From the IMG/VR virus record IMGVR_UViG_3300045988_183746: DNA of 64,000 nucleotides. One strand, given 5' to 3'. The position numbers and the translations under genes were made by a program. Of the stretch, positions 1 through 64,000 are shown one piece after another. Source of the stretch: a virus. The stretch's first letter is position 1, and the number at the start of each line of letters is the position of its first letter. Under the pieces are notes generated by a model that worked only from the letters and a program-made list of their open reading frames with translations, was not told the DNA's origin and searched no databases.

Positions 1-188
1 ATCGCTGTTTGTGCTATAGTTTGTTGTACTCATGATATCAATATATAACTATTTATATGCAAATATAACGATAATTATCCATATATAGATATATAATTCC
101 TCTTTTTAGCTTCCATCTGTCTTTTCTACCGTTTTCAGGTATTCATATTCTCTCCTGTTAGGCTTTCCTGTCCGTCACCGCATAGGTT

Positions 189-2157
189 GTCGAGTAAGTG
201 GAGGGAATTTCACCCTCCCTTCTCTCGGAACCGTGCTTGACAGTCTCCCATCACACGGCTCTTCGTACTTAACTCTTTTGTTTATTAATTAATATTCTTT
301 ATTAACCTAGACGTGGATAGGGTACAAATCCCTTCGCCCAGTGTGAAAACTCATTTCTGTTATGTACCGCATACTCTACAAGCCATTCATACGCTCTACT
401 AAACTTCTTACCCTTGGAGAAGCGCTTATACTTACGCATCACCCATCGGGTTAGTCGCTCATTAATGTAATTCAACACCTTACGGAACTCAGACCTACCA
501 AACTTCATATAGTAGTTCATCCATCCACTAATCTGCGTATCAACCTCATTGCTTATGTCTAGCAGGCAAGCAAAAGTCTTACGATTCAGTTTCCAAGCCC
601 TTACAGCTTCTTTAATCCTTTTCAACGACTTCTTGCTTATTGCAGGGAGAAAAGCAGTAAAGTTTTGACCCGTCTTTCTGTTTCTTGCACTTCTAGGTCT
701 GAAGGTAAAGCCAAGGAAGTCAAAGGAAGTATGCTCCGAGTCACCTCTTCGATTACTATCCTTACAATAGACTATCTTTGTCTTTTCTTCATTCAATTTC
801 AATCCACACTCCTCAAAGCGTTTCATTAGAACAGCTTTCAAGAACTGGGCTTGCTTCTCCGATACGCAGTGACAGATGGTGTCATCAGCATAACGCTCGA
901 ACGGAATCGTTGGATAGTTACGCGACATCCATTCATCAAAGACATAATGAAGGAACAAGTTTGCCAAAACCGGACCTATCACAGAACCTTGGGGAACTCC
1001 CATCGTTCGCTCTATCACTTCACCCTTCGATGTCTGATAGGGAACTTTGAGCCACCGCTCAATGTATAGAAGTACCCATTTCTCCTCTGTATGCTTGCGG
1101 ACAGCCTTCATCAGCAAATCATGATTGATTGTGTCGAAGAACTTACTGATGTCCATATCAAGCACCCAGGGGTTCACATAGCAGCGCTCCTTAGCCTTGG
1201 CTATGGCTTGGTGCGCTCCCTTACCTGGACGATAGCCGTAGGAATCTTCCTTGAAGATAGGTTCGAGAATAGGAGTCAGTACTGATACTACTACCTGCTG
1301 CGCTATTCTATCTTCAATCGTTGGTATGCCCAAAGGGCGAGTACCCCCATTGGATTTTGGTATTTCTACCAGCTTCACCGCTTTGGGAAAGTAGCAACCG
1401 GAACTCATGCGATTCCATATCTTATAAAGGTTCTTGGACATTTCTTTATCAAATGTCTTTTGGTCAACCTTATCGATACCCGCACTACCCTTGTTTTCTT
1501 TCACCTTGTGGTAAGCTTCCCACACCAATCGCTTGTCTATTACAAAAGGTTTTGCCTCGTTCATTGTTTCATCCTCAATTTCTTAAGTTGGACTTTAAAT
1601 TTGGCTAAGCACGCTACCCCCTTCACTCCATCCCCATTACAGAGACTTCAACACTACTACGAGGTAGTCCGCCACAGACATGGACATCGGTACTTTCTGC
1701 CTTGCGTGTCACGGCTCTCGGCATTTTCCCTTGGCATTCCATGCCTATTTCTCCTGTTCCTCTAAAGAGCCCATGTCAAGTTCATGCCACCTTTACACCG
1801 CACACCCAGCAGACAGTAAACAGGTTTCCTCTGCCATTATCCCAAGATTCAATAAACACCTTGGTTCTGATGTGACTTGCTAAATTTGCTAACGATGCTT
1901 CATCAATGGTTCACTTGCGTTCATCTCCTTGACACATACCTTGCCAACCTTACGGAAGACTTTCAATTGTCGTTCACTACCCATCAGTTTCCATCAGAGC
2001 AGCACAAAGTGGTTTGCAATCAGCACCTGCATGCCGAATGCGGTGGGTCTGCCACCATCTCTTTAGAAGTTACGACAGAAGTCTATCAAATATAGCCAAT
2101 ATCAGACTTCATTCTGTCTCAGGACACACTTATCGGTGCAAATATGGGCTGTCGCAC
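189..2157 (-). mobile_element. Group II intron (complete; ORF in domain IV, domains V and VI recognisable)
   Basis: Minus-strand 5' end reads GTGCGACAG (rc of plus 2149-2157), matching the GUGYG intron 5' consensus. Domain V-like GAGCCGTGTGATGGGAGACTGTCAAGCACGGTTC lies at rc of plus 228-261. Domain VI hairpin with a bulged A follows (rc of plus ~191-226) and the intron ends ...CGAC at plus 189. The IEP ORF lies between domains. Confidence 0.72.
302..1564 (-). CDS. Group II intron-encoded reverse transcriptase/maturase (no obvious endonuclease domain)
   Basis: 420 aa with RT motifs GGTRPLGIP, FFDTINHDLL and YADD, followed by a maturase/X domain; typical bacterial group II IEP. Confidence 0.93.
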   Translation of the reverse strand: MNEAKPFVIDKRLVWEAYHKVKENKGSAGIDKVDQKTFDKEMSKNLYKIWNRMSSGCYFPKAVKLVEIPKSNGGTRPLGIPTIEDRIAQQVVVSVLTPILEPIFKEDSYGYRPGKGAHQAIAKAKERCYVNPWVLDMDISKFFDTINHDLLMKAVRKHTEEKWVLLYIERWLKVPYQTSKGEVIERTMGVPQGSVIGPVLANLFLHYVFDEWMSRNYPTIPFERYADDTICHCVSEKQAQFLKAVLMKRFEECGLKLNEEKTKIVYCKDSNRRGDSEHTSFDFLGFTFRPRSARNRKTGQNFTAFLPAISKKSLKRIKEAVRAWKLNRKTFACLLDISNEVDTQISGWMNYYMKFGRSEFRKVLNYINERLTRWVMRKYKRFSKGKKFSRAYEWLVEYAVHNRNEFSHWAKGFVPYPRLG

Positions 2158-2230
2158 CTGATTCCGTCGTTTTGAAGTATATTTCTTGCAAATTCTTCCT
2201 TCTGCGAAGTGTAATTGGTAATATACTGTA

Positions 2231-2266
2231 AAACGGCATCTGAATTGTCTCTGGTGCCGTTTTTTT
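2231..2266 (+). terminator. Putative rho-independent terminator (stem AAACGGCA/TGCCGTTT plus T-run)
   Basis: 8-bp perfect stem with a 16-nt loop followed by TTTTTTT; lies about 75 nt from the intron 5' end. Confidence 0.4.
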
Positions 2267-2476
2267 CAATCCTAATGTTTTCTAGTCTGTCAGGTTGCCC
2301 ACAAAGCCCGACCACGAGCTTTTCCCCGTCCTATATGCCAATACTAAGTGGGTCGAAGGGAATAACTAATTACGATTGATGAATTGTTCCTGTGAAATGC
2401 TAAAATGGAAAAGTATGAACCCTCTATTCAAGTGAGTGTATCTATCTATGTATTATAACATTAGAGCAAATACAGA

Positions 2477-2484
2477 TATCTTTG
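2477..2484 (+). promoter_or_regulatory. Bacteroidota -7 promoter element TATCTTTG upstream of 2529 gene
   Basis: TAnnTTTG consensus about 45 nt upstream of the ATG. Confidence 0.5.
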
Positions 2485-2528
2485 TATCAGAGAATTAAAG
2501 AGATATGTAACCAATAGACCTAAAGAAT

Positions 2529-4313
2529 ATGGAATATATGAGACCCTTATTTGAGAATATGACTACCGATGTAAACCAATCAGCAAAAATCGGAGATTAC
2601 GGTATCCATATTGGTGGTGCACGCAAGGAGCAAGTAACCGGCAGAAGTACCAAAACGTCGGATAAAGAAGGACTGGTAAAATTTACACACCCATTCTGGC
2701 TGCCTGTGGGTTATATGGTTGATCATCTGGATCATGTAAAAGTTAATCCGTACTACGAAGAATGTTCAAACCGCAACAAGGTCGGTGATGGGAAATATTG
2801 CATTATCTACCGGAAAGGCAGATATGACCGTATTATCAAATTCGGCTATACTGACATGACAGAAGCCGTGAATGCTCTTCCGACCGAATTTGTTGATTCG
2901 GTAATAAAAATAGGTGAGTCTGAAGGGGCTTACTATCTTTATAAGATCTTGAAAACTGCCAAGGAGAGATTGACAGTCAAGTCCGGATTTGCCACAGCAG
3001 AAGAGGCAAGGCAATATCGGGCTGAGAATGCGCTTTCTTTGCTTGAATTCAAGTTCGTCGCACCGGAGTTGCCGCATCTGAAATCAATCGAGCGTACCGG
3101 AACAGATTACCGCAATGGTAAGAACATTACCGCAAAAGATCTTTGCGATATATTCGGATTTCCCGGCATTGAATTTGGGAATTGGCTGACACAAAAGGAA
3201 CGTCAGGCGGTGCTGAATTATGCTTTTGACGCATTTATGGATTTGGCACACGTCACCGGACTGCCCTACCGTGCCATGAGTTTTAACGGATTGTTGGCAG
3301 CTGCGTTCGGAAGCCGTGGCAAAGCAAATGCGTTGGCTCATTTTGAATCAGGCAGATATGTTTTCAACCTGTCAAGACTGAAAGGCGCAGGCTCCTTGGC
3401 GCATGAGTGGTTTCACGCATTGGATAATTTCGTAGGGGCATCCGCTGAAGGTATCCGGCTTTCAAGAAACGCCAAAGGGCTTATCTATGGTAATGAATCG
3501 GGTATTTTTGCTACCGACAGATATAAGACCGAATGCGATGAAAACTGGAAAGCTGTAGTAACTGAATTCACGTCACTTAGAGACATCATGCGCTTCCGTA
3601 TGACAGAAGTTGACATGAATGAGACAGGCGAAATAGCCCAATTACAGAAACAGGCCGATAGATATCAGAGAATCGTGAAAGAACGCGGGGAGTCTATTCT
3701 GAATGAGCTGAAAGCAGATCACAGCAAATATTACAGACGTGGCGGGAAATCGGCTACTCCGGAGCAGTTGGCAGAGACAGAAGCAATCCTGCAAGAGATC
3801 TATGCAGGGAATCAGGGTGCAGAGTGTATCCATCCAAACCGCTCATTGTATCAACATGCGTGGTATTACCGTTCTTACGAGCAAGTGGAGAAACTTGCAA
3901 AGGTGGTCAAGGCTGTCCGTAATACGGATTACTTTGGAGATAACAAGATGATGTCGAATTTCTCAAACGCTATTTTCTGGAGAGAAAAGACCAAATCAGA
4001 AATTTCCCAAAAGAGCGAGCAAAAGACAGAGGTCAGAAGGGTAAGCACTGATTATTATAGTAACTCCCGTCAGATAGACAGATATCGTACATCCCCATAT
4101 TGGGCAACAACAATCGAGATGGCGGCACGTGCGTTTGGCGCATATGTTCAGGATCGTTTGGAAGAAAAGGACAACAAATCTCAATATCTGGTGCACAGTC
4201 ATCGCGATAAAGAGGGCAGCGAGTTGAAGGCATACCCAAGCGGTGAAGAAAGAGCTACCATAAACGCTCATTTCGACCATTTGTTTAAGCAGGTGAGAGA
4301 GTTGTTTGAGTGA
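2529..4313 (+). CDS. Zincin-like metallopeptidase domain protein (HExxH), possibly anti-restriction/polyvalent-protein-associated
   Basis: 594-aa ORF containing LAHEWFHALDNF (HExxH) in a helical context; no signal peptide; a promoter motif lies upstream. Confidence 0.6.
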   Translation: MEYMRPLFENMTTDVNQSAKIGDYGIHIGGARKEQVTGRSTKTSDKEGLVKFTHPFWLPVGYMVDHLDHVKVNPYYEECSNRNKVGDGKYCIIYRKGRYDRIIKFGYTDMTEAVNALPTEFVDSVIKIGESEGAYYLYKILKTAKERLTVKSGFATAEEARQYRAENALSLLEFKFVAPELPHLKSIERTGTDYRNGKNITAKDLCDIFGFPGIEFGNWLTQKERQAVLNYAFDAFMDLAHVTGLPYRAMSFNGLLAAAFGSRGKANALAHFESGRYVFNLSRLKGAGSLAHEWFHALDNFVGASAEGIRLSRNAKGLIYGNESGIFATDRYKTECDENWKAVVTEFTSLRDIMRFRMTEVDMNETGEIAQLQKQADRYQRIVKERGESILNELKADHSKYYRRGGKSATPEQLAETEAILQEIYAGNQGAECIHPNRSLYQHAWYYRSYEQVEKLAKVVKAVRNTDYFGDNKMMSNFSNAIFWREKTKSEISQKSEQKTEVRRVSTDYYSNSRQIDRYRTSPYWATTIEMAARAFGAYVQDRLEEKDNKSQYLVHSHRDKEGSELKAYPSGEERATINAHFDHLFKQVRELFE

Positions 4314-4366
4314 GGTCTAAGCATCCGGCACGGTTAATAGCCGTGTCGGTGTTCCCAGTTGTGTCC

Positions 4367-4390
4367 GGACCCCGACCATCGGGCTCCTAT
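4367..4390 (+). terminator. Hairpin element GGACCCCGACCATCGGGCTCC-TAT (family 2 palindromic element) downstream of the zincin gene
   Basis: Near-identical to the element at 53066-53089 and similar to the one at 51270-51293. Confidence 0.45.
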
Positions 4391-4514
4391 GTGTTAGTGC
4401 CTGGTGCGCTTCAATGAGAGAGTCTGGGTTACCACTGTGTGATATTACACCTAATATTCTGTTTGTCATATTGTTATAAATGAGTAAATTTGTATAGATA
4501 AAAAATCAAATAGT

Positions 4515-5108
4515 ATGGATTTAAAAAATATAGCAGCAAATTTTAATTCATTCAGCAGGTTACTGGACGATGAAATCCGGTCAAGAATTCCTGAAAGTGG
4601 CCAGATTGATATTGAACCGGAAGATAAATGTGTGTTCCACGATGATAATGACGATCGTCCGGAACACAGAATCGTCAAAGCCGTTTTTTTATCATCAGAC
4701 GGCACCGGTTACGGACTGATAACAGAGGACGAGTATTGCCGTGAAGCAACGGTCTGCAGTGCGGAGTGTTGTTTGTCCATTGATGACAAATACAACATCC
4801 TGAGAGCGGTAGATGATAAAACCAAACCATATGGAAAAACCCAAAAGCCAATGGTATGTCTGGGGGTCGTTGTTGGCAGACCGATTAATGGTATCTCCCT
4901 GAATGGACTTGAATATTTGCTTGACGAGGATGGAGAAATCGAGATTTTTCCGTCACTTGAAGAAGCACATCAGGTACTGATAAACGGTGGAGTCTGGGAA
5001 GAGGATTTGGACGAATTTGAATACCGAAAGGTCATGGAGTGTCCCAATTGCAAACAACGGACATTCGTCCACCTGAATGAGAATGTAACAGGATGTACAG
5101 ACTGTTAA
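4515..5108 (+). CDS. Hypothetical protein with C-terminal CxxC...CxxC zinc-ribbon
   Basis: 197-aa ORF ending in CPNCKQRTFVHLNENVTGCTDC. Confidence 0.55.
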   Translation: MDLKNIAANFNSFSRLLDDEIRSRIPESGQIDIEPEDKCVFHDDNDDRPEHRIVKAVFLSSDGTGYGLITEDEYCREATVCSAECCLSIDDKYNILRAVDDKTKPYGKTQKPMVCLGVVVGRPINGISLNGLEYLLDEDGEIEIFPSLEEAHQVLINGGVWEEDLDEFEYRKVMECPNCKQRTFVHLNENVTGCTDC

Positions 5109-5118
5109 TCCCAAGGCT

Positions 5119-5313
5119 ATGAACAAAAAGGAACAACTCAAATTTGTACATCGATATGTGAAAGGAATCACATGTCAGGTGATTGAACAGACCAGGACTG
5201 GATTCCGGGTAGTGGAAACGACTTTGGTTCACGGACGGAGAATAATCAAAGAAAAAGTGTTTGACAATATGGATTTTGACCCGGAATTTGGCTGTTGGGT
5301 CAAAGTGGAGTAA
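5119..5313 (+). CDS. Hypothetical small protein
   Basis: 64-aa ORF immediately downstream on the same strand. Confidence 0.35.
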   Translation: MNKKEQLKFVHRYVKGITCQVIEQTRTGFRVVETTLVHGRRIIKEKVFDNMDFDPEFGCWVKVE

Positions 5314-5510
5314 GATATACAATAATGCATGAAGTAAATGCCTGATTCTTTGGCTATTTCAATATGGATATATAATTTTGTGGTATAAATAAAACCGACT
5401 ATGGACAAATAGTCAGAAATAACTCATTACACGCTAAATGCCTAACTTGCATTGTGTTTTCAAAACAACACTGAGATATATAACATATTATTAATTAAAA
5501 CCTTAATCAA

Positions 5511-6938
5511 ATGGATGTAACTTTTGTATCCGTAGCTGTATTGCTACTTTTGTTGTTGTTGTTTGCTTCTTATGTCAAGACTTCACCGAACATCGCCATG
5601 GTGATTTCAGGATTAACCAAAAAGCCCCGATATTTGGTGGGAAAAGGTGGATTCCGTGTACCGTTCCTCGAAAAGACAGACAAACTGTATCTGGGGCAGG
5701 TTACTGTGGACATCAAGACCAAGGAGGCTATTCCCACAAACGACTTCATCAATGTGAAAATCGACGCTGTAGCCAAAGTGCAGGTTGATATGTCCGATGA
5801 AACCTTTGTCTGTGCCATTAAAAACTTCCTGAACGTCGGTCCGGCAATCATTGCACAAGAAGTTCAGGATACCTTTGAAGGTAACTTACGTGAATCTGTG
5901 GGAGCAGTTTGTCTGAAAGAGTTGAATGTGGATCGGGATGCCTTCTCTGATCAGGTTCTTGCCAAAGCAACGAAAGACTTGTCTACCCTTGGTCTGAAAG
6001 TGCTTTCCTGTAATATCCAGAACATCAGCGACGAGAATGGATTGATCAAGGCCTTGGGTGCAGATAACACTTGGAAAATCCGTCAGGATGCCGCCATCAC
6101 CAAAGCAAATGCCGAGAAAGCCATCGCTATTGCAGAAGCCAATGCAGCTCAAGAAGCCAACGATGTAAGAGTATTAAGCGAGACAGCTATCGCCGAGAAA
6201 AACAATAGTCTGGAGATTCGAAAAGCCGAACTGCAAAAGTCTGCTGACACCAAAAAGGCAGAAGCGGATGCTGCTTACGAAATACAGAAACAGGAGCAAC
6301 AGGCAACCATTTACCAAAAGACCATCAATGCTGAAATCGAGAAAACCCAACGTGAACAGGTTCTTTCTCAAGAGAAAATCAAAATCAAGGAGAATGAACT
6401 GACTGCCGAAGTGAACAAACAGGCAGATGCACATAAATACGAGGTGGAGAAAAAAGCAGAAGCGGAGCGATACGAAGCGGAACAAAAGGCACAGGCAGAA
6501 GCAGCCAAATATGCCAAATTACAGGAAGCCGAAGGTATCCGTACCGTCGGTGAAGCCAACGCATCAGCCGCACAAGCCATGTTTATCGCAGAAGCGGAAG
6601 GTCTGGAGAAGAAAGCTGATGCTTATGAACGATTCGGGCAGGCTGCCATTCTGGACATGGTTGTTAAGATTCTGCCACAGGTCGCAGCCGAAGTTGCCAA
6701 ACCGATTTCTTCCATCGACAGCGTAAATATCTACGATGGTGGTGTGGACAGAGTTTCCGGAAACGTCCCTGTTGTACTCAAACAGACATTCGACACAATT
6801 GAGTCGGCTACAGGCGTAAACCTAACTGACATTGTTCGCGCTAAGACCATCACTGCCAAGACAGACCGTAATATCAACATTTCTGGAGACTTGATTGGAG
6901 GTCGTAAAGAAACAGCGGAAGAAGAACCACATAATTGA
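5511..6938 (+). CDS. Flotillin-like / SPFH (band 7) domain membrane protein
   Basis: N-terminal TM helix (VAVLLLLLLLFASYV), an SPFH-like region, then a long Ala/Glu/Lys-rich coiled-coil (AEKAIAIAEANAAQEAN...) typical of bacterial flotillins (YqiK/FloT-like). Confidence 0.8.
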   Translation: MDVTFVSVAVLLLLLLLFASYVKTSPNIAMVISGLTKKPRYLVGKGGFRVPFLEKTDKLYLGQVTVDIKTKEAIPTNDFINVKIDAVAKVQVDMSDETFVCAIKNFLNVGPAIIAQEVQDTFEGNLRESVGAVCLKELNVDRDAFSDQVLAKATKDLSTLGLKVLSCNIQNISDENGLIKALGADNTWKIRQDAAITKANAEKAIAIAEANAAQEANDVRVLSETAIAEKNNSLEIRKAELQKSADTKKAEADAAYEIQKQEQQATIYQKTINAEIEKTQREQVLSQEKIKIKENELTAEVNKQADAHKYEVEKKAEAERYEAEQKAQAEAAKYAKLQEAEGIRTVGEANASAAQAMFIAEAEGLEKKADAYERFGQAAILDMVVKILPQVAAEVAKPISSIDSVNIYDGGVDRVSGNVPVVLKQTFDTIESATGVNLTDIVRAKTITAKTDRNINISGDLIGGRKETAEEEPHN

Positions 6939-7244
6939 TAGACTAGTTAACCCTCTCCTAATTTCATTAAGGTTTCATTCCTGAAATGGGATGCTGGAAT
7001 ACATATATGCCGGACAACTGGATGTGCAATGTTGTCCGGCATATTTGTTATCAGAGACCTACAAAAGGTCTCTTCTGTAGCCCGGATGTACAACACGGAA
7101 TACACCTTGGCTTTTATTTTTGTCTAATGTAGAATGACGGGGAGTACAACAATAAAATACATGCACGCTATATTGGAAAAGTTCGTTCTGTGCCGTCTTC
7201 AGGATTCATTCCTGGATGCGCGATAGATATAGGGATAGATTTTG

Positions 7245-7252
7245 TATCTTTG
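7245..7252 (+). promoter_or_regulatory. Bacteroidota -7 promoter element TATCTTTG
   Basis: TAnnTTTG motif 37 nt upstream of the ATG at 7289. Confidence 0.45.
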
Positions 7253-7288
7253 TAATAAAGATAGACAACTGATAATCAACATTTAATT

Positions 7289-7666
7289 ATGAATAGACCA
7301 GATGAAATACTAAAAGAAATCGCCAATGTGATTTGGGAACAGATATGGGCATCTACCGAATGGAATGTTGTCGGTTCATGGGGGACTAATAAGTTGGCTT
7401 ACACAGAAATTCAGGATTACCCAGCTCTGACGTTTCTTGTAAGAGGAATAAAATTCCAAGGACGTGTATTCGTTGCTTTGGATGAAAGTAACGATACTTA
7501 CAAACTCTTCCTTATGAAAGAGGAGGGTGAGGAGCCCCAGTTGGTATGCGAAACAATCAACTGCGACCAGTTGGGAGAAATTATTGACCAATATGTCGAA
7601 TCAGGAGATGATGAAGATGAATATCAGGCATCTCTTGCCAAAATTTTGGAAGATCTGATAATGTGA
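7289..7666 (+). CDS. Hypothetical acidic protein
   Basis: 125-aa ORF with a strongly acidic C-terminus (ESGDDEDEYQASLAKILEDLIM). Confidence 0.55.
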   Translation: MNRPDEILKEIANVIWEQIWASTEWNVVGSWGTNKLAYTEIQDYPALTFLVRGIKFQGRVFVALDESNDTYKLFLMKEEGEEPQLVCETINCDQLGEIIDQYVESGDDEDEYQASLAKILEDLIM

Positions 7667-7682
7667 TTAACAACAAATATTT

Positions 7683-7883
7683 TTGAATATGAGAAAGAAA
7701 ACTGTAACGCTTACCGTCAAGCTGACGGTAGAAGTAAAAGACGGATATGACGAGATGAATGCCGAAGAACTGGAAGGCGTTCTGCAAGATATGGATTACC
7801 GGTTCACCCCGTCGGACGAACATCAGGCATCCGGAATCTCATTCAACGAGATGGAAACAGAAATTACGGATTGGGAATATTAG
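7683..7883 (+). CDS. Hypothetical small acidic protein
   Basis: 66-aa ORF rich in D/E. Confidence 0.4.
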   Translation: MNMRKKTVTLTVKLTVEVKDGYDEMNAEELEGVLQDMDYRFTPSDEHQASGISFNEMETEITDWEY

Positions 7884-8412
7884 AGTACAACAATGAAATT
7901 TGCAAAATGTAAGACACCAAAGAAGCTCATTAGTTCGCTCTACTCTCCTACCATGAGGAAAGAGCCGGCTAATCCGTTGGAAACTCCTTCGGCTGTGTTC
8001 TGGAGGCAGATGTGCAGAAAATACCTGCCAATATCCCATTGCAATCCAAGATTTCAAGGGAGAGGCTTGCATGAGTTCATAGATCGTAGGTATCGTAGAT
8101 GCTGCCGATACCAACGCGAGCAGCGCGTTGTGCTGACAGACGAACGCTTTGGCAGACTTATCGGAGAGATAGTCGAGATACAATCCTGTTGGAGTTATTT
8201 TGAATTAAGAATTCGTGTTTCGCAAGGTAGGTTCAAAAACATGGCACTTAAAGTCGGCAAAGATGTCACCGAAATTCGGTTGGCAAAGCCTACCCCCCTC
8301 TCCCCTACTTTGTTCTGAGCATTTCCTTGGTTACCGTGGAAATGCCATAGATCGGAAACGCACCTACGTTTCTTATTCAGAAGAAGATAATAACAATCAA
8401 AACTTAACAATC

Positions 8413-8850
8413 ATGTCAAAGAATAAAGAGAATCCTGTGAAACTTGATTTGGAACGTTTCGAACAGCTGTACCCGAATGAGGAAGCCTGTGTCAAAGTGC
8501 TGGAAACCCATCTTTGGGATGGAGTGCTCCGGTCGCCTGTTGACGGGAATACCAGAGTGATCCGCATTAAAGGCAACCCAGGTTTTTATCGGGACCTTAA
8601 ACATAGACGAAATTTCAGTATTAGAAAAGGAACGGTGTTTGAGGACAGCTAGTTGAAACTGAAAGTATGGTTCCGCGCAATTCACGAGTTCTGTATTTCC
8701 CCGAACGGCATAACCTCATACGATCTGGCGCGTTGCTGTGGTGTAACGCAAAAAACTGGGTGGTATATGAAAAGGCGTATAGTAAAGAACCTCGAACAGT
8801 GCCGCAAAATACTGACGTATGGCTATAATGGGAATGCGCAGGTTGAATAA
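8413..8850 (+). pseudogene. IS1595-family transposase remnant (N-terminal zinc-ribbon/HTH part only; in-frame TAG at 8650-8652; DDE domain absent)
   Basis: Reads ...RNFSIRKGTVFEDS*LKLKVWFRAIHEFCISPNGITSYDLARCCGVTQKTGWYMKRRI, matching the IS1595 N-terminal region (TGTIFE..KLPL.KWF.AI.L.....KGIS...L.R.LGVTQKTAW). The Cys ligands are degenerate and the ORF stops after 65 more codons. Confidence 0.7.
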
Positions 8851-8932
8851 TACAATCTAATCTCTTGAATTATAATTGGTTGAAAAGACAAATCTTCGTA
8901 TCTTTGAGTATTGAAATTAAAACCTATGAAAT

Positions 8933-9709
8933 ATGAACAAAGCGATTTTCATCCCCGACTCATGGGGCATTCCAAAGAACATTGGCACTACCGAACTGGT
9001 AAGACAAGTACAGGAAAAGCGATCTCTCAATAGAAAAGACCACGAGATCGCACTTGAATGCTGGCTTACTGATTTGAATGCTAAGTCGAAGCAGACATCG
9101 GATAATAAGTGGATCTGTTTCTTCGATACGGTAAGCCACTTCACAGAATTGATTCGTGAAGCCAACGACCTGTTGTATAAACAGCCTGTAGGGTTCAAGG
9201 TGGTCTTTAACGAGGCTGACGAAATTGCCTCCTTGGTGCAGATGGACGAAGGCTTCCTGTACAAGGTCGGCAAGGACTTCGGCATCACGACCGATTTGAC
9301 ATCGGTAGTCCGCAAGCTGGAAGAATATGTCTGCAAGGCAGACATTCGGGTGCTGGACATTATAACCACAACCGCCATGCCGGACGATTTTCTTTTTGAC
9401 ATTCATATGTTTGCAGAGGAAATGGAAATCAAGATGCTGAACCATGTCTTTGAAAAGCACCAGCAAGACGGCAAGATGTCGCTCATAGATGCGGAACGTA
9501 ATGTGGGCGAGGACGATTTGCTCAGACTGGCCGTCCTGTCCGGGCTGGACTTTGAATCATTCAGCATTGAGTCCATAGAGAGGGAAAAAGACTTTTTCTT
9601 CTTTTGCGGAAAAACTGAATGCAGCAAGGCGATTCGGGTGGGCTACGATTTAATGCCCCCGAAAGGTATCTCGTACCTGATTGAATGGTTCTACCAACAC
9701 AATTTCTAA
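8933..9709 (+). CDS. Hypothetical protein
   Basis: 258-aa ORF with a promoter motif at 8899-8906. Confidence 0.6.
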   Translation: MNKAIFIPDSWGIPKNIGTTELVRQVQEKRSLNRKDHEIALECWLTDLNAKSKQTSDNKWICFFDTVSHFTELIREANDLLYKQPVGFKVVFNEADEIASLVQMDEGFLYKVGKDFGITTDLTSVVRKLEEYVCKADIRVLDIITTTAMPDDFLFDIHMFAEEMEIKMLNHVFEKHQQDGKMSLIDAERNVGEDDLLRLAVLSGLDFESFSIESIEREKDFFFFCGKTECSKAIRVGYDLMPPKGISYLIEWFYQHNF

Positions 9710-9785
9710 ATCATCGGATATGGGGATGGCTCAGCCGGTTGTTCCCTATCCAAATTCATAAACCATAAATTGTTAGCTTGTAGAT

Positions 9786-9971
9786 ATGAAAAAGTTCGAT
9801 TTTATTAAACCCGGGAGAAAGGTTTTTTGGCGTGATCCGGATCATGGAATTTCCAGTGGAGAATATGAGGTTGTATCGGTTCCGGAGGTGATTGAAAAGG
9901 ACAGCGTTATCATGATTGCATCAGAGTTTTCAGAAGCGGAAGTCTATCCCAGTGAGTTGCAACCCACATAA
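9786..9971 (+). CDS. Hypothetical small protein
   Basis: 61-aa ORF. Confidence 0.4.
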   Translation: MKKFDFIKPGRKVFWRDPDHGISSGEYEVVSVPEVIEKDSVIMIASEFSEAEVYPSELQPT

Positions 9972-10203
9972 TCCGGTTATCCTAAAGTATCCAGTTCGTC
10001 CGGCATAGCTTGGCGATTGGATACTGACCGGAACCAGATCCACTGGTTCCTAAAAGCAGCACAGTTTCTATATTGAATGGGACGCTTCATTGGCAAAGTC
10101 TGTGTCGTTCCCTAAAAGTGTACTATCCTGCCCACAATTAGATTATCCTGTAGTTAATTTGTACCTTTGAGTATTGAAAATCAGCTGATAACAAAAAAAG
10201 GCT

Positions 10204-10623
10204 ATGAAGATTATTTGTACAAAGTGCGGAAGCACAAACATAATTTGCGAGGTATGGATGAATCCTAACACTGGTGAGATCCATCATTTTTCAGACGAAT
10301 CCTTGGAATATGAGGCTTGCTGGGATTGCAATGAATATTGCCTTCTCACGGATGTGGATGACACCAAAGAAACCCTACAGGAATTATACAAGTCCTTTAA
10401 GGGATCCAACAAACGCGAGCCGGGCTATCTCCACTGTGACGTGATGAAGAAGGACGGCATGAAAGGCGTAAATGTATATATCAAGATTGGCAAGACTGGC
10501 ATCGCGGACAAGACATATGGAATTGACTCCATTTATACCTGCAAAGATCTCGATGAACTGTCAAGTTTGTGCGATTTCAACAAGCACGGATTTTCAATTG
10601 TAAATTGTATATGCTTTATGTGA
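10204..10623 (+). CDS. Hypothetical protein with N-terminal zinc-ribbon (CTKCGS...CEVW)
   Basis: 139-aa ORF whose promoter motif at 10162-10169 sits in a cassette near-identical to the one upstream of 8933. Confidence 0.55.
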   Translation: MKIICTKCGSTNIICEVWMNPNTGEIHHFSDESLEYEACWDCNEYCLLTDVDDTKETLQELYKSFKGSNKREPGYLHCDVMKKDGMKGVNVYIKIGKTGIADKTYGIDSIYTCKDLDELSSLCDFNKHGFSIVNCICFM

Positions 10624-10723
10624 TCCTTTGGAGTTCCAATCGCTAAAAAAGATATGAATATTATTGAATATTATAACGCAAAGGTAGCCTATTTCAAAAG
10701 AATGAGTTATCTTTGCTCCATAA

Positions 10724-10993
10724 TTGAAAAACAAAATTTTAACCAAAATAATAGCTATGGCAGCAACGAAAGATTCTAAAAAGCTCCTTATCCGGTGCTT
10801 AACTCAAGAAATACCCGTGTTTGTTCTGACCGGTTCAGACAAGTGTGCAATGGCAGCGTTGAATGCATATCTCGCCGAAGCAAAACGCTTGGGTTGTGTT
10901 CCCGAATTTATCAAGGATTTGGAAACCAATGTCCTTCCCGATTTTAATGATTTTCAGGAACAGGAACCAGAGAAAGTAAAATTGCCTGACTGA
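10724..10993 (+). CDS. Hypothetical protein
   Basis: 89-aa ORF. Confidence 0.45.
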   Translation: MKNKILTKIIAMAATKDSKKLLIRCLTQEIPVFVLTGSDKCAMAALNAYLAEAKRLGCVPEFIKDLETNVLPDFNDFQEQEPEKVKLPD

Positions 10994-11188
10994 CGATATA
11001 TTGGGTGGGAAACCGCCTGATCCTTTGTTGACCTTGACCGGGAGCAGCGGCTTCCGGGTTATTTTCCGTGAAGGGAGGGCGCTTAAATGGAGAAGTATTA
11101 TCCCTAACCTTACACACAGAATACATTTAACAATGTATATATCAAAAGATTAAATAGTTATCTTTGTATAAAGATAATAGGAAAGGCA

Positions 11189-11446
11189 ATGGAAACAATA
11201 AAAATCAAAGATTTCACCGGCAGTTGCTTCGGTTTGTTCATGGAAGGGGAATTTGTATGCTCCGATGATTGGCAGGCGATGCGGGAACAGGCAGTCCGTT
11301 TGGCTTATAGACAGGAGAAAAAGGTATCCATCTCGGCTATCAAATATGAAGGGACGGATGAAGATCCAGTCATAAAGGAAGGACAGCCCATCATGCAGTT
11401 CAGCAAGCACAACGATACAGTGTATATCGTAGGTGGAATAGACTAA
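11189..11446 (+). CDS. Hypothetical protein
   Basis: 85-aa ORF with a promoter motif at 11169-11176. Confidence 0.5.
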   Translation: METIKIKDFTGSCFGLFMEGEFVCSDDWQAMREQAVRLAYRQEKKVSISAIKYEGTDEDPVIKEGQPIMQFSKHNDTVYIVGGID

Positions 11447-11469
11447 GTAGAATATTAAACAATAATACA

Positions 11470-11946
11470 ATGGGGAATACTTTAACTTTTGAAAGAATGA
11501 CCGAAAAATCGGTGATGAATCTCGTTGAGAGAATTGCGGACTCCAATAAAGATGCAGGCGATCAACTCCATCGGTTGAAGAAGTCAATGCTTAAGAGTTT
11601 GCACTCTTTGGTACATTCCTTCCCTAATGAGTCCTTCAGCTTCAAGGAGCTGGTGGAAAACGAGCGATTCAGCCTCTATATGGGCGGTTCACTGGACTAT
11701 CCGGTGGCACAACCGGATCCGTTAAAAGACCCGCAGCCGGTCTATCGTGTGTTCATAGATGACGGAAAACTCTGGTTTAACCAACCGGACGAATATATTA
11801 TTCCGGCGAACAAACTCTCAGTAGAAGCAATCTGTGAGATACAGAACTCTCTGCATGAGTTCTGTCATACCTATTTCGAGTTTATGCAGCAGGACGAACC
11901 TGAGGGTATGGACATTTACGAAGAAGAAACAATATTCGAATATTAA
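11470..11946 (+). CDS. Hypothetical protein
   Basis: 158-aa ORF. Confidence 0.55.
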   Translation: MGNTLTFERMTEKSVMNLVERIADSNKDAGDQLHRLKKSMLKSLHSLVHSFPNESFSFKELVENERFSLYMGGSLDYPVAQPDPLKDPQPVYRVFIDDGKLWFNQPDEYIIPANKLSVEAICEIQNSLHEFCHTYFEFMQQDEPEGMDIYEEETIFEY

Positions 11947-11956
11947 AGAAACCGTT

Positions 11957-12136
11957 ATGAAAACCATACAAACCTCTATCAGTGTAGGTGAATCTATTAG
12001 GGTTGCCGGAATCGACATGAACGTCATATCCGTTGATCATAAGTACAGCTTTGCCAAACTTCAAGCAACAGATAAAAGCGAAATGGCAACCATCAATATC
12101 AGTGTGTTGGAAGAAATCAAAAACAGGATGAAATAA
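11957..12136 (+). CDS. Hypothetical small protein
   Basis: 59 aa, starting from an internal ATG of the 11834 ORF located after the 11946 stop. Confidence 0.35.
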   Translation: MKTIQTSISVGESIRVAGIDMNVISVDHKYSFAKLQATDKSEMATINISVLEEIKNRMK

Positions 12137-12146
12137 ACAAACAATC

Positions 12147-12617
12147 ATGGTAGAAGCAATAGTCAACATAAGTACTTTCAGAGGAAGTTGTGTGGAAGCC
12201 ACACATTACTACGGATCGCTTCATGTGATAAGCTCGGAGTTTATCGAATTGAAGCGTCCCATCACCCAAGAAGAAATAGACAAGAATCCGGATCGTTGGT
12301 ATAATTACGATGAAGGTGATCTGACGAACTGCTTCAAGTCATGGCGCGATGTCATTATCGCAGCTGGCAAGAAAGCCAAGGAGATCGGTCTGGACCTTGA
12401 TACGATTGCGGTAGTGGGGATTCCCAATACAGAGAGGTTGTCTTACCGCGATTCTTTGAAGCCACTGGATACACGCCCGAAGTGCAAGCGGTGTGGAAAG
12501 GTATTCAAACCCGGTGAACCATGCTACAACACTCCCAGCGGGTTGTTTTGTGTAACATGCTATGAAACAAGAAATGATACTCACAACAGAAAAACTGGTA
12601 TTTGTCACCGATCCTGA
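12147..12617 (+). CDS. Hypothetical protein with C-terminal Cys-rich zinc-binding motif
   Basis: 156 aa; contains CKRCGKVFKPGEPCYNTPSGLFCVTCY. Confidence 0.5.
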   Translation: MVEAIVNISTFRGSCVEATHYYGSLHVISSEFIELKRPITQEEIDKNPDRWYNYDEGDLTNCFKSWRDVIIAAGKKAKEIGLDLDTIAVVGIPNTERLSYRDSLKPLDTRPKCKRCGKVFKPGEPCYNTPSGLFCVTCYETRNDTHNRKTGICHRS

Positions 12618-12819
12618 CGAATCGGACAAGAATATAGAGAATCTGGTCACTGAGTTCAACACGAACCTGTACCGGATTAAGATAGACAGGACTCTCAAGC
12701 CTCCTTATTATGAATTGTTTCATGAATGGAAAGAAGGCAGGAGAGTTCTGCATAACCGTTTGTTTGCATCAGGCAAACTGGAGAAAGTGGTGGATTTCAT
12801 TAACCTAAACATACAGTAA
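12562..12819 (+). CDS. Hypothetical protein
   Basis: 85-aa ORF overlapping the previous gene by 56 nt. Confidence 0.4.
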   Translation: MKQEMILTTEKLVFVTDPDESDKNIENLVTEFNTNLYRIKIDRTLKPPYYELFHEWKEGRRVLHNRLFASGKLEKVVDFINLNIQ

Positions 12820-12821
12820 AG

Positions 12822-13232
12822 ATGGGAGTCAAACTTAAGTTCCGTCCCTCTTCTTCCAAGGGGAAGAAAGGATCAGTCCATTTTCAGTTTATTTACAGGA
12901 ATGAAATAAGGCATGTCCCGTCCGGATACAATGTATATCCGGATGAATGGCATGATTCTTTTGCATGTATTGTCATACCTGAAAATACAGATTCTGAACG
13001 GAAAGAATATCTGAGGGAGGCGTTCAAGGACTTATCAGAAAAGTTAGCCACTTTCAAAAAGGTTTTTGCTGCACTGAAATGGCAGAAGCGGATTATACCG
13101 TCGATCAGATCATTGAATTATGCTTCAAACCGGCGGCAAACTTTCACTTCCTTGCTTTTGCTCACAAGCTGGTCGGTGAGACCAAACTTGCCGGCAAGAC
13201 AAGAACGGTCGAGACATACCAGACCGCTTTGA
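12822..13232 (+). CDS. Tyrosine recombinase, N-terminal arm-DNA-binding domain ORF (frame 3; part of a frameshifted integrase)
   Basis: MGVKLKFRPSSSKGKKGSVHFQFIYRNEIRHV... resembles the N-terminal arm-binding domain of Bacteroides integrases. The protein-like sequence ends around 13078, where the frame 2 ORF begins. Confidence 0.55.
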   Translation: MGVKLKFRPSSSKGKKGSVHFQFIYRNEIRHVPSGYNVYPDEWHDSFACIVIPENTDSERKEYLREAFKDLSEKLATFKKVFAALKWQKRIIPSIRSLNYASNRRQTFTSLLLLTSWSVRPNLPARQERSRHTRPL

Positions 13233-14029
13233 ACAGTTTCGAGCGGTTCTTGAAAGAAACAGATCGTAACGGGCTGGAAGAGATGGGTAGCGGGCTGGTT
13301 GGTAAATACGGTGAATGGCTCCAGAGAAACGGCATTTGCCTTAACACGATGTCGTTCTATATGAGAAATCTGCGGTCAATGTACAATCAGGCTGTTGCCA
13401 AAGGTGTATTGGAACAACAGCAGCCTTTCAGCAATGTCTATACCGGTTCCAAGGAGGTGGTAAGATTTGCCGTTCCTTTGGATACAATCAGGAGAATACG
13501 CGACTTAGATCTGTCCGCTGATCCCCGTCTGGATTTTGCAAGGGATATTTTCATGTTCAGTTTCTATACCCGTGGCATGTCTTTTATAGATATCGCCAAC
13601 CTGAAAAAGGAGGATTTGAAAAACGGTTTCCTGACGTATCATCCCAGAGAGTCGAACAAGATACTGTCAATCAAATGGGAAAAGCCAATGGCAGACATCG
13701 TAGCCAAATACGCCAAGCATGAAACTCCTTTTCTGTTGCCTATTATCAGCGAGCCAGTGAGTGTCAACAGGAAAGAATACACAAATATACTTCACGCCAT
13801 CAATACAAGGTTGAAAAGAATAGGGCTGATGCTAAATCTGGATGTGCCCTTACAAACAAATATGGCCCGGCACGCATGGGCTTTGACAGCCAAGAACATG
13901 AACATACCCATACCGGTTATCTGCGAAGCTCTGGGGCAGAATTCCGAGAACACCACTTTGAGCTATCTGGCGACGATTGAAACGTCTCAGTCAGACAAAG
14001 CGAACAAGAATATTCTTGACTCCCTATAA
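13079..14029 (+). CDS. Tyrosine recombinase / integrase, SAM-like plus catalytic domains (frame 2)
   Basis: 316 aa with the catalytic-region signature HxxR (NMARHAWAL) and the C-terminal Tyr in TLSYLATIE. Fusing it with the upstream ORF gives about 402 aa, typical of Bacteroides integrases. Confidence 0.8.
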   Translation: MAEADYTVDQIIELCFKPAANFHFLAFAHKLVGETKLAGKTRTVETYQTALNSFERFLKETDRNGLEEMGSGLVGKYGEWLQRNGICLNTMSFYMRNLRSMYNQAVAKGVLEQQQPFSNVYTGSKEVVRFAVPLDTIRRIRDLDLSADPRLDFARDIFMFSFYTRGMSFIDIANLKKEDLKNGFLTYHPRESNKILSIKWEKPMADIVAKYAKHETPFLLPIISEPVSVNRKEYTNILHAINTRLKRIGLMLNLDVPLQTNMARHAWALTAKNMNIPIPVICEALGQNSENTTLSYLATIETSQSDKANKNILDSL

Positions 14030-14105
14030 AGGAATGTAGAAACACTGAACAATAACTAATATCAGACACTCGGTATTATTCATTGGCTTTCTATTTTATG
14101 TGTGT

Positions 14106-14130
14106 CGGGAACGTACCAAACGTTCCCTAT
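14106..14130 (+). repeat. Palindromic element CGGGAACG-N7-CGTTCCCTAT (family 1), copy 1 of 4
   Basis: Other copies at 47516, 49016 and 54599; all lie downstream of + strand gene ends. Confidence 0.6.
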
Positions 14131-14239
14131 TAGGTATAGCCTGCTTAAATGAAGAAGCCTGAACCCTATTCCTTGCCTATTTATATCTATCTGATTATGT
14201 GTAATGTAGCTACAATTTAGTATCTTTACATATCAATAA

Positions 14240-14500
14240 ATGAGTATGAGTTACTACGAAATCAAACCAGAGACGCTAAGGTCAAACCTTGAGTTTATCC
14301 GGCAGGAAATAGGCAGGTTCCAACAGGCTCATGATGAACTTAACAACAAACCTGACGAAAGCCGTTCGGATGATGCTGACACCCTGCTTAGAGGGTATTC
14401 GAGAGTGTTGAATGAATTAAAAGCGCTTATCCGACATGATTATGATGTGGAAAATAATAAAGTCAAACAATATGAACAAGAAAGTTTTCAAAGGAGTTGA
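14240..14500 (+). CDS. Hypothetical protein
   Basis: 86-aa ORF with a promoter-like TATCTTTA upstream. Confidence 0.5.
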   Translation: MSMSYYEIKPETLRSNLEFIRQEIGRFQQAHDELNNKPDESRSDDADTLLRGYSRVLNELKALIRHDYDVENNKVKQYEQESFQRS

Positions 14501-14528
14501 TCTGAAAGAGAATAATCAAATTTAGCCT

Positions 14529-15614
14529 ATGAAATCAAACAAACATATAGTGACCGGTGGCAAGCCGGTCCTGCCTGAGATTCTTTTTCCGGATACTCAT
14601 CTGACATTCGCCGATTTTTTCTGCGGATGTGGTGGACTCTCTTTGGGCATGATTCAGTCTGGCATGAAATGTGTCTCGGCAATGGATTTTTCGCCTGAAG
14701 CCATCTGTACATACTGGCTGAACCTTTGTGTTAAAGGATGGAGTCATCTTTGGATCTCTCCCGAGAATGAAAAGGGAGCCAAGACTTTGCTGAAGATTCT
14801 AAAGACCGGTGAGACCGCAAACTGGTTCTTCCAACATGAAATCCCCGATAACTGGTTGCAATCGCCCAAACCGATGCCCTGCCTGAACCTGTTCCTGTAT
14901 AGTATTCTGGATTTGGAACCGGAAGAATGGTTGGAAATTATGGGACTTCGTCCCGGAGATATATCGGTCTTTGTCGGCGGCCCTCCCTGCCAGGGATTCA
15001 GCACGGCAAACACCAACCGGAGTGTATTTGACGAACGGAACCAGTTGCCGCTTCGCTATATATACTATGCAAAGGTCTGCAAACCCAACTATGTGATAAT
15101 CGAGAATGTTCCGGGACTGATAACACTAGGCAAGACTAAAGACAAGAAAACCGGCCCGTTTGTCGATTGGATAGCACAGGCTTTTGACGAAGCAGGATAT
15201 GATATGACATACAAAGTCCATAAATGTGAAGAATATGGTATTCCTCAGACGCGCAAAAGGGTCATATTTTGCGGCATACGGAAAGATGCCAACCTACCGG
15301 CCATAGAATTTCCTGAGGGTGAGTATGGCGGGAGGAGCGGTAAACAGCCCGTACAGACAGTACGTGAGGCCATCGGGCACTTGCCTCCTATCAGAGCCGG
15401 AGAGTCGTGGACCGGCGACAAGGTAAAACCCTATGGATATGATGCAGCGGACGGGTATGTCATCTGTCCACACTGTCTTCAATATAATTTGGAGCAACGG
15501 AAAAAATGTATCCATTGCGGTACGTCTCTGGAGAACCCGATTCGAGGGGGTGTCTTTGTAGTTCCCGGCATGGGTGTGATGGCGAATATGACCAAGCCGA
15601 TAAACAGGGTATAA
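14529..15614 (+). CDS. dcm: DNA (cytosine-5)-methyltransferase with C-terminal zinc-ribbon
   Basis: Motif I FFCGCGGLSLG (FxGxGG), motif IV GGPPCQGFS, motif VI ENVPGL and motif VIII QTRKRV; C-terminal CPHC...CIHCG. Confidence 0.9.
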   Translation: MKSNKHIVTGGKPVLPEILFPDTHLTFADFFCGCGGLSLGMIQSGMKCVSAMDFSPEAICTYWLNLCVKGWSHLWISPENEKGAKTLLKILKTGETANWFFQHEIPDNWLQSPKPMPCLNLFLYSILDLEPEEWLEIMGLRPGDISVFVGGPPCQGFSTANTNRSVFDERNQLPLRYIYYAKVCKPNYVIIENVPGLITLGKTKDKKTGPFVDWIAQAFDEAGYDMTYKVHKCEEYGIPQTRKRVIFCGIRKDANLPAIEFPEGEYGGRSGKQPVQTVREAIGHLPPIRAGESWTGDKVKPYGYDAADGYVICPHCLQYNLEQRKKCIHCGTSLENPIRGGVFVVPGMGVMANMTKPINRV

Positions 15615-15997
15615 AGTATTCCCATAATAGCTGGCAAAATTCCGGTGGTCAGGCATCATATAGATCTCCTGATTACCGGAGTTATATTATTCATGATATG
15701 GTTCCAATGTGGACGAGGGTGTGTCAAAACAGAAATGACAACTTCTAAAAGTTACAGATTGTAACGTATAACACTTAAAAGGGTCGTATCAAGCTCTGTA
15801 TGGAGTAATGATACGACCCTTTTGGGGATCTTTTAGGATGCTCAAATTTCAAATTATAAGTTCATCTTTTTAATAATTGAGTTTTGACACACCCTCTTGG
15901 TGTGCGATTAGTTGCTTTTGGCTTAAATGGAAATGCAGGATTCGAGATCTTCTTCCCGATATGCACGTGATATTTTTAACATGAATGTTTATTTAAT

Positions 15998-16005
15998 TAT
16001 CTTTG
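15998..16005 (+). promoter_or_regulatory. Bacteroidota -7 promoter element TATCTTTG
   Basis: About 30 nt upstream of the ATG at 16036. Confidence 0.5.
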
Positions 16006-16035
16006 TGTCAGATAAATAACCAACACTATAAAAAA

Positions 16036-17034
16036 ATGAACTACGAGGAAATATCCAAATTCAATGATGCCAACAAAATTGACTGTTGGCCGGGGAATAT
16101 CAAAAAGGTGAAGGCTGTATTCGATAGCCAGCCTTTGGAATTTGTAAAAGAATACTATCAGTTCTGGAAACAAGAATACGAAGTACGAAAGAAGAAAGGT
16201 GGATACGGCTGCTCCAGCCTGCACCGGTCCGTAGCCGTGATGGAAAAATACATCAGGGAGCGTGGCTTGGGAATTGATGTGTCTTACCAGAAGTTGATAG
16301 CACAGTTGGAAGATATATTGAGCAAGTTCAAAGATACGTATATTGGCAAAGTCAAAGGTTTTGCCGAAAAACAGTATGAATGGGCTTTAAAATTGAACTC
16401 ATGGAACGAACTGGACTGGATTGCGGACTCATTTACCCAGACGACACGCATACGATGTGGATATCTTCAATGTGCAGTAGTTCCTTATAAGGCGGCTAAC
16501 GGACAGACCATTTGGGTGAATTTTTGTTCTGCCTTAGGTAGATATGAGGTACGGAACCTGAAAGAAGTAGATCCGACAGCATCGTATATTTACTACAATG
16601 TCAGCGGAAAAGGAAAGACCAATATCATAGTAAGATCGCCTGAACTTGCCGAAGCCAGAATGTGTGACAGTGAGAAACTTGAGACCCCGGCACGGCCAAT
16701 TCCTAGTAAAAGACAAAAGCTATTTAAGAATATTGAGGGTACCACCAAATTTGCCATAAACGGAAAAGAAATATGGGTGGAGCAAGCCCTAAAGGATGCC
16801 GAAGACAAGTTCAAGGCTGACATTCGGGTGTTGGCAAACAAGATCCGCGAAAGAAGTATCAACGAAGAGAATCTTTCTTTGCTATATGCTAGTGATGATC
16901 CGAAACATATTCAAATCAGTATCTCGGATGGTAATATTACCCTGTACGCAAGGAGCATCTTTGCAGCAGCAAATTCCATATTGTTATCACCGCATTTTCG
17001 GTTCATAGTGACCGAAACCTCCAAAACAAAATAA
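16036..17034 (+). CDS. Hypothetical protein (possible cognate partner of the Dcm methyltransferase, unproven)
   Basis: ORF track 16003..17034 begins with a TTG that lies inside the promoter motif; the first ATG (MNYEEISKF) is at 16036. Confidence 0.6.
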   Translation: MNYEEISKFNDANKIDCWPGNIKKVKAVFDSQPLEFVKEYYQFWKQEYEVRKKKGGYGCSSLHRSVAVMEKYIRERGLGIDVSYQKLIAQLEDILSKFKDTYIGKVKGFAEKQYEWALKLNSWNELDWIADSFTQTTRIRCGYLQCAVVPYKAANGQTIWVNFCSALGRYEVRNLKEVDPTASYIYYNVSGKGKTNIIVRSPELAEARMCDSEKLETPARPIPSKRQKLFKNIEGTTKFAINGKEIWVEQALKDAEDKFKADIRVLANKIRERSINEENLSLLYASDDPKHIQISISDGNITLYARSIFAAANSILLSPHFRFIVTETSKTK

Positions 17035-17252
17035 CCCATTCCGACCGTCGGTTGCTTGTGAAAGTAGCCGGCGGTGTTTTTCGGATGTATGCTCAGGGCG
17101 ATGCCCCCCACTACCTAACAAACCAAATTCAACTAATCCCGCTTATTTAGGAAAGTACGAGCCTGCTGTTTACATACCATTAAACACCTGTATATCTATA
17201 TATTACACTCATTATAACTATATTTGTAGTAGAAATTAAAACCCCCAGTAAT

Positions 17253-17465
17253 ATGGCATGGTTAGCAGTAAATAAGAATGGAACAGAAATGGTTTTCCCC
17301 GAAAAGCCTGTATATGACGGCTGGGATTGGGAACATGTAGAGTTTATGGAGTTCGAGTGTGAGCAATTCTATGTCCCTACTGGGATTGAACTTCCCAAGG
17401 GCTCAATCCAAAAACTTGCCGGACGAATTATAACATTCAGTGACGGACCAATAGAAATCAAATGA
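17253..17465 (+). CDS. Hypothetical small protein
   Basis: 70-aa ORF. Confidence 0.45.
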   Translation: MAWLAVNKNGTEMVFPEKPVYDGWDWEHVEFMEFECEQFYVPTGIELPKGSIQKLAGRIITFSDGPIEIK

Positions 17466-17487
17466 TTCAAATAACCAAAACAGTAAT

Positions 17488-17973
17488 ATGGCAATAAATT
17501 TGAACAATTATGTAAAACAGGAAATAAAAACCTCCTATGCAATAAAGGTAGGCGATATTTTTTCCGACATGGGCGAGTCATTCGTCTTTCGGTGCGATAC
17601 AATAAAAGATGGTTTCCTGTATTGCACATTATTAGAGGGTGACGCGGACGGACTGAAGCCCGAAAAAGATGGCAAGTATATGTTATGTATTTGCGATGTA
17701 ATATGGCAAGTCCTGACTCCTGCCAAATATAAAGCGTATGTCCTTTTTGGGGATGATATTTGCATCGCATACAATAACGGATCATTGGAAGAATTATTGA
17801 ATGATCCCGATGGAAAGTGCTTTGACATTACAGTCCGTGAGTTTGAAACAGAAGCAGAACGCGATGCGTACCTGTTAGGAATCAATGATCATGAGGACTG
17901 GGTTGGTCATGCGGTGCTGACAGAGAAGTTTGACTCCGAAGAGATTAAACTTCTTGAGAGCAAAGGGTACTGA
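17488..17973 (+). CDS. Hypothetical protein
   Basis: 161-aa ORF. Confidence 0.6.
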   Translation: MAINLNNYVKQEIKTSYAIKVGDIFSDMGESFVFRCDTIKDGFLYCTLLEGDADGLKPEKDGKYMLCICDVIWQVLTPAKYKAYVLFGDDICIAYNNGSLEELLNDPDGKCFDITVREFETEAERDAYLLGINDHEDWVGHAVLTEKFDSEEIKLLESKGY

Positions 17974-18736
17974 CTAGTGAAGTCCGGGCAGTTATCCCTG
18001 CCCGGCAGCGTGTCCCTTTCCGGAATCTGAACACAGATTCCTATCTTACGATTTCGATAAAATATATTCAATAATAAATATTATTCAGAGTTATCGTATG
18101 TAACAAATTAATATTCATATAGTTAATAGCTTCAAGTATAACTTTTCAAGTTATATCCCCCTATATCTGATTTTCGACATATAACTGGACATTTTAATAA
18201 TTACCACATATAAGTTAACAGGGGAAATTGTGTTAATGTATAAATATTGTTATTTTTTGTTCCATGTGAATATACAAACTAACCGAAGTCGCTATATTTG
18301 CATAATAAGACCTTATAAGTAATTAGTATCTTAAGAACTTTGACCATGAATAAAATAAAAAAACACATTCCTAATAAGAAATGTTTGAGTAACAATCGTT
18401 TCGGAAATATAAAAATAAAGATTCTAAATATGCCCCAATATACCGATAAGGAGTTAACTCAATCCTATATAAAAAACATGAAAAAAATAGAAGCCATTTT
18501 GAAATCATAATACAATAGCTTGTTCCAAAAAAGTATAGCCTACTATATAAGGAATATATTTTCTGTTTATCACCTTTATTCCTATCAGAAACAGGATTAT
18601 GGATTTTCGGTGTACTTAATGCTATATTCTTAATATATGCGACTTTATATTTTATGACTGAGAATAATGATAAAGAATGAGTTTGTTGTAACGAATAATA
18701 TATTTTTTAGCAATTAGTATCATAAAAACTTACACT

Positions 18737-18925
18737 ATGGACATCATTTCTATTTTTTCGTCAGTTGCAGGATTAGAAGAACTCATTGTCTTTTTAGTAT
18801 TTATTGTGCTTCCCCTTGTTATTTTATGTTCAAGTCGTCCCACCTGTAGCTTTGAAGAAAGTGCATGGAAAGAGATCACTGAGGATGATGATAAGAATGA
18901 ACACCCAAATGATGATAAAAAATAG
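18737..18925 (+). CDS. Hypothetical small membrane peptide (hydrophobic N-terminus, acidic C-terminus)
   Basis: 62 aa, lying in a very AT-rich island. Confidence 0.3.
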   Translation: MDIISIFSSVAGLEELIVFLVFIVLPLVILCSSRPTCSFEESAWKEITEDDDKNEHPNDDKK

Positions 18926-18940
18926 TAAGCTTAATATTAG

Positions 18941-19213
18941 TTATTTCTTCCAATTATTACACGATTTAACAGCTTTAATTATAAGAATACCAAAACCTGT
19001 AAGCAAAAATAGAAGGATTATTAAGTAATCATTACTACAGCCTTTTTCTTCTAAAAGAAAGAAATACTCAGAATACATAATGATGGAAGAAATATAGGCC
19101 AACACAAGATATTCCGGCATCTTTGATTTCAAATGTATTTTTTTATTTCCCATACTAAAGAAAACTAAAAAGAATGGGACTGTACTTAGTGAATATAATA
19201 TTGAATTTCGCAA
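18941..19213 (-). CDS. Hypothetical small membrane protein (about 3 TM helices)
   Basis: 90-aa ORF in the AT-rich island; one of the few minus-strand ORFs. Confidence 0.3.
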   Translation of the reverse strand: MRNSILYSLSTVPFFLVFFSMGNKKIHLKSKMPEYLVLAYISSIIMYSEYFFLLEEKGCSNDYLIILLFLLTGFGILIIKAVKSCNNWKK

Positions 19214-19925
19214 GGAAACAATAATATTATGGATGAATATATATATTATCAGTATTGTAATTATCTATATTAGCGAAAATAAAAATTGTATATATTATTA
19301 TACATAGCAAATGAAGTTTTGGGATTTCATTTCTGCTTAATACACTGTTAAAGAAAACAAATAAGCGAATGATATTGTCCATAGTGTAAGTTCTATATAG
19401 ACTTTGCCTAGCGTTTTAACGAGTCATAAGCCAATATGCCATCAAACGGCCATCAAATATTATGCGTTGTATATTAACGGTTTACGATTCGTCAAACAAT
19501 ATGTTTTCTACCTAATATATCCTCCTTATTAATTCTGTATGATGGGCTAAGATCGTTTTATTTGGTAAAAAATAAAATCAGGTGATACTTATATTCTATC
19601 GGCAAGATGTTTTCTATGAATTTTTCCAACAGGCCGTCCCTGTCAGTCATAAGGCCCCTGAATACTATAATCCCTTCCACCTTCCATATCACTTTGCAAA
19701 ACAGCAGAACAAGGGAATAAGGTTGGAATGAAGGAAATAGGTTAAGACAACATACTGATTGCTTCCGTTTTCATGCAGCGTCCCGCATATCCTTTCACAA
19801 TAGCAGGCTGAATCTTATATTCTCCTTTCATCAAAAAACGAGCAGGTACGCAAACTTTCCGTGGCAATTATTTGTATATATAATAAATCACAGGTATTTT
19901 TGCCACAGGATTAAAGAAGACACGC

Positions 19926-20279
19926 ATGAAGACAATGAATCAAATTATTGGCGATAATCTGAAAAGAATCAGAGAATTGTCCGGCTTCACGCAGGAGCAG
20001 ACAGCAAAGTCTGTCGGCATCGAGCGTTCGGCATACAGCAATTATGAGGGAGGGACAAGGGAAGTCCCTTATGATGTCTTGGAACGGATTTCAAATATAT
20101 TCGGCTGTGAGCCTTTCATCCTATTTGAGGATAATATTCAAGCGGACAATGAGATTCTGGCCGCTGCCTTTAGAATCTCCGATTTGGAGGATGATGACTT
20201 AAAGGAAATTGCGAATTTCAAGGATATTGTGAAATCATACCTGAAAATGGAACGGATAGCCCAAAATGAAGCCGAATAA
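19926..20279 (+). CDS. XRE-family helix-turn-helix transcriptional regulator
   Basis: IGDNLKRIRELSGFTQEQTAKSVGIERSAYSNYEGG is a classic Cro/C1-type HTH. Confidence 0.85.
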   Translation: MKTMNQIIGDNLKRIRELSGFTQEQTAKSVGIERSAYSNYEGGTREVPYDVLERISNIFGCEPFILFEDNIQADNEILAAAFRISDLEDDDLKEIANFKDIVKSYLKMERIAQNEAE

Positions 20280-21000
20280 GTTTGTTATAGAAAAACAGGT
20301 GGCAGCCTTTCGTATGGACAACGGGCTAGGAGCGTCCGAACCTGTCACACTGAAAAGCCTGCTTCTGAAACTGAATGTGCTTACAGTGTTCAGACCCCTC
20401 TCCGACAGCTTTTCCGGAATGTGCCTGAAGGACAATTCCGGACATCGGTTCATGCTTGTCAATTCCAACCAGCCCATGGGAAGGCAGCACTTTACCATAG
20501 CACACGAATTATATCATTTGTTTATCGAGGAAAAGCCCACACCCCATAAATGCAATCCCGGCAACAGTAAAAATGTCGTGGAACAAAGTGCCGACATGTT
20601 CGCTTCTTCATTTCTGATGCCAGAAGCCGGCATTTGTCAGTTGACACCGGAAGACGAGTTAAGGGGCAAAAACGTTTCTTTAGGAACGATATTGAGACTT
20701 GAGCACTATTTCTCCGTTTCCCGTTCGGCTTTGTTGTACAGGCTGCTGAACCTTGGCATTATAACGGAATCCGCCCGTTCCAAATTGGCGGAAACAAGTG
20801 TGAAATACTCTGCAAGATGTTTTGGGTACGATACAGCTCTGTATGAAGCCGCCAACGAGGGTCTGGTGATAGGTGATTTCGGAGAAAAAGCCCGTAATTT
20901 GTTTGACCGGGGCAAAATCTCAGAGGGTCATTACATGGAATTACTTCATAAAATCAATGTCGATGGAATGCAGGAAAACGAAAATAGTACTGGATGCTGA
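20266..21000 (+). CDS. ImmA/IrrE-family zinc metallopeptidase (DUF955)
   Basis: FTIAHELYHLF HExxH motif; overlaps the XRE gene by 14 nt. Confidence 0.85.
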   Translation: MKPNKFVIEKQVAAFRMDNGLGASEPVTLKSLLLKLNVLTVFRPLSDSFSGMCLKDNSGHRFMLVNSNQPMGRQHFTIAHELYHLFIEEKPTPHKCNPGNSKNVVEQSADMFASSFLMPEAGICQLTPEDELRGKNVSLGTILRLEHYFSVSRSALLYRLLNLGIITESARSKLAETSVKYSARCFGYDTALYEAANEGLVIGDFGEKARNLFDRGKISEGHYMELLHKINVDGMQENENSTGC

Positions 21001-21487
21001 TGTGATTATCCACTTCATCGAGGCAGACTGCTTTTCATTGCTTCCTGACATATTCCCTGAATATGAGTATGTGGTTCTGGATGTAGTCTATAATGAGGTT
21101 GCCAAAAACAATAAGACCAAGGGCTTCATTGACAATTACCTTCATTTCTTCCCAAAACTGAAAAAAGAGGAATTTGCGCCCAAGGGGGAATCCATAAAGG
21201 AATACTTCCTGCTGCAACGGACATTGGGAAAAGGGGAAAGCGCATGTATGGTATATTGCAGGGACAATCAGGATGTTTTAGGGAGCAGCAATTTGAGGGA
21301 CATAAATAGCTACTGCCTGGCAAACAACATAACCTATCTGACTACAATCGATTTCCTGTATTACGCCTATTGCCGAAAGAAAATGACAGGGCAGGAATGT
21401 GCCGAATTTATGCAAGCCGTCAATGATGCGGGCAGCAAGCTTCCCATGATTGACATAACCCAATATGTATGCACCGTGCAAATCTGA
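20963..21487 (+). CDS. PIN-like domain protein (putative nuclease/effector)
   Basis: Starts MECRKTKIVLDADVIIHFIEAD (PIN-like N-terminal acidic motif), with a later GKGESACMVYCRDNQD...LTTIDFL region. Begins inside the ImmA 3' end in another frame (ORF track 20873..21487). Confidence 0.55.
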   Translation: MECRKTKIVLDADVIIHFIEADCFSLLPDIFPEYEYVVLDVVYNEVAKNNKTKGFIDNYLHFFPKLKKEEFAPKGESIKEYFLLQRTLGKGESACMVYCRDNQDVLGSSNLRDINSYCLANNITYLTTIDFLYYAYCRKKMTGQECAEFMQAVNDAGSKLPMIDITQYVCTVQI

Positions 21488-21931
21488 CCGTATCCGGTTT
21501 GACGGTCATCAACATCTTAAGTAATTTGCCATGGATACTAATTCAAACAGACTGACTGCGGAAGAAATCAGGAAACTCCGTGAGATGAATTTCTGCAAAG
21601 AACCGGGGTTTGTAAAGGCTGAAGCTGTGTTGGCATCGGAAGCCGGAGAGCCGGGAAGTCCTGAACGCAAAGACTTCGATGCGAAAGCACGCGCCTGGTA
21701 TAATGGAGAGTCCTTGTGTGACAGAAATATGGAGGCTAGAACCGGCTCCCCCAAATGATACTGAAAAACCGAGTATCACCTACACATATACCAATTCTAT
21801 AAAGAAGGAGAGGCTGATTTGCAGTTGCCCTCCTTCATGTCCATAGCAGACAATCGGTGTCCGATTCTACGTCCTGGTATGGACCCGATATGAATCCTAC
21901 TCCGACTTCTGCTGTTTTTTTCTAAAAAAAA

Positions 21932-21962
21932 TCCAAATTTCCTCCTTGAAATTTGGATTTTT
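21932..21962 (+). terminator. Bidirectional rho-independent terminator (10-bp perfect stem TCCAAATTTC/GAAATTTGGA flanked by A-run and T-run)
   Basis: Perfect inverted repeat with a 6-nt loop, A8 upstream and T5 downstream. Confidence 0.55.
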
Positions 21963-22744
21963 GGATTGGAACTCTTTTTTATAGATTACTCTTCTCTCCT
22001 TTTTCTTTATTAATTTCTTTTTGCTCTCTTCGGGAGTGAATTTCTGAATCTATGATTCATCAATAATTTGGAAAGGAATAGTGTTATTTATTGTATTACT
22101 CTATATAGTATATTTCTACACATGCGGACATCTATTTTATAGGTTTTCTGCTTATATGGTAAAGTAATTTATAAATGGTAATATATATAATATACATATA
22201 TACAATAAGTTATTGTTAGATTATAACTATATTTGTATATCAAATTAAACGAATTATCAACTATTTAAAATCGAAATTATATCAGTTATGAACTATTTAC
22301 TTCTGTTTTTATTTATTGCTTGCTTTGTAAGCATGTCATTGGGTTTTGCATGCTCATTATGCCATTGATTGCAGCCGCTATTTGTAAAGGCATATTAGGT
22401 TATTATAATGATGAATTACTTAGACCAGAAAGACTTTTCGGAGCGTTCTGCCTAATGATAGCAGGGTTGGTCGGTACACTAATATTTATTTATTAAACAT
22501 AACCAGAATATATATTTTAAATAGTTATGAAGAGTCTATTGACTTTTATCATCAAAAGAAATAGACTCTTTATACTATAATTATATTCAAAAACAGTGTC
22601 AATAAAATAGTTTTTCATTTATCCTGATTGATCCTTTTGTATCGCTTTCTCAATTTCACTAAATCTTTTTCCAAAGTATTTAAATTTTTCTGTATCAACT
22701 GTATATTCTGATTGTTGCTTTAATATTGTTTTACTAATTCGCCT

Positions 22745-23332
22745 ATGGTCAATATAGCGTTAGCATATAGTAGATTTAAGGGATATGTCCCCTATACGCA
22801 ACAGGAAACAAGAATGAACCGGGAGATAAAGAATGTGGTCAGAAATGCAAGGGAGGTTAACCGCCGGCTTCATTACCACCGGTTGATGACCGGATCATAC
22901 AAGGCCCTGTTCCTTATGTTCGGGCAATACATATCCCGGGAAGACCAGAAGATGACCCTGAGGACGCTGCAAGGGGAGTCACCGGAGGACCTGGGAAATG
23001 AAACAGGGCATAGCAAAAGCTTCGTGGTCCATTCCTGCGAACGTGCCATTAACGAGATCCATTACTATTGTTCCCTTTTACGTGGCAATCCGGAGGGCAT
23101 GGGAATCCTGGTGGACCTGATTGGAGAGATTATCGAGAAGGAAGAGGAAAAGAAGAAGAAGGAAGTCTGCAATGGGGTCCTCAAAAGGAAGGAACCGTTG
23201 ACCGACGGAAGAAAAGAGCAAGCATTCACCTATCCTACGGATGTGGAATACCGGGAAGATGATTTGTGGATGGATACAGGCTGTCAGGAATTTGCCGGGG
23301 ACAGCAGCATTACTGAAATGGAAGAAGAATAG
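22745..23332 (+). CDS. Hypothetical protein
   Basis: 195-aa ORF; an alternative start lies at M23. Confidence 0.5.
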   Translation: MVNIALAYSRFKGYVPYTQQETRMNREIKNVVRNAREVNRRLHYHRLMTGSYKALFLMFGQYISREDQKMTLRTLQGESPEDLGNETGHSKSFVVHSCERAINEIHYYCSLLRGNPEGMGILVDLIGEIIEKEEEKKKKEVCNGVLKRKEPLTDGRKEQAFTYPTDVEYREDDLWMDTGCQEFAGDSSITEMEEE

Positions 23333-23828
23333 CCGGGCACCTTTCATTCCCTTCTGGAAAACAGTATGCCGGGCAACCGTTGTTTCAAGCGGTTGTCCGG
23401 CAGCTTTTATTCTGGAACAAGGCCGCTTCCTTCAGACAAAAGACGGGATATCCTCCATCACTTCCGGGAACGCACCCACGTTCCCTTTTCCCTTGTCTGT
23501 ATGTTTATACCGCATATATATCCATCTATGCAAACTTGTGATTTCCGAATTCATTACATTTCCATTCAAGCCAAATGTTAAAAGCGGAAGGTCATGCCAA
23601 GCTCTATCATTGTCAACAAATTTTCAAATTTGATTTTTTCGGACTGAATTGTTAGTTATACCCAATTGATGGTTTGGTACTAAAAAGTATATTTTTCCCG
23701 CTTGAATGGAAAAGTTTTAACCATCCGTTATCATACTGATATTATGATAGTTACCGTATATTCACATATTATATAGCTACCTTTGTAGTATAAGATAATA
23801 GAATACTAACCGCCTAAAATTAAGGAAT

Positions 23829-24722
23829 ATGAATGATTTGCTTAGTCTGTTTGACGAAATAGAAACCAAGCCCGTAAACATGATTCCAGAAACTGACCGG
23901 ATGATTGTCGATAATTACTGGAACCTGTTTATGGAAAAATTCAACGGATTGCGGGCTATGTGGGCTGAATTTGTGGAGAGAGACAAATCCAATACAAACG
24001 ACAAGTTCAAAATCAACTCTTTGAACTATATATCAAGTCCTTTCTATTCTCATGTATGGGAAGAGAATTTGGATCGTTTCGATTATACGTTCAAATATGA
24101 CATAGTAAATTGCGAAAAGTTGATTCAAAAACTATTACGAAGTATCGAATCAAAGGTTTGCGATTATTTCTCCAAAACTTATGGCTGTAATATAGAATCT
24201 GATCACTGCCTTTCAGAATCTTTATTTAAAGAAGAACGATATAATGGTGAGTTACCTTCATTAGATTTGATTCTGGAGCATATTATCAGTCAGAATGACG
24301 GTATGTCATTTGAAGATAAGGGCGATCATGACACAAAATTGAATATTGGCAATCACCTTAAACATAAAAACATCAAATTGACATCAAAAACAGTAACAAT
24401 CGAATATGCTTTCCATACAAGGTATTACAGTTTTGAACCGCATTGGGAGGATGTGGAAAAAATACTGGATGCCGTGGTTTACTGTTTCTTCCAAAGTCAC
24501 GATTTATTTCATATCCTCTCAAATGCGGATGAATCACTTTTAAGGCGTATGGAAGCCGGAAGTGCGTTATCCATTTCCAGTGAAGCGTCCAAAATGGAAC
24601 AGATTAAATTATTCAAGAACCAAAAAATGTCCATCAAATTTCGAAAAGCCGAAGAAGCCCAGCTCTTTTACAATTTTGCTACCGAGATTAAAGAGATGGC
24701 AAACAAAAAATATCAACGATAA
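23829..24722 (+). CDS. Hypothetical protein
   Basis: 297-aa ORF immediately upstream of the MTase-helicase gene (13-nt gap). Confidence 0.65.
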   Translation: MNDLLSLFDEIETKPVNMIPETDRMIVDNYWNLFMEKFNGLRAMWAEFVERDKSNTNDKFKINSLNYISSPFYSHVWEENLDRFDYTFKYDIVNCEKLIQKLLRSIESKVCDYFSKTYGCNIESDHCLSESLFKEERYNGELPSLDLILEHIISQNDGMSFEDKGDHDTKLNIGNHLKHKNIKLTSKTVTIEYAFHTRYYSFEPHWEDVEKILDAVVYCFFQSHDLFHILSNADESLLRRMEAGSALSISSEASKMEQIKLFKNQKMSIKFRKAEEAQLFYNFATEIKEMANKKYQR

Positions 24723-24734
24723 TCATTCCTTAGC

Positions 24735-27700
24735 ATGTACAAAGATTTACAACAGATAGTTCCGACCCAAAAACGTGCAGAGATAAACGATAAGATTCTC
24801 TATTGTATTGACACACATAACAAGGCTGTCACTTCCGAGGTAGTATATAACTGCTACACGGGAGCCGGAGGGCTGCACAATCTGTCATTTAATGATTTCA
24901 ACAACTTCCACGATTATACGGAGGCTAAAAAAGAGTTTGAAATGGGGCAGTTCTTTACCCCTCATGCGGTTTGTCAGCTTATGGTTGAAATGGCGGCTCC
25001 CTCCCAGTCCGATCGGGTGGCCGATTTCTGCTGTGGCATGGGCAATTTCTTCAACTGGCTGCCGGATGGGACGTACACCTACGGTTCCGAACTTGACCCA
25101 AAGGCGGTAAAGGTGGCACGCTTCTTGTATCCGGACGCACATATCGAATGCCGGGATATTCTCTATGCCGCCCCGGAAGGCAAGTTTGACTTTGTTTTTG
25201 GCAATCCCCCATTTAATCTGAAATGGCAAGTGAACAACCTGCCTGTTTTGTCACAACTCTATTATTGCCAGAAAGCTGCCGAATATCTCAATCCGGGTGG
25301 ACTGTTGCTGCTTGTTGTTCCGGCTTCATTCCTCGCTGACGGGTTTTGGAACAAGTCTATGATATCCGAGATAAACGACAGGTTCAACTTTATCGGGCAG
25401 TGTAAGCTGGAATCCGATACGTTCGGCGAATACCAGGTGACCATTGAGACTAAGATAATGGCTTTTCAGCGAAAATCCGACCATCTGGAGAATGTGGCAT
25501 ACTCTTCTGCATTTGTTTCCCTTATGGATCTTCGTACCCGTGTGGCACAAGCCCGTGAGACCAAGCATGAGTTACGCCTGAAACTTGCTCGTGAAGCTAA
25601 GGAGAATTCAGAGCTTCCTGAATTTGAATACAAGCTGGCCAAGTATATGTATGAGATACGCATCCAGCCAAGCATCAAGGACAAGTACGGTCAATGTCTG
25701 GCTTTTGTCGAGAAGTTCCGTACACAGAAACCGCCAGAGAATGCGACCGAGAAAGAATACAAACATTGGTTGCAGCACGTGAGAATTTCCGAGAAGCAAG
25801 TACTTAACCGTTTGCGCAAGATTGTAAGAGGACAAAACGACATCAAGACTGACCGCATTGCACTTGTAAGACAGTCTTCCGGTTTTGCCATCAAAACATA
25901 CAGTTCCAGGATGGGCAAGGTTCTGAAGGAACTGAATGTTTCCCCGAAACTCTTCCTGAATATTCACGACTTGTTGCTGTGGGGTGATACCGTAAAGTCC
26001 TACTTTTCTCCTATGGCACAGACTGTCATAGAAGGGGTGGATGCCTGCGAGAAAGTTCTTTCCCGTAAACGCAAGGAAATGGAACGCCAACAACAGGCAT
26101 TCTGCGACATGCTGCCATCCGAAAACATGAAAGTGTATGTCGATAAGCTGACATTCAAGAAAGCGGACGGTACTCAGTATGCACTTACTCCCCTTCAAAA
26201 GAGCGATGCCATAAAGCTGTTCTCCAAAAGATACAGCCTAGTAAACTGGCAACAGGGGTGCGGAAAAACAGTCGTGTCTTTCCTCTATGGCAAAATGCTG
26301 TTGGACAATCAGAAGGTACGCAACGTCATCGTGGTGGCTCCGGCGGTGGCTACCAACCTTACATGGTCGGAGTTCCTGACCGTTCAGGGTGTGGCTTTCC
26401 GTAACATCAACCGTAAGGACGAAATCAACACCGCACAGCCAGGCGAGTTCCTGATCCTATCGACATCCATGCTTGGAAAAAGAAAGCGTGAGCTGAGACA
26501 GTTCCTCAGGCTGACCGCCCGGAAGCACTGCCTGATTTTTGATGAATCAGACGAAATCTCCAATGCGGCCAGCAAGCGGACACGGCATATGCTAAATCTG
26601 TTCCGACACCTGCCGTACAAGATGCTGTGTACCGGAACAACAACACGTAACGATATATCAGAGATCTATTCCCAACTGTCCTTACTGTACAATAACTCCT
26701 ACAATTTCATATCCATGAGCAGGTATCGGTACGAGCAGGACGAGGACGGGGATTTTGTTCCGGTTGACAATGAATATCTGTACCGACCCCTTCCCGTCAA
26801 ACAGGGGAACCGGATTTTCCGTTCGCTGTTCTCACCGGGCAAGAAATCGGTTTTTGGCATCCGCAAGAACTCACAGGACATCTACAACAGCGATGACTTG
26901 AAGAAGATTCTGGATTATACTATCATTACCAGACGGTTTAAGGAGGTGGCCGGCGACAAGTACGAGGTAATCAATGACCAGATTCTCCCCGGAGTAGGAG
27001 AAAAGGCGGTATATGACAAAATCCTGAATGATTTCTACGAGATTCTGCCACGATATTTTCAGTCAACAGGTGACAGCCGGAAAGATGCCGCCCTCAGACT
27101 GGTGCGCATCATAGAGCTGTTGCGTCGGGCTTGTTCCACAGCTCACCTGATGCCGGGGTATTTCGGATCGGAGTTTCCGGCAAAGGCCGGCAAGATTATG
27201 GGACTGGTGCGTGAAAGCAAAGGTCTGGTTGCAGTAGGATGCATCTCTTTGGAATCTCTGTCTTTCTATACGGATCTGTTCAAACGGTTCATTGACCGTC
27301 CGCTGTTTGTCATTGACGGCAGTGTGCCCTTTAACCGCCGCAAGAAAATCATTGCGGAGTTCCAGCAGTCGGGCAACGGTGTTTTGTTGAGCACCCAACA
27401 AAGTTTGAGTTCATCAGTAAATATTCCGAGCTGCAACGAAGTAATCATTGAAGCCTTACAGTGGAATATTCCACGGATGGAGCAATACTACATGCGTTTT
27501 ATCCGGTTCGACAGCACGGATTACAAGCACGTACATTTTGTGACTTATGCGGACACGATTGAACAGAATATACTTGCTCTGGTCATGTGCAAGGAGAAGC
27601 TGAACGAATTTATCAAATCTGGTTCTATACATGAGGACGAAGAGATTTTTTCCGAGTTCGGTATATCAGCCGATCTGTTCGACAACCTCATGCAAAAGCA

Positions 27701-27755
27701 ATATGACGAAAAAGGCCAGCTGTATCTTAGTTGGGGTGAGCAGAAGGTAGTTTGA
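24735..27755 (+). CDS. N6-adenine DNA methyltransferase fused to SNF2-family helicase (DarB/polyvalent-protein-like)
   Basis: N-terminal motif I VADFCCGMGNFF and motif IV FGNPPFN. C-terminal half has Walker A GCGKT, DExD-like LIFDESDE, SNF2 motif III LCTGTTTRND and helicase-C motifs (LLSTQQS...QYYMRFIRFDS). Confidence 0.9.
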   Translation: MYKDLQQIVPTQKRAEINDKILYCIDTHNKAVTSEVVYNCYTGAGGLHNLSFNDFNNFHDYTEAKKEFEMGQFFTPHAVCQLMVEMAAPSQSDRVADFCCGMGNFFNWLPDGTYTYGSELDPKAVKVARFLYPDAHIECRDILYAAPEGKFDFVFGNPPFNLKWQVNNLPVLSQLYYCQKAAEYLNPGGLLLLVVPASFLADGFWNKSMISEINDRFNFIGQCKLESDTFGEYQVTIETKIMAFQRKSDHLENVAYSSAFVSLMDLRTRVAQARETKHELRLKLAREAKENSELPEFEYKLAKYMYEIRIQPSIKDKYGQCLAFVEKFRTQKPPENATEKEYKHWLQHVRISEKQVLNRLRKIVRGQNDIKTDRIALVRQSSGFAIKTYSSRMGKVLKELNVSPKLFLNIHDLLLWGDTVKSYFSPMAQTVIEGVDACEKVLSRKRKEMERQQQAFCDMLPSENMKVYVDKLTFKKADGTQYALTPLQKSDAIKLFSKRYSLVNWQQGCGKTVVSFLYGKMLLDNQKVRNVIVVAPAVATNLTWSEFLTVQGVAFRNINRKDEINTAQPGEFLILSTSMLGKRKRELRQFLRLTARKHCLIFDESDEISNAASKRTRHMLNLFRHLPYKMLCTGTTTRNDISEIYSQLSLLYNNSYNFISMSRYRYEQDEDGDFVPVDNEYLYRPLPVKQGNRIFRSLFSPGKKSVFGIRKNSQDIYNSDDLKKILDYTIITRRFKEVAGDKYEVINDQILPGVGEKAVYDKILNDFYEILPRYFQSTGDSRKDAALRLVRIIELLRRACSTAHLMPGYFGSEFPAKAGKIMGLVRESKGLVAVGCISLESLSFYTDLFKRFIDRPLFVIDGSVPFNRRKKIIAEFQQSGNGVLLSTQQSLSSSVNIPSCNEVIIEALQWNIPRMEQYYMRFIRFDSTDYKHVHFVTYADTIEQNILALVMCKEKLNEFIKSGSIHEDEEIFSEFGISADLFDNLMQKQYDEKGQLYLSWGEQKVV

Positions 27756-27763
27756 TAAGATTT

Positions 27764-27789
27764 GGGTAGGGTACATCCCCTACCCTTTT
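27764..27789 (+). terminator. Rho-independent terminator (GGGTAGGG/CCCTACCC stem plus TTTT)
   Basis: 8-bp perfect stem with a 6-nt loop and a T-run, directly after the 27755 stop. Confidence 0.7.
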
Positions 27790-27813
27790 CTGATCTCCCG
27801 CAAAATATGAGCC

Positions 27814-27834
27814 AAAGCCCGACTACGGGCTTTT
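27814..27834 (+). terminator. Second tandem terminator (AAAGCCCG/CGGGCTTT stem plus T-run)
   Basis: 8-bp stem with a 4-nt loop and TTTT. Confidence 0.6.
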
Positions 27835-27952
27835 ATGAGCACTCTCGCTTAAATGAAGATGTCGGTTTGAGCTGTTATCCGGAATAAGACATCACATCTT
27901 TAGGAAATTGATATATAATTAATTACCTTTGGCATACAGATAGATAACAAAT

Positions 27953-29833
27953 ATGAACATGGATATAACCAAAACAAACAACCTTCAGGAGATACCGGCA
28001 ACCGAAGAGCTGAACAAACTGTGCCGGACTGCCGACACCATACGCCCGGGTGATTATTTCCTGCATGGAAGCGACCTTCTTAGGGTAGCCAGTCTAAACA
28101 GCGACGACCAAAAGACCGTTGTCCGATATGAGCTTGTATGGGACATCGAGAATGAGGGGGTGTACTCTTCTTATGGTGCGGAGGAAGTAAATGCCTTTCT
28201 TAAAAACAAGTCTTACGTGCCCGACCCTCACAAGCTGTATAGTCAGGCGGTAGGAATCATGGACGGTACTTACACACCTGAAATTCCAGAAGAAGATGCC
28301 GGACCGGATGATTGTACGGATGACAGCACCATGCTGATTGGCCGGAACTCTCCCCAGTCTCTCATAGCACTGGCCCAGAAGAAGCAGCTTCTTGCCAGAC
28401 AGCTATCCGATTTAAAGCAGATGGCCGACTACCACCGGTCAGTGCTTGAAAACCGAATGCGCAATAAATTGTCCAAACTGGCAGAAACACGCAACCGTAT
28501 CATGTCCCAGCTTACCAACATACAGAAAGCATTGAGCATGTTGCAATTGTACATGGGTGATGAACATTGCGTCGAACAACTTTCCTCCGGAGCCAATGCC
28601 CCCGAAAACGAACCGTTTGCCATCCATCAGCAATTATTGTTTATGGATGAAGAGTGCGGCATCATCAGTGATGGCGGCATCGACATCGAACGCATAAACG
28701 AGTTTGAAGAGTGGTTGATGAAGGAAGACCATTTGGATGCTATTCTGCCGGATACAAAGGGTATTGTAGCACTCAAGCCAAGGCGGTTCCGCAAGGACTA
28801 CGGAAGCTCCTACTACACTGCGGTAATGGAACATTGGAACCGGCATACATTCTTCCTGATTCGGAATGGTGAGAATGTATATCTTATCGACTCCAATCAT
28901 ATTGAAATAACCGACCGCCTCTTTCCCTTACGTTCCGAAATGCAGGAACTCTACGACAAGGCGGCACAGACAAAAATGGAGTATGAGAAAGAAGATTCTG
29001 CAAAACGCATCCAAAGTGCAAACGAGCGGTACCACCGGATTATCTTTTTCATACAAGGGCTTACAGATAATACCGAAGTCCTACATCCTATACCACAGGG
29101 AGTAAACCTGTTCAACCCTGATTCGTATGCCGGATGGGTAAGACTGGTGTATGATGACGAAGCAGCGTTGACAGATGGCAGGATGTCGTATCGTGATTGG
29201 GTCAAAGAAATCAATGCTTCTGTCAAACGAGGCAGCCGTATTGCGTACTGCCCGGACAACCGATGGAATTATAGTGGCAAAGGCGAGTTATGGCGGTATG
29301 CCAACAAGCACTTTATCCGGGACTACTATAATGATTATGCTGTACCGGATTTGCCAACATCAGGAATCTATACGCTGGATACGGTTTCCAAATACGGAGT
29401 GGAACATCTGGCATTCAAATACAAACCAGGCGATACCATTTTCTCTTCTGATTATTACGGCAAACGGAGAAACAGACTGGCCTTCATTGTCGGAGAAAGC
29501 GATATCTATCTGAATTATGACCGTATCTCGTTGGATGACATCGAATACTACCTACACTCCCGGATTGAGAGGAAGCACTACCTCGATATTCTCCCTGTCT
29601 TGCTGGAGGTGCGCAAAAACCTGAGAGCAGAGCAACAGCAGGAAAATGCCTTCCGTCTGATGCTGTTGGGAGAACTGCTGCAACAGGGTATATCCGAAGA
29701 AATGGCGAACAGGCACATTACCGAGGCGATTGACTGGTGGAAATACAAGAACATCTGGAAGCGGCCAATCTGTAATGATGACGCCAAGGCTCTGCGTATG
29801 ATCAAGAGCCGCGTATTGAAAATTATTAAATAG
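27953..29833 (+). CDS. Hypothetical protein (large, no recognised motifs)
   Basis: 626-aa uninterrupted ORF on the same strand. Confidence 0.7.
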   Translation: MNMDITKTNNLQEIPATEELNKLCRTADTIRPGDYFLHGSDLLRVASLNSDDQKTVVRYELVWDIENEGVYSSYGAEEVNAFLKNKSYVPDPHKLYSQAVGIMDGTYTPEIPEEDAGPDDCTDDSTMLIGRNSPQSLIALAQKKQLLARQLSDLKQMADYHRSVLENRMRNKLSKLAETRNRIMSQLTNIQKALSMLQLYMGDEHCVEQLSSGANAPENEPFAIHQQLLFMDEECGIISDGGIDIERINEFEEWLMKEDHLDAILPDTKGIVALKPRRFRKDYGSSYYTAVMEHWNRHTFFLIRNGENVYLIDSNHIEITDRLFPLRSEMQELYDKAAQTKMEYEKEDSAKRIQSANERYHRIIFFIQGLTDNTEVLHPIPQGVNLFNPDSYAGWVRLVYDDEAALTDGRMSYRDWVKEINASVKRGSRIAYCPDNRWNYSGKGELWRYANKHFIRDYYNDYAVPDLPTSGIYTLDTVSKYGVEHLAFKYKPGDTIFSSDYYGKRRNRLAFIVGESDIYLNYDRISLDDIEYYLHSRIERKHYLDILPVLLEVRKNLRAEQQQENAFRLMLLGELLQQGISEEMANRHITEAIDWWKYKNIWKRPICNDDAKALRMIKSRVLKIIK

Positions 29834-29883
29834 AAAGTGAAAACAGCAACAAAACAATAACGAACAATTAAAACGTAACAATT

Positions 29884-30225
29884 ATGGAAACAAACGGATT
29901 AATTTACAATGTAGAAAAGATTTATATTGAAAACGGCACTACCTTCAAAATGAAGGTGAACATCAGACTGAATGACGAATGCAAGAATAATATATGCGAA
30001 TGGACTATAACCGCTGATATTTACGAAAAACAAGGCGACGGACGCTACGTTTATTGCTGTGACGGCTGTTGCCACGAAGAAATATTAAAACATTTCCCGC
30101 AATTTAAAAGATTTGTTGATTTGCATTTTTCTAACCATTACGGGCAACCTCCTTACCCTGTTAAAGGCGGTGGCTTTTATTATATAAACAAAAAGACGAA
30201 AAAGCAATCAACTATCTACGCATAA
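29884..30225 (+). CDS. Hypothetical Cys-rich small protein
   Basis: 113 aa; contains YVYCCDGCCHEE. Confidence 0.5.
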   Translation: METNGLIYNVEKIYIENGTTFKMKVNIRLNDECKNNICEWTITADIYEKQGDGRYVYCCDGCCHEEILKHFPQFKRFVDLHFSNHYGQPPYPVKGGGFYYINKKTKKQSTIYA

Positions 30226-30245
30226 CCGAAAACGAGTATAATATA

Positions 30246-30761
30246 TTGTGCAATGCAGAGGACGAACAATACTTTACATACCTATTGCATGAATTAGGTA
30301 TCGTGGAACGTTGGAAAAGAGAATCAGACGAAGCAATTAAAGTCCTAGAAGAGCTAACCGGGCAAACATGGGTAAACCCGTATAAGCCCGAAGAAGAACG
30401 CCTTGTTTTGAAGTTCACGGACGAGGAACGCACATTAATCAAAAACAGACTTAAGGAAGGCTATTATACACCCGAAGCCATACAGGCACGCAAGGAACGG
30501 GAAAAGCGTGAGAAGTACGAGAAAAAGCGCAACGAAATAATTGCAGATTGCGAAAAAGCTATGCAGAAAGCGGAAAATAAAAAACTTGTTATGTTAGCCG
30601 TACTTGATGCTGGGATATCACTGGTGTATTATGATTCTAGCAATGAATTTGTGTTTAATTGGAGAAATTCCGAAACAAAAATAACGCAAGAAGAGTTAGA
30701 CAATTTCGTAAAAACGGTTGATAAGACAAAATTGCCTAAAGACATAACCTTTAGATTATAA
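30246..30761 (+). CDS. Hypothetical protein (start uncertain; ORF-track start is TTG)
   Basis: 171-aa ORF with a Lys/Glu-rich central region. Confidence 0.45.
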   Translation: MCNAEDEQYFTYLLHELGIVERWKRESDEAIKVLEELTGQTWVNPYKPEEERLVLKFTDEERTLIKNRLKEGYYTPEAIQARKEREKREKYEKKRNEIIADCEKAMQKAENKKLVMLAVLDAGISLVYYDSSNEFVFNWRNSETKITQEELDNFVKTVDKTKLPKDITFRL

Positions 30762-31070
30762 GAACGTACATAGAACAATGATACAGACCACCTATATAGA
30801 CGGACACACCTATTATATAGTGAGTACCCGTACCGTTACAACGAACAAGAAACACGCTCAAGAACTTGCCTTGATACTAATTCAAAAATGAGCGCATTTA
30901 CGTTTTAGAGAATAATTTTAATACCCAATAGCTCACTCATTATCGGTATTTTACCTATCATTAAACATTTATTACCAAAAAATATTTTCCCGAAGTAGTT
31001 GCTATTTCGGTTTTTATAACTACTATTTCAGAAACAAATAACAATAACAAACAATTAAAAACGTAACATT

Positions 31071-31340
31071 ATGGAATTCCGAGACCTGCAAATCGAATAT
31101 GGCGTTGCCAAAGAGGATTTCCCTGAATGGTACAAAAGATACCGTGTCTTCCTGCATGAACAGGCAGAGCTGAAGCATATCGAAATGATTCTTAAATACG
31201 GAGATGGAACGCCGCCCATGACACACGAAGAGGCATACGACATTCTGTCTTGTACAGGTATATTCCATGATTTCTGCACGGACGAATACGAGCAGGAAGA
31301 GGTGACAGAACAGTTTGTTGCCATGTGCAACGGATACTAA
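31071..31340 (+). CDS. Hypothetical small acidic protein
   Basis: 89-aa ORF. Confidence 0.5.
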   Translation: MEFRDLQIEYGVAKEDFPEWYKRYRVFLHEQAELKHIEMILKYGDGTPPMTHEEAYDILSCTGIFHDFCTDEYEQEEVTEQFVAMCNGY

Positions 31341-31396
31341 GTTCAGAGTGCGGATGCCGGTCAAGCAACAGGCCGGTGTCCGCGCTTGTTGCCGCC

Positions 31397-31464
31397 TCCG
31401 TGATACGCGGGAGATGACCAACATCTTCCTGAATATTCCAGTGTGTGAAGCAACTCCTGCAGGG
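31397..31464 (+). repeat. Conserved ~65-nt element with internal palindrome GGAGATGACCAACATCTTCC and ...GAAGCAACTCCTGCAGGG, copy A
   Basis: About 75% identical to 34768-34834; the two copies flank the IS1182 element plus the 33554 gene. Confidence 0.6.
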
Positions 31465-31569
31465 TCTCAGGGCGGCCTTGATGTTTTGGAGAAGGACGTC
31501 TCCCTATGGGGCAATGTTCAATGCCCTTTCATCCCCAAAACAGTCCGCTCAGATCCCCTGTAGGGGTTG

Positions 31570-33415
31570 GACGGGGGTGTGTCGTAATGCACGATGCACC
31601 CCCTTCTTTTTTCGTTAGCTATAAAAATCAGTTACTCTTCTTTAAGCTGCGATATTTTGACTATTACTTCGGTTTATGTGTTCCCAGCATCTAAATAGAG
31701 CAGCTGTAAGCTCATGAAACAGTTTAATCAGCCAGTTTATACCTTCTTCTTTCATTTTAGCACACATTTTCTTTATATTGAAGGCCATGGCAAAGAAGCA
31801 AAAGTCCATGAAAACCTTATCCTTTCCAAAATGACGGAAACGTTGGTAGTTCATATTGTATTTTATTTGTCCGAACACAGCTTCCGGTTCTATACATCTT
31901 TGTTTTCTATGTTTCAGCCCTTCCTCGGAACAGAGCAACTCTTTGGCTTTCTGCTTGTATCTTCTGAGCCTGTGATTCAGTTCTATCGTTCTGTTTCCTT
32001 TTGCTTTAAAACATCGGCATCTTAGCGGACAGCCTTCACATCTGATAGCTCTGTACCTGGCATTTTCGCTTACATATCCAGATGCAGTTTTCTGATGTCT
32101 GGTCCCTATCCTCTGCATCCTTTGTCCCATGGGGCAGATACAATAGTCATGTTCTTCATTGTAGTAGAAGTTTTCTGCCTTGAACGGATCCGGTTTGAAT
32201 CTCGGCCGCTGCTCCATGTGGAAATAGTTATATTTGACGTAAGCTTCCATGCCGTTCTCTGACATGAAGCGGTAATTCTCCTCGGAACCATAGCCGGAAT
32301 CGGCAACCACCGTATGAGCCATCCGGTCATACCTGTTTGAAAAAGATTGCAGGAAAGGGATCATGGTCAGTGTATCCGTAGGGTTCGGGAAGAGTGCAAA
32401 ATCGGTGATGAACTGGTTCTCGGTGCCGATCTGAAGGTTGTAACCGGGCTTCGTCTGCCCGTTACGCATGGCATCCTCCTTCATTCTCATGAAAGTTGCG
32501 TCCTTGTCCGTCTTGGAATAGGAATTCCTTTCTTGCAGCGTGTCCAGATGACTGTCGTATTCCTGGAGTTTGTCCCTATGTTCTTCCAGCTCCTTCAGCT
32601 GTTTGCGTCTCTTTTTCAGCTCAGTCTTTTCCTCCTTGGTGGAAGGCTCGGGAACCTGTTCCAGCACATGACGTAATTCTCCCGCCATTTCGGTCAGCAT
32701 GGCCGGAGTGAACTCAACCTCCTCATTACTTTCCGAAGACTTTTCTTGGGCGATGACATCGTCTATCTGCCCTAGCAGGACATGTATCTTCTTCATCAGG
32801 CGTTCACGGTTCCGCTCAACCGTTTTTCGCCAAACGAAAGTATACTTGTTGGCTTTGGATTCAATCTTTGTCCCGTCAATGTATTCCACGTTCAGGCTGA
32901 TGAAGCCTTTGGAAGAGAGAAGGAGTACGGTTTGGGTAAACACCTCGTTGATTTCCTTCTTCACCCGATTGCGGAAACGGTTGATGGTAATGAAATCCGG
33001 TTTCTCATATCCGGCAAGCCAGATATAATGAATGTCACGATGAAGGAGTTTCTCTATTTTCCGGCAGGAGTAGATGTTGTTCATGTAGGCATACAGAATG
33101 ACCTTGAGCATCATTTTGGGATGGTAAGGGCTACGACCGCATTCTTTATATAACTTCCTGAAACTTTCAAGATTCAAGCTTTCAACCAGAGCGTCAACCA
33201 TGCGCACCGGATCGTTTTCTGCAATATCCTCATCAATTCTTTGAGGAAATAGCACTGTTTGATTGGGGATGTAAGGACGATAATGTATCTTTGCCATAGT
33301 AAAATTTGTATGCTTAAAGATACAAAATCTTTAGGTAATAACAAAGCCCCAGCTTGTGAAAGTCGGGGCTTTGTGCATAAACAACAAGAAGGTGTGCTTT
33401 TTGACACACCTTCTT
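31570..33415 (-). mobile_element. IS1182-family insertion sequence (ends approximate)
   Basis: A single 551-aa transposase. Both flanks carry GGTGTGTC..GCAC-containing palindromic ends (31573-31600 and the palindrome AAGAAGGTGTG...CACACCTTCTT at 33386-33415). Confidence 0.65.
31642..33297 (-). CDS. IS1182-family DDE transposase
   Basis: MAKIHYRPYIPNQTVLFPQRIDEDIAENDPVRMV... N-terminus and overall architecture typical of IS1182/IS5-superfamily transposases. Confidence 0.88.
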   Translation of the reverse strand: MAKIHYRPYIPNQTVLFPQRIDEDIAENDPVRMVDALVESLNLESFRKLYKECGRSPYHPKMMLKVILYAYMNNIYSCRKIEKLLHRDIHYIWLAGYEKPDFITINRFRNRVKKEINEVFTQTVLLLSSKGFISLNVEYIDGTKIESKANKYTFVWRKTVERNRERLMKKIHVLLGQIDDVIAQEKSSESNEEVEFTPAMLTEMAGELRHVLEQVPEPSTKEEKTELKKRRKQLKELEEHRDKLQEYDSHLDTLQERNSYSKTDKDATFMRMKEDAMRNGQTKPGYNLQIGTENQFITDFALFPNPTDTLTMIPFLQSFSNRYDRMAHTVVADSGYGSEENYRFMSENGMEAYVKYNYFHMEQRPRFKPDPFKAENFYYNEEHDYCICPMGQRMQRIGTRHQKTASGYVSENARYRAIRCEGCPLRCRCFKAKGNRTIELNHRLRRYKQKAKELLCSEEGLKHRKQRCIEPEAVFGQIKYNMNYQRFRHFGKDKVFMDFCFFAMAFNIKKMCAKMKEEGINWLIKLFHELTAALFRCWEHINRSNSQNIAA

Positions 33416-33553
33416 TTGTTGCCCCGATTGATATGGGCGCTTATATGGAAATGTATGATGTGTATCCTCTGGTTTTTAATCCCTGCCTTTTAGTGTGATT
33501 CACACCTCATTTTCAGTAACTTTACGTCAGTAAACAATTAAACACCCAGCCTT

Positions 33554-34645
33554 ATGAATATAGATGAACTAGTAAAAGAGCAAAGAGCCAAAGAAGAAAC
33601 ATATGACAATGAAAGAACAGATGTGAGAAATAGAATTGCTCACTTGGAACAACGATTGAAAGATATGAAGTTTCCCCACTGGAGCGATATGCTGTCCCAG
33701 ATTATGAAAGAGGTGAACAAAATAACAGAACCTAGGGGTATAGTGTTCAAAACTAGTAATTACCGTACTTTGGGTTTAGACCCAGGCATATTGGTATTTC
33801 AAGATTACATGCATAGCAAGAAGCAGATGTATGGGAATCTGAAATTTGAATTTTATGAAGCTTTGTTCTATACTTATGACCGTAGGCGTATTGCCATCCA
33901 TTCTGTAGATGATATTATCAAAATTATAGATGGGTTTGAAAAGAAGCATGAGGAAGAGTTAGACGAAACATTACAAAAATATGGCAGCTGGGAAAAGGCA
34001 AAAGAGGCTGTGTTCAACAAACAGTTATATTATGGTATGGTTCCGGATAGCGAACAGACCGAGGACTATTTTATTGAATGCGTCCGTCGTGGTATTGATC
34101 TATGTTCCTTTCCGGCAGGTATGATGACATACAAAATTTTGGAAGAGATATTGAAGGAAGGCAGTAACAAATTTGGGTTGTACGTTGCAGATAGCGAACA
34201 TGTCCGGAATCTGTTCGACAAGCGTCTGTTCGATCTTGCCTTTGAACATAAAGAGAATATTTCTGATCGCTTTAGCCCTGAGAAGTTAAAGGAGTTCGGA
34301 TTTTATCAACATGAAAATCTGATGAAAAGGATATTGAAATTTCCAGAAACTATATTGGAAATTCCTTTGAATATGATGCGAGAGGATTATTTTATCCAGC
34401 TTTCAAAATGCAAACGCTCTTTAGAATATTTTGAATGGGACAAGATCAAAGGTTGGGGACTGGTATCACAGCCTACCGCACAGCTCCTATGTGATATTAC
34501 TTACCGAGTATTCCCCTACTTGCCCGATAAGAGCAAAACCCACCGTATGTGCAAGGGAGCAGTGAAATTCGATAAGAATTACATGAAACATGTACCCAAG
34601 AAGTTTCTCACTCCGGCAGGTAACCTGAAACGTTCAGGCGAATAA
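33554..34645 (+). CDS. Hypothetical protein
   Basis: 363-aa ORF. Confidence 0.6.
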   Translation: MNIDELVKEQRAKEETYDNERTDVRNRIAHLEQRLKDMKFPHWSDMLSQIMKEVNKITEPRGIVFKTSNYRTLGLDPGILVFQDYMHSKKQMYGNLKFEFYEALFYTYDRRRIAIHSVDDIIKIIDGFEKKHEEELDETLQKYGSWEKAKEAVFNKQLYYGMVPDSEQTEDYFIECVRRGIDLCSFPAGMMTYKILEEILKEGSNKFGLYVADSEHVRNLFDKRLFDLAFEHKENISDRFSPEKLKEFGFYQHENLMKRILKFPETILEIPLNMMREDYFIQLSKCKRSLEYFEWDKIKGWGLVSQPTAQLLCDITYRVFPYLPDKSKTHRMCKGAVKFDKNYMKHVPKKFLTPAGNLKRSGE

Positions 34646-34767
34646 GACTTGACTATACTCCCACTCCACATAGGAAGGCTGCTTTGCGAGCAACTGGTTC
34701 TCCTTATGTGGTGTGGACGGATAACCGCTATTTATTCAGGTTACAGACAGGTTCAGATTTACCTGCA

Positions 34768-34834
34768 TCCGTAATGCGCGGAAGATGACAACATCTTCCT
34801 TATTTTCCTTGCACAGGAAGCAACTCCTGCAGGG
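34768..34834 (+). repeat. Conserved ~65-nt palindrome-containing element, copy B
   Basis: TCCGTAATGCGCGGAAGATGACAACATCTTCCT...GAAGCAACTCCTGCAGGGG. Confidence 0.6.
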
Positions 34835-35035
34835 GAGATGCCCCCATCTCCCTTTATCCATATTCAAACACCCTTATTTTCTGTCACACAATTCCCCCAT
34901 AGAAGGTGATATTTCAAAGTTTTAGGCCAATGCTTCAATAGGAAAGTCAGCTTCTGGGATCCTGAAAAATAATAGCTCTTAATACTTTATTATTCAATAT
35001 TTTATCATTATATTTGCAATAGAAATCAAACATCA

Positions 35036-35290
35036 TTGACTATGACAAAAAAAGAATACAAGATCATTGACAGTATCCAGCGTGCATGTACTGAAGACTG
35101 GGGATTAGAAACTGATGTTCTGTCAACCAAGGAACACTTCGGAACAGAACAGGATATGGAACTGCCCGGACAATGGGTATGGGTGTGCAGATTAAAAGAT
35201 GACACACTCGCTTTCATCGACGAATCGGAAGCAGATGCTACCTTGACAGCAGACAATTCCGTATATTTATTGTTCAAACTTGGAGAATGA
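35036..35290 (+). CDS. Hypothetical small acidic protein
   Basis: 84-aa ORF; overlaps the next gene by 4 nt (ATGA). Confidence 0.5.
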   Translation: MTMTKKEYKIIDSIQRACTEDWGLETDVLSTKEHFGTEQDMELPGQWVWVCRLKDDTLAFIDESEADATLTADNSVYLLFKLGE

Positions 35291-36060
35291 TGGATACGGA
35301 CAAGATTCTCCAGAAGTTGCGGAAGCTCATGAATCTGAAAGAGTCCGCAGCTGCTGTCGGAAACGTCGGCGAGGCAAATGCGGCGGCAGCGGGAATAACC
35401 CGCCTGCTGCTCGAATACAACCTGTCCGAGAAAGACATTCCTGAACAGGACAAGATTGACAACCCTATAGCGGTTGAAGATATTCCGTACCGGACTTCAG
35501 TCGAAAACGGTGTTTGGTATAGGGAATTAGTACAAACGGTGTGTTATTTCAATTTTTGCAAACTGCTGATTTGCCTGAAAATGAACTCTAAAACAGGGAA
35601 ACGCGAAAGGGACAAATTTAAGATTGTCGGTCGGAAGAACAATGTTGAGACAGTCCTGTACCTCATTTCCTTTCTATCGAACAAATTTGTTGTTTTAGGA
35701 AGAAAAGAATACCCTGCTTATCACCGCAAATGTATCCTTGAATTGGGAAAGTCCCCTTTGAGCCAGAAGGCGTTTCTCCGCTCGTTTCTTATCGGATGCA
35801 TAGTCGGAATAAGGGAAAAATTCGAGCGGGATCAGAAGGAGTTTGGAGAAAGTATCACTGCACTTATCGTTTCTAACAACGACATGATTGACGAATTCTT
35901 GAAGAAAGAGATGGGTGATATAAAAAATGCCCGAAAGTCGAAGAAACCTGACATTGACATGATATCTGGCAAGCAGGGCTTTATAGCAGGCTACAATGTC
36001 GAGATCAATAAAGGAATATACAGTAAGGATGGAGAGCATAAGACGCTTACTGACAAATAA
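35287..36060 (+). CDS. Hypothetical protein with DUF2786-like N-terminus
   Basis: KILQKLRKLMNLKESAAAVGNVGEANAAAAGITRLLLEYNL resembles the DUF2786 N-terminal helix pair found in phage/plasmid proteins. Confidence 0.55.
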   Translation: MMDTDKILQKLRKLMNLKESAAAVGNVGEANAAAAGITRLLLEYNLSEKDIPEQDKIDNPIAVEDIPYRTSVENGVWYRELVQTVCYFNFCKLLICLKMNSKTGKRERDKFKIVGRKNNVETVLYLISFLSNKFVVLGRKEYPAYHRKCILELGKSPLSQKAFLRSFLIGCIVGIREKFERDQKEFGESITALIVSNNDMIDEFLKKEMGDIKNARKSKKPDIDMISGKQGFIAGYNVEINKGIYSKDGEHKTLTDK

Positions 36061-36165
36061 GTCTGATGAAATAACACCTATCACACTGAACCCCGACCTG
36101 GATGCAGGAAATTCGCTCCCTGCGGTAAAATATCCCTCCATAAATGCCGCAAGTACAAAGGCAAG

Positions 36166-36423
36166 TTGGAAGAATGCAAGGGATGCACGTTAGTTAAACG
36201 CAAGGCAAAGACCATAACATATGTTCAGATTGGTCAGAAAGTATGTCCACACTGTGGGAGGTCATTGCCTTTACATCGGTTCTATACTCGAATTATCAAA
36301 CATAACGATAAGGAATATCACTGCCTCACATCATGGTGTAAGATGTGCATGAGTGAAGCGGCAAAAATTAGAAACCAAATAAAAATAAGAAATAGCTATG
36401 AAGAAAATAGTTCAATTGGATGA
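36166..36423 (+). CDS. Hypothetical zinc-ribbon protein
   Basis: 85 aa; contains CPHCGRSL...C..WCKMC. Confidence 0.45.
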   Translation: MEECKGCTLVKRKAKTITYVQIGQKVCPHCGRSLPLHRFYTRIIKHNDKEYHCLTSWCKMCMSEAAKIRNQIKIRNSYEENSSIG

Positions 36424-36826
36424 ATACGAATATAACAAGTTGGCGGAACTTGCTAAACTCAATGAAGAACAGATAAACCAGAAAGCTGCCGATTTGTGGG
36501 AGAAAAAAGGAGTCGCAGAGATTGAGATAAATATAGAGACCGGCCATGATACCCGCCATGTTTTTCGCATAGATTGCAGACCGTATATCAAGTATCGGTC
36601 TGAAAGGTTCTTTATTCCCGACAAGTTGAGAGAAAGATTCAGAAAGATAGTCAAGAGTGAGTTGAATAATTCCGTTGAACAGAAGTTCGGCAAGGCTGTA
36701 GATATGATCAATATATGCAACAACAAAATTGATTCCGTGAATAAAACGCGATTTTTATGGATGCTTGTTGCAGCATCCGGATGGGCAGTGGCCGCTGTTA
36801 CACTGCTATGGTATTTTACGAAGTAA
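36398..36826 (+). CDS. Hypothetical protein with C-terminal transmembrane helix
   Basis: 142 aa ending in FLWMLVAASGWAVAAVTLLWYF. Confidence 0.5.
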   Translation: MKKIVQLDEYEYNKLAELAKLNEEQINQKAADLWEKKGVAEIEINIETGHDTRHVFRIDCRPYIKYRSERFFIPDKLRERFRKIVKSELNNSVEQKFGKAVDMINICNNKIDSVNKTRFLWMLVAASGWAVAAVTLLWYFTK

Positions 36827-37032
36827 GGCAACCTACAAATTATGGATACTAATCTTACCATTGAGCAAATCCACCTTGCCCTCCGGAACAGTGGGTCCCG
36901 CTTAATTGGAGAAGTATCATCTGACCCCGAATCTTTATTTCCCTTTTGGGGTTGTATAACTATCTGGCTTATAATTAGTATCTTTACATTGTTTCAAAGA
37001 GGAAACTTAATCAGGAACCTACTAAAAAACTT

Positions 37033-37641
37033 ATGGACATAAAGACAATAGAACGTGAAGCTGTATCTTCAGCAGTGATTGATTTCGGAATCTTTAATTC
37101 CGAGAAGAACGATTATTATATCAAAGGATTCCTAACCGGTGCCCTCTGGCGCATCAACTCAGTTTGGCATGAACCGTTCGAACATCCGGCAGACGGCCAG
37201 TATTTGACTATCCTAAGACAGGGAGATCAGATACTTTCGGAAATCGCTCCTTGGAAAGACGGTAAATATCATGGCAAGGTACACTCACAGATCTCCAGCA
37301 AAGGATACGAGGTGATTAAATATGCAGACGTATGCGATCTGATTCCGGAAATGAAGGGTATCGATTTGAATATGTCTGACAGATCCGCAGAGTCTGATTC
37401 GAATGGCAAAGAGAAAATGGTAGAGAAAAAGATTCATAGAATCCTGATATGTCAGATAAATGAAGAGGTGAATCTGAACGAAACGCTGCTTAACCAAGGA
37501 TTCGACAGTCTGGATGTCGTGGAAATCTGTATGAAAATAGAGAATGAATTTGATACCTCTTTCGACTTCAACTGGGTCAACGACGAAACGACAGGTTCGG
37601 AGATTATCAATTATGTGAATCAAACATTAGCCAACAAATAA
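37033..37641 (+). CDS. Hypothetical protein with C-terminal acyl-carrier-protein-like (phosphopantetheine-binding) domain
   Basis: NETLLNQGFDSLDVVEICMKIENEFDTSFDF matches the ACP helix II motif (G-x-DSLD-x-VEL) around the conserved Ser. Confidence 0.55.
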   Translation: MDIKTIEREAVSSAVIDFGIFNSEKNDYYIKGFLTGALWRINSVWHEPFEHPADGQYLTILRQGDQILSEIAPWKDGKYHGKVHSQISSKGYEVIKYADVCDLIPEMKGIDLNMSDRSAESDSNGKEKMVEKKIHRILICQINEEVNLNETLLNQGFDSLDVVEICMKIENEFDTSFDFNWVNDETTGSEIINYVNQTLANK

Positions 37642-37864
37642 ATGGAATATGGAAAGATTTGAAATAGATAAAGAATCAGCAAAATATGCTGAACATAAAA
37701 CCACTTTCAGAAAAGAGGTATTGAAGGAGGTCAACAATGATGACTACGAGCGCCGGCGTTCTGATTGTAGAGAGGATTTCAAAGCTGGTGCTGAATGGGC
37801 AATTAAATCCTTGCGTAAAAGTCTTTAAAAGAAAAAGAGATTTAGAAACTAATAAAGGGGAAAG

Positions 37865-38278
37865 ATGGATATGGAAAAGCTGAAAGTTTATTACGGGTGG
37901 TCTAAGATAAATGCAGTACGCAAGAAACGCTCACTTTCTGTCATGTTTGAAAATGACCTCTCATGTCGCAGGGAGAGAGGACAGCGCGTGCTGTCTGCAA
38001 CTCAGGATACGGTGTTTGTGAGATATCAGGATGAAGAAGAAATGACGGACGCCAAAGCCCAGAACCGCATTTTCACCGGATACGACTTGTTTCTGGATGA
38101 GAAACCGTTTAACGGCAGTCTGGAGCTTTTATTGGAGTCAAACAGCGAAGCGGATAAGAACCACGTATCCAAGAACATGCGCGAGCGTATCACCGAAGCT
38201 CTTCGGAAAGCGTTCATGCTAGCCAATCCTGACTATAGAGAACCTGGCGGCCAGTTAAGCCTGAAATTCGGTGAATGA
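37865..38278 (+). CDS. Hypothetical protein
   Basis: 137-aa ORF. Confidence 0.55.
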   Translation: MDMEKLKVYYGWSKINAVRKKRSLSVMFENDLSCRRERGQRVLSATQDTVFVRYQDEEEMTDAKAQNRIFTGYDLFLDEKPFNGSLELLLESNSEADKNHVSKNMRERITEALRKAFMLANPDYREPGGQLSLKFGE

Positions 38279-38651
38279 CAATTTTGTTGTTCACTTGTGG
38301 GCACCCTGCCCGGAAGCCAACACCGGCTTCCTATGTAGTTTAATATATAATCCTATAAGAATTAAAATTGATAGAAATGGGGAAATTAGCTTACCGCTGC
38401 AAACGGCCACACAACAAACCATTATGGCTTTTGCGCATTCAGTGTGACATATCTGTGGATTTTATCAATGAAGAGTATTCGGAAGAAGTTCTGCCGGAAC
38501 TTAAACAGTATATTGATAAAAAGATTCTGGATTTGGTTTAAGCAGGAGGAATCAAACGGAGTTTTGTCACTACTATGCTGAAAAAGGAGGGACAGAAAAC
38601 CGTGTTGTGGATTGTCCGTAATGATATTCCACTCCAGCAATATTATATAGA

Positions 38652-39334
38652 GGGAGTAACTCCCTAAAAATGGTGTCCGCTTCAATGGTAAAGTAGGGTT
38701 GTAAGTTAAAATCAAACCTCTTTACTCATTATGTAAGTGTCTGAAAAAGAATTAGTATCTTTACATCAGTAAAGAAAATCAAAGACAATATGGAAGAATT
38801 TAATATTCACGAAGTAGCAGAGGAAAACAATCTGGATGTGATTAGTACCACAACCGGGAAAAATGGATATCCACAGTCGGTTAGATATGCAATCACCGGT
38901 TTCCCTAATTTTTCAGAGGCAGAGAAATTGGCCGAGAAATACGGATTGCGTATCACTACTTTCTGGAAAAAAGCAGGTTGGCAACTCTATGTCAGAGACC
39001 GCAATACGACATTCGAGCCGATGGGCATTTCAGCCGAAAATTATGGCGATGATTACATGGCATTCGATTCAAGCAGTGCGGAATCGTTTTATGAAGACGA
39101 AGTGAAACCATTGCTGGATGACATCAATAGCCTTGAAGACTTGGAGAAATTTGTGTCTGGCCGCAAAGAATTGCTTGACGAGATCAAGAGTATCGACGAA
39201 ACCCAATTGGTAATAGCCTGCCATGGCCATTATTATGAGACGATAGATAAGGAAACAATGGAATGGTCGTTCGATTCGAATACTTATGTTATCGGAGTTA
39301 TCAAAGACTAATAATTAAGCGTATGAAAACATAT
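38652..39334 (+). repeat. 683-bp direct repeat, copy 1 (promoter plus acidic-protein gene plus first 12 nt of next gene)
   Basis: About 98-99% identical to 54704-55386. Confidence 0.9.
38790..39311 (+). CDS. Acidic hypothetical protein, possible ArdA-like anti-restriction DNA mimic (speculative)
   Basis: 173 aa with a net strongly acidic D/E-rich central region (GDDYMAFDSSSAESFYEDEVKPLLDDINSLEDLEKF); a duplicate lies at 54842. Confidence 0.65.
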   Translation: MEEFNIHEVAEENNLDVISTTTGKNGYPQSVRYAITGFPNFSEAEKLAEKYGLRITTFWKKAGWQLYVRDRNTTFEPMGISAENYGDDYMAFDSSSAESFYEDEVKPLLDDINSLEDLEKFVSGRKELLDEIKSIDETQLVIACHGHYYETIDKETMEWSFDSNTYVIGVIKD

Positions 39335-39625
39335 AGTGTATATTTTACAGAGCCTGTCACCCGCCACTACAAAGGGGACAAGTTCAACCAAAAGACCAAA
39401 CAGTGGGAACATGACGTAGATTGCGAAGAAACCAAAGACACCTTCACTTTCTACTCTCTCCCTCCGGCCAAGAAGCTTATTAAGGCAAACATGGACAAAT
39501 ACAAGGGTTCAAGTATCACAAAAACATGGGCCAACGGTGATTGGGAAAACCTTGGTGAAATCAAGCTTACCGGGAACAACAAGACCTTCGTGGCAAATTC
39601 CCGCCAGAAGAAAGCCGGATATTGA
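39323..39625 (+). CDS. Hypothetical protein
   Basis: ATG at 39323 (MKTYSVYF...); the ORF-track entry 39263..39625 starts inside the upstream gene's end. Confidence 0.5.
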   Translation: MKTYSVYFTEPVTRHYKGDKFNQKTKQWEHDVDCEETKDTFTFYSLPPAKKLIKANMDKYKGSSITKTWANGDWENLGEIKLTGNNKTFVANSRQKKAGY

Positions 39626-39936
39626 TTACCAAAACATTAAAGACGAAGATTATGAAATTAAACAATAGTGACTGTTACGATTCAATCATGGTGACCCTGG
39701 CTCCGGACAAGTATCCTACTGCATTCGCCAATAAGGTGGACGAACTGATAGAACAGAATCAGTTCAAGACTAGGGAAGAAGCCGAAGCGTATGTTTCCGG
39801 CACTCCCATTGAGTTGGAACTGTATTACGAGAAAGGGACCGGATTGTTTGCAGTGGAAGCGGAAGCCGTCGAATCCGGAACAATCTACTCCCCTTATACC
39901 AAGGAACTGCTGGAAGATGCAGATTGCGATTGTTAA
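39622..39936 (+). CDS. Hypothetical protein
   Basis: 104 aa; 4-nt overlap with the previous gene. Confidence 0.5.
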   Translation: MITKTLKTKIMKLNNSDCYDSIMVTLAPDKYPTAFANKVDELIEQNQFKTREEAEAYVSGTPIELELYYEKGTGLFAVEAEAVESGTIYSPYTKELLEDADCDC

Positions 39937-39969
39937 ATCACTCACTTTAACCATTAAAAAACAAGACCT

Positions 39970-40146
39970 ATGAAACGTATTACTTCAAACGATATTATCC
40001 CGGGATTCCAGTTTATGCATGCGGGTATCCCTGCAACCGTGAAACATGTATCGGACGGCTTTGCCCGTTTCATCTCTGACGATGGATCAGAAGCCGGTTC
40101 CATCGCCGTAATCGCATTGGTCAATATGGCCAACCGTACTATCTAA
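39970..40146 (+). CDS. Hypothetical small protein (58 aa, below the ORF-track cutoff)
   Basis: ATG at 39970 through TAA at 40144-40146, in the gap before the helicase gene. Confidence 0.3.
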   Translation: MKRITSNDIIPGFQFMHAGIPATVKHVSDGFARFISDDGSEAGSIAVIALVNMANRTI

Positions 40147-40157
40147 AAACTGAAATT

Positions 40158-42590
40158 ATGAGTCGTATATTAGAATCACTGAATGACAGACAGCGTGAGG
40201 CTGTCCAGGCTACAGAAGGCTACTTCCGTATCATTGCCGGAGCAGGCAGTGGCAAAACTAAGACTTTGACACATCGCTTTGCCTATCTGGTGCAGGAAAT
40301 CGGTGTTCCTTCCAACCGAATCCTCTGTGTTACCTTCACCAACAAGGCGGCAGCTGAAATGCGTGGCAGAGTAAAGCAGCTTTTGGGCGAGAACATCACT
40401 GACGAATACATCTGTACTTTCCACAGTTTCTGTGTGAAGGTTCTCAGACGCGAGATCCAGCGATTGGGATACCAGCAGACATTCAGCATCCTGGATATGA
40501 CTGACCAGAAATCATTGATCAAAGAGGTATTCGAAGAAATGGGTCTTTCATCCAATGACGGCATTACAGCCAAGGATGCCCTGAAACACATAGAGATGTG
40601 CAAGACCGGAGAGGGATGGGAACATGTTGTCAAGCTGCTTGTCGCTCCCAATGACCCTGTCATCCCGGCAGAAGCAGAAGTGAAAGACAGGATCCTGCTG
40701 AATTACCTGACCCTGCAGCGCAAGAACTTGTCCTTGGATTTCAATGACCTGATTTCCTTTACGCTGTATCTTCTTCAGACAAACCATCAGGTGCTTGACA
40801 CTTGGTCAAACGCTTTCAGCTATATCATGGTTGACGAGACACAGGACAACTCCAGACGTCAATGGGCCATGCTGGAATTGTTGGCTAAAGCTTGCCGGAA
40901 CTTGTTTGTCGTAGGAGATCCTGACCAGGCCATCTATTCTTTTAGAGGGGCACGTCCCGAGGGGTTGGTCAAGTTTGACAAGGTGTTCTCCCCATGCACC
41001 ACGATAGTGCTGGACCAAAATTACCGTTCAACACCTACTATCCTTGGAGCGGCCAACGACATCATTGTACACAACCGTTTACGTGTGAAGAAGGAATTAT
41101 ACACCGACAACGTTGATCCGGGCAGCCCGATTGAATGGATTCATGCCGATAATGACAAGAACGAGTCACTATATGTGGCATCCAAGGTACAGAGTTTACT
41201 TGAAAATGGAGCCAAGTCTGATGACATCGCCGTATTGTTCCGTGTGTCTGCCCTCTCCCGTTCCGTCGAACAGGCGTTCATCCAAAATGGTATCAAGTAT
41301 CAGGTGTTTGGTGGTATGCGGTTCTTCGAACGCAAGGAGATTAAGGATGTCATGGCTTATCTGACCATGGCCGAGACTCCCGACAATGACATGGCTTTCC
41401 TTCGGACATACAACTATCCGTCCCGTAAGTTGGGAAAGGCTTTTATCAACCGGATTAAGGAACTGGCCAAAGCGGACGGAAGCTCATACTTTGCCGCCCT
41501 GCTCAAGCATTATGGTTCTGTCAAGGAGGTCACCCGCTCCGGTGCTGCCGAATACATCAAACTGGCCAATCAGATTCAGGGACTAAAAGGCGGCTCAATT
41601 TCTGACTTGGCAACATATATTTTGGACCAGACCGGTATCATGAAAGAATTACGGGAATCTGAGGATACCGAAAGGCTGGACAACGTAGTAGAGCTTCAGA
41701 ACTCCATCCTGTCTTATGAAAACGAGCATAAGGATGATGAAGATTTTTCATTGAAGACATACCTTCAGGACATTTCCTTGTACACCAACGTGGATGCCAA
41801 GGATAAAGAAGACAGCATCAAACTGATGACCATACACCAGTCCAAGGGACTGGAATTTCCCTATGTGTTCCTTATCGGATGCAACGAGGGTGTCATGCCC
41901 AACCAGCGGTGTGTGTCTGAGACCCGTCGTGAAGGGTTGGAAGAGGAACGCCGGTTAGCGTACGTGGCCGTAACCCGTGCCAAACTGCAACTGTTTATCA
42001 CCGAGAACGAAGGACAATTCTACGGTGGCGGCAACAGGGTGCCGTCCAGGTTTATCTTTGAGATAGACAGCAAACGCATCCAACGTAATGGGTATGTGCC
42101 CGAATACCTGGCAGAGATGACCCGGAAAATCATCCAAAATGAAGGACTGGAATTTGATTCCAATGGAGATTATGATGTGCTGACAATCGGAACACGTGTC
42201 AAACATCCGGCATTTGGTGACGGTACCATTGAAAAGGTGGAAAGTTCCCGTAATGAGTATCTTATCCGGATGGACCGTACTGACAGCCTGATGCATATCC
42301 GTATGGACTATAAGGGACTCACAGTGATTACAGACGCTCCCAAAGACGATAATACGACTGACTGTTTACCTGCCGATGAACCGGAATCCCAACCAACGGA
42401 AGAGGTGGTTGAACCCACTGCCCCGGCTCTCATGTGGAAAGCCGGAGACGAAGTAATACACCCGCTTTTCGGTCTGGGAAAAATCATGGAGGTGAACCCA
42501 GACAGCAGGGAGTATTCTATCTATGTGAACCAAGGTGGGTTTACCATCTCCGTAGATTTCAATTTTGACGGGCTGAGAGCCAAATCTTGA
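40158..42590 (+). CDS. UvrD/PcrA/Rep-family superfamily-1 DNA helicase with two C-terminal Tudor-like repeats
   Basis: Walker A AGAGSGKT, canonical UvrD motifs (VTFTNKAA, VDETQD, ...), and a C-terminus with GTRVKHPAFGDGTIEKV and GDEVIHPLFGLGKIMEV repeats. Confidence 0.92.
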   Translation: MSRILESLNDRQREAVQATEGYFRIIAGAGSGKTKTLTHRFAYLVQEIGVPSNRILCVTFTNKAAAEMRGRVKQLLGENITDEYICTFHSFCVKVLRREIQRLGYQQTFSILDMTDQKSLIKEVFEEMGLSSNDGITAKDALKHIEMCKTGEGWEHVVKLLVAPNDPVIPAEAEVKDRILLNYLTLQRKNLSLDFNDLISFTLYLLQTNHQVLDTWSNAFSYIMVDETQDNSRRQWAMLELLAKACRNLFVVGDPDQAIYSFRGARPEGLVKFDKVFSPCTTIVLDQNYRSTPTILGAANDIIVHNRLRVKKELYTDNVDPGSPIEWIHADNDKNESLYVASKVQSLLENGAKSDDIAVLFRVSALSRSVEQAFIQNGIKYQVFGGMRFFERKEIKDVMAYLTMAETPDNDMAFLRTYNYPSRKLGKAFINRIKELAKADGSSYFAALLKHYGSVKEVTRSGAAEYIKLANQIQGLKGGSISDLATYILDQTGIMKELRESEDTERLDNVVELQNSILSYENEHKDDEDFSLKTYLQDISLYTNVDAKDKEDSIKLMTIHQSKGLEFPYVFLIGCNEGVMPNQRCVSETRREGLEEERRLAYVAVTRAKLQLFITENEGQFYGGGNRVPSRFIFEIDSKRIQRNGYVPEYLAEMTRKIIQNEGLEFDSNGDYDVLTIGTRVKHPAFGDGTIEKVESSRNEYLIRMDRTDSLMHIRMDYKGLTVITDAPKDDNTTDCLPADEPESQPTEEVVEPTAPALMWKAGDEVIHPLFGLGKIMEVNPDSREYSIYVNQGGFTISVDFNFDGLRAKS

Positions 42591-42629
42591 AAAATTAGTT
42601 TCTTTCGGTTTATTTTTAACAATAGAATT

Positions 42630-42998
42630 ATGAATCGAAAAGAAGTATTTCTCAAGTGCCAGCAATGTATCAATGACATTCAAACGGCAGCAAACTCAAA
42701 GACTTTTATCAAATACCGCAAAGAACAAATTACTTTGCGGTATTTTTTTGTCCGTAACAGACAAATGCTGTCCGTTATACAGACAGATGCAGATATGGTT
42801 CCCGTCCTTCACTTTGTCTTTCTGACGAATGACATAAGGGCTGTGCCGGTCTATATGTACCAACTGCTACCCGGTGATTTCCCGTTTACAGTCCCCCCCT
42901 ACCCTTCCCTTCATCGTTCTCTGGAGATTGCCAGTACGTTCATCCGGTGGCACGAGCTGTCCGCAAATTTCCAGTTTGACATCAGATGGTATGACTGA
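42630..42998 (+). CDS. Hypothetical protein
   Basis: 122-aa ORF. Confidence 0.45.
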   Translation: MNRKEVFLKCQQCINDIQTAANSKTFIKYRKEQITLRYFFVRNRQMLSVIQTDADMVPVLHFVFLTNDIRAVPVYMYQLLPGDFPFTVPPYPSLHRSLEIASTFIRWHELSANFQFDIRWYD

Positions 42999-43518
42999 TA
43001 CGCCATAGGAGCCGACACCGGCTCCTTCCTCCTACTCCGAACAATAAATGGCCTGCATGAAAAAGTTCGAACTCAGGTGCACACAGACATTCAACAACAA
43101 TATAATAGCTTGCTACACAAATAAAAAGTATTTTTGTATAAATCAAAAGTTTAGATTATGAAAAAGAGCAAGAAAAGGCGTAATGCCCCATCCACCCCTC
43201 TGGCAGCATTTCACAAAGGTAGCCGGGATGCGGAGATACAGGCTTTCGGCAAACCGGTACCACGGCACAATGTAGTCACCTCAAAGAAGGTGTATCGTCG
43301 GAATCGCCGGGTAGATTTCGATTGACACGGTTGTCTTCCTTCTTCCACCCGGAGAACCATACTGTCCTCCTATAGATCGTTATTGATAGCTTGAATGAAA
43401 GAGTTTCACTCCCCTATCCTAAATGCTAATATTCTGTATAGGTTAGGAAAACTTATATAAATATACTATATTTGTGATTATTAATGAATTAGAATATTAA
43501 CCATCAAACTTTAAGAAT

Positions 43519-43998
43519 ATGAACATTAACGTAGAGATCTTCAAGAGATACTCCCCGAAGAAGAAAATAGAAATCATCAACAAGCTTACTCCAGCCGAGC
43601 TTTCCATGGTGGAATATGCGACCTTGGTAAGAGTCGTGAAGGAAGCCGGTTATGGCAGAGACAAGTCAAGAAGTAAAGATTTGAATATTCATCCCGACAG
43701 AAGAAAAGGCAATAATTGGGACAGCTTAGTCGAAAGGCTGTCATGGTGCAACGGGAAATTATATGTAGATGTGTATTTTCAATATGAGAACACAGACACA
43801 ACGGTGTGTGTGATAGCCCAAGAGTTTTTCAGCCGAGGGGAATATAAAGGCAGGGTGAAACGTCTGAATCACCATTGTGACGAACAGACTTATTACTTCA
43901 ATTATTCGGAGGAAGAGAAAAGAGAGGTAATGAGAAGTATCCTTCTCGAATATGTCTATAAAAAGTACAAGGACAAACTATCCGAAGGGGAAGAATAG
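43519..43998 (+). CDS. Hypothetical protein
   Basis: 159-aa ORF. Confidence 0.6.
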   Translation: MNINVEIFKRYSPKKKIEIINKLTPAELSMVEYATLVRVVKEAGYGRDKSRSKDLNIHPDRRKGNNWDSLVERLSWCNGKLYVDVYFQYENTDTTVCVIAQEFFSRGEYKGRVKRLNHHCDEQTYYFNYSEEEKREVMRSILLEYVYKKYKDKLSEGEE

Positions 43999-44267
43999 TC
44001 TATATTGGAATCCGGACAAGGCAGGCTGACACAGCTTTCCTTGTTCGGCAACAACTCACACAGAGGGGTATCGGCATGTTTTCTTGCCAACGCAGACCGA
44101 CCACGGTCTGCTGAAATATGGGTGAAATATCGCCGATCGTGGGGTATTTATGGTATCCGCAATAATGGAAAAGTCCGACCTGATACTACTCTTTCCCTTT
44201 TGTTTTCCGGAACTATGAAGACTCCCTATATTTCTGTATATTTGCATCATAATCAATGAGATAAAAG

Positions 44268-44474
44268 ATGATAAACTTCAAGAAACTTAAAAGCCAGATT
44301 AAGCCCTTCAAACCGGAGGCCAAACATAAGGGTTACATCTTCATCGCAACAGATGAACAGATTGCCAACGGTGGATTTACCGTAGCTAAAGTAGGCTCAA
44401 AACGGAGCCTGATAGATTGTATGGCATTCTACATCAAGAAAGAACCGGATGTATGGGCAGATTTGATACTCTAA
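44268..44474 (+). CDS. Hypothetical small protein
   Basis: 68-aa ORF. Confidence 0.35.
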   Translation: MINFKKLKSQIKPFKPEAKHKGYIFIATDEQIANGGFTVAKVGSKRSLIDCMAFYIKKEPDVWADLIL

Positions 44475-44485
44475 AAACAATAACT

Positions 44486-45337
44486 ATGGGACAGTTTAGC
44501 TGGTTTACACAAGACACCAAGCGTAGAATCCGGAACGGAGTTCCGTTTACGGTATATATGACGGATGATAAGGGCAACAAGTACAAAGAGACTTGTTACG
44601 GAGGTTATGGTGTGTTCGGTGGCAAGGATTATTATGAATTGCTTGCAGAGATGAACGGTATCGTGGATAGAAATAAAGAGTATCTTCGTCAGATAGGCAT
44701 CGAACTGGCTTTCAAGAACTCTCCACAGGGATACAACCCGGAAGTGAAGCACCCCTCACTGACCGAGAATGGTTCCTATTACCAAGGGGTAGCACCGATT
44801 TCAGACCCGGACCAAGGTTTTCCATTAGATTACCACTTGGCCGGGGTACCTTCCCATGTCCTTACAGAAGGTATGGAGGTTCTATTGCCAAAGGATGCGA
44901 CCTTTATTGACGTGAATGGCGTTAGTATGTTCTTGCCGACATTGAATCTCTATGAAACTATCACTGTAGATGATATGTATCCGTTCGGGAATTGTCTGGT
45001 GCAGTCAATCAGGGAGGACAAATCAATCATGCTGAAAGACCTTACTTCCGGACTTGAATTTCGGTATTCTGGAAATGTGTTGATTCGGTCAAACGAGATT
45101 GTTCATTCCTACATGGGAAACAATAATAAAGGTGATCTGGTATTGTGTAACGATTGTGAGACCCTTTTGTTGGTTCCCATGGGTACAGACATCTGTCCGG
45201 ATTGCCACTCCGATGGCTGTCTGACTTACCCGGATGATCGTACCGATCACGTTCACGCCACGCAATCAGAATTAAGAGAACAAGGCAACATTGTCATAAC
45301 CCATGATCGTCCGACAGACGAAATGCTATATTCTTGA
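44486..45337 (+). CDS. Hypothetical protein with C-terminal Cys cluster
   Basis: ATG at 44486 (MGQFSWF...) after the 44474 stop; contains CNDCETLLLVPMGTDICPDCHSDGC. Confidence 0.55.
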   Translation: MGQFSWFTQDTKRRIRNGVPFTVYMTDDKGNKYKETCYGGYGVFGGKDYYELLAEMNGIVDRNKEYLRQIGIELAFKNSPQGYNPEVKHPSLTENGSYYQGVAPISDPDQGFPLDYHLAGVPSHVLTEGMEVLLPKDATFIDVNGVSMFLPTLNLYETITVDDMYPFGNCLVQSIREDKSIMLKDLTSGLEFRYSGNVLIRSNEIVHSYMGNNNKGDLVLCNDCETLLLVPMGTDICPDCHSDGCLTYPDDRTDHVHATQSELREQGNIVITHDRPTDEMLYS

Positions 45338-45340
45338 ATT

Positions 45341-45676
45341 ATGGAAAAGGTTCACATTTTAATTAATTCCGGATACGGTCGGTTATCCGGACATTCGGAC
45401 AACCAACATAGGGCGTTCGTACAAGAGGTTACCGCCATATTTGAGTCATTAGGTTGGCAGGTGCCCCAACAGAAGCAAACACCGTTGGCAAAGTCAGGAT
45501 ATAACAGGTTTTTCCTGCATCCCTGTTTCTTTACCGGCTACATCAATGACAAGAAGATTGTGCAAACCATTATGGATGCAGCCAAAAATGCCAAGACCTT
45601 TAGCATATACGGGGTCGAATACAATTATACCGGAAATATATCCGGTCTCTATTTCCCATCTCTGACTCTCAATTAA
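45341..45676 (+). CDS. Hypothetical protein
   Basis: 111-aa ORF. Confidence 0.5.
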   Translation: MEKVHILINSGYGRLSGHSDNQHRAFVQEVTAIFESLGWQVPQQKQTPLAKSGYNRFFLHPCFFTGYINDKKIVQTIMDAAKNAKTFSIYGVEYNYTGNISGLYFPSLTLN

Positions 45677-45898
45677 CTGCTAGGGTGATCCGGTCATTCG
45701 GAACACCCTACTCCCCTATTTGCAGAACCTGACCATCAGGTTCTTATCTGCCAGTAATATGGAGTGGCTTTAATGGAAATGTTTCAACCATATAGGGTGA
45801 AAGAGCTTTCTTAATTTCTATTTCATAAACACATTGAATTTAAGTAACTTTGTGTATATCAAATAGATAGATATAATAAAGAACATAATTAAATAGTT

Positions 45899-46396
45899 AT
45901 GAAAAAGATAATATTCTCCACCGAAATCACAGATGAAGATCTGAAATGCGCAGAAGAATGGTTACAGGAACAAGGCTATCCATCCAGTGAAATGGCTATT
46001 TGTGAAGAAGCCGCTGAACAAAAGCGGAATTGGCAGGATGACGAAATAAGCAATCTCGATATGTTTTTGGAAGGAAACATCCTTCTGATAGCGGATTTAG
46101 GCTTGTGGAACGGACGAAAATCGGGATACCGGATAATTGACAATAATGTTGGCAATATATTGTCTTCACTATCTGAAGGTGAAATAGAATACTTTGCAGA
46201 CACTCAGACCAAACAGGTGAAAGCAGTCCAACATCATCATGACGGAACAAACTATATTACATTCCGGGAGATTAAGCCAGGTGTGAACATAGATAACCTG
46301 ACAGAAAAGATTTACAACGGTACATACACACAAAAGGATATTTCTCGATACACCCGGAGCTTGTACCCTCATGTTGCCAAGGTTTATGGATGGTAA
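45899..46396 (+). CDS. Hypothetical protein
   Basis: 165-aa ORF. Confidence 0.6.
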   Translation: MKKIIFSTEITDEDLKCAEEWLQEQGYPSSEMAICEEAAEQKRNWQDDEISNLDMFLEGNILLIADLGLWNGRKSGYRIIDNNVGNILSSLSEGEIEYFADTQTKQVKAVQHHHDGTNYITFREIKPGVNIDNLTEKIYNGTYTQKDISRYTRSLYPHVAKVYGW

Positions 46397-46651
46397 CGCA
46401 TTCCAGCCGCTTTTTAGCGGCTGCAGTATAAAAGTCTGGTGGAGGAGCCAAAAAAATAAAGCCGGAACACTCGTACAGGGACGGGGAAAAGTCGAAGCAA
46501 GGCACTAAGAAAGAACCTGTCCCACAAACAACACACACGCCAAAACGACACAAACGGCTGAATAAAACAGGACCTGAAATTGTAATGCGCATTACAAAAG
46601 CATAAAAACAGATTTCCTGCTTGTACTTCCGGAATAATAGCCTTTCTTTTT

Positions 46652-46678
46652 ATGTGTACCAACTTTGGTACACATAAA
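46652..46678 (+). promoter_or_regulatory. Perfect 11-bp inverted repeat TATGTGTACCA-actt-TGGTACACATA, putative antitoxin operator
   Basis: Lies 15 nt upstream of the antitoxin ATG at 46693. Confidence 0.5.
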
Positions 46679-46692
46679 AAGAAAAGAACAGT

Positions 46693-46947
46693 ATGCTACA
46701 AGTAACATCAAGGGAATTTAGGGACAAGCAAGCCTCTTGGGTTGACATGGCAGATCAAGGCTAACAAATTGTTATCAGACGCAGAGGCAAACGCTCCTAC
46801 ATGCTGACACCCGTCTACGACAGTGATATTACAACCACCCACAAATTTGAACAGAAGATAGAGGAAGCACGTAGGCAATACAAAAACCGGGAAACAATCG
46901 TCTGCAATACCAAAGAAGAACTTCACGACTTATTGGATACGTTATGA
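46693..46947 (+). pseudogene. Phd/YefM-family antitoxin with in-frame TAA at 46762-46764
   Basis: MLQVTSREFRDKQASWVDMADQG*QIVIRRRGKRSYMLTPVYDSD... matches the Phd/YefM N-terminal pattern; its stop overlaps the toxin ATG (TGATG). Confidence 0.65.
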
Positions 46948-47214
46948 TGTACAAGATTGAATTTTCAAAGGGTGCGACAAAACCACACCCAAATACAAAA
47001 AGTCCAATCTTGTACTCTACAAAAAACTGGTGAGTCTTCTTGAAGAAATCATGGCCCCCGTACAGGGACCGGACACCCGGAACCTTTAAAGGCAGGAAAC
47101 TCTGTCAGCTATTCAAGACGGACAACGGCACATGACAGGTTGATATATGACATCTATGATGAAACCGTTACCGTCATGGTTATTGAAATAGAAGGACACT
47201 ATAAAGATAAGTAA
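46947..47214 (+). pseudogene. RelE/ParE-family toxin disrupted by at least two frameshifts
   Basis: N-terminal MYKIEFSKGATK in frame A, then ...KKLVSLLEEI in a second frame, then C-terminal ...HDRLIYDIYDETVTVMVIEIEGHYKDK (classic RelE/ParE C-terminus) in a third frame. Confidence 0.65.
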
Positions 47215-47472
47215 ATGGGAATGATAAAGACACAATTCCCCTGCGGTATGTTATGGCTAAGTGAAACTGATACCATCTGCGGCCATGACGGAAAGATTTG
47301 CGGTGCTGTTAAATACCAAGATGAACAGTTCAAAATCATCCAGCCGGAAGAATGCATGGGGCACAAAAGGGACATAATGAAGGAATTAAAAGAAGCTTTG
47401 CAACAGGTCAAAGATCACCTAGACGGTAAAATACAACTCAAATCGATAGAAGCCTTGTTAGATGAACTTTGA
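47215..47472 (+). CDS. Hypothetical protein
   Basis: 85-aa ORF; its start overlaps the toxin stop (TAAATG). Confidence 0.45.
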   Translation: MGMIKTQFPCGMLWLSETDTICGHDGKICGAVKYQDEQFKIIQPEECMGHKRDIMKELKEALQQVKDHLDGKIQLKSIEALLDEL

Positions 47473-47515
47473 GTTTGTTTCATCTGATTTATTCGACCCA
47501 TTTAATTTGCCCTTT

Positions 47516-47539
47516 CGGGAACGCGCTCACGTTCCCTAT
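47516..47539 (+). repeat. Palindromic element CGGGAACG-N6-CGTTCCCTAT (family 1), copy 2
   Basis: Reads cgggaacgcgctcacgttccctat. Confidence 0.6.
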
Positions 47540-47667
47540 CAAGTATTTTTACCAAAGTAAATGGATTGGCTTCAATGAGAGAGTCACGACCTACTTGCTT
47601 GATATTATAATCCGTTTGGTTTTCTTTTATGTCCAATGTTTTTTATATTTTTGCATAGAATAAAACA

Positions 47668-48081
47668 ATGATTATGGACACCTTAACACTCAAAGAAAGA
47701 TATTTCTCTGCCATTCATAGCATGAGAGAAGCACTTAAATATTACGTTTCCGAGAATGGAAACGATTATTCGGATTCTCCCGAATATTACGCAAACGAGT
47801 TCGGCATTTATCCGGACAAAAAGGAACGACCATCTAAAATGTTGGAACTAAATTGTACTTATGCCCATTATGTAGAGGGCAAAGGAGTAGAATCTGTCCA
47901 AATCCAACTATTATATACGGTTGCTGATGACGAAGGTAATGAGGAACTGATGTATTATGGCTTCTATAACGGTAGAGAAGAAATCGAAGATGATTGTGAA
48001 CCTATTCACGCTAAAGCCATAACTTTAGCAGATGAAGAACTGATGAATATAATAAAGGGTATCGACAATCCTGCCAACTGA
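47668..48081 (+). CDS. Hypothetical protein
   Basis: 137-aa ORF. Confidence 0.55.
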   Translation: MIMDTLTLKERYFSAIHSMREALKYYVSENGNDYSDSPEYYANEFGIYPDKKERPSKMLELNCTYAHYVEGKGVESVQIQLLYTVADDEGNEELMYYGFYNGREEIEDDCEPIHAKAITLADEELMNIIKGIDNPAN

Positions 48082-48144
48082 GATACCCCCTTCGGGGGGG
48101 TATGATATAAATTTGTCCTGTAGAACAAGCAAATAGCACTAATA

Positions 48145-48879
48145 ATGAACCGATTGAAATACAATAATAATAATTGGCACGAAAGAGACAACCACATCTT
48201 TTTCGATGAAGAACCGCATATTTATACCCATGACAGACTAGGTAAGATGGATAGCTGGACGGAAATCATTGCGTCCTATTTTGCTCCTTTCGATAAGGAA
48301 CGGGTAGCCTCATTTGTAGCCCAGAGACGGGGTTGCTCACCGGAGGAACTGATTGCCGAATGGGAACACCAGACCCATTTGGGCACCAAGCTCCATGCCA
48401 ATATCGAAAACTATTTGCTTTCTTTGCCGCATGACGAGTCAGATGTTTTCTGGCAGTTCAAGAATTTCATCACAGAGCATCCGATGGTTCCTTATCGTAC
48501 CGAGTGGACTATCTATGACGAAGAAAGCCGAGTGGCAGGTACAATTGATTCATTGGATTTCCATGTATGTAACCTGATGTTGGACTGGAAGCGGAGCAAG
48601 AACCTGATAGACCAGGATGGGAACGTCATCCGGGATTCCTACAATCATACTATGGGATTGGGAGTACTCTCACACCTCCCGGATTGTTCCTACTATCACT
48701 ATGCCATGCAACAGTCCGGGTACCGGTATATTCTCAAGAAGAATTACGGCATCGAAATCGAAGCCTGTTGGCTGGCAGTGTTCCATCCGACACTCCTTAA
48801 CTACAAATTGATAAGACTCCCCTATCTGGAGGAAGAAGTAAAAGCAGTACTGGCTGAACGTGCTGCCAGATTTAGATAA
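48145..48879 (+). CDS. PD-(D/E)XK-family nuclease (Cas4/RecB-nuclease-like fold, putative)
   Basis: GTIDSLDF ... LMLDWKRSK fits the D...(D/E)xK catalytic pattern; C-terminal YYHYAMQQSGYRYIL. Confidence 0.55.
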   Translation: MNRLKYNNNNWHERDNHIFFDEEPHIYTHDRLGKMDSWTEIIASYFAPFDKERVASFVAQRRGCSPEELIAEWEHQTHLGTKLHANIENYLLSLPHDESDVFWQFKNFITEHPMVPYRTEWTIYDEESRVAGTIDSLDFHVCNLMLDWKRSKNLIDQDGNVIRDSYNHTMGLGVLSHLPDCSYYHYAMQQSGYRYILKKNYGIEIEACWLAVFHPTLLNYKLIRLPYLEEEVKAVLAERAARFR

Positions 48880-49015
48880 GCTAATATGAATTACTACAAC
48901 TCAAAAGTTGTAATAATAAAAGTCAAATGCCTATCCCTTTCATCCCCTTTGAGAATACATTATGCCAAGACAACTCTGCTCACGGCAGTTTTCCAGTACG
49001 CTTTATTTGTTCTCC

Positions 49016-49039
49016 CGGGGACGTACTCACGTCCCCTAT
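49016..49039 (+). repeat. Palindromic element CGGGGACG-N6-CGTCCCCTAT (family 1), copy 3
   Basis: Reads cggggacgtactcacgtcccctat. Confidence 0.6.
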
Positions 49040-49322
49040 GATCCCCCTCCTTATAAAGTAGATGCAGGCATTGTGACTGCTCTGCTTATATGAGAATGTA
49101 TGAACCTGAACATTCACCGGAGGCATTTCATTATCTATATCATTATAATACAGCATTTTAGTATCTTTGAATATGAAAGATAACCAAAATTAGTCATGGG
49201 AATAGGAAGAGAAAAAATAGACTGGGATGATTTCTTACTAAATGAAATTTTCAGCCCTCATTGAGGGAGCGATGATGTAAGACCGGAAGATAACAGCGAG
49301 TATTCTTGCACTACAGCTAAGT

Positions 49323-50108
49323 ATGTATGCAATTTTTGTGAAACAGAATTTTTTAAAGAACATTGATATGGGAAACATGGAAATAAAGAACTTGGATGAA
49401 GCACGTAGAATTCAAGAAGGGGTATTGAATTATTATATTGGAGTCATTTGCTCCGGACTCTACCCGCAGAACAACTTGCCACACCTGATTTTCTTTGAAG
49501 ACGTGGACGATAAGGGTGAACCTGTGTTCCGCAAAGCCGAGGTTATCGAAATCCTTGGTGCAACTAAAGAAGTTGTCATTAAGTACAAGAATGGAGAAAA
49601 GGAAACGATCAATCTTTCAGCCATCAATATTGACTGGCTTCAGGACTTGGCAAACTACCAGTTCCGAATGTACGATTTACTGGAACAAGGAGAGCCAGAC
49701 ACTTTACCGGGATGCATAACATATCAGATTATCCTTTCTGAATTCATCGACAAATATGGATGTGATGACCATGAAGGAAGAGTCTTAATCGGCAATAAAA
49801 CCAATGGAGAGATTATAACGCTCATGAAAGAGCTGGATGATCTTAGCATCGACAACCAGTCTGACATTACATTTGAATGTGGATCATTCCGGGTATTGGA
49901 ATATTCCCAAGGTGATGCGCACTATAAACTATCCGAAGAGAGTTTAAGCCAGAAACTGATTGATCCTGGGATCAGCGAGCCATACAACAAAAAATGTACA
50001 GCGTTGGATGATGAATTCCAATTCTACGTTGGCAATGATTTTTGGGAGAAATCCACCTTGCAGAAAAAGCTGTTCATCCTTCAAGAAATATTCGATGTAA
50101 AGCTGTGA
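49323..50108 (+). CDS. Hypothetical protein
   Basis: 261-aa ORF; an alternative start is M16. Confidence 0.55.
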   Translation: MYAIFVKQNFLKNIDMGNMEIKNLDEARRIQEGVLNYYIGVICSGLYPQNNLPHLIFFEDVDDKGEPVFRKAEVIEILGATKEVVIKYKNGEKETINLSAINIDWLQDLANYQFRMYDLLEQGEPDTLPGCITYQIILSEFIDKYGCDDHEGRVLIGNKTNGEIITLMKELDDLSIDNQSDITFECGSFRVLEYSQGDAHYKLSEESLSQKLIDPGISEPYNKKCTALDDEFQFYVGNDFWEKSTLQKKLFILQEIFDVKL

Positions 50109-50330
50109 TTTTTTATATATACGGTTGTTCCATACAAAGTACGGTGCAACCAGTTTCACTCTGCATTCCAATTCTGGCGAAACTTGAACCCAAGTTTCTT
50201 TCAGTGTCCCCTATTTCCCTTTTGCTTATATGGAATAGTAGAACCCTGCCACAGAGTTCTGATATGGTGATATATATTGGGTAATGTGCTGGGATTTCTG
50301 TAACTTTACAATGTTGAAAGACAAAGAATT

Positions 50331-51117
50331 ATGAAATATTACATCGTTGTATCATCGGCAGGAGACACAAAGGTTGTCGTTTTGCCAGCAAACTGGGACA
50401 ATGGCAGTTTGAACGTCTGCCTGTCAAGATTAAAGACAGATGCCCAAGGCGAATTCAGAGGTGGGATGAAAATTTTCACAGAGATAAATCAAGACGAGTA
50501 CCGTAAGGTAACAGGTGATTCCTATCTGAGTAGTAATTATGCAAGCCATCCAAATTTTTTTAGAGGGGATATCTTGCCAGAAGACTGGAGAGAACAGGCG
50601 ATGGCTGTCCTGACATCAGGCGGTTGGATTGACCAGTTAGGCTGGGAGGATGACCTTGCCAAGCTGGTGGACGAACAGATTGATTCAGCCCCAAATGTTC
50701 GACCTCATGCAGGCACACATGACAGGACTGGATCCCGTTTTGGAACTGGAGGCATACGACAGGTGGTTATATGGAGAGGCTCTGGCAGCCCAAAGAAAAG
50801 AGACCGAACAATCAGTTTCAAAGGAAGAACAATCCGTCTTCACCTTCTTGGTCGATTGCCAGTACAAGGTGTGGGAACGCCATACCGTTACCGTAAATGC
50901 CGACACCTATGAAGAAGCCAAGCAACGAGTAATCAACTTGGCAAAGAATCACCCTGTAAGTATGGATGACGGCGAGCCTGGACTGGAAATGACCTTTGAG
51001 ACTCTTTACGAAACAGAAGAACTGATTGAACCCGAAAATGGTAAAGAAGCAACAGTTCAAGTAATGAACTATGCACCATTCAGTGAGAGAAAGGTCTTAT
51101 ACGAGAACGCCAAATAA
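50331..51117 (+). pseudogene. Hypothetical protein apparently split by a frameshift near 50690-50700 (ORFs 50331..50912 and 50650..51117)
   Basis: The first ORF is protein-like for about 120 aa and then becomes Arg-rich low-complexity. The frame 1 ORF is protein-like from about 50690, and the junction sits at a CCCC/AAA run. Confidence 0.45.
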
Positions 51118-51269
51118 CTATTCTTCAAATGAGATAAAGGGGGTCAACGGTGTGCGAACATAGTTGACCGCACAAACACTACAAAGTGTTTGGTATTTAG
51201 TTAATTGTGAAATGGACTGCCTGTATGTGAATATGGGCAGTTTTTTCTTTTTGACTTAGGTATATCCCC

Positions 51270-51293
51270 GGAGTCCCACAACGGACTCCTATT
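51270..51293 (+). repeat. Hairpin element GGAGTCC-CACAAC-GGACTCC-TATT (family 2), immediately followed by an iteron-core copy CCACCTATGGGG (51288-51299)
   Basis: 7-bp perfect stem, plus a Rep-iteron core motif about 50 kb away from the origin. Confidence 0.5.
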
Positions 51294-51434
51294 GTTACCA
51301 CCTATGGGGATAAAGATTGAGATCCTTTAAGAGGGAGAACTTAAGCATTTGGTTTTGCTTAAATGAGAATGTTTTCATCGCCCACCATTAGATCTTTCTT
51401 ATTGATGTCATTATTTAATAGAACCATATTTATG

Positions 51435-51442
51435 TATCTTTG
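51435..51442 (+). promoter_or_regulatory. Bacteroidota -7 promoter element TATCTTTG
   Basis: The ORF-track start (TTG, 51440) lies inside this motif; the real ATG is at 51467. Confidence 0.5.
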
Positions 51443-51466
51443 TATCAAACGATTAACAATAAACAC

Positions 51467-53008
51467 ATGAGACATTTAACATTAAATCAAGAATACCAAA
51501 ACCAGACAGCGCAACTTATGTTTTCCTTTGGAGAGGAACAGCAATATGATATACCAGTTAGACAGGTTACTACCTGTTCAAAGACTGATACAAAATTATC
51601 TACCGTACCAGAGTACCTTAATAATCTGAGCAAGGACTGTTTTTCTTTAGAAGAGTTGCTTGGCAAAATAAATGCAGATACGGTATATTTTGGTCGTAAC
51701 AAACGTGGACAAATTGCCAATGTTAATGGAAATGTTATTTTTGCGGGCGGTATGGCAAGCCGAATATTGCCCAATGCCCTTTTACGGTCAGTTCCTAATG
51801 CTCTGGCTCAAGGCGAGGGATATTTGGAATTTGACACATTTGTGGTTACTCTTGGCTATTTTGATGATTGTGCAAGATTGTGGAATGCAAAATTAAATAT
51901 TGTACTTGACAAAAAAATGAAATTGAGTTCATTCTATAGTTCCACTTACCCTTATAATTGCACTGAGTTTTCATTGGGGAAATGGTCAATGGTAAAGAAG
52001 CAAAAATTTACAATATACCACTATTTCATTCAGTCCAAAGAGGAACTTACAGGAATTCTTGAAAAGAACGCTCCCTATACTGCGAAATGGGCAGCAGAAA
52101 AAGGTGCTGATGTACGTTGTATGCTCCTTGCTCCTCAAATAGAAATACTTAGCAAAGCCGGATATTTGTTTGCTGACTCATTCATTGAATATGACTCTAT
52201 TTCCGAAGAAAATTGTGTAATTTTCAACAGGCTCTGCCAACAGGGGACAAAACCAAAGGATATATTTAAAACCAGCAAAATGGTGTATTCTATATTAAAG
52301 GGGGAATTGGATCTTGAAATTTGGGATTGCTATCGTAAACTGGCTAAGCTCGGAAAGATTGACGCAGACCATATCCAACAGGCTTACGACCAAAATTTCA
52401 AAAAGGCAGATTTAGAGGGGTTAAACTCCATTCTTAGCAAACAATATGACGGAAAACCAGTGTTTACTTGGAATAGTCTGATGCAGTATTTAGTTAGACT
52501 TGACACCTTTGAAGCAATAGAGAAAAAGGAAGCTTTCATGTTGCTTAATGATTATTTGTCCATGTGCAACCAACTCAAAATGCAGCCCCGCATCAACGGA
52601 GATAGTCTGAAAAGGGAACACGACATTGCAGCACGTAACTGCCGTAACCGAAAAAACAAAATCATGGCTGAACGTATGCAGAACAACTGCGAGAAAATGA
52701 AGAAATACGACTACACAGAGGGAGTCTATTTTGTTCGGGGCATCCGAAGTCACGATGATCTTTTGGACGAAGCCAACCAGCAACATAACTGCGTGGCAGC
52801 GTATGGATCAAGAATTGCCAACGGCTCTTCATACATCTACGTGCTGAGAGAAGTCGCCAAACCGGACAAGAGCTTAATCACCATAGAGCTTTCTCCGGAC
52901 GGACGGAACATCAGACAAAAGTACCTTGCCTACAACCAGCCTGTCCGGAACAGGTCGCAAAGTGAGTTCATAGACCGCTGGATGAAACACAACAGACTGG
53001 TAGGTTAA
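51467..53008 (+). CDS. PcfJ-like domain protein
   Basis: C-terminal ...DEANQQHNCVAAYGSRIANGSSYIYVLREVAKPDKSLITIELSPDGRNIRQKYLAYNQP matches the PcfJ-like HCV-containing domain. Confidence 0.65.
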   Translation: MRHLTLNQEYQNQTAQLMFSFGEEQQYDIPVRQVTTCSKTDTKLSTVPEYLNNLSKDCFSLEELLGKINADTVYFGRNKRGQIANVNGNVIFAGGMASRILPNALLRSVPNALAQGEGYLEFDTFVVTLGYFDDCARLWNAKLNIVLDKKMKLSSFYSSTYPYNCTEFSLGKWSMVKKQKFTIYHYFIQSKEELTGILEKNAPYTAKWAAEKGADVRCMLLAPQIEILSKAGYLFADSFIEYDSISEENCVIFNRLCQQGTKPKDIFKTSKMVYSILKGELDLEIWDCYRKLAKLGKIDADHIQQAYDQNFKKADLEGLNSILSKQYDGKPVFTWNSLMQYLVRLDTFEAIEKKEAFMLLNDYLSMCNQLKMQPRINGDSLKREHDIAARNCRNRKNKIMAERMQNNCEKMKKYDYTEGVYFVRGIRSHDDLLDEANQQHNCVAAYGSRIANGSSYIYVLREVAKPDKSLITIELSPDGRNIRQKYLAYNQPVRNRSQSEFIDRWMKHNRLVG

Positions 53009-53019
53009 CGAATAAGGTT

Positions 53020-53048
53020 CCTGCCCAATTCGGGCAGGTTTCTTTATG
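53020..53048 (+). terminator. Rho-independent terminator (CCTGCCC/GGGCAGG stem plus TTTCTTTAT)
   Basis: 7-bp stem with a 5-nt loop and a T-rich tail right after the 53008 stop. Confidence 0.65.
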
Positions 53049-53065
53049 TCCGTATGCCGTGTTCG

Positions 53066-53089
53066 GAGCCCCACCATTGGGCTCCTTTT
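53066..53089 (+). terminator. Hairpin element GGAGCCCC-ACCAT-TGGGCTCC-TTTT (family 2)
   Basis: Perfect stem plus T-run; near-identical to the element at 4367. Confidence 0.6.
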
Positions 53090-53221
53090 AGCTTATAAAA
53101 GGATAGGAAAGCTTAAATGAAAGAGTAGGTATCATCCCCTATCCTACTATTCCCTTTGGCTATATTTCGTTATGAGAGACCATTTATATATCTTTGTATC
53201 AAAGAATTAAATCAAACAAAT

Positions 53222-53587
53222 ATGGAATATAAAGAATTAGTGGAGCAGGAAAGCCAGCTAAAAAAGAGCCAAGTCTTGTACATCAAAGAGGTTCTCGCCC
53301 AAAACAACGGACGGGTGGAAATGAAATACAAGCCCCAAGAAGAGTTTGAGGACGAAAGTGACAATGAAACAGACTGTTTCTACGATCAGTTCCCGGTCAT
53401 GATTGCCGTTCCGGGTAGACACGGTACGTTCAATCTCCATGTAACTGCGGTTTATGAGGATCATAACGGAAGCCTTCGTTGCGAAGGTATCAACGACAAT
53501 ACCGACTCTTTGGAAAAGAAGATATACTTCTGCGACGAATCCTATTCCTCCATCGCATATTTTCTGCATCAAATAACAAACAAATAA
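53222..53587 (+). CDS. Hypothetical protein
   Basis: ATG at 53222 (MEYKELVEQ...) downstream of the promoter motif at 53189-53196. Confidence 0.5.
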   Translation: MEYKELVEQESQLKKSQVLYIKEVLAQNNGRVEMKYKPQEEFEDESDNETDCFYDQFPVMIAVPGRHGTFNLHVTAVYEDHNGSLRCEGINDNTDSLEKKIYFCDESYSSIAYFLHQITNK

Positions 53588-53597
53588 TCCTTATTGT

Positions 53598-53819
53598 ATG
53601 AACAAGAAAGAGATTTTACCACAGCAAGTTGTTCCTGGAAAGACCTATTCATTTTCCGGTGACATCAAGAACGGATGCTATGCCGACGGTACACCACGTA
53701 TCTCTCATGAAGAGGTCACCAGAGAGGTGTCCTATGTAAAAGATAACCTGATTGTCTGCGTGTGCGGACGCCAATTTATCATTAACGAGAACTTGAAAAT
53801 CCAAAAGTTCCCTTATTAA
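53598..53819 (+). CDS. Hypothetical small protein
   Basis: 73-aa ORF. Confidence 0.45.
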   Translation: MNKKEILPQQVVPGKTYSFSGDIKNGCYADGTPRISHEEVTREVSYVKDNLIVCVCGRQFIINENLKIQKFPY

Positions 53820-53847
53820 AATCCAAGACAAACAAATAAGCATAAGT

Positions 53848-54324
53848 ATGAATATCGAGAATTTGAGAAATAGAGTGGATGCTCTTCAAAAGACAGAAAA
53901 TACACTCTTAGTTCTGGCAATGCACAAAGCGGGATTGAAAAATGTGAATTGTTCCGACAAACAACTGAATCTTTGTGCCGTTCTTGCAGGGAATCCTGTC
54001 ATCTTCAAAGTCAAGGAATTTTGGATGGAGGGTGATTCTGGTAAGGAAACAGTATTCTTTTTAGGATGTTGCGACCCGATTGAACATATCACCCTCAAAT
54101 GCGAGGATATTCTTCCCGGAATGGTATCTAATATTCTGGAACACATACCCAATGTGAATGTTTCCGATTTGTCTGTGTTGCCACAGGGTACAGATGATGA
54201 TATTGACGAAGCATTAGTATCATCGTTAGAGTATTTGGAGCAAGAAAGAGACTGCATTTGTGACACGGAATTATACGAAAGATGCTGTAAATTAGAAAAG
54301 TCCAGACAGCATTTCTGGGACTGA
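53848..54324 (+). CDS. Hypothetical acidic protein
   Basis: 158-aa ORF. Confidence 0.55.
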   Translation: MNIENLRNRVDALQKTENTLLVLAMHKAGLKNVNCSDKQLNLCAVLAGNPVIFKVKEFWMEGDSGKETVFFLGCCDPIEHITLKCEDILPGMVSNILEHIPNVNVSDLSVLPQGTDDDIDEALVSSLEYLEQERDCICDTELYERCCKLEKSRQHFWD

Positions 54325-54598
54325 TTACCTTATTCGATTTAACCAATCCTTCCTGTCCGGATTTCCTGGACAGGAATCAAACATATCTATAGCATGAACA
54401 TAAATGTACTCACGATCCGGAGAACATCTACACAGGTGTGATGGTTTCGGATGAATCTCTCATTCAGGATTATATCGAAACAAACGAATATACCGAGACT
54501 GCCGAGCATATCATGCGTCTCCAGAAAGCACAGGCCGTTGCTTTCATTGCAGACGCATGGGAACTGACACTTGTTCCTTGCGTCTGATCTTCATCGAC

Positions 54599-54622
54599 CG
54601 GGAACGCACACCCGTTCCCTAT
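54599..54622 (+). repeat. Palindromic element CGGGAACG-N6-CGTTCCCTAT (family 1), copy 4
   Basis: Reads cgggaacgcacacccgttccctat; a degenerate copy (GGGAAC..GTTCC) lies just upstream at 54559-54579. Confidence 0.6.
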
Positions 54623-54703
54623 CCCCTAATCTGGTGACATTTGGAAATAAGCATAACGAACACAGAAAGAACGCAACCTGAAACTTTGCGATTTAGTTAT
54701 ACC

Positions 54704-55386
54704 GGGAGTAACTCCCTAAAAATGGTGTCCGCTTCAATGGTAAAGTAGGGTTGTAAGTTAAAATCAAACCTCTTTACTCATTATGTAAGTGTCTGAAAAA
54801 GAATTAGTATCTTTACATCAGTAAAGAAAATCAAAGACAATATGGAAGAATTTAATATTCACGAAGTAGCAGAGGAAAACAATCTGGATGTGATTAGTAC
54901 CACAACCGGGAAAAATGGATATCCACAGTCGGTTAGATATGCAATCACCGGTTTCCCTAATTTTTCAGAGGCAGAGAAATTGGCCGAGAAATACGGATTG
55001 CGTATCACTACTTTCTGGAAAAAAGCAGGTTGGCAACTCTATGTCAGAGACCGCAATACGACATTCGAGCCGATGGGCATTTCAGCCGAAAATTATGGCG
55101 ATGATTACATGGCATTCGATTCAAGCAGTGCGGAATCGTTTTATGAAGACGAAGTGAAACCATTGCTGGATGACATCAATAGCCTTGAAGACTTGGAGAA
55201 ATTTGTGTCTGGCCGCAAAGAATTGCTTGACGAGATCAAGAGTATCGACGAAACCCAATTGGTAATAGCCTGCCATGGGCATTACTATGAAACGGTAGAT
55301 AGGGAAACAATGGAATGGTCGTTCGATTCGAAAACATATGTTATCGGAGTTATCAAAGACTAATAATTAAGCATATGAAAACATAT
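54704..55386 (+). repeat. 683-bp direct repeat, copy 2
   Basis: Matches 38652-39334 with a few substitutions clustered near the 3' end. Confidence 0.9.
54842..55363 (+). CDS. Acidic hypothetical protein (duplicate of the 38790 gene; possible ArdA-like)
   Basis: 173 aa, differing from copy 1 at 3 residues (I/V, K/R, N/K). Confidence 0.65.
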   Translation: MEEFNIHEVAEENNLDVISTTTGKNGYPQSVRYAITGFPNFSEAEKLAEKYGLRITTFWKKAGWQLYVRDRNTTFEPMGISAENYGDDYMAFDSSSAESFYEDEVKPLLDDINSLEDLEKFVSGRKELLDEIKSIDETQLVIACHGHYYETVDRETMEWSFDSKTYVIGVIKD

Positions 55387-55427
55387 CAGACATCGTGTAT
55401 GTGGCGATGTCATAAAACCACTATAAT

Positions 55428-55964
55428 ATGGAGTTACCTAAAAAAGCAGCCAAACTTTTTGCAGATAATGCCAAATTACAAAAAATGGCATACAACATGA
55501 TGGTCGAAATTTGTAAAGGACACGGTGGAAAGTTTAGATTTTCATCTGATCTTTGCATTGATTTAGACTATGGGGTTATCGGAGTAACGACCTGTAACTT
55601 GAAAGGAATGTATCTTAAAGATGATTATCTTTTGGTTGAAAGCACTACTACTGACGGTGGATGTAGCAAAGATGTACATGTACTCAACAAGCAAAGCCTT
55701 GAGATTCTTGAAATTTTACAGGATGCAACCATCTTAGGTAATGAAGAGGTATTTTTAAAGGAACATCCCAGCCCGGAGACAGTAACGGATGATGATATAG
55801 AAAGTGCATGGGTGATGCTGGCAGATGTACCTGTCAATTCAAAAGGAAAAATTGACCGGGATTTCCTATATTGGGAAAAGGGAACAGATCGGAAAGTTAT
55901 CTGGAACTGGTTTGACCAAAATCACAGCCTGGGAATTGGATTTCATATAGACAACTATGGATAA
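55428..55964 (+). CDS. Hypothetical protein
   Basis: 178-aa ORF; a truncated paralogue lies at 56548. Confidence 0.55.
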   Translation: MELPKKAAKLFADNAKLQKMAYNMMVEICKGHGGKFRFSSDLCIDLDYGVIGVTTCNLKGMYLKDDYLLVESTTTDGGCSKDVHVLNKQSLEILEILQDATILGNEEVFLKEHPSPETVTDDDIESAWVMLADVPVNSKGKIDRDFLYWEKGTDRKVIWNWFDQNHSLGIGFHIDNYG

Positions 55965-56163
55965 GACAGCAGCAGAAGTATTAGGACAGGCAATGAACCG
56001 GAAGCCCTCAAACGGTAAAAGTGTTTGGTGTACTATGGTGTTGAGACTCATGGACACCGAAGAGTATAGCAATAATTATTGCCGTTCATTGGCACTGGTT
56101 CTTGAACTCTTTCCTGAGGTAAACAGGAAAGAATTGGAAAAGGAACTGGATAAATACATCTAA
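55957..56163 (+). CDS. Hypothetical small protein
   Basis: 68 aa; 8-nt overlap with the previous gene. Confidence 0.45.
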   Translation: MDKTAAEVLGQAMNRKPSNGKSVWCTMVLRLMDTEEYSNNYCRSLALVLELFPEVNRKELEKELDKYI

Positions 56164-56173
56164 AAATAAGGCT

Positions 56174-56497
56174 ATGGGAAAGACAGTAAACATAAAGGAT
56201 TTAAGAGAAAAAGGGGATATTGTTCTTGTGGTGTTCAAAGAGCACACACTGGGCTATATCAACCTTGAACGACCGGGCACGCTGGCAGTATTACGTGCTT
56301 GCGTATGGAAAGGGGCAGACTGGAGCAGTTCACCTACAGTTCCGTTACCGCCCGCAGAATATAAGGTAAGGATTGCTACCCCAAAAGACTTTGACGATTA
56401 TAATGTAGCCTTTGTGGGATACAACAATGACCCGGTATATAAGTATATCTATAATTCTGGTAATGAGCCAGTGTATGCTGAGTACAAGGTAAAATAA
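56174..56497 (+). CDS. Hypothetical protein
   Basis: 107-aa ORF. Confidence 0.55.
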   Translation: MGKTVNIKDLREKGDIVLVVFKEHTLGYINLERPGTLAVLRACVWKGADWSSSPTVPLPPAEYKVRIATPKDFDDYNVAFVGYNNDPVYKYIYNSGNEPVYAEYKVK

Positions 56498-56547
56498 CAG
56501 AAATGTGATGCTAAAAAACCAAATAAACTATAGAGTTACCACAAACA

Positions 56548-56802
56548 ATGAAAAATCTTTTCATCAAAAATGAAAAGTTACAGGAGGAAGCATATAATAC
56601 CCTTCTTGAATTATGTAAGAACAACGGCAATAAATTAAAAATTTCGTTTTCCACCTGCAATCTAAAAGGACTGTATATCTAAGATAACAGCCCCTTTGTG
56701 GAATGCTTTAGTATCTGTGGAGGAAACTCTAAAGACGTGCCCGTAAACAAATACCAGAGCCTCGAAATTCTTGATATTTTGCAGGATGCAGTTATAGAGT
56801 GA
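56548..56802 (+). pseudogene. Truncated paralogue of the 55428 gene with in-frame TAA at 56680-56682
   Basis: MKNLFIKNEKLQEEAYNTLLELCKNNGNKLKISFSTCNLKGLYI*DNSPFVECFSICGGNSKDVPVNKYQSLEILDILQDAVIE aligns to residues ~15-100 of the 55428 product (CNLKGMYLKDDYLLVE...SLEILEILQDATI). Confidence 0.55.
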
Positions 56803-57032
56803 TAGAAACTGGTTTTCCTGCGCCCACTTCCTGTTGAAGTCCGGGCACGGGAAGATCTGAAAACGGAATAATTTTGCCGAAAGCCGCCCCCGGTTTTCTT
56901 TAGGCTCCACAAAAATGGCATTTTGCTTATATGGAAAAGTTGTGGCTTGTTTTGCTTATTCAATTATATATCAGCATATTATGCAACAGAATAATAAATG
57001 ATTATCTTTGTATAAACCAAAAAGATGAAGAC

Positions 57033-57368
57033 ATGAAAAAACTTTCAGTTGAGATATTGAAGAAATTGATCCTAGAGGCAATCAATGCCGGATACCACCA
57101 TACTGGTGATATTATACAGGTTTGCGAAGCCGAGATCTCTTACCACAATTTCTGCCAAGCCATTGCGGGGCTTAAGCCTGTCATCATAGAGGACAACATC
57201 ACTTACCGGTTGCGGTTTGGGGTATATCCGGACGAAAACGGTGAAAACAAATGGTTGGCAGGTTATCTGTCTGAGAAGCCGTACAATCAGTACCTGACCA
57301 TCGGCGAGGGTAAGACCTTGTTTCAAGCAGCGTTCCACCTGAAACGATTGCTCAAAATTAAAGATTAA
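57033..57368 (+). CDS. Hypothetical protein
   Basis: ATG at 57033 (MKKLSVEILKK...) 23 nt downstream of the promoter motif at 57003-57010. Confidence 0.5.
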   Translation: MKKLSVEILKKLILEAINAGYHHTGDIIQVCEAEISYHNFCQAIAGLKPVIIEDNITYRLRFGVYPDENGENKWLAGYLSEKPYNQYLTIGEGKTLFQAAFHLKRLLKIKD

Positions 57369-57372
57369 AGAT

Positions 57373-57948
57373 ATGAACAAACAGATAGACCTCAATGACG
57401 TCGTTCACGCTATACTCCGTGGAATGATGGATCAACACCCCAGCGAAATCACGATAGGTGACTTCAAACTGAACTGCTTCTACATCGCTTCGGCTGCAGG
57501 AAAGAAACATCTTGCCCCTACGTTCCAGCAGGCTACCCTTAAGCTTGCTGAATGGATCGAGATGTATGGTCTCGACCACCTATCCTTTTCCCTTTGGTCT
57601 ATTGACGAGGAAGGGCAACCAGCCAAATGGACAGATTTGTCATCCAACGAAATATTCTACCTGTCTGTTTACAACTATCTGTTGAAATCACGGACGCCAT
57701 TCGAAAGCAAAGGAGTGGTGAAGTTCATTGATGACAAAATTATACCTGCCGTAATGATCGATAATTACGAAGAGGTGTACAAGGACGAGATTCTTTTCCG
57801 GTTCTTTATGGATGCTCCGGCTATGCTGTGCCAAGACGGGATTATCCGTTCCCGCCGTGAACTTTTAGAACAGTATGAGTTTGAAGAAGATGATGAAATC
57901 TATGAGAGACTAATGAGTTCTAGGGCTAGTTATACCGCTGCATTATAA
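57373..57948 (+). CDS. Hypothetical protein
   Basis: 191-aa ORF. Confidence 0.6.
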   Translation: MNKQIDLNDVVHAILRGMMDQHPSEITIGDFKLNCFYIASAAGKKHLAPTFQQATLKLAEWIEMYGLDHLSFSLWSIDEEGQPAKWTDLSSNEIFYLSVYNYLLKSRTPFESKGVVKFIDDKIIPAVMIDNYEEVYKDEILFRFFMDAPAMLCQDGIIRSRRELLEQYEFEEDDEIYERLMSSRASYTAAL

Positions 57949-57987
57949 CACAACCTTTGACAAATAAACAATCAAATACCTCTAGCT

Positions 57988-58611
57988 ATGATATTACCCA
58001 ACATGAGTTACCAGGAGATAGCGACACACCTTTCTTCCGACATGGATGAAGCGTTGGCTTTCTCAAAAAAAATAAAGTTTGCCCGGTACCGGAGCGAAGC
58101 TATTAAGCTGAAACGATACCCGCTGTTTTTTAAGCCGGTAGGATTTACGTCCTCTCAGCATAACAAGTGGTTTATCTTTCCACATGTGAGAAACCGCGCT
58201 GACTTGGTCAGTATCCCTTTTTATGTAGGATGCACATTCACCAAGTACAATCGTCTCTGCCTTTTTATCCAAATGGATCTGGAAGGGGAAAACTCCTCAC
58301 TCAAATTCATATTCACAAACAGGTTCTTCGAGAGATATGCCGACCGAAAAGGCATAACTGGTTCTTTAACTCAAGAAGAGATTGTCTATTCTTTCATCAA
58401 AGAGCTTGGACAACTCGGACTTAGGAATATGGAAAACAAAGATCCGCTTCATGCAATTCTATTCTATGAGACCGGAATGGCATTGGGACATTACGATTCG
58501 GTTGACCGGAACCTGGTGGTATTCCATTCTTATGTGTCGGTTCTAAACGGGCCGAATGATCTGAAGAAAATGCACCACGATTGGCTCTTATTCAGATCCG
58601 TATTCAACTAA
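57988..58611 (+). CDS. Hypothetical protein
   Basis: 207-aa ORF. Confidence 0.6.
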   Translation: MILPNMSYQEIATHLSSDMDEALAFSKKIKFARYRSEAIKLKRYPLFFKPVGFTSSQHNKWFIFPHVRNRADLVSIPFYVGCTFTKYNRLCLFIQMDLEGENSSLKFIFTNRFFERYADRKGITGSLTQEEIVYSFIKELGQLGLRNMENKDPLHAILFYETGMALGHYDSVDRNLVVFHSYVSVLNGPNDLKKMHHDWLLFRSVFN

Positions 58612-58632
58612 TAACTATAAACATTTAATGAA

Positions 58633-59070
58633 ATGACAAATAACCCAATTATATTCAGTTCTTTCATTCATTCAGACTTGAAAGAGAAAATGGATAGATT
58701 TCATTCAATCTACAAGGCGATGGATCAGTCAACCAACGGAAACATCATCTCGTTCCTAATGGATGACAACGGGGAGATTATCGGATATAACTTGCACGGA
58801 AACAAATTGAACAGTCTCTTTTTCGGTCCCTCCCACCCTTGCGTCTGGCATTTCGAGAACAAGGATGTCGTTTCAGTGGAACACCTGCCTGACGGTCGGG
58901 TGATTCGTCGCCTGTTCCGCAGATTACATCCTAGAAAGAAATGCGACAGGTTCCTGACCGCAATTCTGAATGGCACATCCATATCGGAGAAGAGCATCAA
59001 TTACTATACAGCATCATTGTATGATAGCGTCTCACAATTTGTAGAAGAACAGGAAATGGATGCAAATTGA
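58633..59070 (+). CDS. Hypothetical protein
   Basis: 145-aa ORF. Confidence 0.55.
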   Translation: MTNNPIIFSSFIHSDLKEKMDRFHSIYKAMDQSTNGNIISFLMDDNGEIIGYNLHGNKLNSLFFGPSHPCVWHFENKDVVSVEHLPDGRVIRRLFRRLHPRKKCDRFLTAILNGTSISEKSINYYTASLYDSVSQFVEEQEMDAN

Positions 59071-59178
59071 GATAATTTTTCGAATATTTTCAGCTGTTAG
59101 TTTGCTGATTTACAAAAACAAACTTATCTTTACGCAATTATTAACCGACCGGATAACCGGTCACCAAAACCAAATAAC

Positions 59179-59664
59179 ATGAAAGAGCAACATCTTTACA
59201 TCGGTCGCTTGGTCAAAGACGCTGACCAACGTGAAATCGGCGAGAACGTAGTATTTAACTTTACCATTGCAGTCGATTGTGGCTATACCGACAAGCAAGG
59301 ACAATGGGTAGACCAAGCCAAATTTATTGAATGTGCTTTCTGGAGAAGCAAAAAATCCACTTCCGGTATCCGCTACAGTTCAGAAAGACTGGTAAAAGGC
59401 AATCTGGTGCAAATAACATCCCACAGCATGTCAGCACGTGCCTATCAGGAACGCGAGAATGACCAACTTAAATATGACAACAATGGTGATCCCGTATTGC
59501 GCACTGTCCAGACAGCAAAAGTGTCTGAAATTGAGTTTCTAATCGTAGACAAGAGTCGTCTCAGCCAGCAGAATACACAACAGCCTGCACACTCCAATCA
59601 GTCACCAGTCGTTGTGGCACAGTCCGAGACAGCAGACAATATCAAGGATGACTTGCCATTCTAA
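59179..59664 (+). CDS. ssb: Single-stranded DNA-binding protein
   Basis: OB-fold N-terminus (LYIGRLVKDADQREIGENVVFNFTIAV...), a Gln/Pro-rich linker and the acidic C-terminal tail DDLPF. Confidence 0.85.
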   Translation: MKEQHLYIGRLVKDADQREIGENVVFNFTIAVDCGYTDKQGQWVDQAKFIECAFWRSKKSTSGIRYSSERLVKGNLVQITSHSMSARAYQERENDQLKYDNNGDPVLRTVQTAKVSEIEFLIVDKSRLSQQNTQQPAHSNQSPVVVAQSETADNIKDDLPF

Positions 59665-59760
59665 AAATCAGGATTACTGAAAAAGTTGTTTTGTTGTTCA
59701 TAAAGAGAAAGAGGAAAGTTGGTTGTGAAACCAGTTTCCTCTTTATCATTAATCACTCAT

Positions 59761-61002
59761 TCATTTATAGTAAGTCCCCTTACTTTCATCGTACTTATAG
59801 CCCATCCTTTTGGCAAACTTGCCTACAGTATTGATTTCACCAGGTACATTACTACCATAAGCATTTACATAGGCAATCCATTTTTGTTTCATCTGGTCGA
59901 AATTCAGTTCCTCTCTCTCAGCCGGTGGCATATCCCGCAAAATGTCTTCCGGTTTGATGTCAAATGCCATCTTATCAAAGAGATTCGCCATGTACTCAGC
60001 TTCTTCTTTGACTTTGGCATGATTTCTTTTGACACAATCAATTTCAGCATGCTTTTTAGTCTTATTGGCAGGAGATGGAATGCTGATAATGTTGATTTCA
60101 CTGGGTTGTTCCACGTAATTTTCCTTCATTTTGACATCAAATGCCAGACCGACATATTTTCGGCACTTACGTTTGGCCCATACAGCTACAGTGATATCGG
60201 TAAGCTCATTGATGTAGTTGATGGATTTAGAGCTGACCTGGTTATTGTTAATGATCTCCATTTCAACATAGGTAACATCTATTTTCACAAATGTTCTCCC
60301 TTTTGGTTTTTTCCGAATTCCCAAGACTTTGTTAAAGAATCGGGTTACCGCATTTGGATATTGCGTTTCGTCATAGGTTTTGTCGGTGGCTTTGACTAAC
60401 TGGGCCTTCAGTTCGTCCACGCTGACTTCCATCATTGTTTTCAGGTTTGCAGCTGACTTTAACCATGGATAGAGCCATGCCTGTACCTCATTATTCAACA
60501 AGTTGGCTATGGTGGGAGTAACCTTATTGTACCGTTGGAGAGAAGTGATAAAAGGCTTGGCTGATTCAGTCAGCTTATACATGATGTAGTCAGTCTCGGC
60601 ATTGTATCCAAAGTACTCAAACCAATAGATATTCATAAAACTGACACCTTTGGGGCCTTGCTTCACAATCTTAAAGTAAGGCATGCAGGTCTTTATTTCT
60701 TCTTCCAGCTCCTTTATCAGATTATAGTTTATCTTTGTGGTCGTCAGTCCCAGATACTTGATAAGGTCTTTGCGTTTTATAGCATAGTCACTGTATTTAA
60801 ATAGTTCCGGATTGCTTTCTTGTAGAGTAACATTTTGGCTGATTGTAATCAGCAAGCGGAAGTACCGGATGTTCCTGATCTCAAATTTGACATTTTTGAA
60901 ATCATAAAGGGCATCTGGAATCCTTGCTGGCTTTTTGCCGTCGTATCTCTCTATGCAGAATGTTTCCTTAGGCAAATCAGTTTTGGTTTCTTTATTTGAC
61001 AT
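59761..61002 (-). CDS. Putative plasmid replication initiator protein (Rep)
   Basis: 413-aa ORF transcribed divergently from the + strand array; its upstream region (61.06-62.5 kb) is packed with iterons. No confident family assignment from sequence alone. Confidence 0.6.
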   Translation of the reverse strand: MSNKETKTDLPKETFCIERYDGKKPARIPDALYDFKNVKFEIRNIRYFRLLITISQNVTLQESNPELFKYSDYAIKRKDLIKYLGLTTTKINYNLIKELEEEIKTCMPYFKIVKQGPKGVSFMNIYWFEYFGYNAETDYIMYKLTESAKPFITSLQRYNKVTPTIANLLNNEVQAWLYPWLKSAANLKTMMEVSVDELKAQLVKATDKTYDETQYPNAVTRFFNKVLGIRKKPKGRTFVKIDVTYVEMEIINNNQVSSKSINYINELTDITVAVWAKRKCRKYVGLAFDVKMKENYVEQPSEINIISIPSPANKTKKHAEIDCVKRNHAKVKEEAEYMANLFDKMAFDIKPEDILRDMPPAEREELNFDQMKQKWIAYVNAYGSNVPGEINTVGKFAKRMGYKYDESKGTYYK

Positions 61003-61349
61003 AAGTTTTTTATAATGAATGAGTTACGATTACTAAATTACTCCAATAATTTTAAATCAACAAAAAAGCAGTCAAAAAACGGGGATAATTTTGCACGTTT
61101 TAACAAAGCTGTCCTCACAGGACGTGAAATTCCACCGTTTTTCCACTACAGGTGAGATTTCCACCTGTGACCACTTTTTCATTTATAGTAACCACTAATA
61201 GGGCGAATAAGCTGTATTTTACCACATAATCGGGAACATTTCACGTTGATCCGGATATTTTCGGGCAATTATAACCATTCATGAGGTAATTGTGCTAGTC
61301 CGGGAACGCGATAATATGCCGCTGGCATCAGATGATAACCTATCGTAAT

Positions 61350-62530
61350 ATAAGCAGCTGTGGGGTAAATTAACCGATACCATCCCCCCCACCCCATAAA
61401 TAGGTACATTTCGTGAAGATTGCGATAGTATACACTTAATATACACAGTTGTAGGGATATAGACATAATTTGAATATACTGATAATCTGACAATTATAAA
61501 ATATGGGAGAATGTATTGTAACAACTTGAAGATGATATAATTTACCCCACAACTGAGTACATTACGAATCTCACAAAATGGCATTCAATCAAATATAACC
61601 TATCATAGGGCATAATATTCCCCACTAGAAATGTTCATCAGTCATGAGGAAAACCTCAAAAATTGTGGATATTTCCCCATTTATGCAAATATCTCTGGCT
61701 TTTCAGACTGTTTTTGTCCCAAAAATAATCACCTATGGGGATTTCTGAGTGATTGGTAGCATTAAAGAATGAAATATGATGATACTTTGAGGGGTTTATA
61801 ATGTAACCACCTATGGGGTAAAATGGGTAATTTCCGTTATACAGCCCACAGCTGGTGACATTTCAGCGCTCATTTTCTCTGTTTTTTCCATATATAACCA
61901 CTGATAAGGATAAAAGACTAAGAATCATAACAAACGGAAACTTTGATATTTAAGTCAATATATTGGAAAGATTTACAATCATATTGTACTCAATCATGGG
62001 GGATTAGGAATGTGAAAAGGATTTTTACAAATTACCATGGATGACGCCATTCTAAGGATACTGATAACAACAGGCAAATATCACCGATTGTGGGGAAAAA
62101 TATGCAATTTGGGGTTATTTTTCCCCATTACCGGTTACATTACATCCATATTGCCGATGCCGTTAAGTGTTAAGCGGAAGTAAATGCAATTTTGCATAAT
62201 ACTATATTTCAGAAATTTACAAAATACAATGGTTCCAATTTACCCCACAGCTGATGATATTACAGGCCGAAAACCGATGATATTAAAAGGTTCGTAATAT
62301 ATTATTACAAATCGTAACCCCACAATTGGGTACATTACGACCCCACAGTTGAGTACTTTTTATCCCCATAGGTGGTTATATCTTAAGCAAATTTACCCCA
62401 TAGGTGATGACATAATATCCCCACAGGTGGTGATATTATATATATTGTACATATTGATTATTAGACACTTACAACACCCTATACATATAGACATTTTTAT
62501 AGACACTAATAAGACAATAATAGACATACC
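61350..62530. repeat. Iteron-containing replication origin region (oriV-like)
   Basis: At least 12 copies of a ~22-25-bp iteron with core CCCCAYAG(S)TG-RTGAYATTA. Six are tandem and direct at 62239-62445; others in both orientations at 61355, 61539, 61728, 61807 and 61845. An AT-rich stretch with TAGACA repeats lies at 62460-62530. Confidence 0.75.
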
Positions 62531-62634
62531 GGTAGGAGAGAGTTCATTTTAAAATTTTCAAGAGCCTTCGGCACAAAATGTTATTTTAGTGTAAATTAGA
62601 TTGATTTACACTTGCGAATCATAATGAAAATTGA

Positions 62635-62642
62635 TATCTTTG
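62635..62642 (+). promoter_or_regulatory. Bacteroidota -7 promoter element TATCTTTG
   Basis: 23 nt upstream of the ATG at 62665. Confidence 0.5.
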
Positions 62643-62664
62643 CAAGAAACTAATAATCAATCTT

Positions 62665-63252
62665 ATGAACCAAAACGAAATAGATTTACTGTTTGGCAGA
62701 ATTTGTTCTGCTTCTGAAAAACTTCACTATCTTAGAAACAAACTGTATCAATTCATAAAAGTAACCGATGATGGGGAGTTAACCCAATTGACGGTTCCTT
62801 TGACTGTCGTTCCACAGCACAGCCAGGTGGACATTTCAAATGTTCGCATAATTGTTACGCACGCATACAAAAGCCAAGCCGAATTGCTGAATCTGGTACA
62901 TGACGATTTTCAAGTTAATGCAAACCTGGTTCCTCTGGAATGTCTCGTTTCCATTTCGGATGATCTTAAACTTGAATTGCAGAAAATCAAAGAGAACATC
63001 TACGACGTTGCCAAATCCCTTCTCGAGAAACAAAAGGAGACAGTATATTTTGATTTGACGAATGATTCCTCAGAGTGTCTTCGTACCAACGGCACTTACT
63101 TTAAAGTTTTTAATCTTACCTTGATCAATGACACACTCATATTGGGAGGTGCCGTTGAAAATGATACGCCAGAAGTCTGTCCTGCCGATGATGTCTTCAT
63201 TGAGGATTTCTGTGGTCTGTTGATGGCTCATTGTTCAGATCTCAAACCGTAA
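62665..63252 (+). CDS. Hypothetical protein
   Basis: 195-aa ORF. Confidence 0.55.
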   Translation: MNQNEIDLLFGRICSASEKLHYLRNKLYQFIKVTDDGELTQLTVPLTVVPQHSQVDISNVRIIVTHAYKSQAELLNLVHDDFQVNANLVPLECLVSISDDLKLELQKIKENIYDVAKSLLEKQKETVYFDLTNDSSECLRTNGTYFKVFNLTLINDTLILGGAVENDTPEVCPADDVFIEDFCGLLMAHCSDLKP

Positions 63253-63255
63253 ATT

Positions 63256-63645
63256 ATGAAATTCATAAATAATCTTCGTAATCTGCTGTCACTTGACCGC
63301 ATGCAGCAACAGCGTCAGCTTCGTCTTTGCGAAAGAATGATCGACGAAGCTGAAAATTGTTCTTCGTTCAAAGAACTGCTTGCTTGCCATCAGCATATAT
63401 TCAGCGAAGGGATTCATATACCCAATCTGGATTACCAGCCTACAGGCATGTTCCGTGCAGCTGCCGCCCAGCTGACTCTTGAGAAAGTCTATCTAGGAAA
63501 CATTTGCGGATTATTCATAAAGAATGCAAGATACTGGGAGTCTTCCAAGGATTATATTGCCCGGGATATCTGTCTGAGGCAATGGCAAAATGCACTCATA
63601 GCCAATCTAACCGATTATTCCCGATCACTCACTCAAAAGAGATAA
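63256..63645 (+). CDS. Hypothetical protein
   Basis: 129-aa ORF, 3 nt after the previous stop. Confidence 0.5.
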   Translation: MKFINNLRNLLSLDRMQQQRQLRLCERMIDEAENCSSFKELLACHQHIFSEGIHIPNLDYQPTGMFRAAAAQLTLEKVYLGNICGLFIKNARYWESSKDYIARDICLRQWQNALIANLTDYSRSLTQKR

Positions 63646-63752
63646 CGCTTTAATGGAATAGTTCCTTCTCGTCTTATTTTTTTAATATATATCTATTTAT
63701 CAACTTGTTACATATCGTTTGAGTATCTTTGTATTAGAAAATAATCAGAGAT

Positions 63753-64000
63753 ATGGAAGCGATATTAGTGAACAACAAGACCGGACAAAGACGGGTCGAA
63801 GATCTGTCCTTGGAAGAGTATTATTACTTTGGTTCCAAAGAGGAACATCTCACTCCCGGACACCCTGAAATTTTCCGGAAGGAGATTGAAGATGTACTGA
63901 AACACCTGATATGGGGCGTTATTCATTCCTTCCCGTCAGACTACCCGAAAACAGATTTGAATATTTCCAATGAAACCGTAAAACAAGATGCCGCAAAAAT
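63753..64000 (+). CDS. Hypothetical protein (5' partial at window end)
   Basis: ATG at 63753 (MEAILVNNKTGQRRVEDLSLEEYYYFGSKEEHLTPGHPEIF...) 22 nt downstream of TATCTTTG at 63724-63731; the ORF runs off the window. Confidence 0.45.
   Translation, partial: MEAILVNNKTGQRRVEDLSLEEYYYFGSKEEHLTPGHPEIFRKEIEDVLKHLIWGVIHSFPSDYPKTDLNISNETVKQDAAK

Follow-up and report, generated by a model that had tools for sequence, protein, structure and literature searches.

The window analysed here, a 64,000-nt stretch of DNA from the IMG/VR virus record IMGVR_UViG_3300045988_183746, carries three neighbouring open reading frames (ORFs) on its + strand, as a preliminary description had reported: a 297-aa ORF at 23829..24722, a 1006-aa ORF at 24735..27755 and a 626-aa ORF at 27953..29833. 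The 1006-aa product is a fusion of an LPD36-like N-terminus, a gamma-class N6-adenine DNA methyltransferase (MTase) and an SNF2-type ATPase. The 297-aa product belongs to an uncharacterised family of ~300-aa proteins that are nearly always standalone. From the TAA of the 297-aa ORF to the ATG of the fusion there are 12 nt, not the 13 first claimed.

Pattern search found a -7 promoter-like box of the Bacteroidota type, TACCTTTG (TAnnTTTG), at 23778..23785 on the + strand, 44 nt 5′ of the 297-aa ORF. A second -7-like box, again TACCTTTG, lies at 27924..27931 (+ strand), 22 nt 5′ of the 626-aa ORF, marking a separate transcription unit. TAnnTTTG is the consensus of the Bacteroides promoter element. 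The window holds 86 matches to it against 58 ± 8 expected, a number reached by none of 100 shuffles, and many of the + strand matches stand 20–60 nt upstream of + strand ORF starts. Two hairpins, both on the + strand, follow the fusion stop codon. Both of the tandem terminators proposed earlier are real as hairpins, but only hairpin 1 (27764..27785; an 8-bp stem with 6 G-C pairs, then the T-run TTTTCT) was called by the terminator scan. Hairpin 2 (AAAGCCCG-ACUA-CGGGCUUU; 27814..27833), visible on folding (MFE -32.5 kcal/mol, z = -4.1), drew no call in that scan; with part of its U-run inside the stem, it is the less convincing terminator of the two. The 297-aa and 1006-aa genes form an operon of two, the 297-aa ORF coming first, which is carried by a mobile element of Bacteroidales.

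Pfam recognises three domains in the fusion, all encoded on the + strand. N6_Mtase (residues 66-273; 24930..25553; E 8.8e-12) includes FFTP (73-76), motif I DFCCGMGNFF (97-106) and motif IV NPPF (157-160), and the enzyme is assigned to the gamma class because motif I precedes motif IV. SNF2-rel_dom, the N-lobe of the ATPase (residues 508-738; 26256..26948; E 1.1e-6), has Walker A GCGKT (508-512), DESD (603-606) and motif III TGTTTRN (633-639), the last lying within LCTGTTTRND (631-640). Helicase_C (residues 829-925; 27219..27509; E 5.1e-8) ends at the arginine motif RFIRFDS, which extends to residue 927. All the motifs quoted in the preliminary description are thus present. Nearer the N-terminus, YTGAGGLH (residues 41-48; 24855..24878, + strand) fits the GxGU signature of LPD36. 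Residues 1-79 gave no match to Pfam, which is without an LPD36 model; residues 271-487 gave none either. These include the stretch that links the MTase core to the SNF2 part (274-480), which may or may not serve as a target-recognition domain. Pfam found no further effector domains in the fusion.

Eight sequences from two phyla and from phages, the homologues 37-78% identical, were aligned end-to-end. The MTase and SNF2 motifs withstand this careful alignment, with their catalytic residues invariant: D97, G101, N157, P158, P159 and F160 in the MTase, and Walker A, DExD, motif III and the arginine motif in the SNF2 half. Also invariant are T75, in FFTP, and T42, G43, G45, G46, L47 and H48 near the N-terminus. 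Since the catalytic motifs of both halves are unchanged across Bacteroidota, Bacillota and phages, both activities appear to be under selection. In a sequence search of the PDB the best solved MTase match is M.TaqI (E 2.4e-7), and the ATPase half matches DDM1 (E 1.1e-7), SNF2, Fft3 and INO80. Judged by sequence, the fusion belongs along its full length to phrog_24008, a conserved family of ~1000-aa proteins (E = 0, 1013 bits; residues 3-1005 against profile positions 4-1005 of 1006). The exact fusion sequence is on record from Parabacteroides merdae as ‘N-6 DNA methylase’ (GKH73477.1).

The location of this family on mobile elements, proposed earlier, is borne out by plasmids, phages and ICE-like loci. 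Full-length tblastn matches to the fusion were found in 18–19 of the 72,556 plasmids of PLSDB and in 10 phage records. They include Bacillus, Lysinibacillus and Vescimonas plasmids, among them pBS72 and the pLS20 family, as well as C. botulinum phage D-1873, Tenacibaculum phages of ~225–235 kb and phage contigs from human faeces. Genome-contig loci were gathered with an alignment query; homologues occur at 80 such loci in Bacteroidota and Bacillota, and also on plasmid-like contigs and at chromosomal loci. The two Bacteroides loci whose contexts were inspected (L013 and L014) have an ICE-like look. Genomes of Bacteroides, Phocaeicola and Prevotella commonly carry relatives, and the exact protein pair of the window is on at least 1000 public contigs, its NCBI records coming from the human gut species P. 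merdae.

When the 6-kb region and 49 kb of flanking DNA were compared with PLSDB by megablast, the sole match was a group II intron segment that shares 94% identity with a Segatella copri plasmid, and so the element is not in PLSDB. On the same strand the window encodes an SSB, UvrD, PcfJ, a C5 MTase, an LPD1/LPD5 protein and a DUF2786/DUF7168 protein, a set in keeping with an establishment region. Against the establishment proposal, the screened window ORFs yielded no oriT, relaxase or T4SS that would place the operon in a leading region. Leading regions of plasmids are enriched in orphan MTases, which form a prominent class there (PMC11541004).

The fusion has a true obligate partner in the 297-aa ORF. 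At 72 of the 76 loci that could be assessed this ORF stands 5′ of the fusion in the same orientation, and it was undetected in the other four. Across lineages it is the only neighbour family in common, present at 79 of 88 loci where any other family reaches at most 27. In PLSDB the two proteins match an identical set of 19 plasmids (tblastn), and they diverge together (r = 0.90), the partner changing about twice as fast as the enzyme. An HMM of the family recognises the ORF adjoining the fusion whether the carrier is a plasmid, a phage or an ICE. Clustered at 50% identity, the members of the family in the representative library fall into 645 clusters. The protein matches phrog_27491, of unknown function. 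Like the 626-aa ORF, for which the reported absence of recognisable domains holds, it has no Pfam, NCBIfam or PADLOC family. AlphaFold2 modelled it poorly (pLDDT 58), and a fold search with that model returned no informative match; neither sequence nor this poor model gave an HsdS-like match. There is also no mosaicism of the specificity-subunit kind, in that no pairs combine a near-identical enzyme with an unrelated partner. A role as a DNA mimic finds no support in this family, which is only mildly acidic (median pI 5.7). The linkage of partner and fusion seems to be unreported, and is the only new point of this analysis.

The preliminary description had suggested that all three ORFs may make up one functional unit. 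The 297-aa ORF does belong with the fusion; the 626-aa ORF (+ strand) is a neighbour outside the module, from a separate, functionally uncharacterised family widespread on mobile elements. Joint action of the 297-, 1006- and 626-aa proteins could be argued from the adjacency of the three genes in the window and its closest relatives (L015–L017), and from a Klebsiella MOBH plasmid where a 626-family protein directly follows a different DNA MTase. Against this, two hairpins and a promoter-like box of its own separate the 626-aa ORF from the fusion; none of the 80 distant fusion loci has a 626 homologue within 10 kb, and on a related plasmid contig (L007) seven genes intervene between it and the pair. 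The 626 family was moreover found on 1133 plasmids, and also on phages, against 19 plasmids with a full-length fusion, and in seven contexts inspected no fusion was annotated or Pfam-flagged beside it. A three-gene unit is on this evidence highly improbable: the 626-aa gene is an independent plasmid-backbone gene, separately promoted and terminated.

The fusion had also been likened in architecture to phage P1 DarB. This stands for the N-terminus and the methylase: hhalign aligns family profile columns 13-240 with DarB residues 45-266 (probability 97.7%, E 1.8e-12). Fusion residues 12-65 align with DarB 45 to ~90, and the N-terminal YTGxGG motif lies inside the alignment, YTGAGGLH pairing with DarB ‘YTGEGGIGG’. 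It does not stand for the helicase half, where homology to DarB is not detectable and hhalign gave no second match. At the BLAST level there is no likeness, P1 being absent from the tblastn matches to the fusion, but phrog_10089, ‘DarB-like antirestriction’, is among its weaker PHROG matches. The fusion is nevertheless of the methylase–SNF2 ‘dyad’ kind described for DarB and the polyvalent proteins. Its MTase has the NPP(Y/F) motif of that kind as NPPF (157-160) and the TP motif as FFTP (73-76), and a SWI2/SNF2-clade SF2 ATPase is fused C-terminal to it. The invariant TG.GGLH (residues 42-48) fits the GxGU motif of LPD36, a comparison at the motif level; LPD36 itself comprises about four helices with that motif, according to section 14 of PMC5512222. 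The further suggestion that the fusion is a polyvalent protein fails, as such proteins require several unrelated effector domains and this is a solo 1006-aa enzyme with the dyad only.

The two-gene unit is probably an ATP-driven, self-methylating anti-restriction module acting in establishment, and we consider this its most likely role. After entry into a new cell, the SNF2 motor would use ATP to carry the enzyme along double-stranded DNA, and the M.TaqI/EcoKI-type domain would lay down N6-methyladenine, so that the element's own DNA would become refractory to resident restriction systems ahead of cutting. In section 14 of PMC5512222, Iyer et al. 2017 likewise propose ATP-dependent methylation of incoming DNA, and according to the same source DarB gives cis protection from type I enzymes, translocators in their own right; we infer that the window pair might give cis protection against type I restriction too. 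The partner would be a co-evolving subunit that binds the enzyme. Its role there is a guess, because the fold model is poor: it may load the enzyme on DNA, confer a target preference or restrain the enzyme. Near-universal adjacency, identical occurrence in PLSDB and co-divergence suggest, as a tentative reading, that the 297-aa protein could be an obligatory, physically bound subunit, making the widespread solo dyad of phages, plasmids and ICEs a two-component machine for ATP-dependent DNA methylation whose second component had been overlooked.

Other roles can be weighed against this one. The element might use the pair for housekeeping with no part in anti-defence, either marking its DNA epigenetically for replication, transcription or partition or employing the fusion as a replication or recombination helicase. 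Phage records label homologues simply ‘helicase’, the genes sit among those of DNA metabolism such as UvrD and SSB, and the Tenacibaculum phage copies stand among genes of unknown function. A core replication function is nonetheless argued against by the patchiness of the family (only 19 of 72,556 PLSDB plasmids), and the Bacillus plasmid copies, which adjoin ArdC and C5 MTases in operons with a putative establishment role, together with the homology to the DarB MTase, make housekeeping unlikely. Alternatively the motor could come first, the SNF2 translocase displacing or stalling host proteins on element DNA, with methylation secondary or regulatory. Example targets would be translocating type I restriction complexes or nucleoid silencers. 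SNF2 enzymes, including the PDB relatives DDM1, SNF2 and INO80, do translocate on duplex DNA and remodel protein–DNA complexes, the helicase motifs are conserved as strictly as those of the MTase, and the cis protection by DarB noted above (PMC5512222) would suit a motor; but the MTase residues D97, G101 and NPPF, invariant across phyla, would be needless were methylation dispensable, and we regard this reading as distinctly unlikely.

A defence role of the DISARM or BREX type had been the earlier alternative. The pair would then be the modification and motor part of an element-borne system, DISARM-, BREX-, MADS- or Hma-like, and the fusion indeed gives weak, partial matches to such families. 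In PADLOC its MTase domain resembles defence-system MTases (mad2, E 4e-20 over 188 residues); DrmD (E 3.5e-4) is matched by the C-lobe only, and the HmaA (2e-7), BrxHII (5.6e-5) and DpdE matches are confined to the Helicase_C lobe. DISARM class 1 moreover pairs an adenine MTase, DrmMI, with an SNF2 helicase, DrmD, resembling the two activities of the fusion. All scores are however far under curated cut-offs: with NCBIfam models DrmD reaches 15.7 bits against 610, and MAD2 48.5 bits against 720 while covering 38 residues. DISARM class 1 also has DrmA, DrmB and DrmC, whereas in the window the MTase and SNF2 parts are fused, with no DrmA/B/C and no PLD nuclease. The neighbouring ORFs scanned gave no PADLOC match and no helicase or PLD Pfam domain, an IS transposase being their sole Pfam annotation; Pfam, PADLOC and NCBIfam found no nuclease or other effector in the operon or its neighbours, and DUF1998, PglZ and BrxC partners are absent there. 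Nothing nearby completes a BREX (PglX–PglZ–BrxC), MADS (MAD1–8) or Hma (HmaA–C) set. Type I, ISP and III restriction-modification find no counterpart either, as neither protein has Methylase_S, a nuclease or a ResIII-nuclease architecture, the ResIII match being limited to the ATPase lobe of the fusion. Across 88 loci no conserved third gene accompanies the fusion and its partner, which is the sole shared neighbour family, and homologues lie in Tenacibaculum phage genomes and putative establishment operons. We reject the DISARM/BREX reading on the low scores and missing components, and consider any defence system of these types very unlikely.

Should the pair be an establishment methylase, it would influence which restriction barriers the elements get past, and the methylomes of their hosts as well; this matters for gene flow within the gut microbiome and for the engineering of Bacteroidales. 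The analysis also reduces the proposed three-gene unit to two genes and identifies a conserved partner relevant to any biochemical study of these enzymes. We found no experimental work in the literature on any member of the ~1000-aa fusion family. Apart from the partner linkage, the fusion adds one more ordinary representative to a family for which a computational description exists.

Several known systems invite comparison. In the MANTIS (Gao_RL) defence system, the adenine MTase MtsC depends for methylation on the ATPase MtsA and on a small accessory protein, the co-regulator MtsB (bioRxiv 10.64898/2026.09.23.753747). This is a conceptual analogy only: MANTIS has four genes, an AAA+ ATPase and a helicase-nuclease effector, whereas the window ATPase is of the SNF2 type, and no homology is claimed. 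P1 DarB, at 2255 aa, is more than twice the size of the 1006-aa fusion, and it is a virion protein with a protective role within the phage Dar system; the fusion has no virion context and another partner. That DarB is much larger and virion-packaged, with an unaligned helicase half, counts against the establishment proposal. Closer is the LPD36–N6-adenine methylase–SWI2/SNF2 dyad of Iyer et al. (PMC5512222), whose domain order is the same. The account given there shares with the fusion an EcoKI/TaqI-type gamma-class MTase with NPPF, an upstream TP motif, an N-terminal GxGU-type motif and a C-terminal SNF2-clade ATPase, and its carriers are phages, plasmids and conjugative elements, like those of the fusion relatives. 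The window dyad differs in being a solo 1006-aa protein with a separately encoded, dedicated partner of ~300 aa, which is absent from the description of the dyad in that account. Closest in arrangement are the Bacillus plasmid operons reported in 2021 (PMC8708921 Table S5). They come from another host phylum and have EGeRS1 regulatory sequences upstream, where the window has a Bacteroidota-type promoter box, and their function, like that of the window pair, is putative. Their enzymes are of the same family (37-38% identity over the full length) and the two-gene arrangement is the same, each operon starting with an unannotated protein of 262-269 aa; in pBatNRS213 this first gene matches the partner seen at locus L062.

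The 1006-aa open reading frame (ORF; 24735–27755, + strand) has an LPD36-like N-terminus followed by the fused N6-adenine methyltransferase (MTase), SNF2 ATPase and helicase C regions that the preliminary description had read from the sequence. Pfam profile search confirms the fusion, placing N6_Mtase at residues 66–273, SNF2-rel_dom at 508–738 and Helicase_C at 829–925. All the motifs quoted earlier were found: DFCCGMGNFF (97–106), NPPF (157–160), GCGKT (508–512), DESD (603–606) and LCTGTTTRND (631–640). The MTase is of the gamma class, because motif I comes before motif IV. In an alignment of eight sequences drawn across the plasmid, phage and genome-locus groups of homologues, invariant residues are D97, G101, F105, F106, N107 and N157-P158-P159-F160 of the MTase and G508, G510, K511, D603, E604, D606, T635, T637, R638, N639, R921 and R924 of the ATPase, together with N-terminal TG.GGLH (residues 42–48) and Q72-F73-F74-T75. 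By sequence, the methylase is closest among solved structures to M.TaqI, and the ATPase to DDM1, SNF2 and Fft3. No domains were found in the 1006-aa protein besides the dyad, that is, methylase and helicase in one polypeptide; it is a solo dyad, not a polyvalent protein of the kind with which the preliminary description compared it.

Over its whole length the protein matches phrog_24008 (E = 0; residues 3–1005 against profile positions 4–1005 of 1006), and full-length homologues share 37–47% identity with it. Homologues are found on plasmids (pBS72, pBsph, other Bacillus, Lysinibacillus and Vescimonas plasmids and one C. botulinum plasmid) and in phages (D-1873, the Tenacibaculum phages pT24, PTm1 and PTm5 of about 225–235 kb, and human faecal phage contigs). 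A scan of one genome per species with an alignment query gave 80 fusion loci, in Bacteroidota (Bacteroides, Phocaeicola, Prevotella, Parabacteroides, Alistipes, Dysgonomonas, Muribaculaceae, Niastella, Puia) and also in Paenibacillus, Bacillus, Oscillospiraceae, Lachnospiraceae and others. Some relatives have split fusion genes: in L016, one of the three loci closest to the window, 9395–12405 encodes pieces of 830 and 185 aa, locus L082 has the fusion in two pieces, and in locus L089 an interruption of about 2 kb divides it. Pseudogenization, insertion or faulty assembly may account for these cases.

Three + strand ORFs lie at the positions first assigned to them: the fusion, a 297-aa ORF at 23829–24722 and a 626-aa ORF at 27953–29833. 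The 297-aa ORF is indeed closely upstream of the fusion, with a spacer of 12 nt (TAA, TCATTCCTTAGC, ATG) in place of the 13 nt reported. The two hairpins described as tandem terminators are both present 3′ of the fusion stop codon: that at 27764–27785 has a T-run and was picked up by a terminator scan, while that at 27814–27833 folds well and is the weaker terminator candidate. The folded 95-nt stretch has a minimum free energy of −32.5 kcal/mol (z = −4.1 against shuffles). TAnnTTTG, the consensus of the Bacteroides promoter element (the Bacteroidota-type −7 element), is over-represented in the window, with 86 matches against 58 ± 8 expected, a number reached in 0 of 100 shuffles. Many + strand copies lie 20–60 nt 5′ of + strand ORF starts, a pattern that fits a Bacteroidota element with many small genes, each under a promoter of its own. 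Identical TACCTTTG boxes stand 5′ of the 297-aa ORF (23778) and 5′ of the 626-aa ORF (27924), and the single further box between them falls within the 297-aa ORF. From the boxes and hairpins follows a layout of box, 297-aa gene, 12 nt, fusion gene and two hairpins, then a second box and the 626-aa gene. We thus read the first two genes as a putative operon and the 626-aa gene as a probable transcription unit of its own.

The 297-aa product, here called the partner, matched no family in Pfam, NCBIfam or PADLOC. The ORFs adjoining the fusion on pBS72, pBsph and the Vescimonas plasmid align with it at 20–27% identity and have in common an N-terminal LL..h..h......RIPE.D, a central IFEQLGG.SF.EKA and a C-terminal FKN.K....F.....A..F. 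Of the first six loci, five have a same-strand ORF directly upstream of the fusion that a partner HMM recognises; the exception is Tenacibaculum phage pT24, where the partner lies about 2.3 kb downstream. Among the 80 genome loci the partner is upstream on the same strand in 72. It was scored as abutting in 65 of these and as farther away in seven, of which two are split-fusion artefacts with the genes truly adjacent, one has a distance of about 450 nt and four have the partner about 1.9–2.9 kb from the fusion. Four loci had too little upstream sequence to be assessed, and in four the partner was undetected even at E ≤ 10. When same-strand genes within 6 kb of the fusion were clustered over 88 loci, the partner was the only neighbour family common to different lineages (79 loci); the runner-up reached 27, all in one Bacteroidales synteny group. 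The 19 records matched by the pBS72 partner in a tblastn search of 72,556 plasmids (PLSDB) are exactly the 19 that carry the fusion over at least 63% of its length. Pairwise identities of partner and fusion are correlated (r = 0.90, 2145 pairs), the partner diverging about twice as fast: fusions at 80–90% identity correspond to partners at about 66%, and fusions at 40–50% to partners at about 23%. There is no sign of shuffling in the manner of specificity subunits, since in no pair of this comparison was the enzyme near-identical and the partner unrelated. Adjacency, co-occurrence and co-divergence thus uphold the proposed functional unit for these two of its three genes.

In a library of 1.8 billion proteins the partner family makes up 645 clusters at 50% identity, nearly all of them standalone and about 300 aa long, a few extended at the N-terminus; it is mildly acidic (median pI 5.7). 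Paenibacillus has partner ORFs of 660–730 aa, measured stop-to-stop with the start codon not fixed (L067 7768–9948, L074 7968–9941 and L078 7747–9948), whose N-terminal extension of about 400 aa, like the whole ORF, has no Pfam domain. Their length resembles that of phrog_27491 (722 positions), which the window partner matches at positions 443–710. On pBsph (Lysinibacillus sphaericus) tandem partner paralogues lie 5′ of the fusion, at 5967–6836 and 7032–7943.

The 626-aa product is, as first described, free of recognisable domains, with no family in Pfam, NCBIfam or PADLOC. A word-indexed search gave 143 matches, defining a family of 600–1100 aa with no Pfam domain; the AlphaFold2 model is confident and shows no known fold. 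The link to the pair is limited to the window's closest relatives (L015–L017). In L007, a related contig of 104 kb, the 626-aa gene is set apart from the pair by five small ORFs and a toxin-antitoxin pair; a 173-kb metagenome contig has a 626 homologue with no methylase-helicase within 10 kb; and at 80 distant loci the 10 kb around the fusion gave no homologue. By tblastn the family is on 1133 PLSDB plasmids, 1025 of them typed conjugative, with Klebsiella (515), Enterobacter (202), Escherichia (122) and Salmonella (87) as hosts, and it also occurs in four phages, including large ones. Profile comparison makes homology to a 1126-aa protein secure (hhalign probability 99.8%, E 3e-28, core residues ∼180–590), the latter encoded on a MOBH plasmid of K. 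pneumoniae; the family's homologue on K. pneumoniae NZ_CP138784.1 is at 6305–9685 of locus L099. Its neighbours elsewhere often belong to DNA metabolism: an N6_N4 methylase (Klebsiella), SSB, DprA, DnaB-like and other helicases, VRR-NUC, Gp37/Gp68 and 8-oxoG glycosylase. The 626-aa ORF belongs to the backbone as a gene in its own right and is no accessory of the methylase-helicase.

Genes on one strand, mostly without annotation, follow each other in a long run through the window, which we read as a plasmid-like or ICE-like Bacteroidales element. Annotated are an LPD1/LPD5 'polyvalent-associated' protein (2529–4313), an SPFH/flotillin protein (5511–6938), a tyrosine recombinase (13079–14029), a C5 cytosine methylase (14529–15614), an HTH gene overlapping that of an M78 (ImmA/IrrE-like) peptidase (19926–21000), a DUF2786/DUF7168 protein (35287–36060), a 202-aa protein with a phosphopantetheine-attachment (PP-binding) domain (37033–37641), UvrD (40158–42590), PcfJ (51440–53008), SSB (59179–59664) and, on the opposite strand, a Rep3-type initiator (59761–61002). 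No relaxase or T4SS was found among the window ORFs screened. A group II intron reverse transcriptase/maturase (RVT_1 and GIIM) lies at 302–1564 (− strand), and the intron pieces are the sole window DNA with a PLSDB megablast match: about 430 bp of 189–2142, in two pieces, 94% identical to a Segatella copri DSM 18205 plasmid. NCBI holds the exact partner and fusion proteins from Parabacteroides merdae (GKH73478.1 and GKH73477.1), and both are on at least 1000 public contigs. Directly 3′ of the 626-aa gene, L015–L017 have a Gp49/HTH toxin-antitoxin pair (L015 15912–16603), and in L007 a Gp49/HTH pair is directly 3′ of the methylase-helicase; after the 626-aa gene the window (29884–30761) has ORFs of 113 and 171 aa with phrog_17696 matches and no Pfam match. 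The site is apparently a slot for variable cargo. An IS transposase (DDE_Tnp_1_6, DUF772; 31642–33297, − strand) lies between the 171-aa and a 363-aa ORF. In L015–L017 the 161-aa and 363-aa counterparts are about 350 bp apart with no called gene of IS size; judged by gene calls, the IS seems to have inserted recently into the copy in the window. The common Bacteroides version of the pair's surroundings is a conserved array, examined at two chromosomal loci (L013/L014, 9157–20939) of DUF4121, partner, fusion, ORFs of 240, 104, 95 and 313 aa, DUF4313 and LPD29. In L014 it is immediately preceded by ATP-synthase genes of the chromosome, a PIF1-type helicase and an acyltransferase, and is therefore probably at the edge of an ICE.

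We think it probable that the pair is an establishment or anti-restriction module. The SNF2 motor would move the enzyme along duplex DNA, the MTase would, shortly after entry, mark the DNA of the element itself with m6A, this mark would protect the DNA from restriction, and the partner would be a co-evolving subunit. An element housekeeping or epigenetic role is unlikely, and a motor-first role in protein displacement slightly more so. That the pair is a component of a defence system, as the DISARM/BREX-like alternative had it, is quite improbable. Partial PADLOC and NCBIfam hits point that way, but all are below threshold: MAD2 scores 48.5 bits over 38 residues (cut-off 720), DrmD 15.7 bits (cut-off 610), and the HmaA, BrxHII and DpdE matches are limited to the Helicase_C lobe. 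The neighbouring ORFs scanned have no PADLOC match, their only Pfam annotation being the IS transposase; no third gene is conserved across 88 loci; and members of the fusion family are found in the genomes of Tenacibaculum phages as well as in putative establishment operons. Membership of DISARM, BREX, MADS or Hma is rejected on these scores, no partner genes of such systems being found in the neighbours scanned. Least probable of all, and very unlikely, is the three-gene unit once suggested, as the 626-aa gene has a promoter-like box of its own, is widespread without the fusion and is linked to it only in the closest relatives.

Among the putative establishment operons of pLS20-family plasmids tabulated by Val-Calvo et al. 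2021 (PMC8708921), Table S5 has two with the fusion, and in operon C of one plasmid a 1009-aa protein of the fusion kind comes after a 262-aa protein that lacks annotation. The pair is therefore already among listed putative establishment genes. At the B. atrophaeus NRS 213 locus (L062), one of those tabulated, the partner HMM matches. Plasmid leading regions are enriched in orphan MTases, which form a prominent class there (Samuel and Burstein 2024, PMC11541004). The parts of the published accounts considered here do not identify the partner as a companion conserved with the fusion and report no test of function. What may be new is the demonstration, in numbers, that a 300-aa protein is a near-obligate partner of the fusion across two phyla and phages, and the removal of the 626-aa gene, as unrelated, from the unit.

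The likeness to phage P1 DarB, a defence-against-restriction protein, stands for the N-terminus and methylase: the fusion-family profile aligns with DarB residues 45–266 (probability 97.7%, E 1.8e-12), a stretch that includes DarB YTGEGGIGG. It does not extend to the helicase halves, for which profile alignment returned none. The 'DNA methylase-helicase dyad' is described by Iyer et al. 2017 (PMC5512222, section 14) as LPD36 with a GxGU motif, an EcoKI/TaqI-like N6A MTase carrying TP and NPP(Y/F), and a SWI2/SNF2 ATPase, proposed to methylate incoming DNA in an ATP-dependent manner. Judged by domains and motifs, the fusion, with its LPD36-like N-terminus, is this dyad, a new member of a family known from computational work and already tabulated with putative establishment genes.

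Follow-up and report, generated by a model that had tools for sequence, protein, structure and literature searches.

According to earlier reports, anti-defence genes are abundant in the gene arrays of leading regions of conjugative elements (PMC11541004, PMC13478746). Conjugative elements of Bacteroides can also carry sub-regions that circularise, as in CTn214, where a circular and amplified 17-kb sub-region was confirmed by PCR and coverage (PMC10865816). Here we analyse a stretch of DNA of 64,000 nucleotides (the window) in which two copies of a gene for an acidic 173-aa protein bracket a segment of 15.4 kb. The window would represent the accessory region of a very common integrative mobile element of Parabacteroides/Bacteroidales, and this region appears to be a long same-strand run of small genes in which orphan methylases, UvrD, PcfJ and SSB are found. 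The element occurs in thousands of public gut assembly blocks.

We propose that the element carries two paralogues, A (upstream) and B (downstream), both kept functional and both accompanied by about 140 nt of upstream sequence. Our joint explanation is that A and B are an old diverged pair on a common element, and that the near-identity of the two copies in the window comes from short-read collapse. We give this reading a probability of about 0.65.

Direct repeats around a 15.4-kb segment

Offset comparison and a list of mismatches define two collinear direct repeats of 683 bp with 98.8 % identity (Table 1). The initial 575 bp are identical and all 8 mismatches (39227, 39233, 39239, 39243, 39250, 39281, 39284 and 39321 in copy-1 numbering) fall within the final 108 of 683 bp, an arrangement with a chance probability of ~4e-7. 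Outside the repeats the sequences are unrelated on both the left and the right sides. The 12 nt that open the ORF following copy 1 are found again after copy 2 (55375-55386) as a remnant, followed by unrelated sequence. The 13-nt hairpin at the left edge has only two occurrences in the window, one per repeat start, and was thus rejected as a recurring cassette boundary.

A preliminary description of this DNA had reported the near-identical repeats with their 3'-clustered differences, their end 12 nt into the next gene with flanks diverging from there, three amino-acid changes between the encoded proteins, and two gene copies with their upstream regions bracketing 15.4 kb that hold UvrD, a nuclease and PcfJ. 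All of this is borne out by our comparison, with I152V, K154R and N164K as the three changes and an exonuclease-like gene as the nuclease. For the promoter assigned to each copy we find no more than candidates, namely a Bacteroides −7-like box with one mismatch (TATCTTTA at 38756) and a weak sigma-70-like match.

Table 1. Coordinates of the repeats, the genes they bracket and neighbouring features in the window
Feature	Position	Strand	Remarks
C5 methylase	14529-15614		
N6-MTase/SNF2 fusion	24735-27755		
Repeat copy 1	38652..39334	+	173-aa CDS preceded by 138 nt and followed by 23 nt that reach 12 nt into the next gene
Hairpin GGGAGTAACTCCC, 13 nt	38652..38664, also 54704-54716	+	Exact left edge of each repeat
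Stretch identical between the window copies	38714..39160, also 54766-55212	+	Holds 15 sites, in four blocks, that distinguish A from B; probably a consensus from assembly collapse
Acidic-protein CDS, copy 1	38790..39311	+	Identical to P0164, 184 public contigs
Copy-specific 3' block, 8 SNPs	39227..39321	+	Copy 1 CTGAATTG; copy 2 GCAGGAAA at 55279-55373
100-aa ORF after copy 1	39323..39625	+	Opens with ATGAAAACATAT, the 12 nt that close the repeat
Bracketed segment, 15.4 kb	39335..54703	+	All genes on + strand, many unannotated small ORFs
UvrD-type helicase	40158-42590	+	In bracketed segment
Exonuclease-like gene	48145-48879	+	In bracketed segment
PcfJ-like gene	51467-53008	+	In bracketed segment
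Repeat copy 2	54704..55386	+	16,052 bp downstream of copy 1, 8 mismatches to copy 1
Acidic-protein CDS, copy 2	54842..55363	+	Identical to P0163 = WP_238004635.1, 264 contigs
178-aa ORF after copy 2 (right flank R2)	55428..55964	+	
SSB	59179-59664	+	

The main ORFs from 33554 to 59664 lie on the + strand, and UvrD and PcfJ are located between the methylases and SSB. As in leading-region islands, an array on one strand is combined with establishment genes such as SSB and methylases. In the bracketed segment we recognised no gene for replication or integration, and among the proteins from it that were scanned with PADLOC the one match was of UvrD to GajB models, which are generic to helicases of the UvrD type. 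We rejected an ancient segmental duplication of the whole 16 kb since an all-against-all comparison of ORFs found no other paralogue pairs across the repeat neighbourhoods, bar one (45899-46396 and 58633-59070, 31 %).

The two-copy layout is real. Both copies are present in 24 of the 24 longest public contigs carrying the inner 244-aa gene, in every case with the 15.4-kb segment between them, and the A and B proteins are both annotated, about 20 loci apart, in NCBI genomes of Parabacteroides merdae. The repeat used as a query against plasmid and phage collections gave no match and a scan of IMG/VR found nothing. A profile scan of genome contigs with a narrow alignment returned 5 distant loci without synteny to the window.

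The role proposed earlier for the repeats, as a substrate for homologous recombination, is plausible. It is possible, although rather unlikely, that the repeats drive actual variation in the form of a 15.4-kb deletion leaving one hybrid copy, a 16-kb circle or a tandem amplification. Both types of junction are found among the contigs: the left flank of copy 1 is joined to the right flank of copy 2 in five (L047, L001, L005, L013 and L019; in L047 the junction lies inside a 213-kb contig) and the reverse junction, copy 2 left flank with copy 1 right flank, is present in four (L002, L015, L018 and L037). The amplified circle of CTn214 offers a precedent (PMC10865816). However, these two junction types are exactly the mis-joins expected from a collapsed repeat loop. 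Most junction contigs are short, with a coverage of 0.8-2.5x where the contig name states it, and the four combinations of flanks are about equally common among short contigs. Of about 24 long contigs that carry the flank gene, just 1 is single-copy. Among contigs of 10-20 kb the inner genes account for 2372 blocks compared to 537 for a flank gene, a large excess of the kind that breaking or looping of assemblies at the repeat would produce.

Parental versions A and B and the mosaic copies

The biological copies are probably about 96.6 % identical, which is the value for L040 (GCA_024125345.1), whose two copies differ at 23 sites spread across the whole 683-bp repeat. Between A and B, dS is 0.127 and dN/dS about 0.15, with 8 amino-acid differences between the proteins. 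Pure B (at least 1000 contigs) and pure A (936) are the two commonest variants, and the longest contig with pure variants reaches 911 kb. Pure A is found at copy 1 both in MEGAHIT k141 contigs (L029, L031 and L046) and in NCBI assemblies (L044, L048 and L049). In comparison, the flanks differ between contigs by 0-2 SNPs in 2246 bp and 0-3 SNPs in 1514 bp (<0.1 %). Divergence between the copies thus far exceeds that of the rest of the element between hosts, suggesting that the copies are old paralogues or orthologues united by recombination between related elements. The idea that one gene is kept at two doses also fares poorly: with 8 residue differences under purifying selection, the pair suggests two variants more than a duplicate kept for dosage.

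Expressed in A and B alleles, copy 1 of the window reads AAABB-B10-A8 and copy 2 reads AAABB-B10-B8. The variable sites in about 50 sampled copies almost always carry the A or the B allele, and private variants are few. Each of the 14 possible block mosaics is found, in 184-364 contigs, and those needing two conversion tracts (184 and 191 contigs) are about as common as those needing a single one. Within-block mosaics, for which about 25 of 343 cluster members were sampled, reach just 3-23 contigs. The borders of the blocks correspond to identical runs of 64, 66, 68 and 139 nt, while a switch across a run of no more than 43 nt is very rare, though such runs make up 42 % of the interval. Between the copies of one contig the 5' blocks are either all identical (window, L038, L039 and L041) or none is (L040). 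In accession pairs about 22 numbers apart, taken by inference as single NCBI genomes, one- and two-SNP blocks are equalised and a 137-nt patch is kept in phase.

This mosaic pattern fits the collapse of bubbles in a de Bruijn graph near k=55 better than gene conversion, the behaviour of the assembler being deduced from population statistics and not from reads. The assembler parameters assumed here are k=55 and limits on bulge length. In the window, a single A/B block mosaic occupies the initial 575 bp of either copy. Most likely the A/B bubbles were popped during short-read assembly and the contig ran through the collapsed edge two times, leaving only the 3' SNP block, contiguous with unique flank, copy-specific; in all long contigs this block is fixed together with the right-hand flank. 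The 98.8 % identity and the clustering of differences at the 3' end are therefore probably properties of the assembly of the window. The homogenised state would be real if that assembly is long-read or finished.

Ongoing gene conversion, proposed earlier, is not needed to explain statistics that assembly-graph collapse accounts for, and we regard it as unlikely. It would take the form of concerted evolution, with RecA-dependent conversion homogenising the first ~575 bp and the 3' ~108 bp escaping at the edge of homology. In 4 of 5 long contigs the two copies share alleles at sites that differ between contigs, an observation that we first read as concerted evolution and down-weighted after the haplotype-frequency test. 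The A-type and B-type patches are each found joined to either 3' block and flank, and rare within-block recombinants recur in independent samples. Conversion nonetheless fits poorly with the near-equal frequency of the 14 mosaics, including those with two tracts in opposite directions, with homogenisation that is all-or-none within a contig, and with pure A and pure B being the commonest variants. The avoidance of short identical runs also speaks against it, although they would also be disfavoured by recombination machinery that needs a long minimal stretch of identity. Some haplotypes of low frequency do switch across runs as short as 30-43 nt; one of them is the tail AAAAABBB, present in 9 contigs that derive from several studies. 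A k=55 graph cannot give rise to such switches, so some real exchange between A and B may occur.

A recent duplication in situ, with the few differences as new mutations, would fit the 98.8 % identity and sharp borders in the window but is highly improbable, given the clustering of the 8 differences, the 23 differences and dS of 0.127 between parental copies set against flanks that differ by <0.1 %, and the 3' differences that are fixed and copy-specific in every long contig.

The A/B pair is a worked example for genome scanning of how a real paralogue pair can mimic a fresh duplication or gene conversion. Short-read assemblers are able to write one arbitrary consensus into both copies, and contigs of the 'deletion' and 'circle' types are fabricated by this graph structure as well. 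Read-level support is consequently needed before repeat-driven plasticity is claimed for metagenome-derived elements.

A large family of acidic proteins

Both 173-aa proteins have a pI of 4.4 and 35 D/E compared to 16-17 K/R, for a net charge of about −19. The version encoded by copy 2 is annotated as 'hypothetical protein' in Parabacteroides merdae (WP_238004635.1). The strong acidity already pointed out in the preliminary description is conserved in the whole family (median pI 4.35, median net charge −20). This family is large (707 representatives at 50 % clustering), unnamed, uniformly acidic and found in Bacteroidota mobile elements, to whose contexts it is probably confined, with relatives placed in islands that bear integrases, primases, methylases and toxins. 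In L056 an adjacent 170-aa ORF proved unrelated, and tandem paralogues were rejected there.

Searches of Pfam (E<=0.1, both copies), NCBIfam (copy 1), PHROG and PADLOC returned no match, and the N- or C-terminal extensions of longer family members gave no Pfam clue. Replacing a 6-sequence alignment, which had given a model with pLDDT of 57, by one of 92 sequences led to a predicted structure with pLDDT of 97.2 and pTM of 0.86. The predicted fold has an alpha/beta unit at the N-terminus, a beta-sheet at the C-terminus and a long acidic helical hairpin.

The preliminary description had called the protein ArdA-like and suggested comparing it with ArdA and Ocr HMMs. This comparison gave no ArdA match at E<=0.1 in either copy, and ArdA is absent from the families matched at E<=0.01 by 92 family members. 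A sequence search of the PDB found no match and a fold search of the PDB with the pLDDT-97 model found no neighbour; with no PDB entry matched, a match to ArdA or Ocr is excluded as well. As the profile, sequence and fold searches were all empty, we rejected membership in either group and infer that the protein is not ArdA.

That it acts as a DNA-mimic anti-restriction factor of the ArdA/Ocr type is doubtful. The pI of 4.4 and the charge of about −19 point in this direction, as do the acidity conserved across the family and the position of the gene in a mobile-element array with SSB and orphan methylases, a kind of region in which anti-defence genes are reportedly abundant (PMC11541004, PMC13478746). 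An anti-defence role as such is plausible. Judging from genomic context and charge, the protein would most likely be an establishment or anti-defence factor, possibly acting through its negative surface. More speculatively, it may found a new acidic anti-defence family with an unseen fold, possibly mimicking nucleic acid, in Bacteroidota mobile elements and at least one phage, with one of the commonest gut mobile elements keeping two diverged versions, differing at 8 residues, to cover two targets. With neither name, Pfam model nor structural neighbour, but with conserved charge and a tie to mobile elements, the family is a reasonable candidate, and a cheap one, to screen for anti-defence activity in Bacteroides or Parabacteroides.

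Comparison with known systems

With ArdA (PF07275) the protein shares a length of about 170 aa, strong negative charge and a location on conjugative elements among early or accessory genes; it differs in having no sequence or profile similarity to ArdA and a predicted fold that is not of the ArdA type.

The islands described by Samuel and Burstein in 2024 (PMC11541004) likewise combine small unannotated ORFs on the same strand with SSB, orphan C5 and N6 methylases and UvrD. The element studied here is an integrative element of Bacteroidales and not a plasmid. No relaxase or oriT was identified among the scanned ORFs of the window, so any 'leading' position is conjectural.

CTn214 (PMC10865816) resembles this locus in that a sub-segment of 16-17 kb of a Bacteroidales conjugative element is associated with circle-type junctions. 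The CTn214 circle carries integrase and tetQ, whereas here the junctions are found in low-coverage contigs at a repeat.

The likeness to short-read-collapsed paralogues extends over several features. A minority of recombinant haplotypes here does not have such an explanation, but the same arbitrary mix of alleles appears in both copies, changes of allele are confined to identical runs that exceed about k in length, and both loop-skipping and loop-closing contigs are found.

The repeats and their two versions

Offset comparison and the resulting mismatch list place two collinear 683-bp direct repeats at a spacing of 16,052 bp, with unrelated sequence flanking the copies on both sides. The copies differ at 8 positions (98.8 % identity), all confined to 39227-39321, while the initial 575 bp are identical; the chance of 8 out of 8 mismatches falling within the final 108 of 683 bp is about 4e-7. 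The encoded 173-aa proteins differ by I152V, K154R and N164K. On the left the repeat starts with the hairpin GGGAGTAACTCCC, which has no further occurrence in the window, and its right end lies 12 nt inside the next, 100-aa ORF. The only promoter candidates within the repeat are a one-mismatch Bacteroides -7-like box and a weak sigma-70-like match. In its length, mismatches and unrelated flanks the pair is as the preliminary description had it for this sequence, although the interpretation given there holds only in part.

Features of the window (aa, amino acids)
Feature	Position	Strand	Remarks
Group II intron reverse transcriptase/maturase	302-1564	-	RVT_1 + GIIM, 420 aa
C5 methylase	14529-15614
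N6-methylase/SNF2 helicase fusion	24735-27755	+	1006 aa
Unannotated protein	27953-29833	+	626 aa
IS-type DDE transposase	31642-33297	-	DUF772 + DDE_Tnp_1_6, 551 aa, intact
DUF2786/DUF7168 protein	35287-36060
PP-binding-domain protein	37033-37641	+	202 aa
Repeat, copy 1	38652-39334	+	683 bp
173-aa ORF, copy 1	38790-39311	+	pI 4.4; 35 D/E vs 16-17 K/R
UvrD helicase	40158-42590	+
Unannotated paralogue	45899-46396		165 aa
Exonuclease-like protein	48145-48879
PcfJ	51467-53008
Repeat, copy 2	54704-55386	+	683 bp
173-aa ORF, copy 2	54842-55363	+	pI 4.4; 35 D/E vs 16-17 K/R
60-nt direct repeat	55668-55727, 56731-56790		77% identity, 1,063 bp apart, right flank of copy 2
Unannotated paralogue	58633-59070		145 aa
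SSB	59179-59664
Weak Rep3-like protein	59761-61002	-	413 aa

Two copies are a genuine, fixed feature of the element: each of the 24 longest public contigs with the inner 244-aa gene (L038-L041 are examples) holds both in the same gene order, and in NCBI genomes the two 173-aa proteins are annotated about 20 loci apart. In L040 (NCBI GCA_024125345.1) the copies differ at 23 sites across all 683 bp (96.6 % identity), and we named version A after its copy 1 and version B after its copy 2. Across about 50 sampled copies, nearly all variable sites show either the A or the B state, with few private variants. Of the changes that separate versions A and B, 12 are synonymous and 8 non-synonymous (dS 0.127, dN 0.019, dN/dS 0.15). 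From contig to contig the flanks hardly vary, with 0-2 SNPs over 2246 bp to the left and 0-3 over 1514 bp to the right. Taken together, these values indicate that the two copies long predate the spread of the element and that both are under purifying selection. The duplication is thus genuine but old, against the earlier suggestion that it might be recent.

In contig L031 an A-type copy breaks off at window position 38960, where a region with RteC and RnlA/RnlB adjoins it; this junction suggests mobility of the A module between elements. The copies may be orthologues united by recombination, not the product of an in-situ duplication. In L031 1-10100 the joined region carries RteC, AraC, Imm17, AAA_25 and the RnlA/RnlB toxin-antitoxin pair, so that the copy-1 module and its right flank are present in a second element context.

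Other contigs carry altered copies. A 225-bp deletion in the 48.9-kb contig L027 (10001-10888; window 55350-55575 absent) fuses copy 2 in frame with the next 178-aa ORF, giving a 295-aa protein. L028 has a 36-bp in-frame deletion within copy 2 at about 10122 (window 54963-54998 absent), giving a 161-aa protein, and an insertion of about 1 kb (11067-12119) at window position 55944, part of which resembles window 34610-34805 (75%). The extra ORFs of this insertion site (183, 104 and 68 aa) are also in the gene tables of L033, L035, L039 and L041.

Near-identity and junction contigs

The window copies are mosaics of A and B blocks, copy 1 reading AAABB-B10-A8 and copy 2 AAABB-B10-B8. The sharing of alleles within contigs at first suggested concerted evolution, a reading that the haplotype census speaks against. 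Pure B occurs in at least 1000 contigs, pure A in 936, each of 14 block mosaics (H/Y7 x K/R32 x patch 79/97/124 x tail 152/154/164) in 184-364, and within-block mosaics in 3-23 contigs per variant among the matches listed. The two mosaics that conversion could produce only by two distinct tracts are found in 184 and 191 contigs, roughly the frequency of single-tract mosaics. The block borders are identical runs of 68, 64, 139 and 66 nt, and switches almost never fall in runs of 43 nt or less, though such short runs cover 42% of the interval. Equalisation of the 5' blocks is all-or-none within a contig: complete in the window, L038, L039 and L041, absent in L040. In protein accession pairs about 22 numbers apart, which we infer to be single NCBI genomes, one- and two-SNP blocks are equalised but the 137-nt patch keeps phase with the tail. 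Three MEGAHIT k141 contigs (L029, L031, L046) and the NCBI assemblies L044, L048 and L049 have pure A as their copy 1. The tracts, run lengths, all-or-none equalisation and in-phase patch point to assembly collapse.

In de Bruijn assemblers with bubble popping near k=55, SNPs spaced closer than k form one bubble, which is reduced to an arbitrary branch. The window contig would have been threaded twice via the collapsed edge, and copy-specific state would be kept only by the SNP block contiguous with unique flank. Such popping would yield the mosaic and census pattern observed. We therefore consider the 575-bp perfect identity to be mostly an assembly product (probability about 0.7-0.8), and the apparent recent homogenisation, for which ongoing gene conversion had been one of two earlier readings, is most likely an assembly effect. 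Rare haplotypes switching over 30-43-nt runs recur in independent samples and are left unexplained by collapse, so some genuine exchange between A and B may exist.

The repeats had also been proposed as a substrate for deletion or amplification, and matching junction contigs exist. The copy 1 left flank is joined to the copy 2 right flank, as in a deletion, in L047 (within a 213-kb contig), L001, L005, L013 and L019; the copy 2 left flank is joined to the copy 1 right flank, as in a circle or tandem, in L002, L015, L018 and L037. That these are real recombination products is plausible though unproven, and a circular amplified sub-region is on record in a Bacteroides CTn (PMC10865816), so the idea is not far-fetched. 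Both junction types also correspond exactly to the paths that skip or close the loop at a collapsed repeat. The contigs are mostly short, with 0.8-2.5x coverage where the name states it, short contigs show the four flank combinations in roughly equal numbers, and the single-copy state is seen in only 1 of about 24 long contigs. Contigs of 10-20 kb are in large excess for inner genes: histograms of longest contig differ sharply, with 1975-2372 blocks in this class against 537 for the flank gene, a sign that assemblies of the element are routinely broken or looped at the repeat pair.

The element and its acidic protein family

The region is a long array of small, mostly unannotated ORFs on one strand, with an integrase fragment, polyvalent-protein domains and a group II intron reverse transcriptase further upstream. 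Contigs holding these proteins reach 911 kb, so the element is integrated, and 7,000-9,000 blocks of the assembly collection index inner and flank genes, making it very common. Recorded hosts are Parabacteroides merdae, Bacteroides congonensis and 'MULTISPECIES Bacteroidales'.

The DDE transposase interrupts the otherwise same-strand array, at the same position in most related long contigs. The PP-binding protein, encoded shortly upstream of copy 1 and conserved across thousands of assembly blocks, has a C-terminal phosphopantetheine-attachment (acyl-carrier-like) domain, which is odd among small accessory ORFs. The methylase/helicase fusion, which is followed by the unannotated 626-aa protein, weakly matches the PADLOC models mad2, methyltransferase and DpdE. 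UvrD scores very strongly against GajB models (E 4e-104), a similarity that is probably generic within the UvrD helicase family; no other protein scanned from the bracketed segment matched a PADLOC model. The unannotated paralogues, one within this segment and one outside, are distant (31.5% identity over 111 aa). The Rep3 initiator WH1 match is weak (E 7.7e-5), in a gene that adjoins SSB on the opposite strand of an otherwise integrated element.

The 173-aa protein, earlier called ArdA-like, is not ArdA: it has no match in Pfam, NCBIfam, PHROGs or PADLOC, nor in a PDB sequence search with the single sequence or a 92-sequence profile. It belongs to a large family, unnamed and acidic, whose members are associated with mobile elements and which has no known fold relatives. 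An exhaustive profile search (E<=1e-3) found 707 representatives at 50% clustering; named members are all 'hypothetical' and none has a Pfam domain. Among 97 full-length members the median pI is 4.35 and the median net charge -20. Relatives lie in same-strand arrays with reverse transcriptase, Dam or PemK, in islands with primase-VapE, integrase and ParE, and in small integrase-bounded islands. The near-invariant residues (T21, G26, Y27, P28, G37, F38, A48, G63, D162, I168) are mostly glycine, proline and hydrophobic, and on this basis we predict a scaffolding or binding role rather than an enzymatic one. A role as an establishment or anti-defence factor is our best, still tentative, guess; DNA mimicry specifically is unlikely.

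In itself the finding is modest; it is worth somewhat more as a source of candidates for anti-defence screens and as a warning when repeats are analysed in sequence assembled from metagenomes. No oriT or relaxase was located in the window or its scanned ORFs, so 'leading region' is unproven as a name for the array; an abundance of anti-defence genes has been reported for such regions in conjugative elements (PMC11541004, PMC13478746).

Follow-up and report, generated by a model that had tools for sequence, protein, structure and literature searches.

The DNA analysed here, the window, is a stretch of 64,000 nucleotides (one strand, 5' to 3') from IMG/VR virus record IMGVR_UViG_3300045988_183746, and towards its right-hand end a field of short repeats lies upstream of a minus-strand gene coding for a 413-amino acid protein. 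Does this locus hold an origin of replication, and does the element that carries it replicate on its own? Judging from sequence patterns and a structural model, the region is probably a module that initiates replication of a large mobile element of Bacteroidales, and it would resemble a class-A theta iteron-controlled origin. The module belongs to a very widespread mobile element of gut Bacteroidales, present in thousands of gut metagenomes. Its features are listed in Table 1.

Table 1. Features of the replication module and of the distant iteron sites (positions in the window).
Feature	Position	Strand	Basis or remark
Remote iteron CCCCCATAGAAGGTGATATT	34894-34913	+	Intergenic, 96 bp upstream of a -7 box
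Remote iteron ACCCCACGATCGGCGATATT	44126-44145	-	Intergenic, 92 bp upstream of a -7 box
Remote iteron TCCCCATAGGTGGTAACAAT	51291-51310	-	About 125 bp upstream of the -7 box of a PcfJ-like gene
Weaker remote iteron-like site TCCCCTAATCTGGTGACATT	54622-54641	+	Intergenic
ssb, 161 aa, OB-fold SSB domain, C-terminal DDLPF tip	59179-59664	+	Pfam, TIGR00621, phrog_44
rep, 413 aa, Rep_3-family initiator	59761-61002	-	Pfam, family profile, AF2 model, Foldseek
Gene-free gap holding the repeats, 1.66 kb	61003-62664
Expanded accessory iteron field	61112-62141		Matrix scans
Inverted repeat ACAGGTG-N8-CACCTGT	61148-61169		Central bases of the iteron, some 150 bp upstream of the rep start codon (ATG)
Core origin array, six direct iterons	62242-62437	+	27-30 bits each
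AT-rich, easily melted region with WAGACA repeats	62438-62542	+	Candidate DNA-unwinding element
-7 promoter box TATCTTTG of the divergent downstream operon	62635-62642	+	Pattern match, Bacteroides type
Two conserved genes, 195 aa and 129 aa	62665-63645	+	Always after the origin

Examination of the 413-amino acid protein revealed a true Rep_3 initiator with tandem winged-helix domains, which bears out the first-pass annotation of its gene as rep. WH1 spans approximately residues 14-183 and WH2 residues 191-292; a disordered linker (300-326) and an extra domain (327-413) follow. The protein passes the gathering threshold of Pfam Rep3_N (23.5 bits, cut-off 22.4), and its family profile matches both RepE (1e-7, with WH2 giving a further match) and pi (2.8e-5). 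A Foldseek search with the AF2 model (pLDDT 83) placed it on RepE54 (8ac8, E 2e-7, TM 0.79) and matched pi and RctB as well. NCBI labels the protein 'RepB family plasmid replication initiator protein'. Protein searches returned no match in phages and no relatives in IMG/VR or among 185,579 GTDB species representatives (two scans).

The neighbouring ssb gene, whose product matches Pfam SSB at E 8.8e-10, had been described together with a divergent rep. The ssb gene is indeed present, but the two genes converge tail to tail, and the only divergent partner of rep is the operon beginning at 62665. The same tail-to-tail arrangement was found in the relatives L008/L022, L009 and L029, and in L031 the two genes are one gene apart; this count leaves out L030, whose contig ends at rep. 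On the other side of the gap, the promoter box of the operon was recognised by the -7 consensus of Bacteroides, TAnnTTTG. The 195- and 129-amino acid proteins encoded there have homologues of the same size in L008, L030 and L037, and found no match in Pfam, NCBIfam, PHROG or PLSDB.

The repeat of the gap is a 20-bp iteron, W-CCCCA-Y-N4-5-G-RTKAYATT. With a position matrix and a threshold of 17 bits for a good site, we counted 15 good copies (ten on the plus and five on the minus strand) and at least three weaker ones, all within 61112-62437; at least 12 clustered copies had been reported earlier. The window contains 12 matches to the core CCCCAYARNTG where 0.47 would be expected, and 10 of them fall within 61355-62429. 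Six direct copies form the core array, as had been seen before, with starts at 62242, 62317, 62340, 62363, 62395 and 62418 and hence spacings of 75, 23, 23, 32 and 23 bp; a decayed seventh copy (62265-62284) lies inside the 75-bp interval. Direct repeats of this length, about two helical turns apart and beside rep, are thus present in the window in six copies and also in five relatives.

The stretch that adjoins the last iteron had been described as an AT-rich block with TAGACA repeats, and this description holds: it carries four copies of TAGACA (62462, 62488, 62500, 62521) and one of AAGACA (62511), where TAGACA is expected about 0.025 times per 70 bp, and a conserved block, CCGGTAGGAGAGAG, follows at 62529-62542. 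The segment 62434-62530, which begins at the last iteron, includes some of the least stable 50-mers of the region (starts 62434 and 62479) and forms a minimum of duplex stability. WAGACA repeats are likewise conserved at this position in L022 and L030, and in L037, the relative with a 45% identical Rep. By its predicted duplex instability, this flank is a candidate DNA-unwinding element. DnaA boxes are common in iteron origins, though not universal. No cluster of them was detected: TTATCCACA with at most one mismatch gave 20 matches in the window against 20.8 expected, and only two of these lie in the gap, one overlapping an iteron. The GC skew is dominated by coding-strand bias.

Between the core array and rep extends an accessory field in which nine further good iterons start at 61347(-), 61391(+), 61438(-), 61544(+), 61722(-), 61800(-), 61843(+), 62077(-) and 62122(+), and weak ones at 61112, 61221 and 61983. 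Three head-to-head pairs can be distinguished (61347/61391, 61800/61843 and 62077/62122), whereas alignment with the relatives shows a single such pair in them, the one nearest rep. Several iterons of the expanded field are degenerate, and no gene was called within it in any metagenome copy. The label of a textbook theta-type iteron origin is supported by the repeat length, the 23-bp phasing, the adjoining AT-rich region and the conservation beside rep, but is too strong for a field that is 3-5 times larger than in relatives, has a third of its sites inverted and is without a DnaA-box cluster.

Two candidates for an operator of rep autorepression were noted, namely the inverted iteron nearest rep, conserved in all relatives, and the inverted repeat at 61148-61169, which has CACAGGTG in common with the iterons and might be bound by Rep dimers. 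The latter lies clear of the putative -7 box and is therefore no more than a candidate. An Rfam search of 58.5-64 kb yielded a chance miRNA match only, and thus no sign of an antisense-RNA control element.

The iteron-origin layout is kept beside rep in five relatives whose Rep proteins are 45-68% identical to that of the window, with 4-13 copies of the same repeat at the same 23/32-bp spacing. The core array aligns column by column with those of L022 and L030, including the succession 23, 23, 32, 23. At 65-68% and again at 45% Rep identity we found CCCCAY..GGTKAYATT, the 23-bp phasing with one 32-bp step, the inverted copy nearest rep, the WAGACA/AT-rich flank and the genes for the 195- and 129-amino acid proteins. 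The alignments indicate that the window's field is an expansion of a conserved origin, and the persistence of this architecture down to 45% Rep identity points to long-term selection. Relative to these arrays, one core iteron of the window has decayed and one has been lost; such degenerate and lost copies could reflect relaxed selection. The iteron is specific to its Rep, the motif being unchanged down to 45% identity and wholly different at 25%. That the repeat changes as Rep diverges is seen from a plasmid of Bacteroides uniformis: its Rep is 25% identical, and its four iterons, which differ from those of the window and are 22 bp long, lie about 90 bp upstream of rep.

Copies of the iteron had also been reported far from the origin, at 51.3 and 31.5 kb. 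The former is real, although it was placed 10 bp off: CCACCTATGGGG lies at 51298-51309, not at 51288-51299. At 31502-31511, CCCTATGGGG is present as a half-match and not as an iteron; it fits the CCCCATAGG half alone, lacks GGTGAYATT, scores below 9 bits, and its 10-mer arises by chance in 7 of 100 shuffles. A matrix built from the relatives only, with no window sequence, revealed at a threshold of 12 bits four distant sites where 0.067 were expected, a number reached in none of 300 simulations; the 51.3-kb site is thereby joined by three more at 34.9, 44.1 and 54.6 kb. All four are isolated and intergenic. The 51291 site scored 20.3 bits with the window matrix, for which 0.01 sites of at least 18 bits are expected by chance, and 21.2 bits with the relatives-only matrix; the 44126 site scored 21.1 bits with the latter and 23.9 bits with an L022-only matrix; the 34894 site, kept in the deletion variant L004, scored 20.1 bits; and the 54622 site scored 14.8 (relatives-only) and 14.5 bits (window). 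We considered whether these sites are segmental duplications or copies of a longer mobile unit and rejected this, because similarity stops at the 20-bp motif. In the relative L022 no remote site was found within 10 kb on either side, so that conservation lends no support to a function.

On these grounds, a Rep monomer would bind each 20-bp iteron through its two winged-helix domains, as the fold and the bipartite motif suggest, with one domain on CCCCA and the other on GGTGAYATT, one helical turn off. Filling of the direct array at 62242-62437 would melt the adjoining WAGACA region (62438-62530), where the host helicase would load and the ssb product would coat the single strands. Firing would involve neither the nine good iterons of the accessory field nor the four single sites far from the origin; most likely these lower copy number through titration of Rep and handcuffing with the origin, and they may also let Rep act on nearby promoters.

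Whether such an origin fires freely is a separate matter. The conclusion of the first-pass annotation that the window belongs to an autonomous replicon is not established, since the identical Rep sits on contigs of 390 to 911 kb and the element is found in no PLSDB plasmid. Contigs with the exact Rep measure 203-226 kb (the 203-kb one from long reads), 390 kb (GCA_024125345.1) and as much as 911 kb, and an isolate contig of 660 kb carries a nearby gene of the window. GCA_022835275.1 is a further carrier isolate. Taken together, the contigs imply more than 360 kb of collinear flanks, and the largest suggest that the module may be chromosomal, in which case firing freely would do harm. It is thus possible, though somewhat doubtful, that the module belongs to an integrated ICE- or IME-like element and would fire only after excision, which would refine the preferred reading of a replication-initiation module and not replace it. 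Consistent with integration are the lack of a PLSDB match for three window segments and the origin, a tyrosine recombinase at 13079-14029, and MobC_2 and HipBA genes just upstream of the window. There is also a precedent in Salmonella genomic island 1 (SGI1), an integrated island whose rep and iteron origin replicate only after excision (PMC7433901). SGI1 would be the model for the module if the element is integrated, but its Rep has a RepA_C and not a Rep_3 domain, it carries four 17-bp iterons and a DnaA box, and its firing needs a helper plasmid. Against integration, we saw no att site, tRNA gene (searched in the window) or chromosomal gene, and no junction in the 10 kb beyond window genes; no contig above 1 Mb carried Rep among 8987 assemblies. 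Rep is also missing from all GTDB species representatives, which would be surprising in a chromosomal ICE that is common; the NCBI name of the protein is that of a plasmid initiator, and scaffolding errors could have produced the large contigs.

Just beyond the window, 5.5 kb away, lies a second Rep_3 gene with its own, much cleaner field of at least 24 repeats, wholly different from those described here. The two modules do not stem from a duplication, because BLASTP finds nothing between their Rep proteins. This second replicon means that the first may not be the principal origin, and one may ask whether the module is the decaying relic of a captured plasmid, with the element maintained by the second replicon or by a chromosome. 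The degenerate accessory sites and the decayed and missing core iterons would fit, as would the existence of truncated Rep variants, but full-length Rep prevails, being seen on at least 1000 contigs where no truncated form was seen on more than 52, the architecture persists as under long-term selection, and both modules are kept together in a 67% relative; we regard a relic as improbable. Still more improbable, indeed very unlikely, is that the repeats are a partition centromere or an operator array bound by a protein of the downstream operon (of 195 or 129 amino acids, or from the genes that follow). The densest array does adjoin the promoter of that operon, its first two genes, without an assigned function, are constant neighbours of the array, and the remote sites all lie upstream of promoters. 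Yet Pfam, NCBIfam and PHROG searches of the neighbouring genes found no ParA-, ParB- or ParM-like gene and no partition, regulator or other DNA-binding domain; repeat length, phasing, AT-rich flank and Rep_3 neighbour form the standard iteron signature, and the homologous Rep on a true plasmid has tandem iterons of its own.

For a replication-initiation module, then, the origin is of an ordinary kind (Rep_3, iterons, AT-rich stretch, ssb), unusually expanded and with a few distant sites. The F plasmid has direct iterons of about 20 bp, about two helical turns apart, beside an AT-rich unwinding element, with extra incC iterons for copy control and an inverted partial-iteron operator. Its mini-F RepE/ori2 system (PDB 1REP, 2Z9O, 8AC8) gave the best match in profile and fold, as a WH1-WH2 monomer at TM 0.79. 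The two initiators are nonetheless only 11-14% identical, and the window's has the extra C-terminal domain of about 90 residues; at least 15 sites over 1.3 kb with full-length head-to-head pairs stand against 4+5 copies in mini-F, and, unlike mini-F, the window origin has no detected DnaA boxes and a host in Bacteroidota. R6K, which also has distant alpha and beta origins, carries seven 22-bp iterons at its gamma origin and isolated iterons kilobases off, which communicate with it through pi-mediated looping. Its pi protein (PDB 2NRA) was the second-best fold match, and by analogy R6K would be the closest precedent for single remote iterons, although those of the window lie 8-27 kb away in promoter-proximal gaps and no AT-rich origin-like sequence was noted at them. 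RctB of Vibrio cholerae chromosome 2 binds several classes of sites, among them the distant crtS, which tunes initiation. It was a weaker fold match (5TBF, E 2e-5, TM only 0.3-0.4) and is not of the same family, having four domains and binding methylated 11/12-mers and 39-mers. The only Rep homologue in PLSDB, on plasmid unnamed4 of Bacteroides uniformis JCM13288 (CP054202.1; 25% identity over 82% of the query), likewise has tandem iterons beside the initiator, directly upstream of rep, but these are four 22-bp repeats of unrelated sequence, AATTACATAGTAACATGGGA, within 92 bp, a compact textbook origin compared with the 1.66-kb field described here.

Nothing closely matching the element itself turned up in PLSDB, among GTDB species representatives or in IMG/VR, and a literature search did not identify it. 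Searches of PLSDB and phage records with the DNA of the module, of two 25-kb window segments and of the origin returned nothing relevant, the sole match being 118 bp in a Segatella plasmid. An identification with pMMCAT was discarded, as pMMCAT matches 26 PLSDB plasmids and the window none. A bolder reading, which we hold to be rather unlikely, is that of a very large, uncatalogued and highly prevalent element with two unrelated Rep_3 replicons, each with an exceptionally large field of 15-30 iterons; the Rep described here would have a second role through the four promoter-upstream iterons 8-27 kb away, coupling origin occupancy to gene expression or folding the element by pairing of origin and promoters. 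The mode of inheritance of a widespread gene pool, with methylases, helicases and anti-restriction-like genes, depends on whether the element is a plasmid or integrated.

Defined replication origins are scarce in Bacteroidales, and shuttle vectors are built on a handful of small plasmids. With its Rep, the conserved origin of about 300 bp (62242-62545) could be turned into the backbone of a low-copy vector or used to probe incompatibility. Within the clade, iteron number rises from 4 to 11-13 to at least 15 with the motif unchanged, a series that could show how copy control is tuned by iteron number and remote sites.

A gene-free gap of 1662 bp lies 5' of rep, the minus-strand gene for a 413-aa protein, and no gene was called inside it by any gene caller in any metagenome copy of the element. 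In the 64-kb window, 12 matches to the core CCCCAYARNTG were counted where 0.47 would be expected, and ten of them fall within the gap. A position matrix derived from these ten copies picked out 15 sites scoring 17 bits or more, with at least three further, weaker ones, every one of them within 61112-62437, which bears out the clustered repeat field proposed by the first-pass annotation. The repeat unit of about 20 bp, W-CCCCA-Y-(4-5 variable)-G-RTKAYATT, has two conserved blocks that begin 11 bp, or one helical turn, apart. The six direct copies previously recognized were all recovered, along with a decayed one. Directly after them, the duplex at 62434-62530 ranks with the region's least stable stretches, and the AT-rich block of TAGACA repeats noted earlier lies there as four TAGACA and one AAGACA (TAGACA expectation about 0.025 per 70 bp). 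DnaA boxes, an optional feature of the Rep_3 family, were not found at this origin. The rep gene had been described as divergent; ssb and rep are convergent. Short-read contigs often stop within the iteron field, at window-equivalent positions 61082, 61161, 61376 and 62406.

Positions of features in the window and, for the second replicon, in metagenome locus L001
Feature	Position	Strand	Remark
Group II intron reverse transcriptase/maturase	302-1564	-	RVT_1 + GIIM
C5 cytosine methylase	14529-15614		
N6-methylase/SNF2-helicase fusion	24735-27755		1006 aa
IS element with DDE transposase	31642-33297	-	DUF772 + DDE_Tnp_1_6
Remote site	34894-34913		20.1 bits, relatives-only matrix
PP-binding gene	37033-37641		small, carrier-protein-like
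UvrD-type helicase	40158-42590		
Remote site	44126-44145		21.1 bits, relatives-only matrix
Remote site	51291-51310		21.2 bits, relatives-only matrix
Remote site	54622-54641		14.8 bits, relatives-only matrix
ssb	59179-59664	+	
rep	59761-61002	-	
Gene-free gap	start of rep to next + gene (62665)		1662 bp
Six direct iterons	starts 62242, 62317, 62340, 62363, 62395, 62418	+	
Decayed iteron	62265-62284		within 75-bp gap after first direct copy
TAGACA (four)	starts 62462, 62488, 62500, 62521		in unstable stretch
AAGACA (one)	start 62511		in unstable stretch
Second ssb	L001 232-570		
Rep2 repeat field	L001 about 980-3030		
Rep2	L001 3132-4502		
Rep2, field and second ssb together	window-equivalent about 66.5-70.8 kb		

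The product of rep matches Pfam Rep3_N (WH1 domain) at 23.5 bits, with a gathering score of 22.4, and belongs to a divergent branch: in a set of 1.84 billion representative proteins, only 47 clusters show detectable kinship. The profile made from 41 relatives hit mini-F RepE (E 1e-7, plus a further hit across WH2), the R6K pi protein and the structure of a WH1 domain. When superposed, an AlphaFold model derived from the same alignment (mean pLDDT 83) fits monomeric RepE54 and the Rep-ssDNA complex 8AC8 (Foldseek E 2e-7, target-normalised TM 0.79); it also fits pi and, less closely, RctB. Residues 327-413 form an extra domain beyond a disordered linker. The identical protein is named 'RepB family plasmid replication initiator protein [Bacteroidales]' at NCBI. 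The ssb product has an SSB OB fold and a C-terminal DDLPF tip.

Upstream regions were compared in relatives with 65-68% identical Rep (L022 and L030, complete; L009 and L031, cut by the contig end) and in L037 (45% identical Rep, complete). All five share the motif CCCCAY..GGTKAYATT(AC), and the complete regions have a single layout. Read outward from rep, it comprises about 170-190 bp without sites, one inverted iteron, direct iterons, an AT-rich block with WAGACA repeats, and a Bacteroides-type -7 box with genes of about 195 and 130 aa; in the 65-68% relatives the inverted iteron and the first direct one lie head to head, separated by a spacer of 20-28 bp. Window positions 62239-62545 align column by column with L022 and L030, including steps of 23, 23, 32 and 23 bp. 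The complete 65-68% relatives carry 11-13 iterons in gaps of 0.63-0.79 kb and L037 only four (three direct, one inverted), against at least 15 in 1.66 kb in the window, whose lineage has three head-to-head pairs versus one per relative.

To avoid circularity, sites outside the gap were sought with a matrix of 31 iterons from four other elements. It yielded four sites scoring 12 bits or more, with 0.067 expected, a count reached in none of 300 second-order Markov simulations whatever the threshold; these remote sites are statistically real. All are intergenic, and three have a TAnnTTTG box 90-125 bp downstream, in front of the following plus-strand gene; the box after the fourth site has one mismatch. 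Since their likeness to the origin stops at the 20-bp motif, they are not duplicated segments. The copy reported near 51 kb is a genuine site, its coordinates being 10 bp off (core 51298-51309). CCCTATGGGG at 31502, also proposed as an iteron core, was rejected: its match covers no more than the unit's first half, and it lies just outside the end of an IS element. No remote-type sites occur in the 10 kb past either window end, nor within 10 kb either side of rep in L022, and the candidate function of these sites is without support from conservation. Short, mutually unrelated GC-rich hairpins (7-9-bp stem; 34833-34853, 44093-44112, 51271-51290 and 54600-54619) each precede a remote site by 0-40 nt on the plus strand and are probably terminators of upstream genes.

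Just past the window end lies a second Rep_3-type gene, unrelated to rep, whose 456-aa product (Rep2) has Rep3_N, Rep3_C and DnaA_N domains. In its 2-kb field, TTTCGGAACTTT-type repeats number at least 24 and lie in both orientations; none of them occurs in the window. The TTACAYSTATTTCGGAACTTTT repeats of this field partly form convergent pairs with a period of 190-200 bp. Between the two rep genes is a homologue of the ExoVII large subunit, and DHH/RecJ-like and PIF1-type helicase genes follow the second replicon (L016 19415-20390, window-equivalent about 72.7-73.6 kb).

The best-supported reading, which we hold to be probable, takes the module for a Rep_3 iteron origin. Monomers of Rep would occupy the phased array at 62242-62437, the adjacent WAGACA/AT-rich block would then melt, and the ssb product would support the single strands. 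The accessory field and remote sites may bind Rep without firing, as sinks or pairing partners that hold copy number down. This putative role is proposed by analogy with F incC, P1 incA and the distant iterons of R6K.

Among the contigs bearing the exact Rep are several of 203-226 kb and single ones of 390 kb and 911 kb, a neighbouring window gene is on a 660-kb isolate contig, and combining contigs implies collinear flanks of more than 360 kb; in the 8987 assemblies with this Rep, none of its contigs exceeds 1 Mb. The origin may plausibly be the conditional replicon of an integrated element, a refinement compatible with the main reading: the integrated island SGI1 can carry an iteron replicon firing only after excision (PMC7433901). 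Two core copies are lost or degraded in the window's lineage. Both replicon modules, Rep2 arrangement included, are retained in the 67% relative. A decaying relic is unlikely. B. uniformis CP054202.1, the only PLSDB plasmid with a detectable Rep homologue (25% identity), has four tandem 22-bp repeats some 90 bp upstream of its rep gene. These are unrelated in sequence to the window iterons while closer relatives share the motif, so the repeat tracks its Rep, as iterons should. A centromere or operator array serving downstream genes is most improbable. The origin module is real and well conserved, of a kind already known but new as a member. What sets it apart is an expanded, partly inverted iteron field, single iterons dispersed away from the origin, and an adjoining twin replicon, on an unusually prevalent, uncatalogued element.

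Among indexed assemblies, 8987 have the exact Rep sequence and 12,560 the neighbouring 129-aa protein, and no close copy of the element was found in PLSDB, 185,579 GTDB species representatives or IMG/VR. Identity with pMMCAT was rejected. The window is a one-directional gene run, mostly of unknown function. Its recognizable content comprises methylases, an SNF2-methylase fusion, UvrD, LPD1/LPD5 and a PcfJ-like gene, along with an IS element and a group II intron. Methylases, helicases, PP-binding, LPD1/LPD5 and PcfJ on one strand resemble the anti-restriction 'leading region' of a conjugative element. Low-GC islands at 18001-20000 (0.30) and 22001-24000 (0.37), versus about 0.42 elsewhere, suggest recently acquired cargo. 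The group II intron is missing from some copies (L011, L014). A 689-bp direct repeat (38646-39334 and 54698-55386, 97-98% identical) duplicates a 173-aa gene; the 16 kb between its copies is missing in variant L004, and in L028 position 55386 is joined to 39335, which indicates a tandem duplication or an excised circle.
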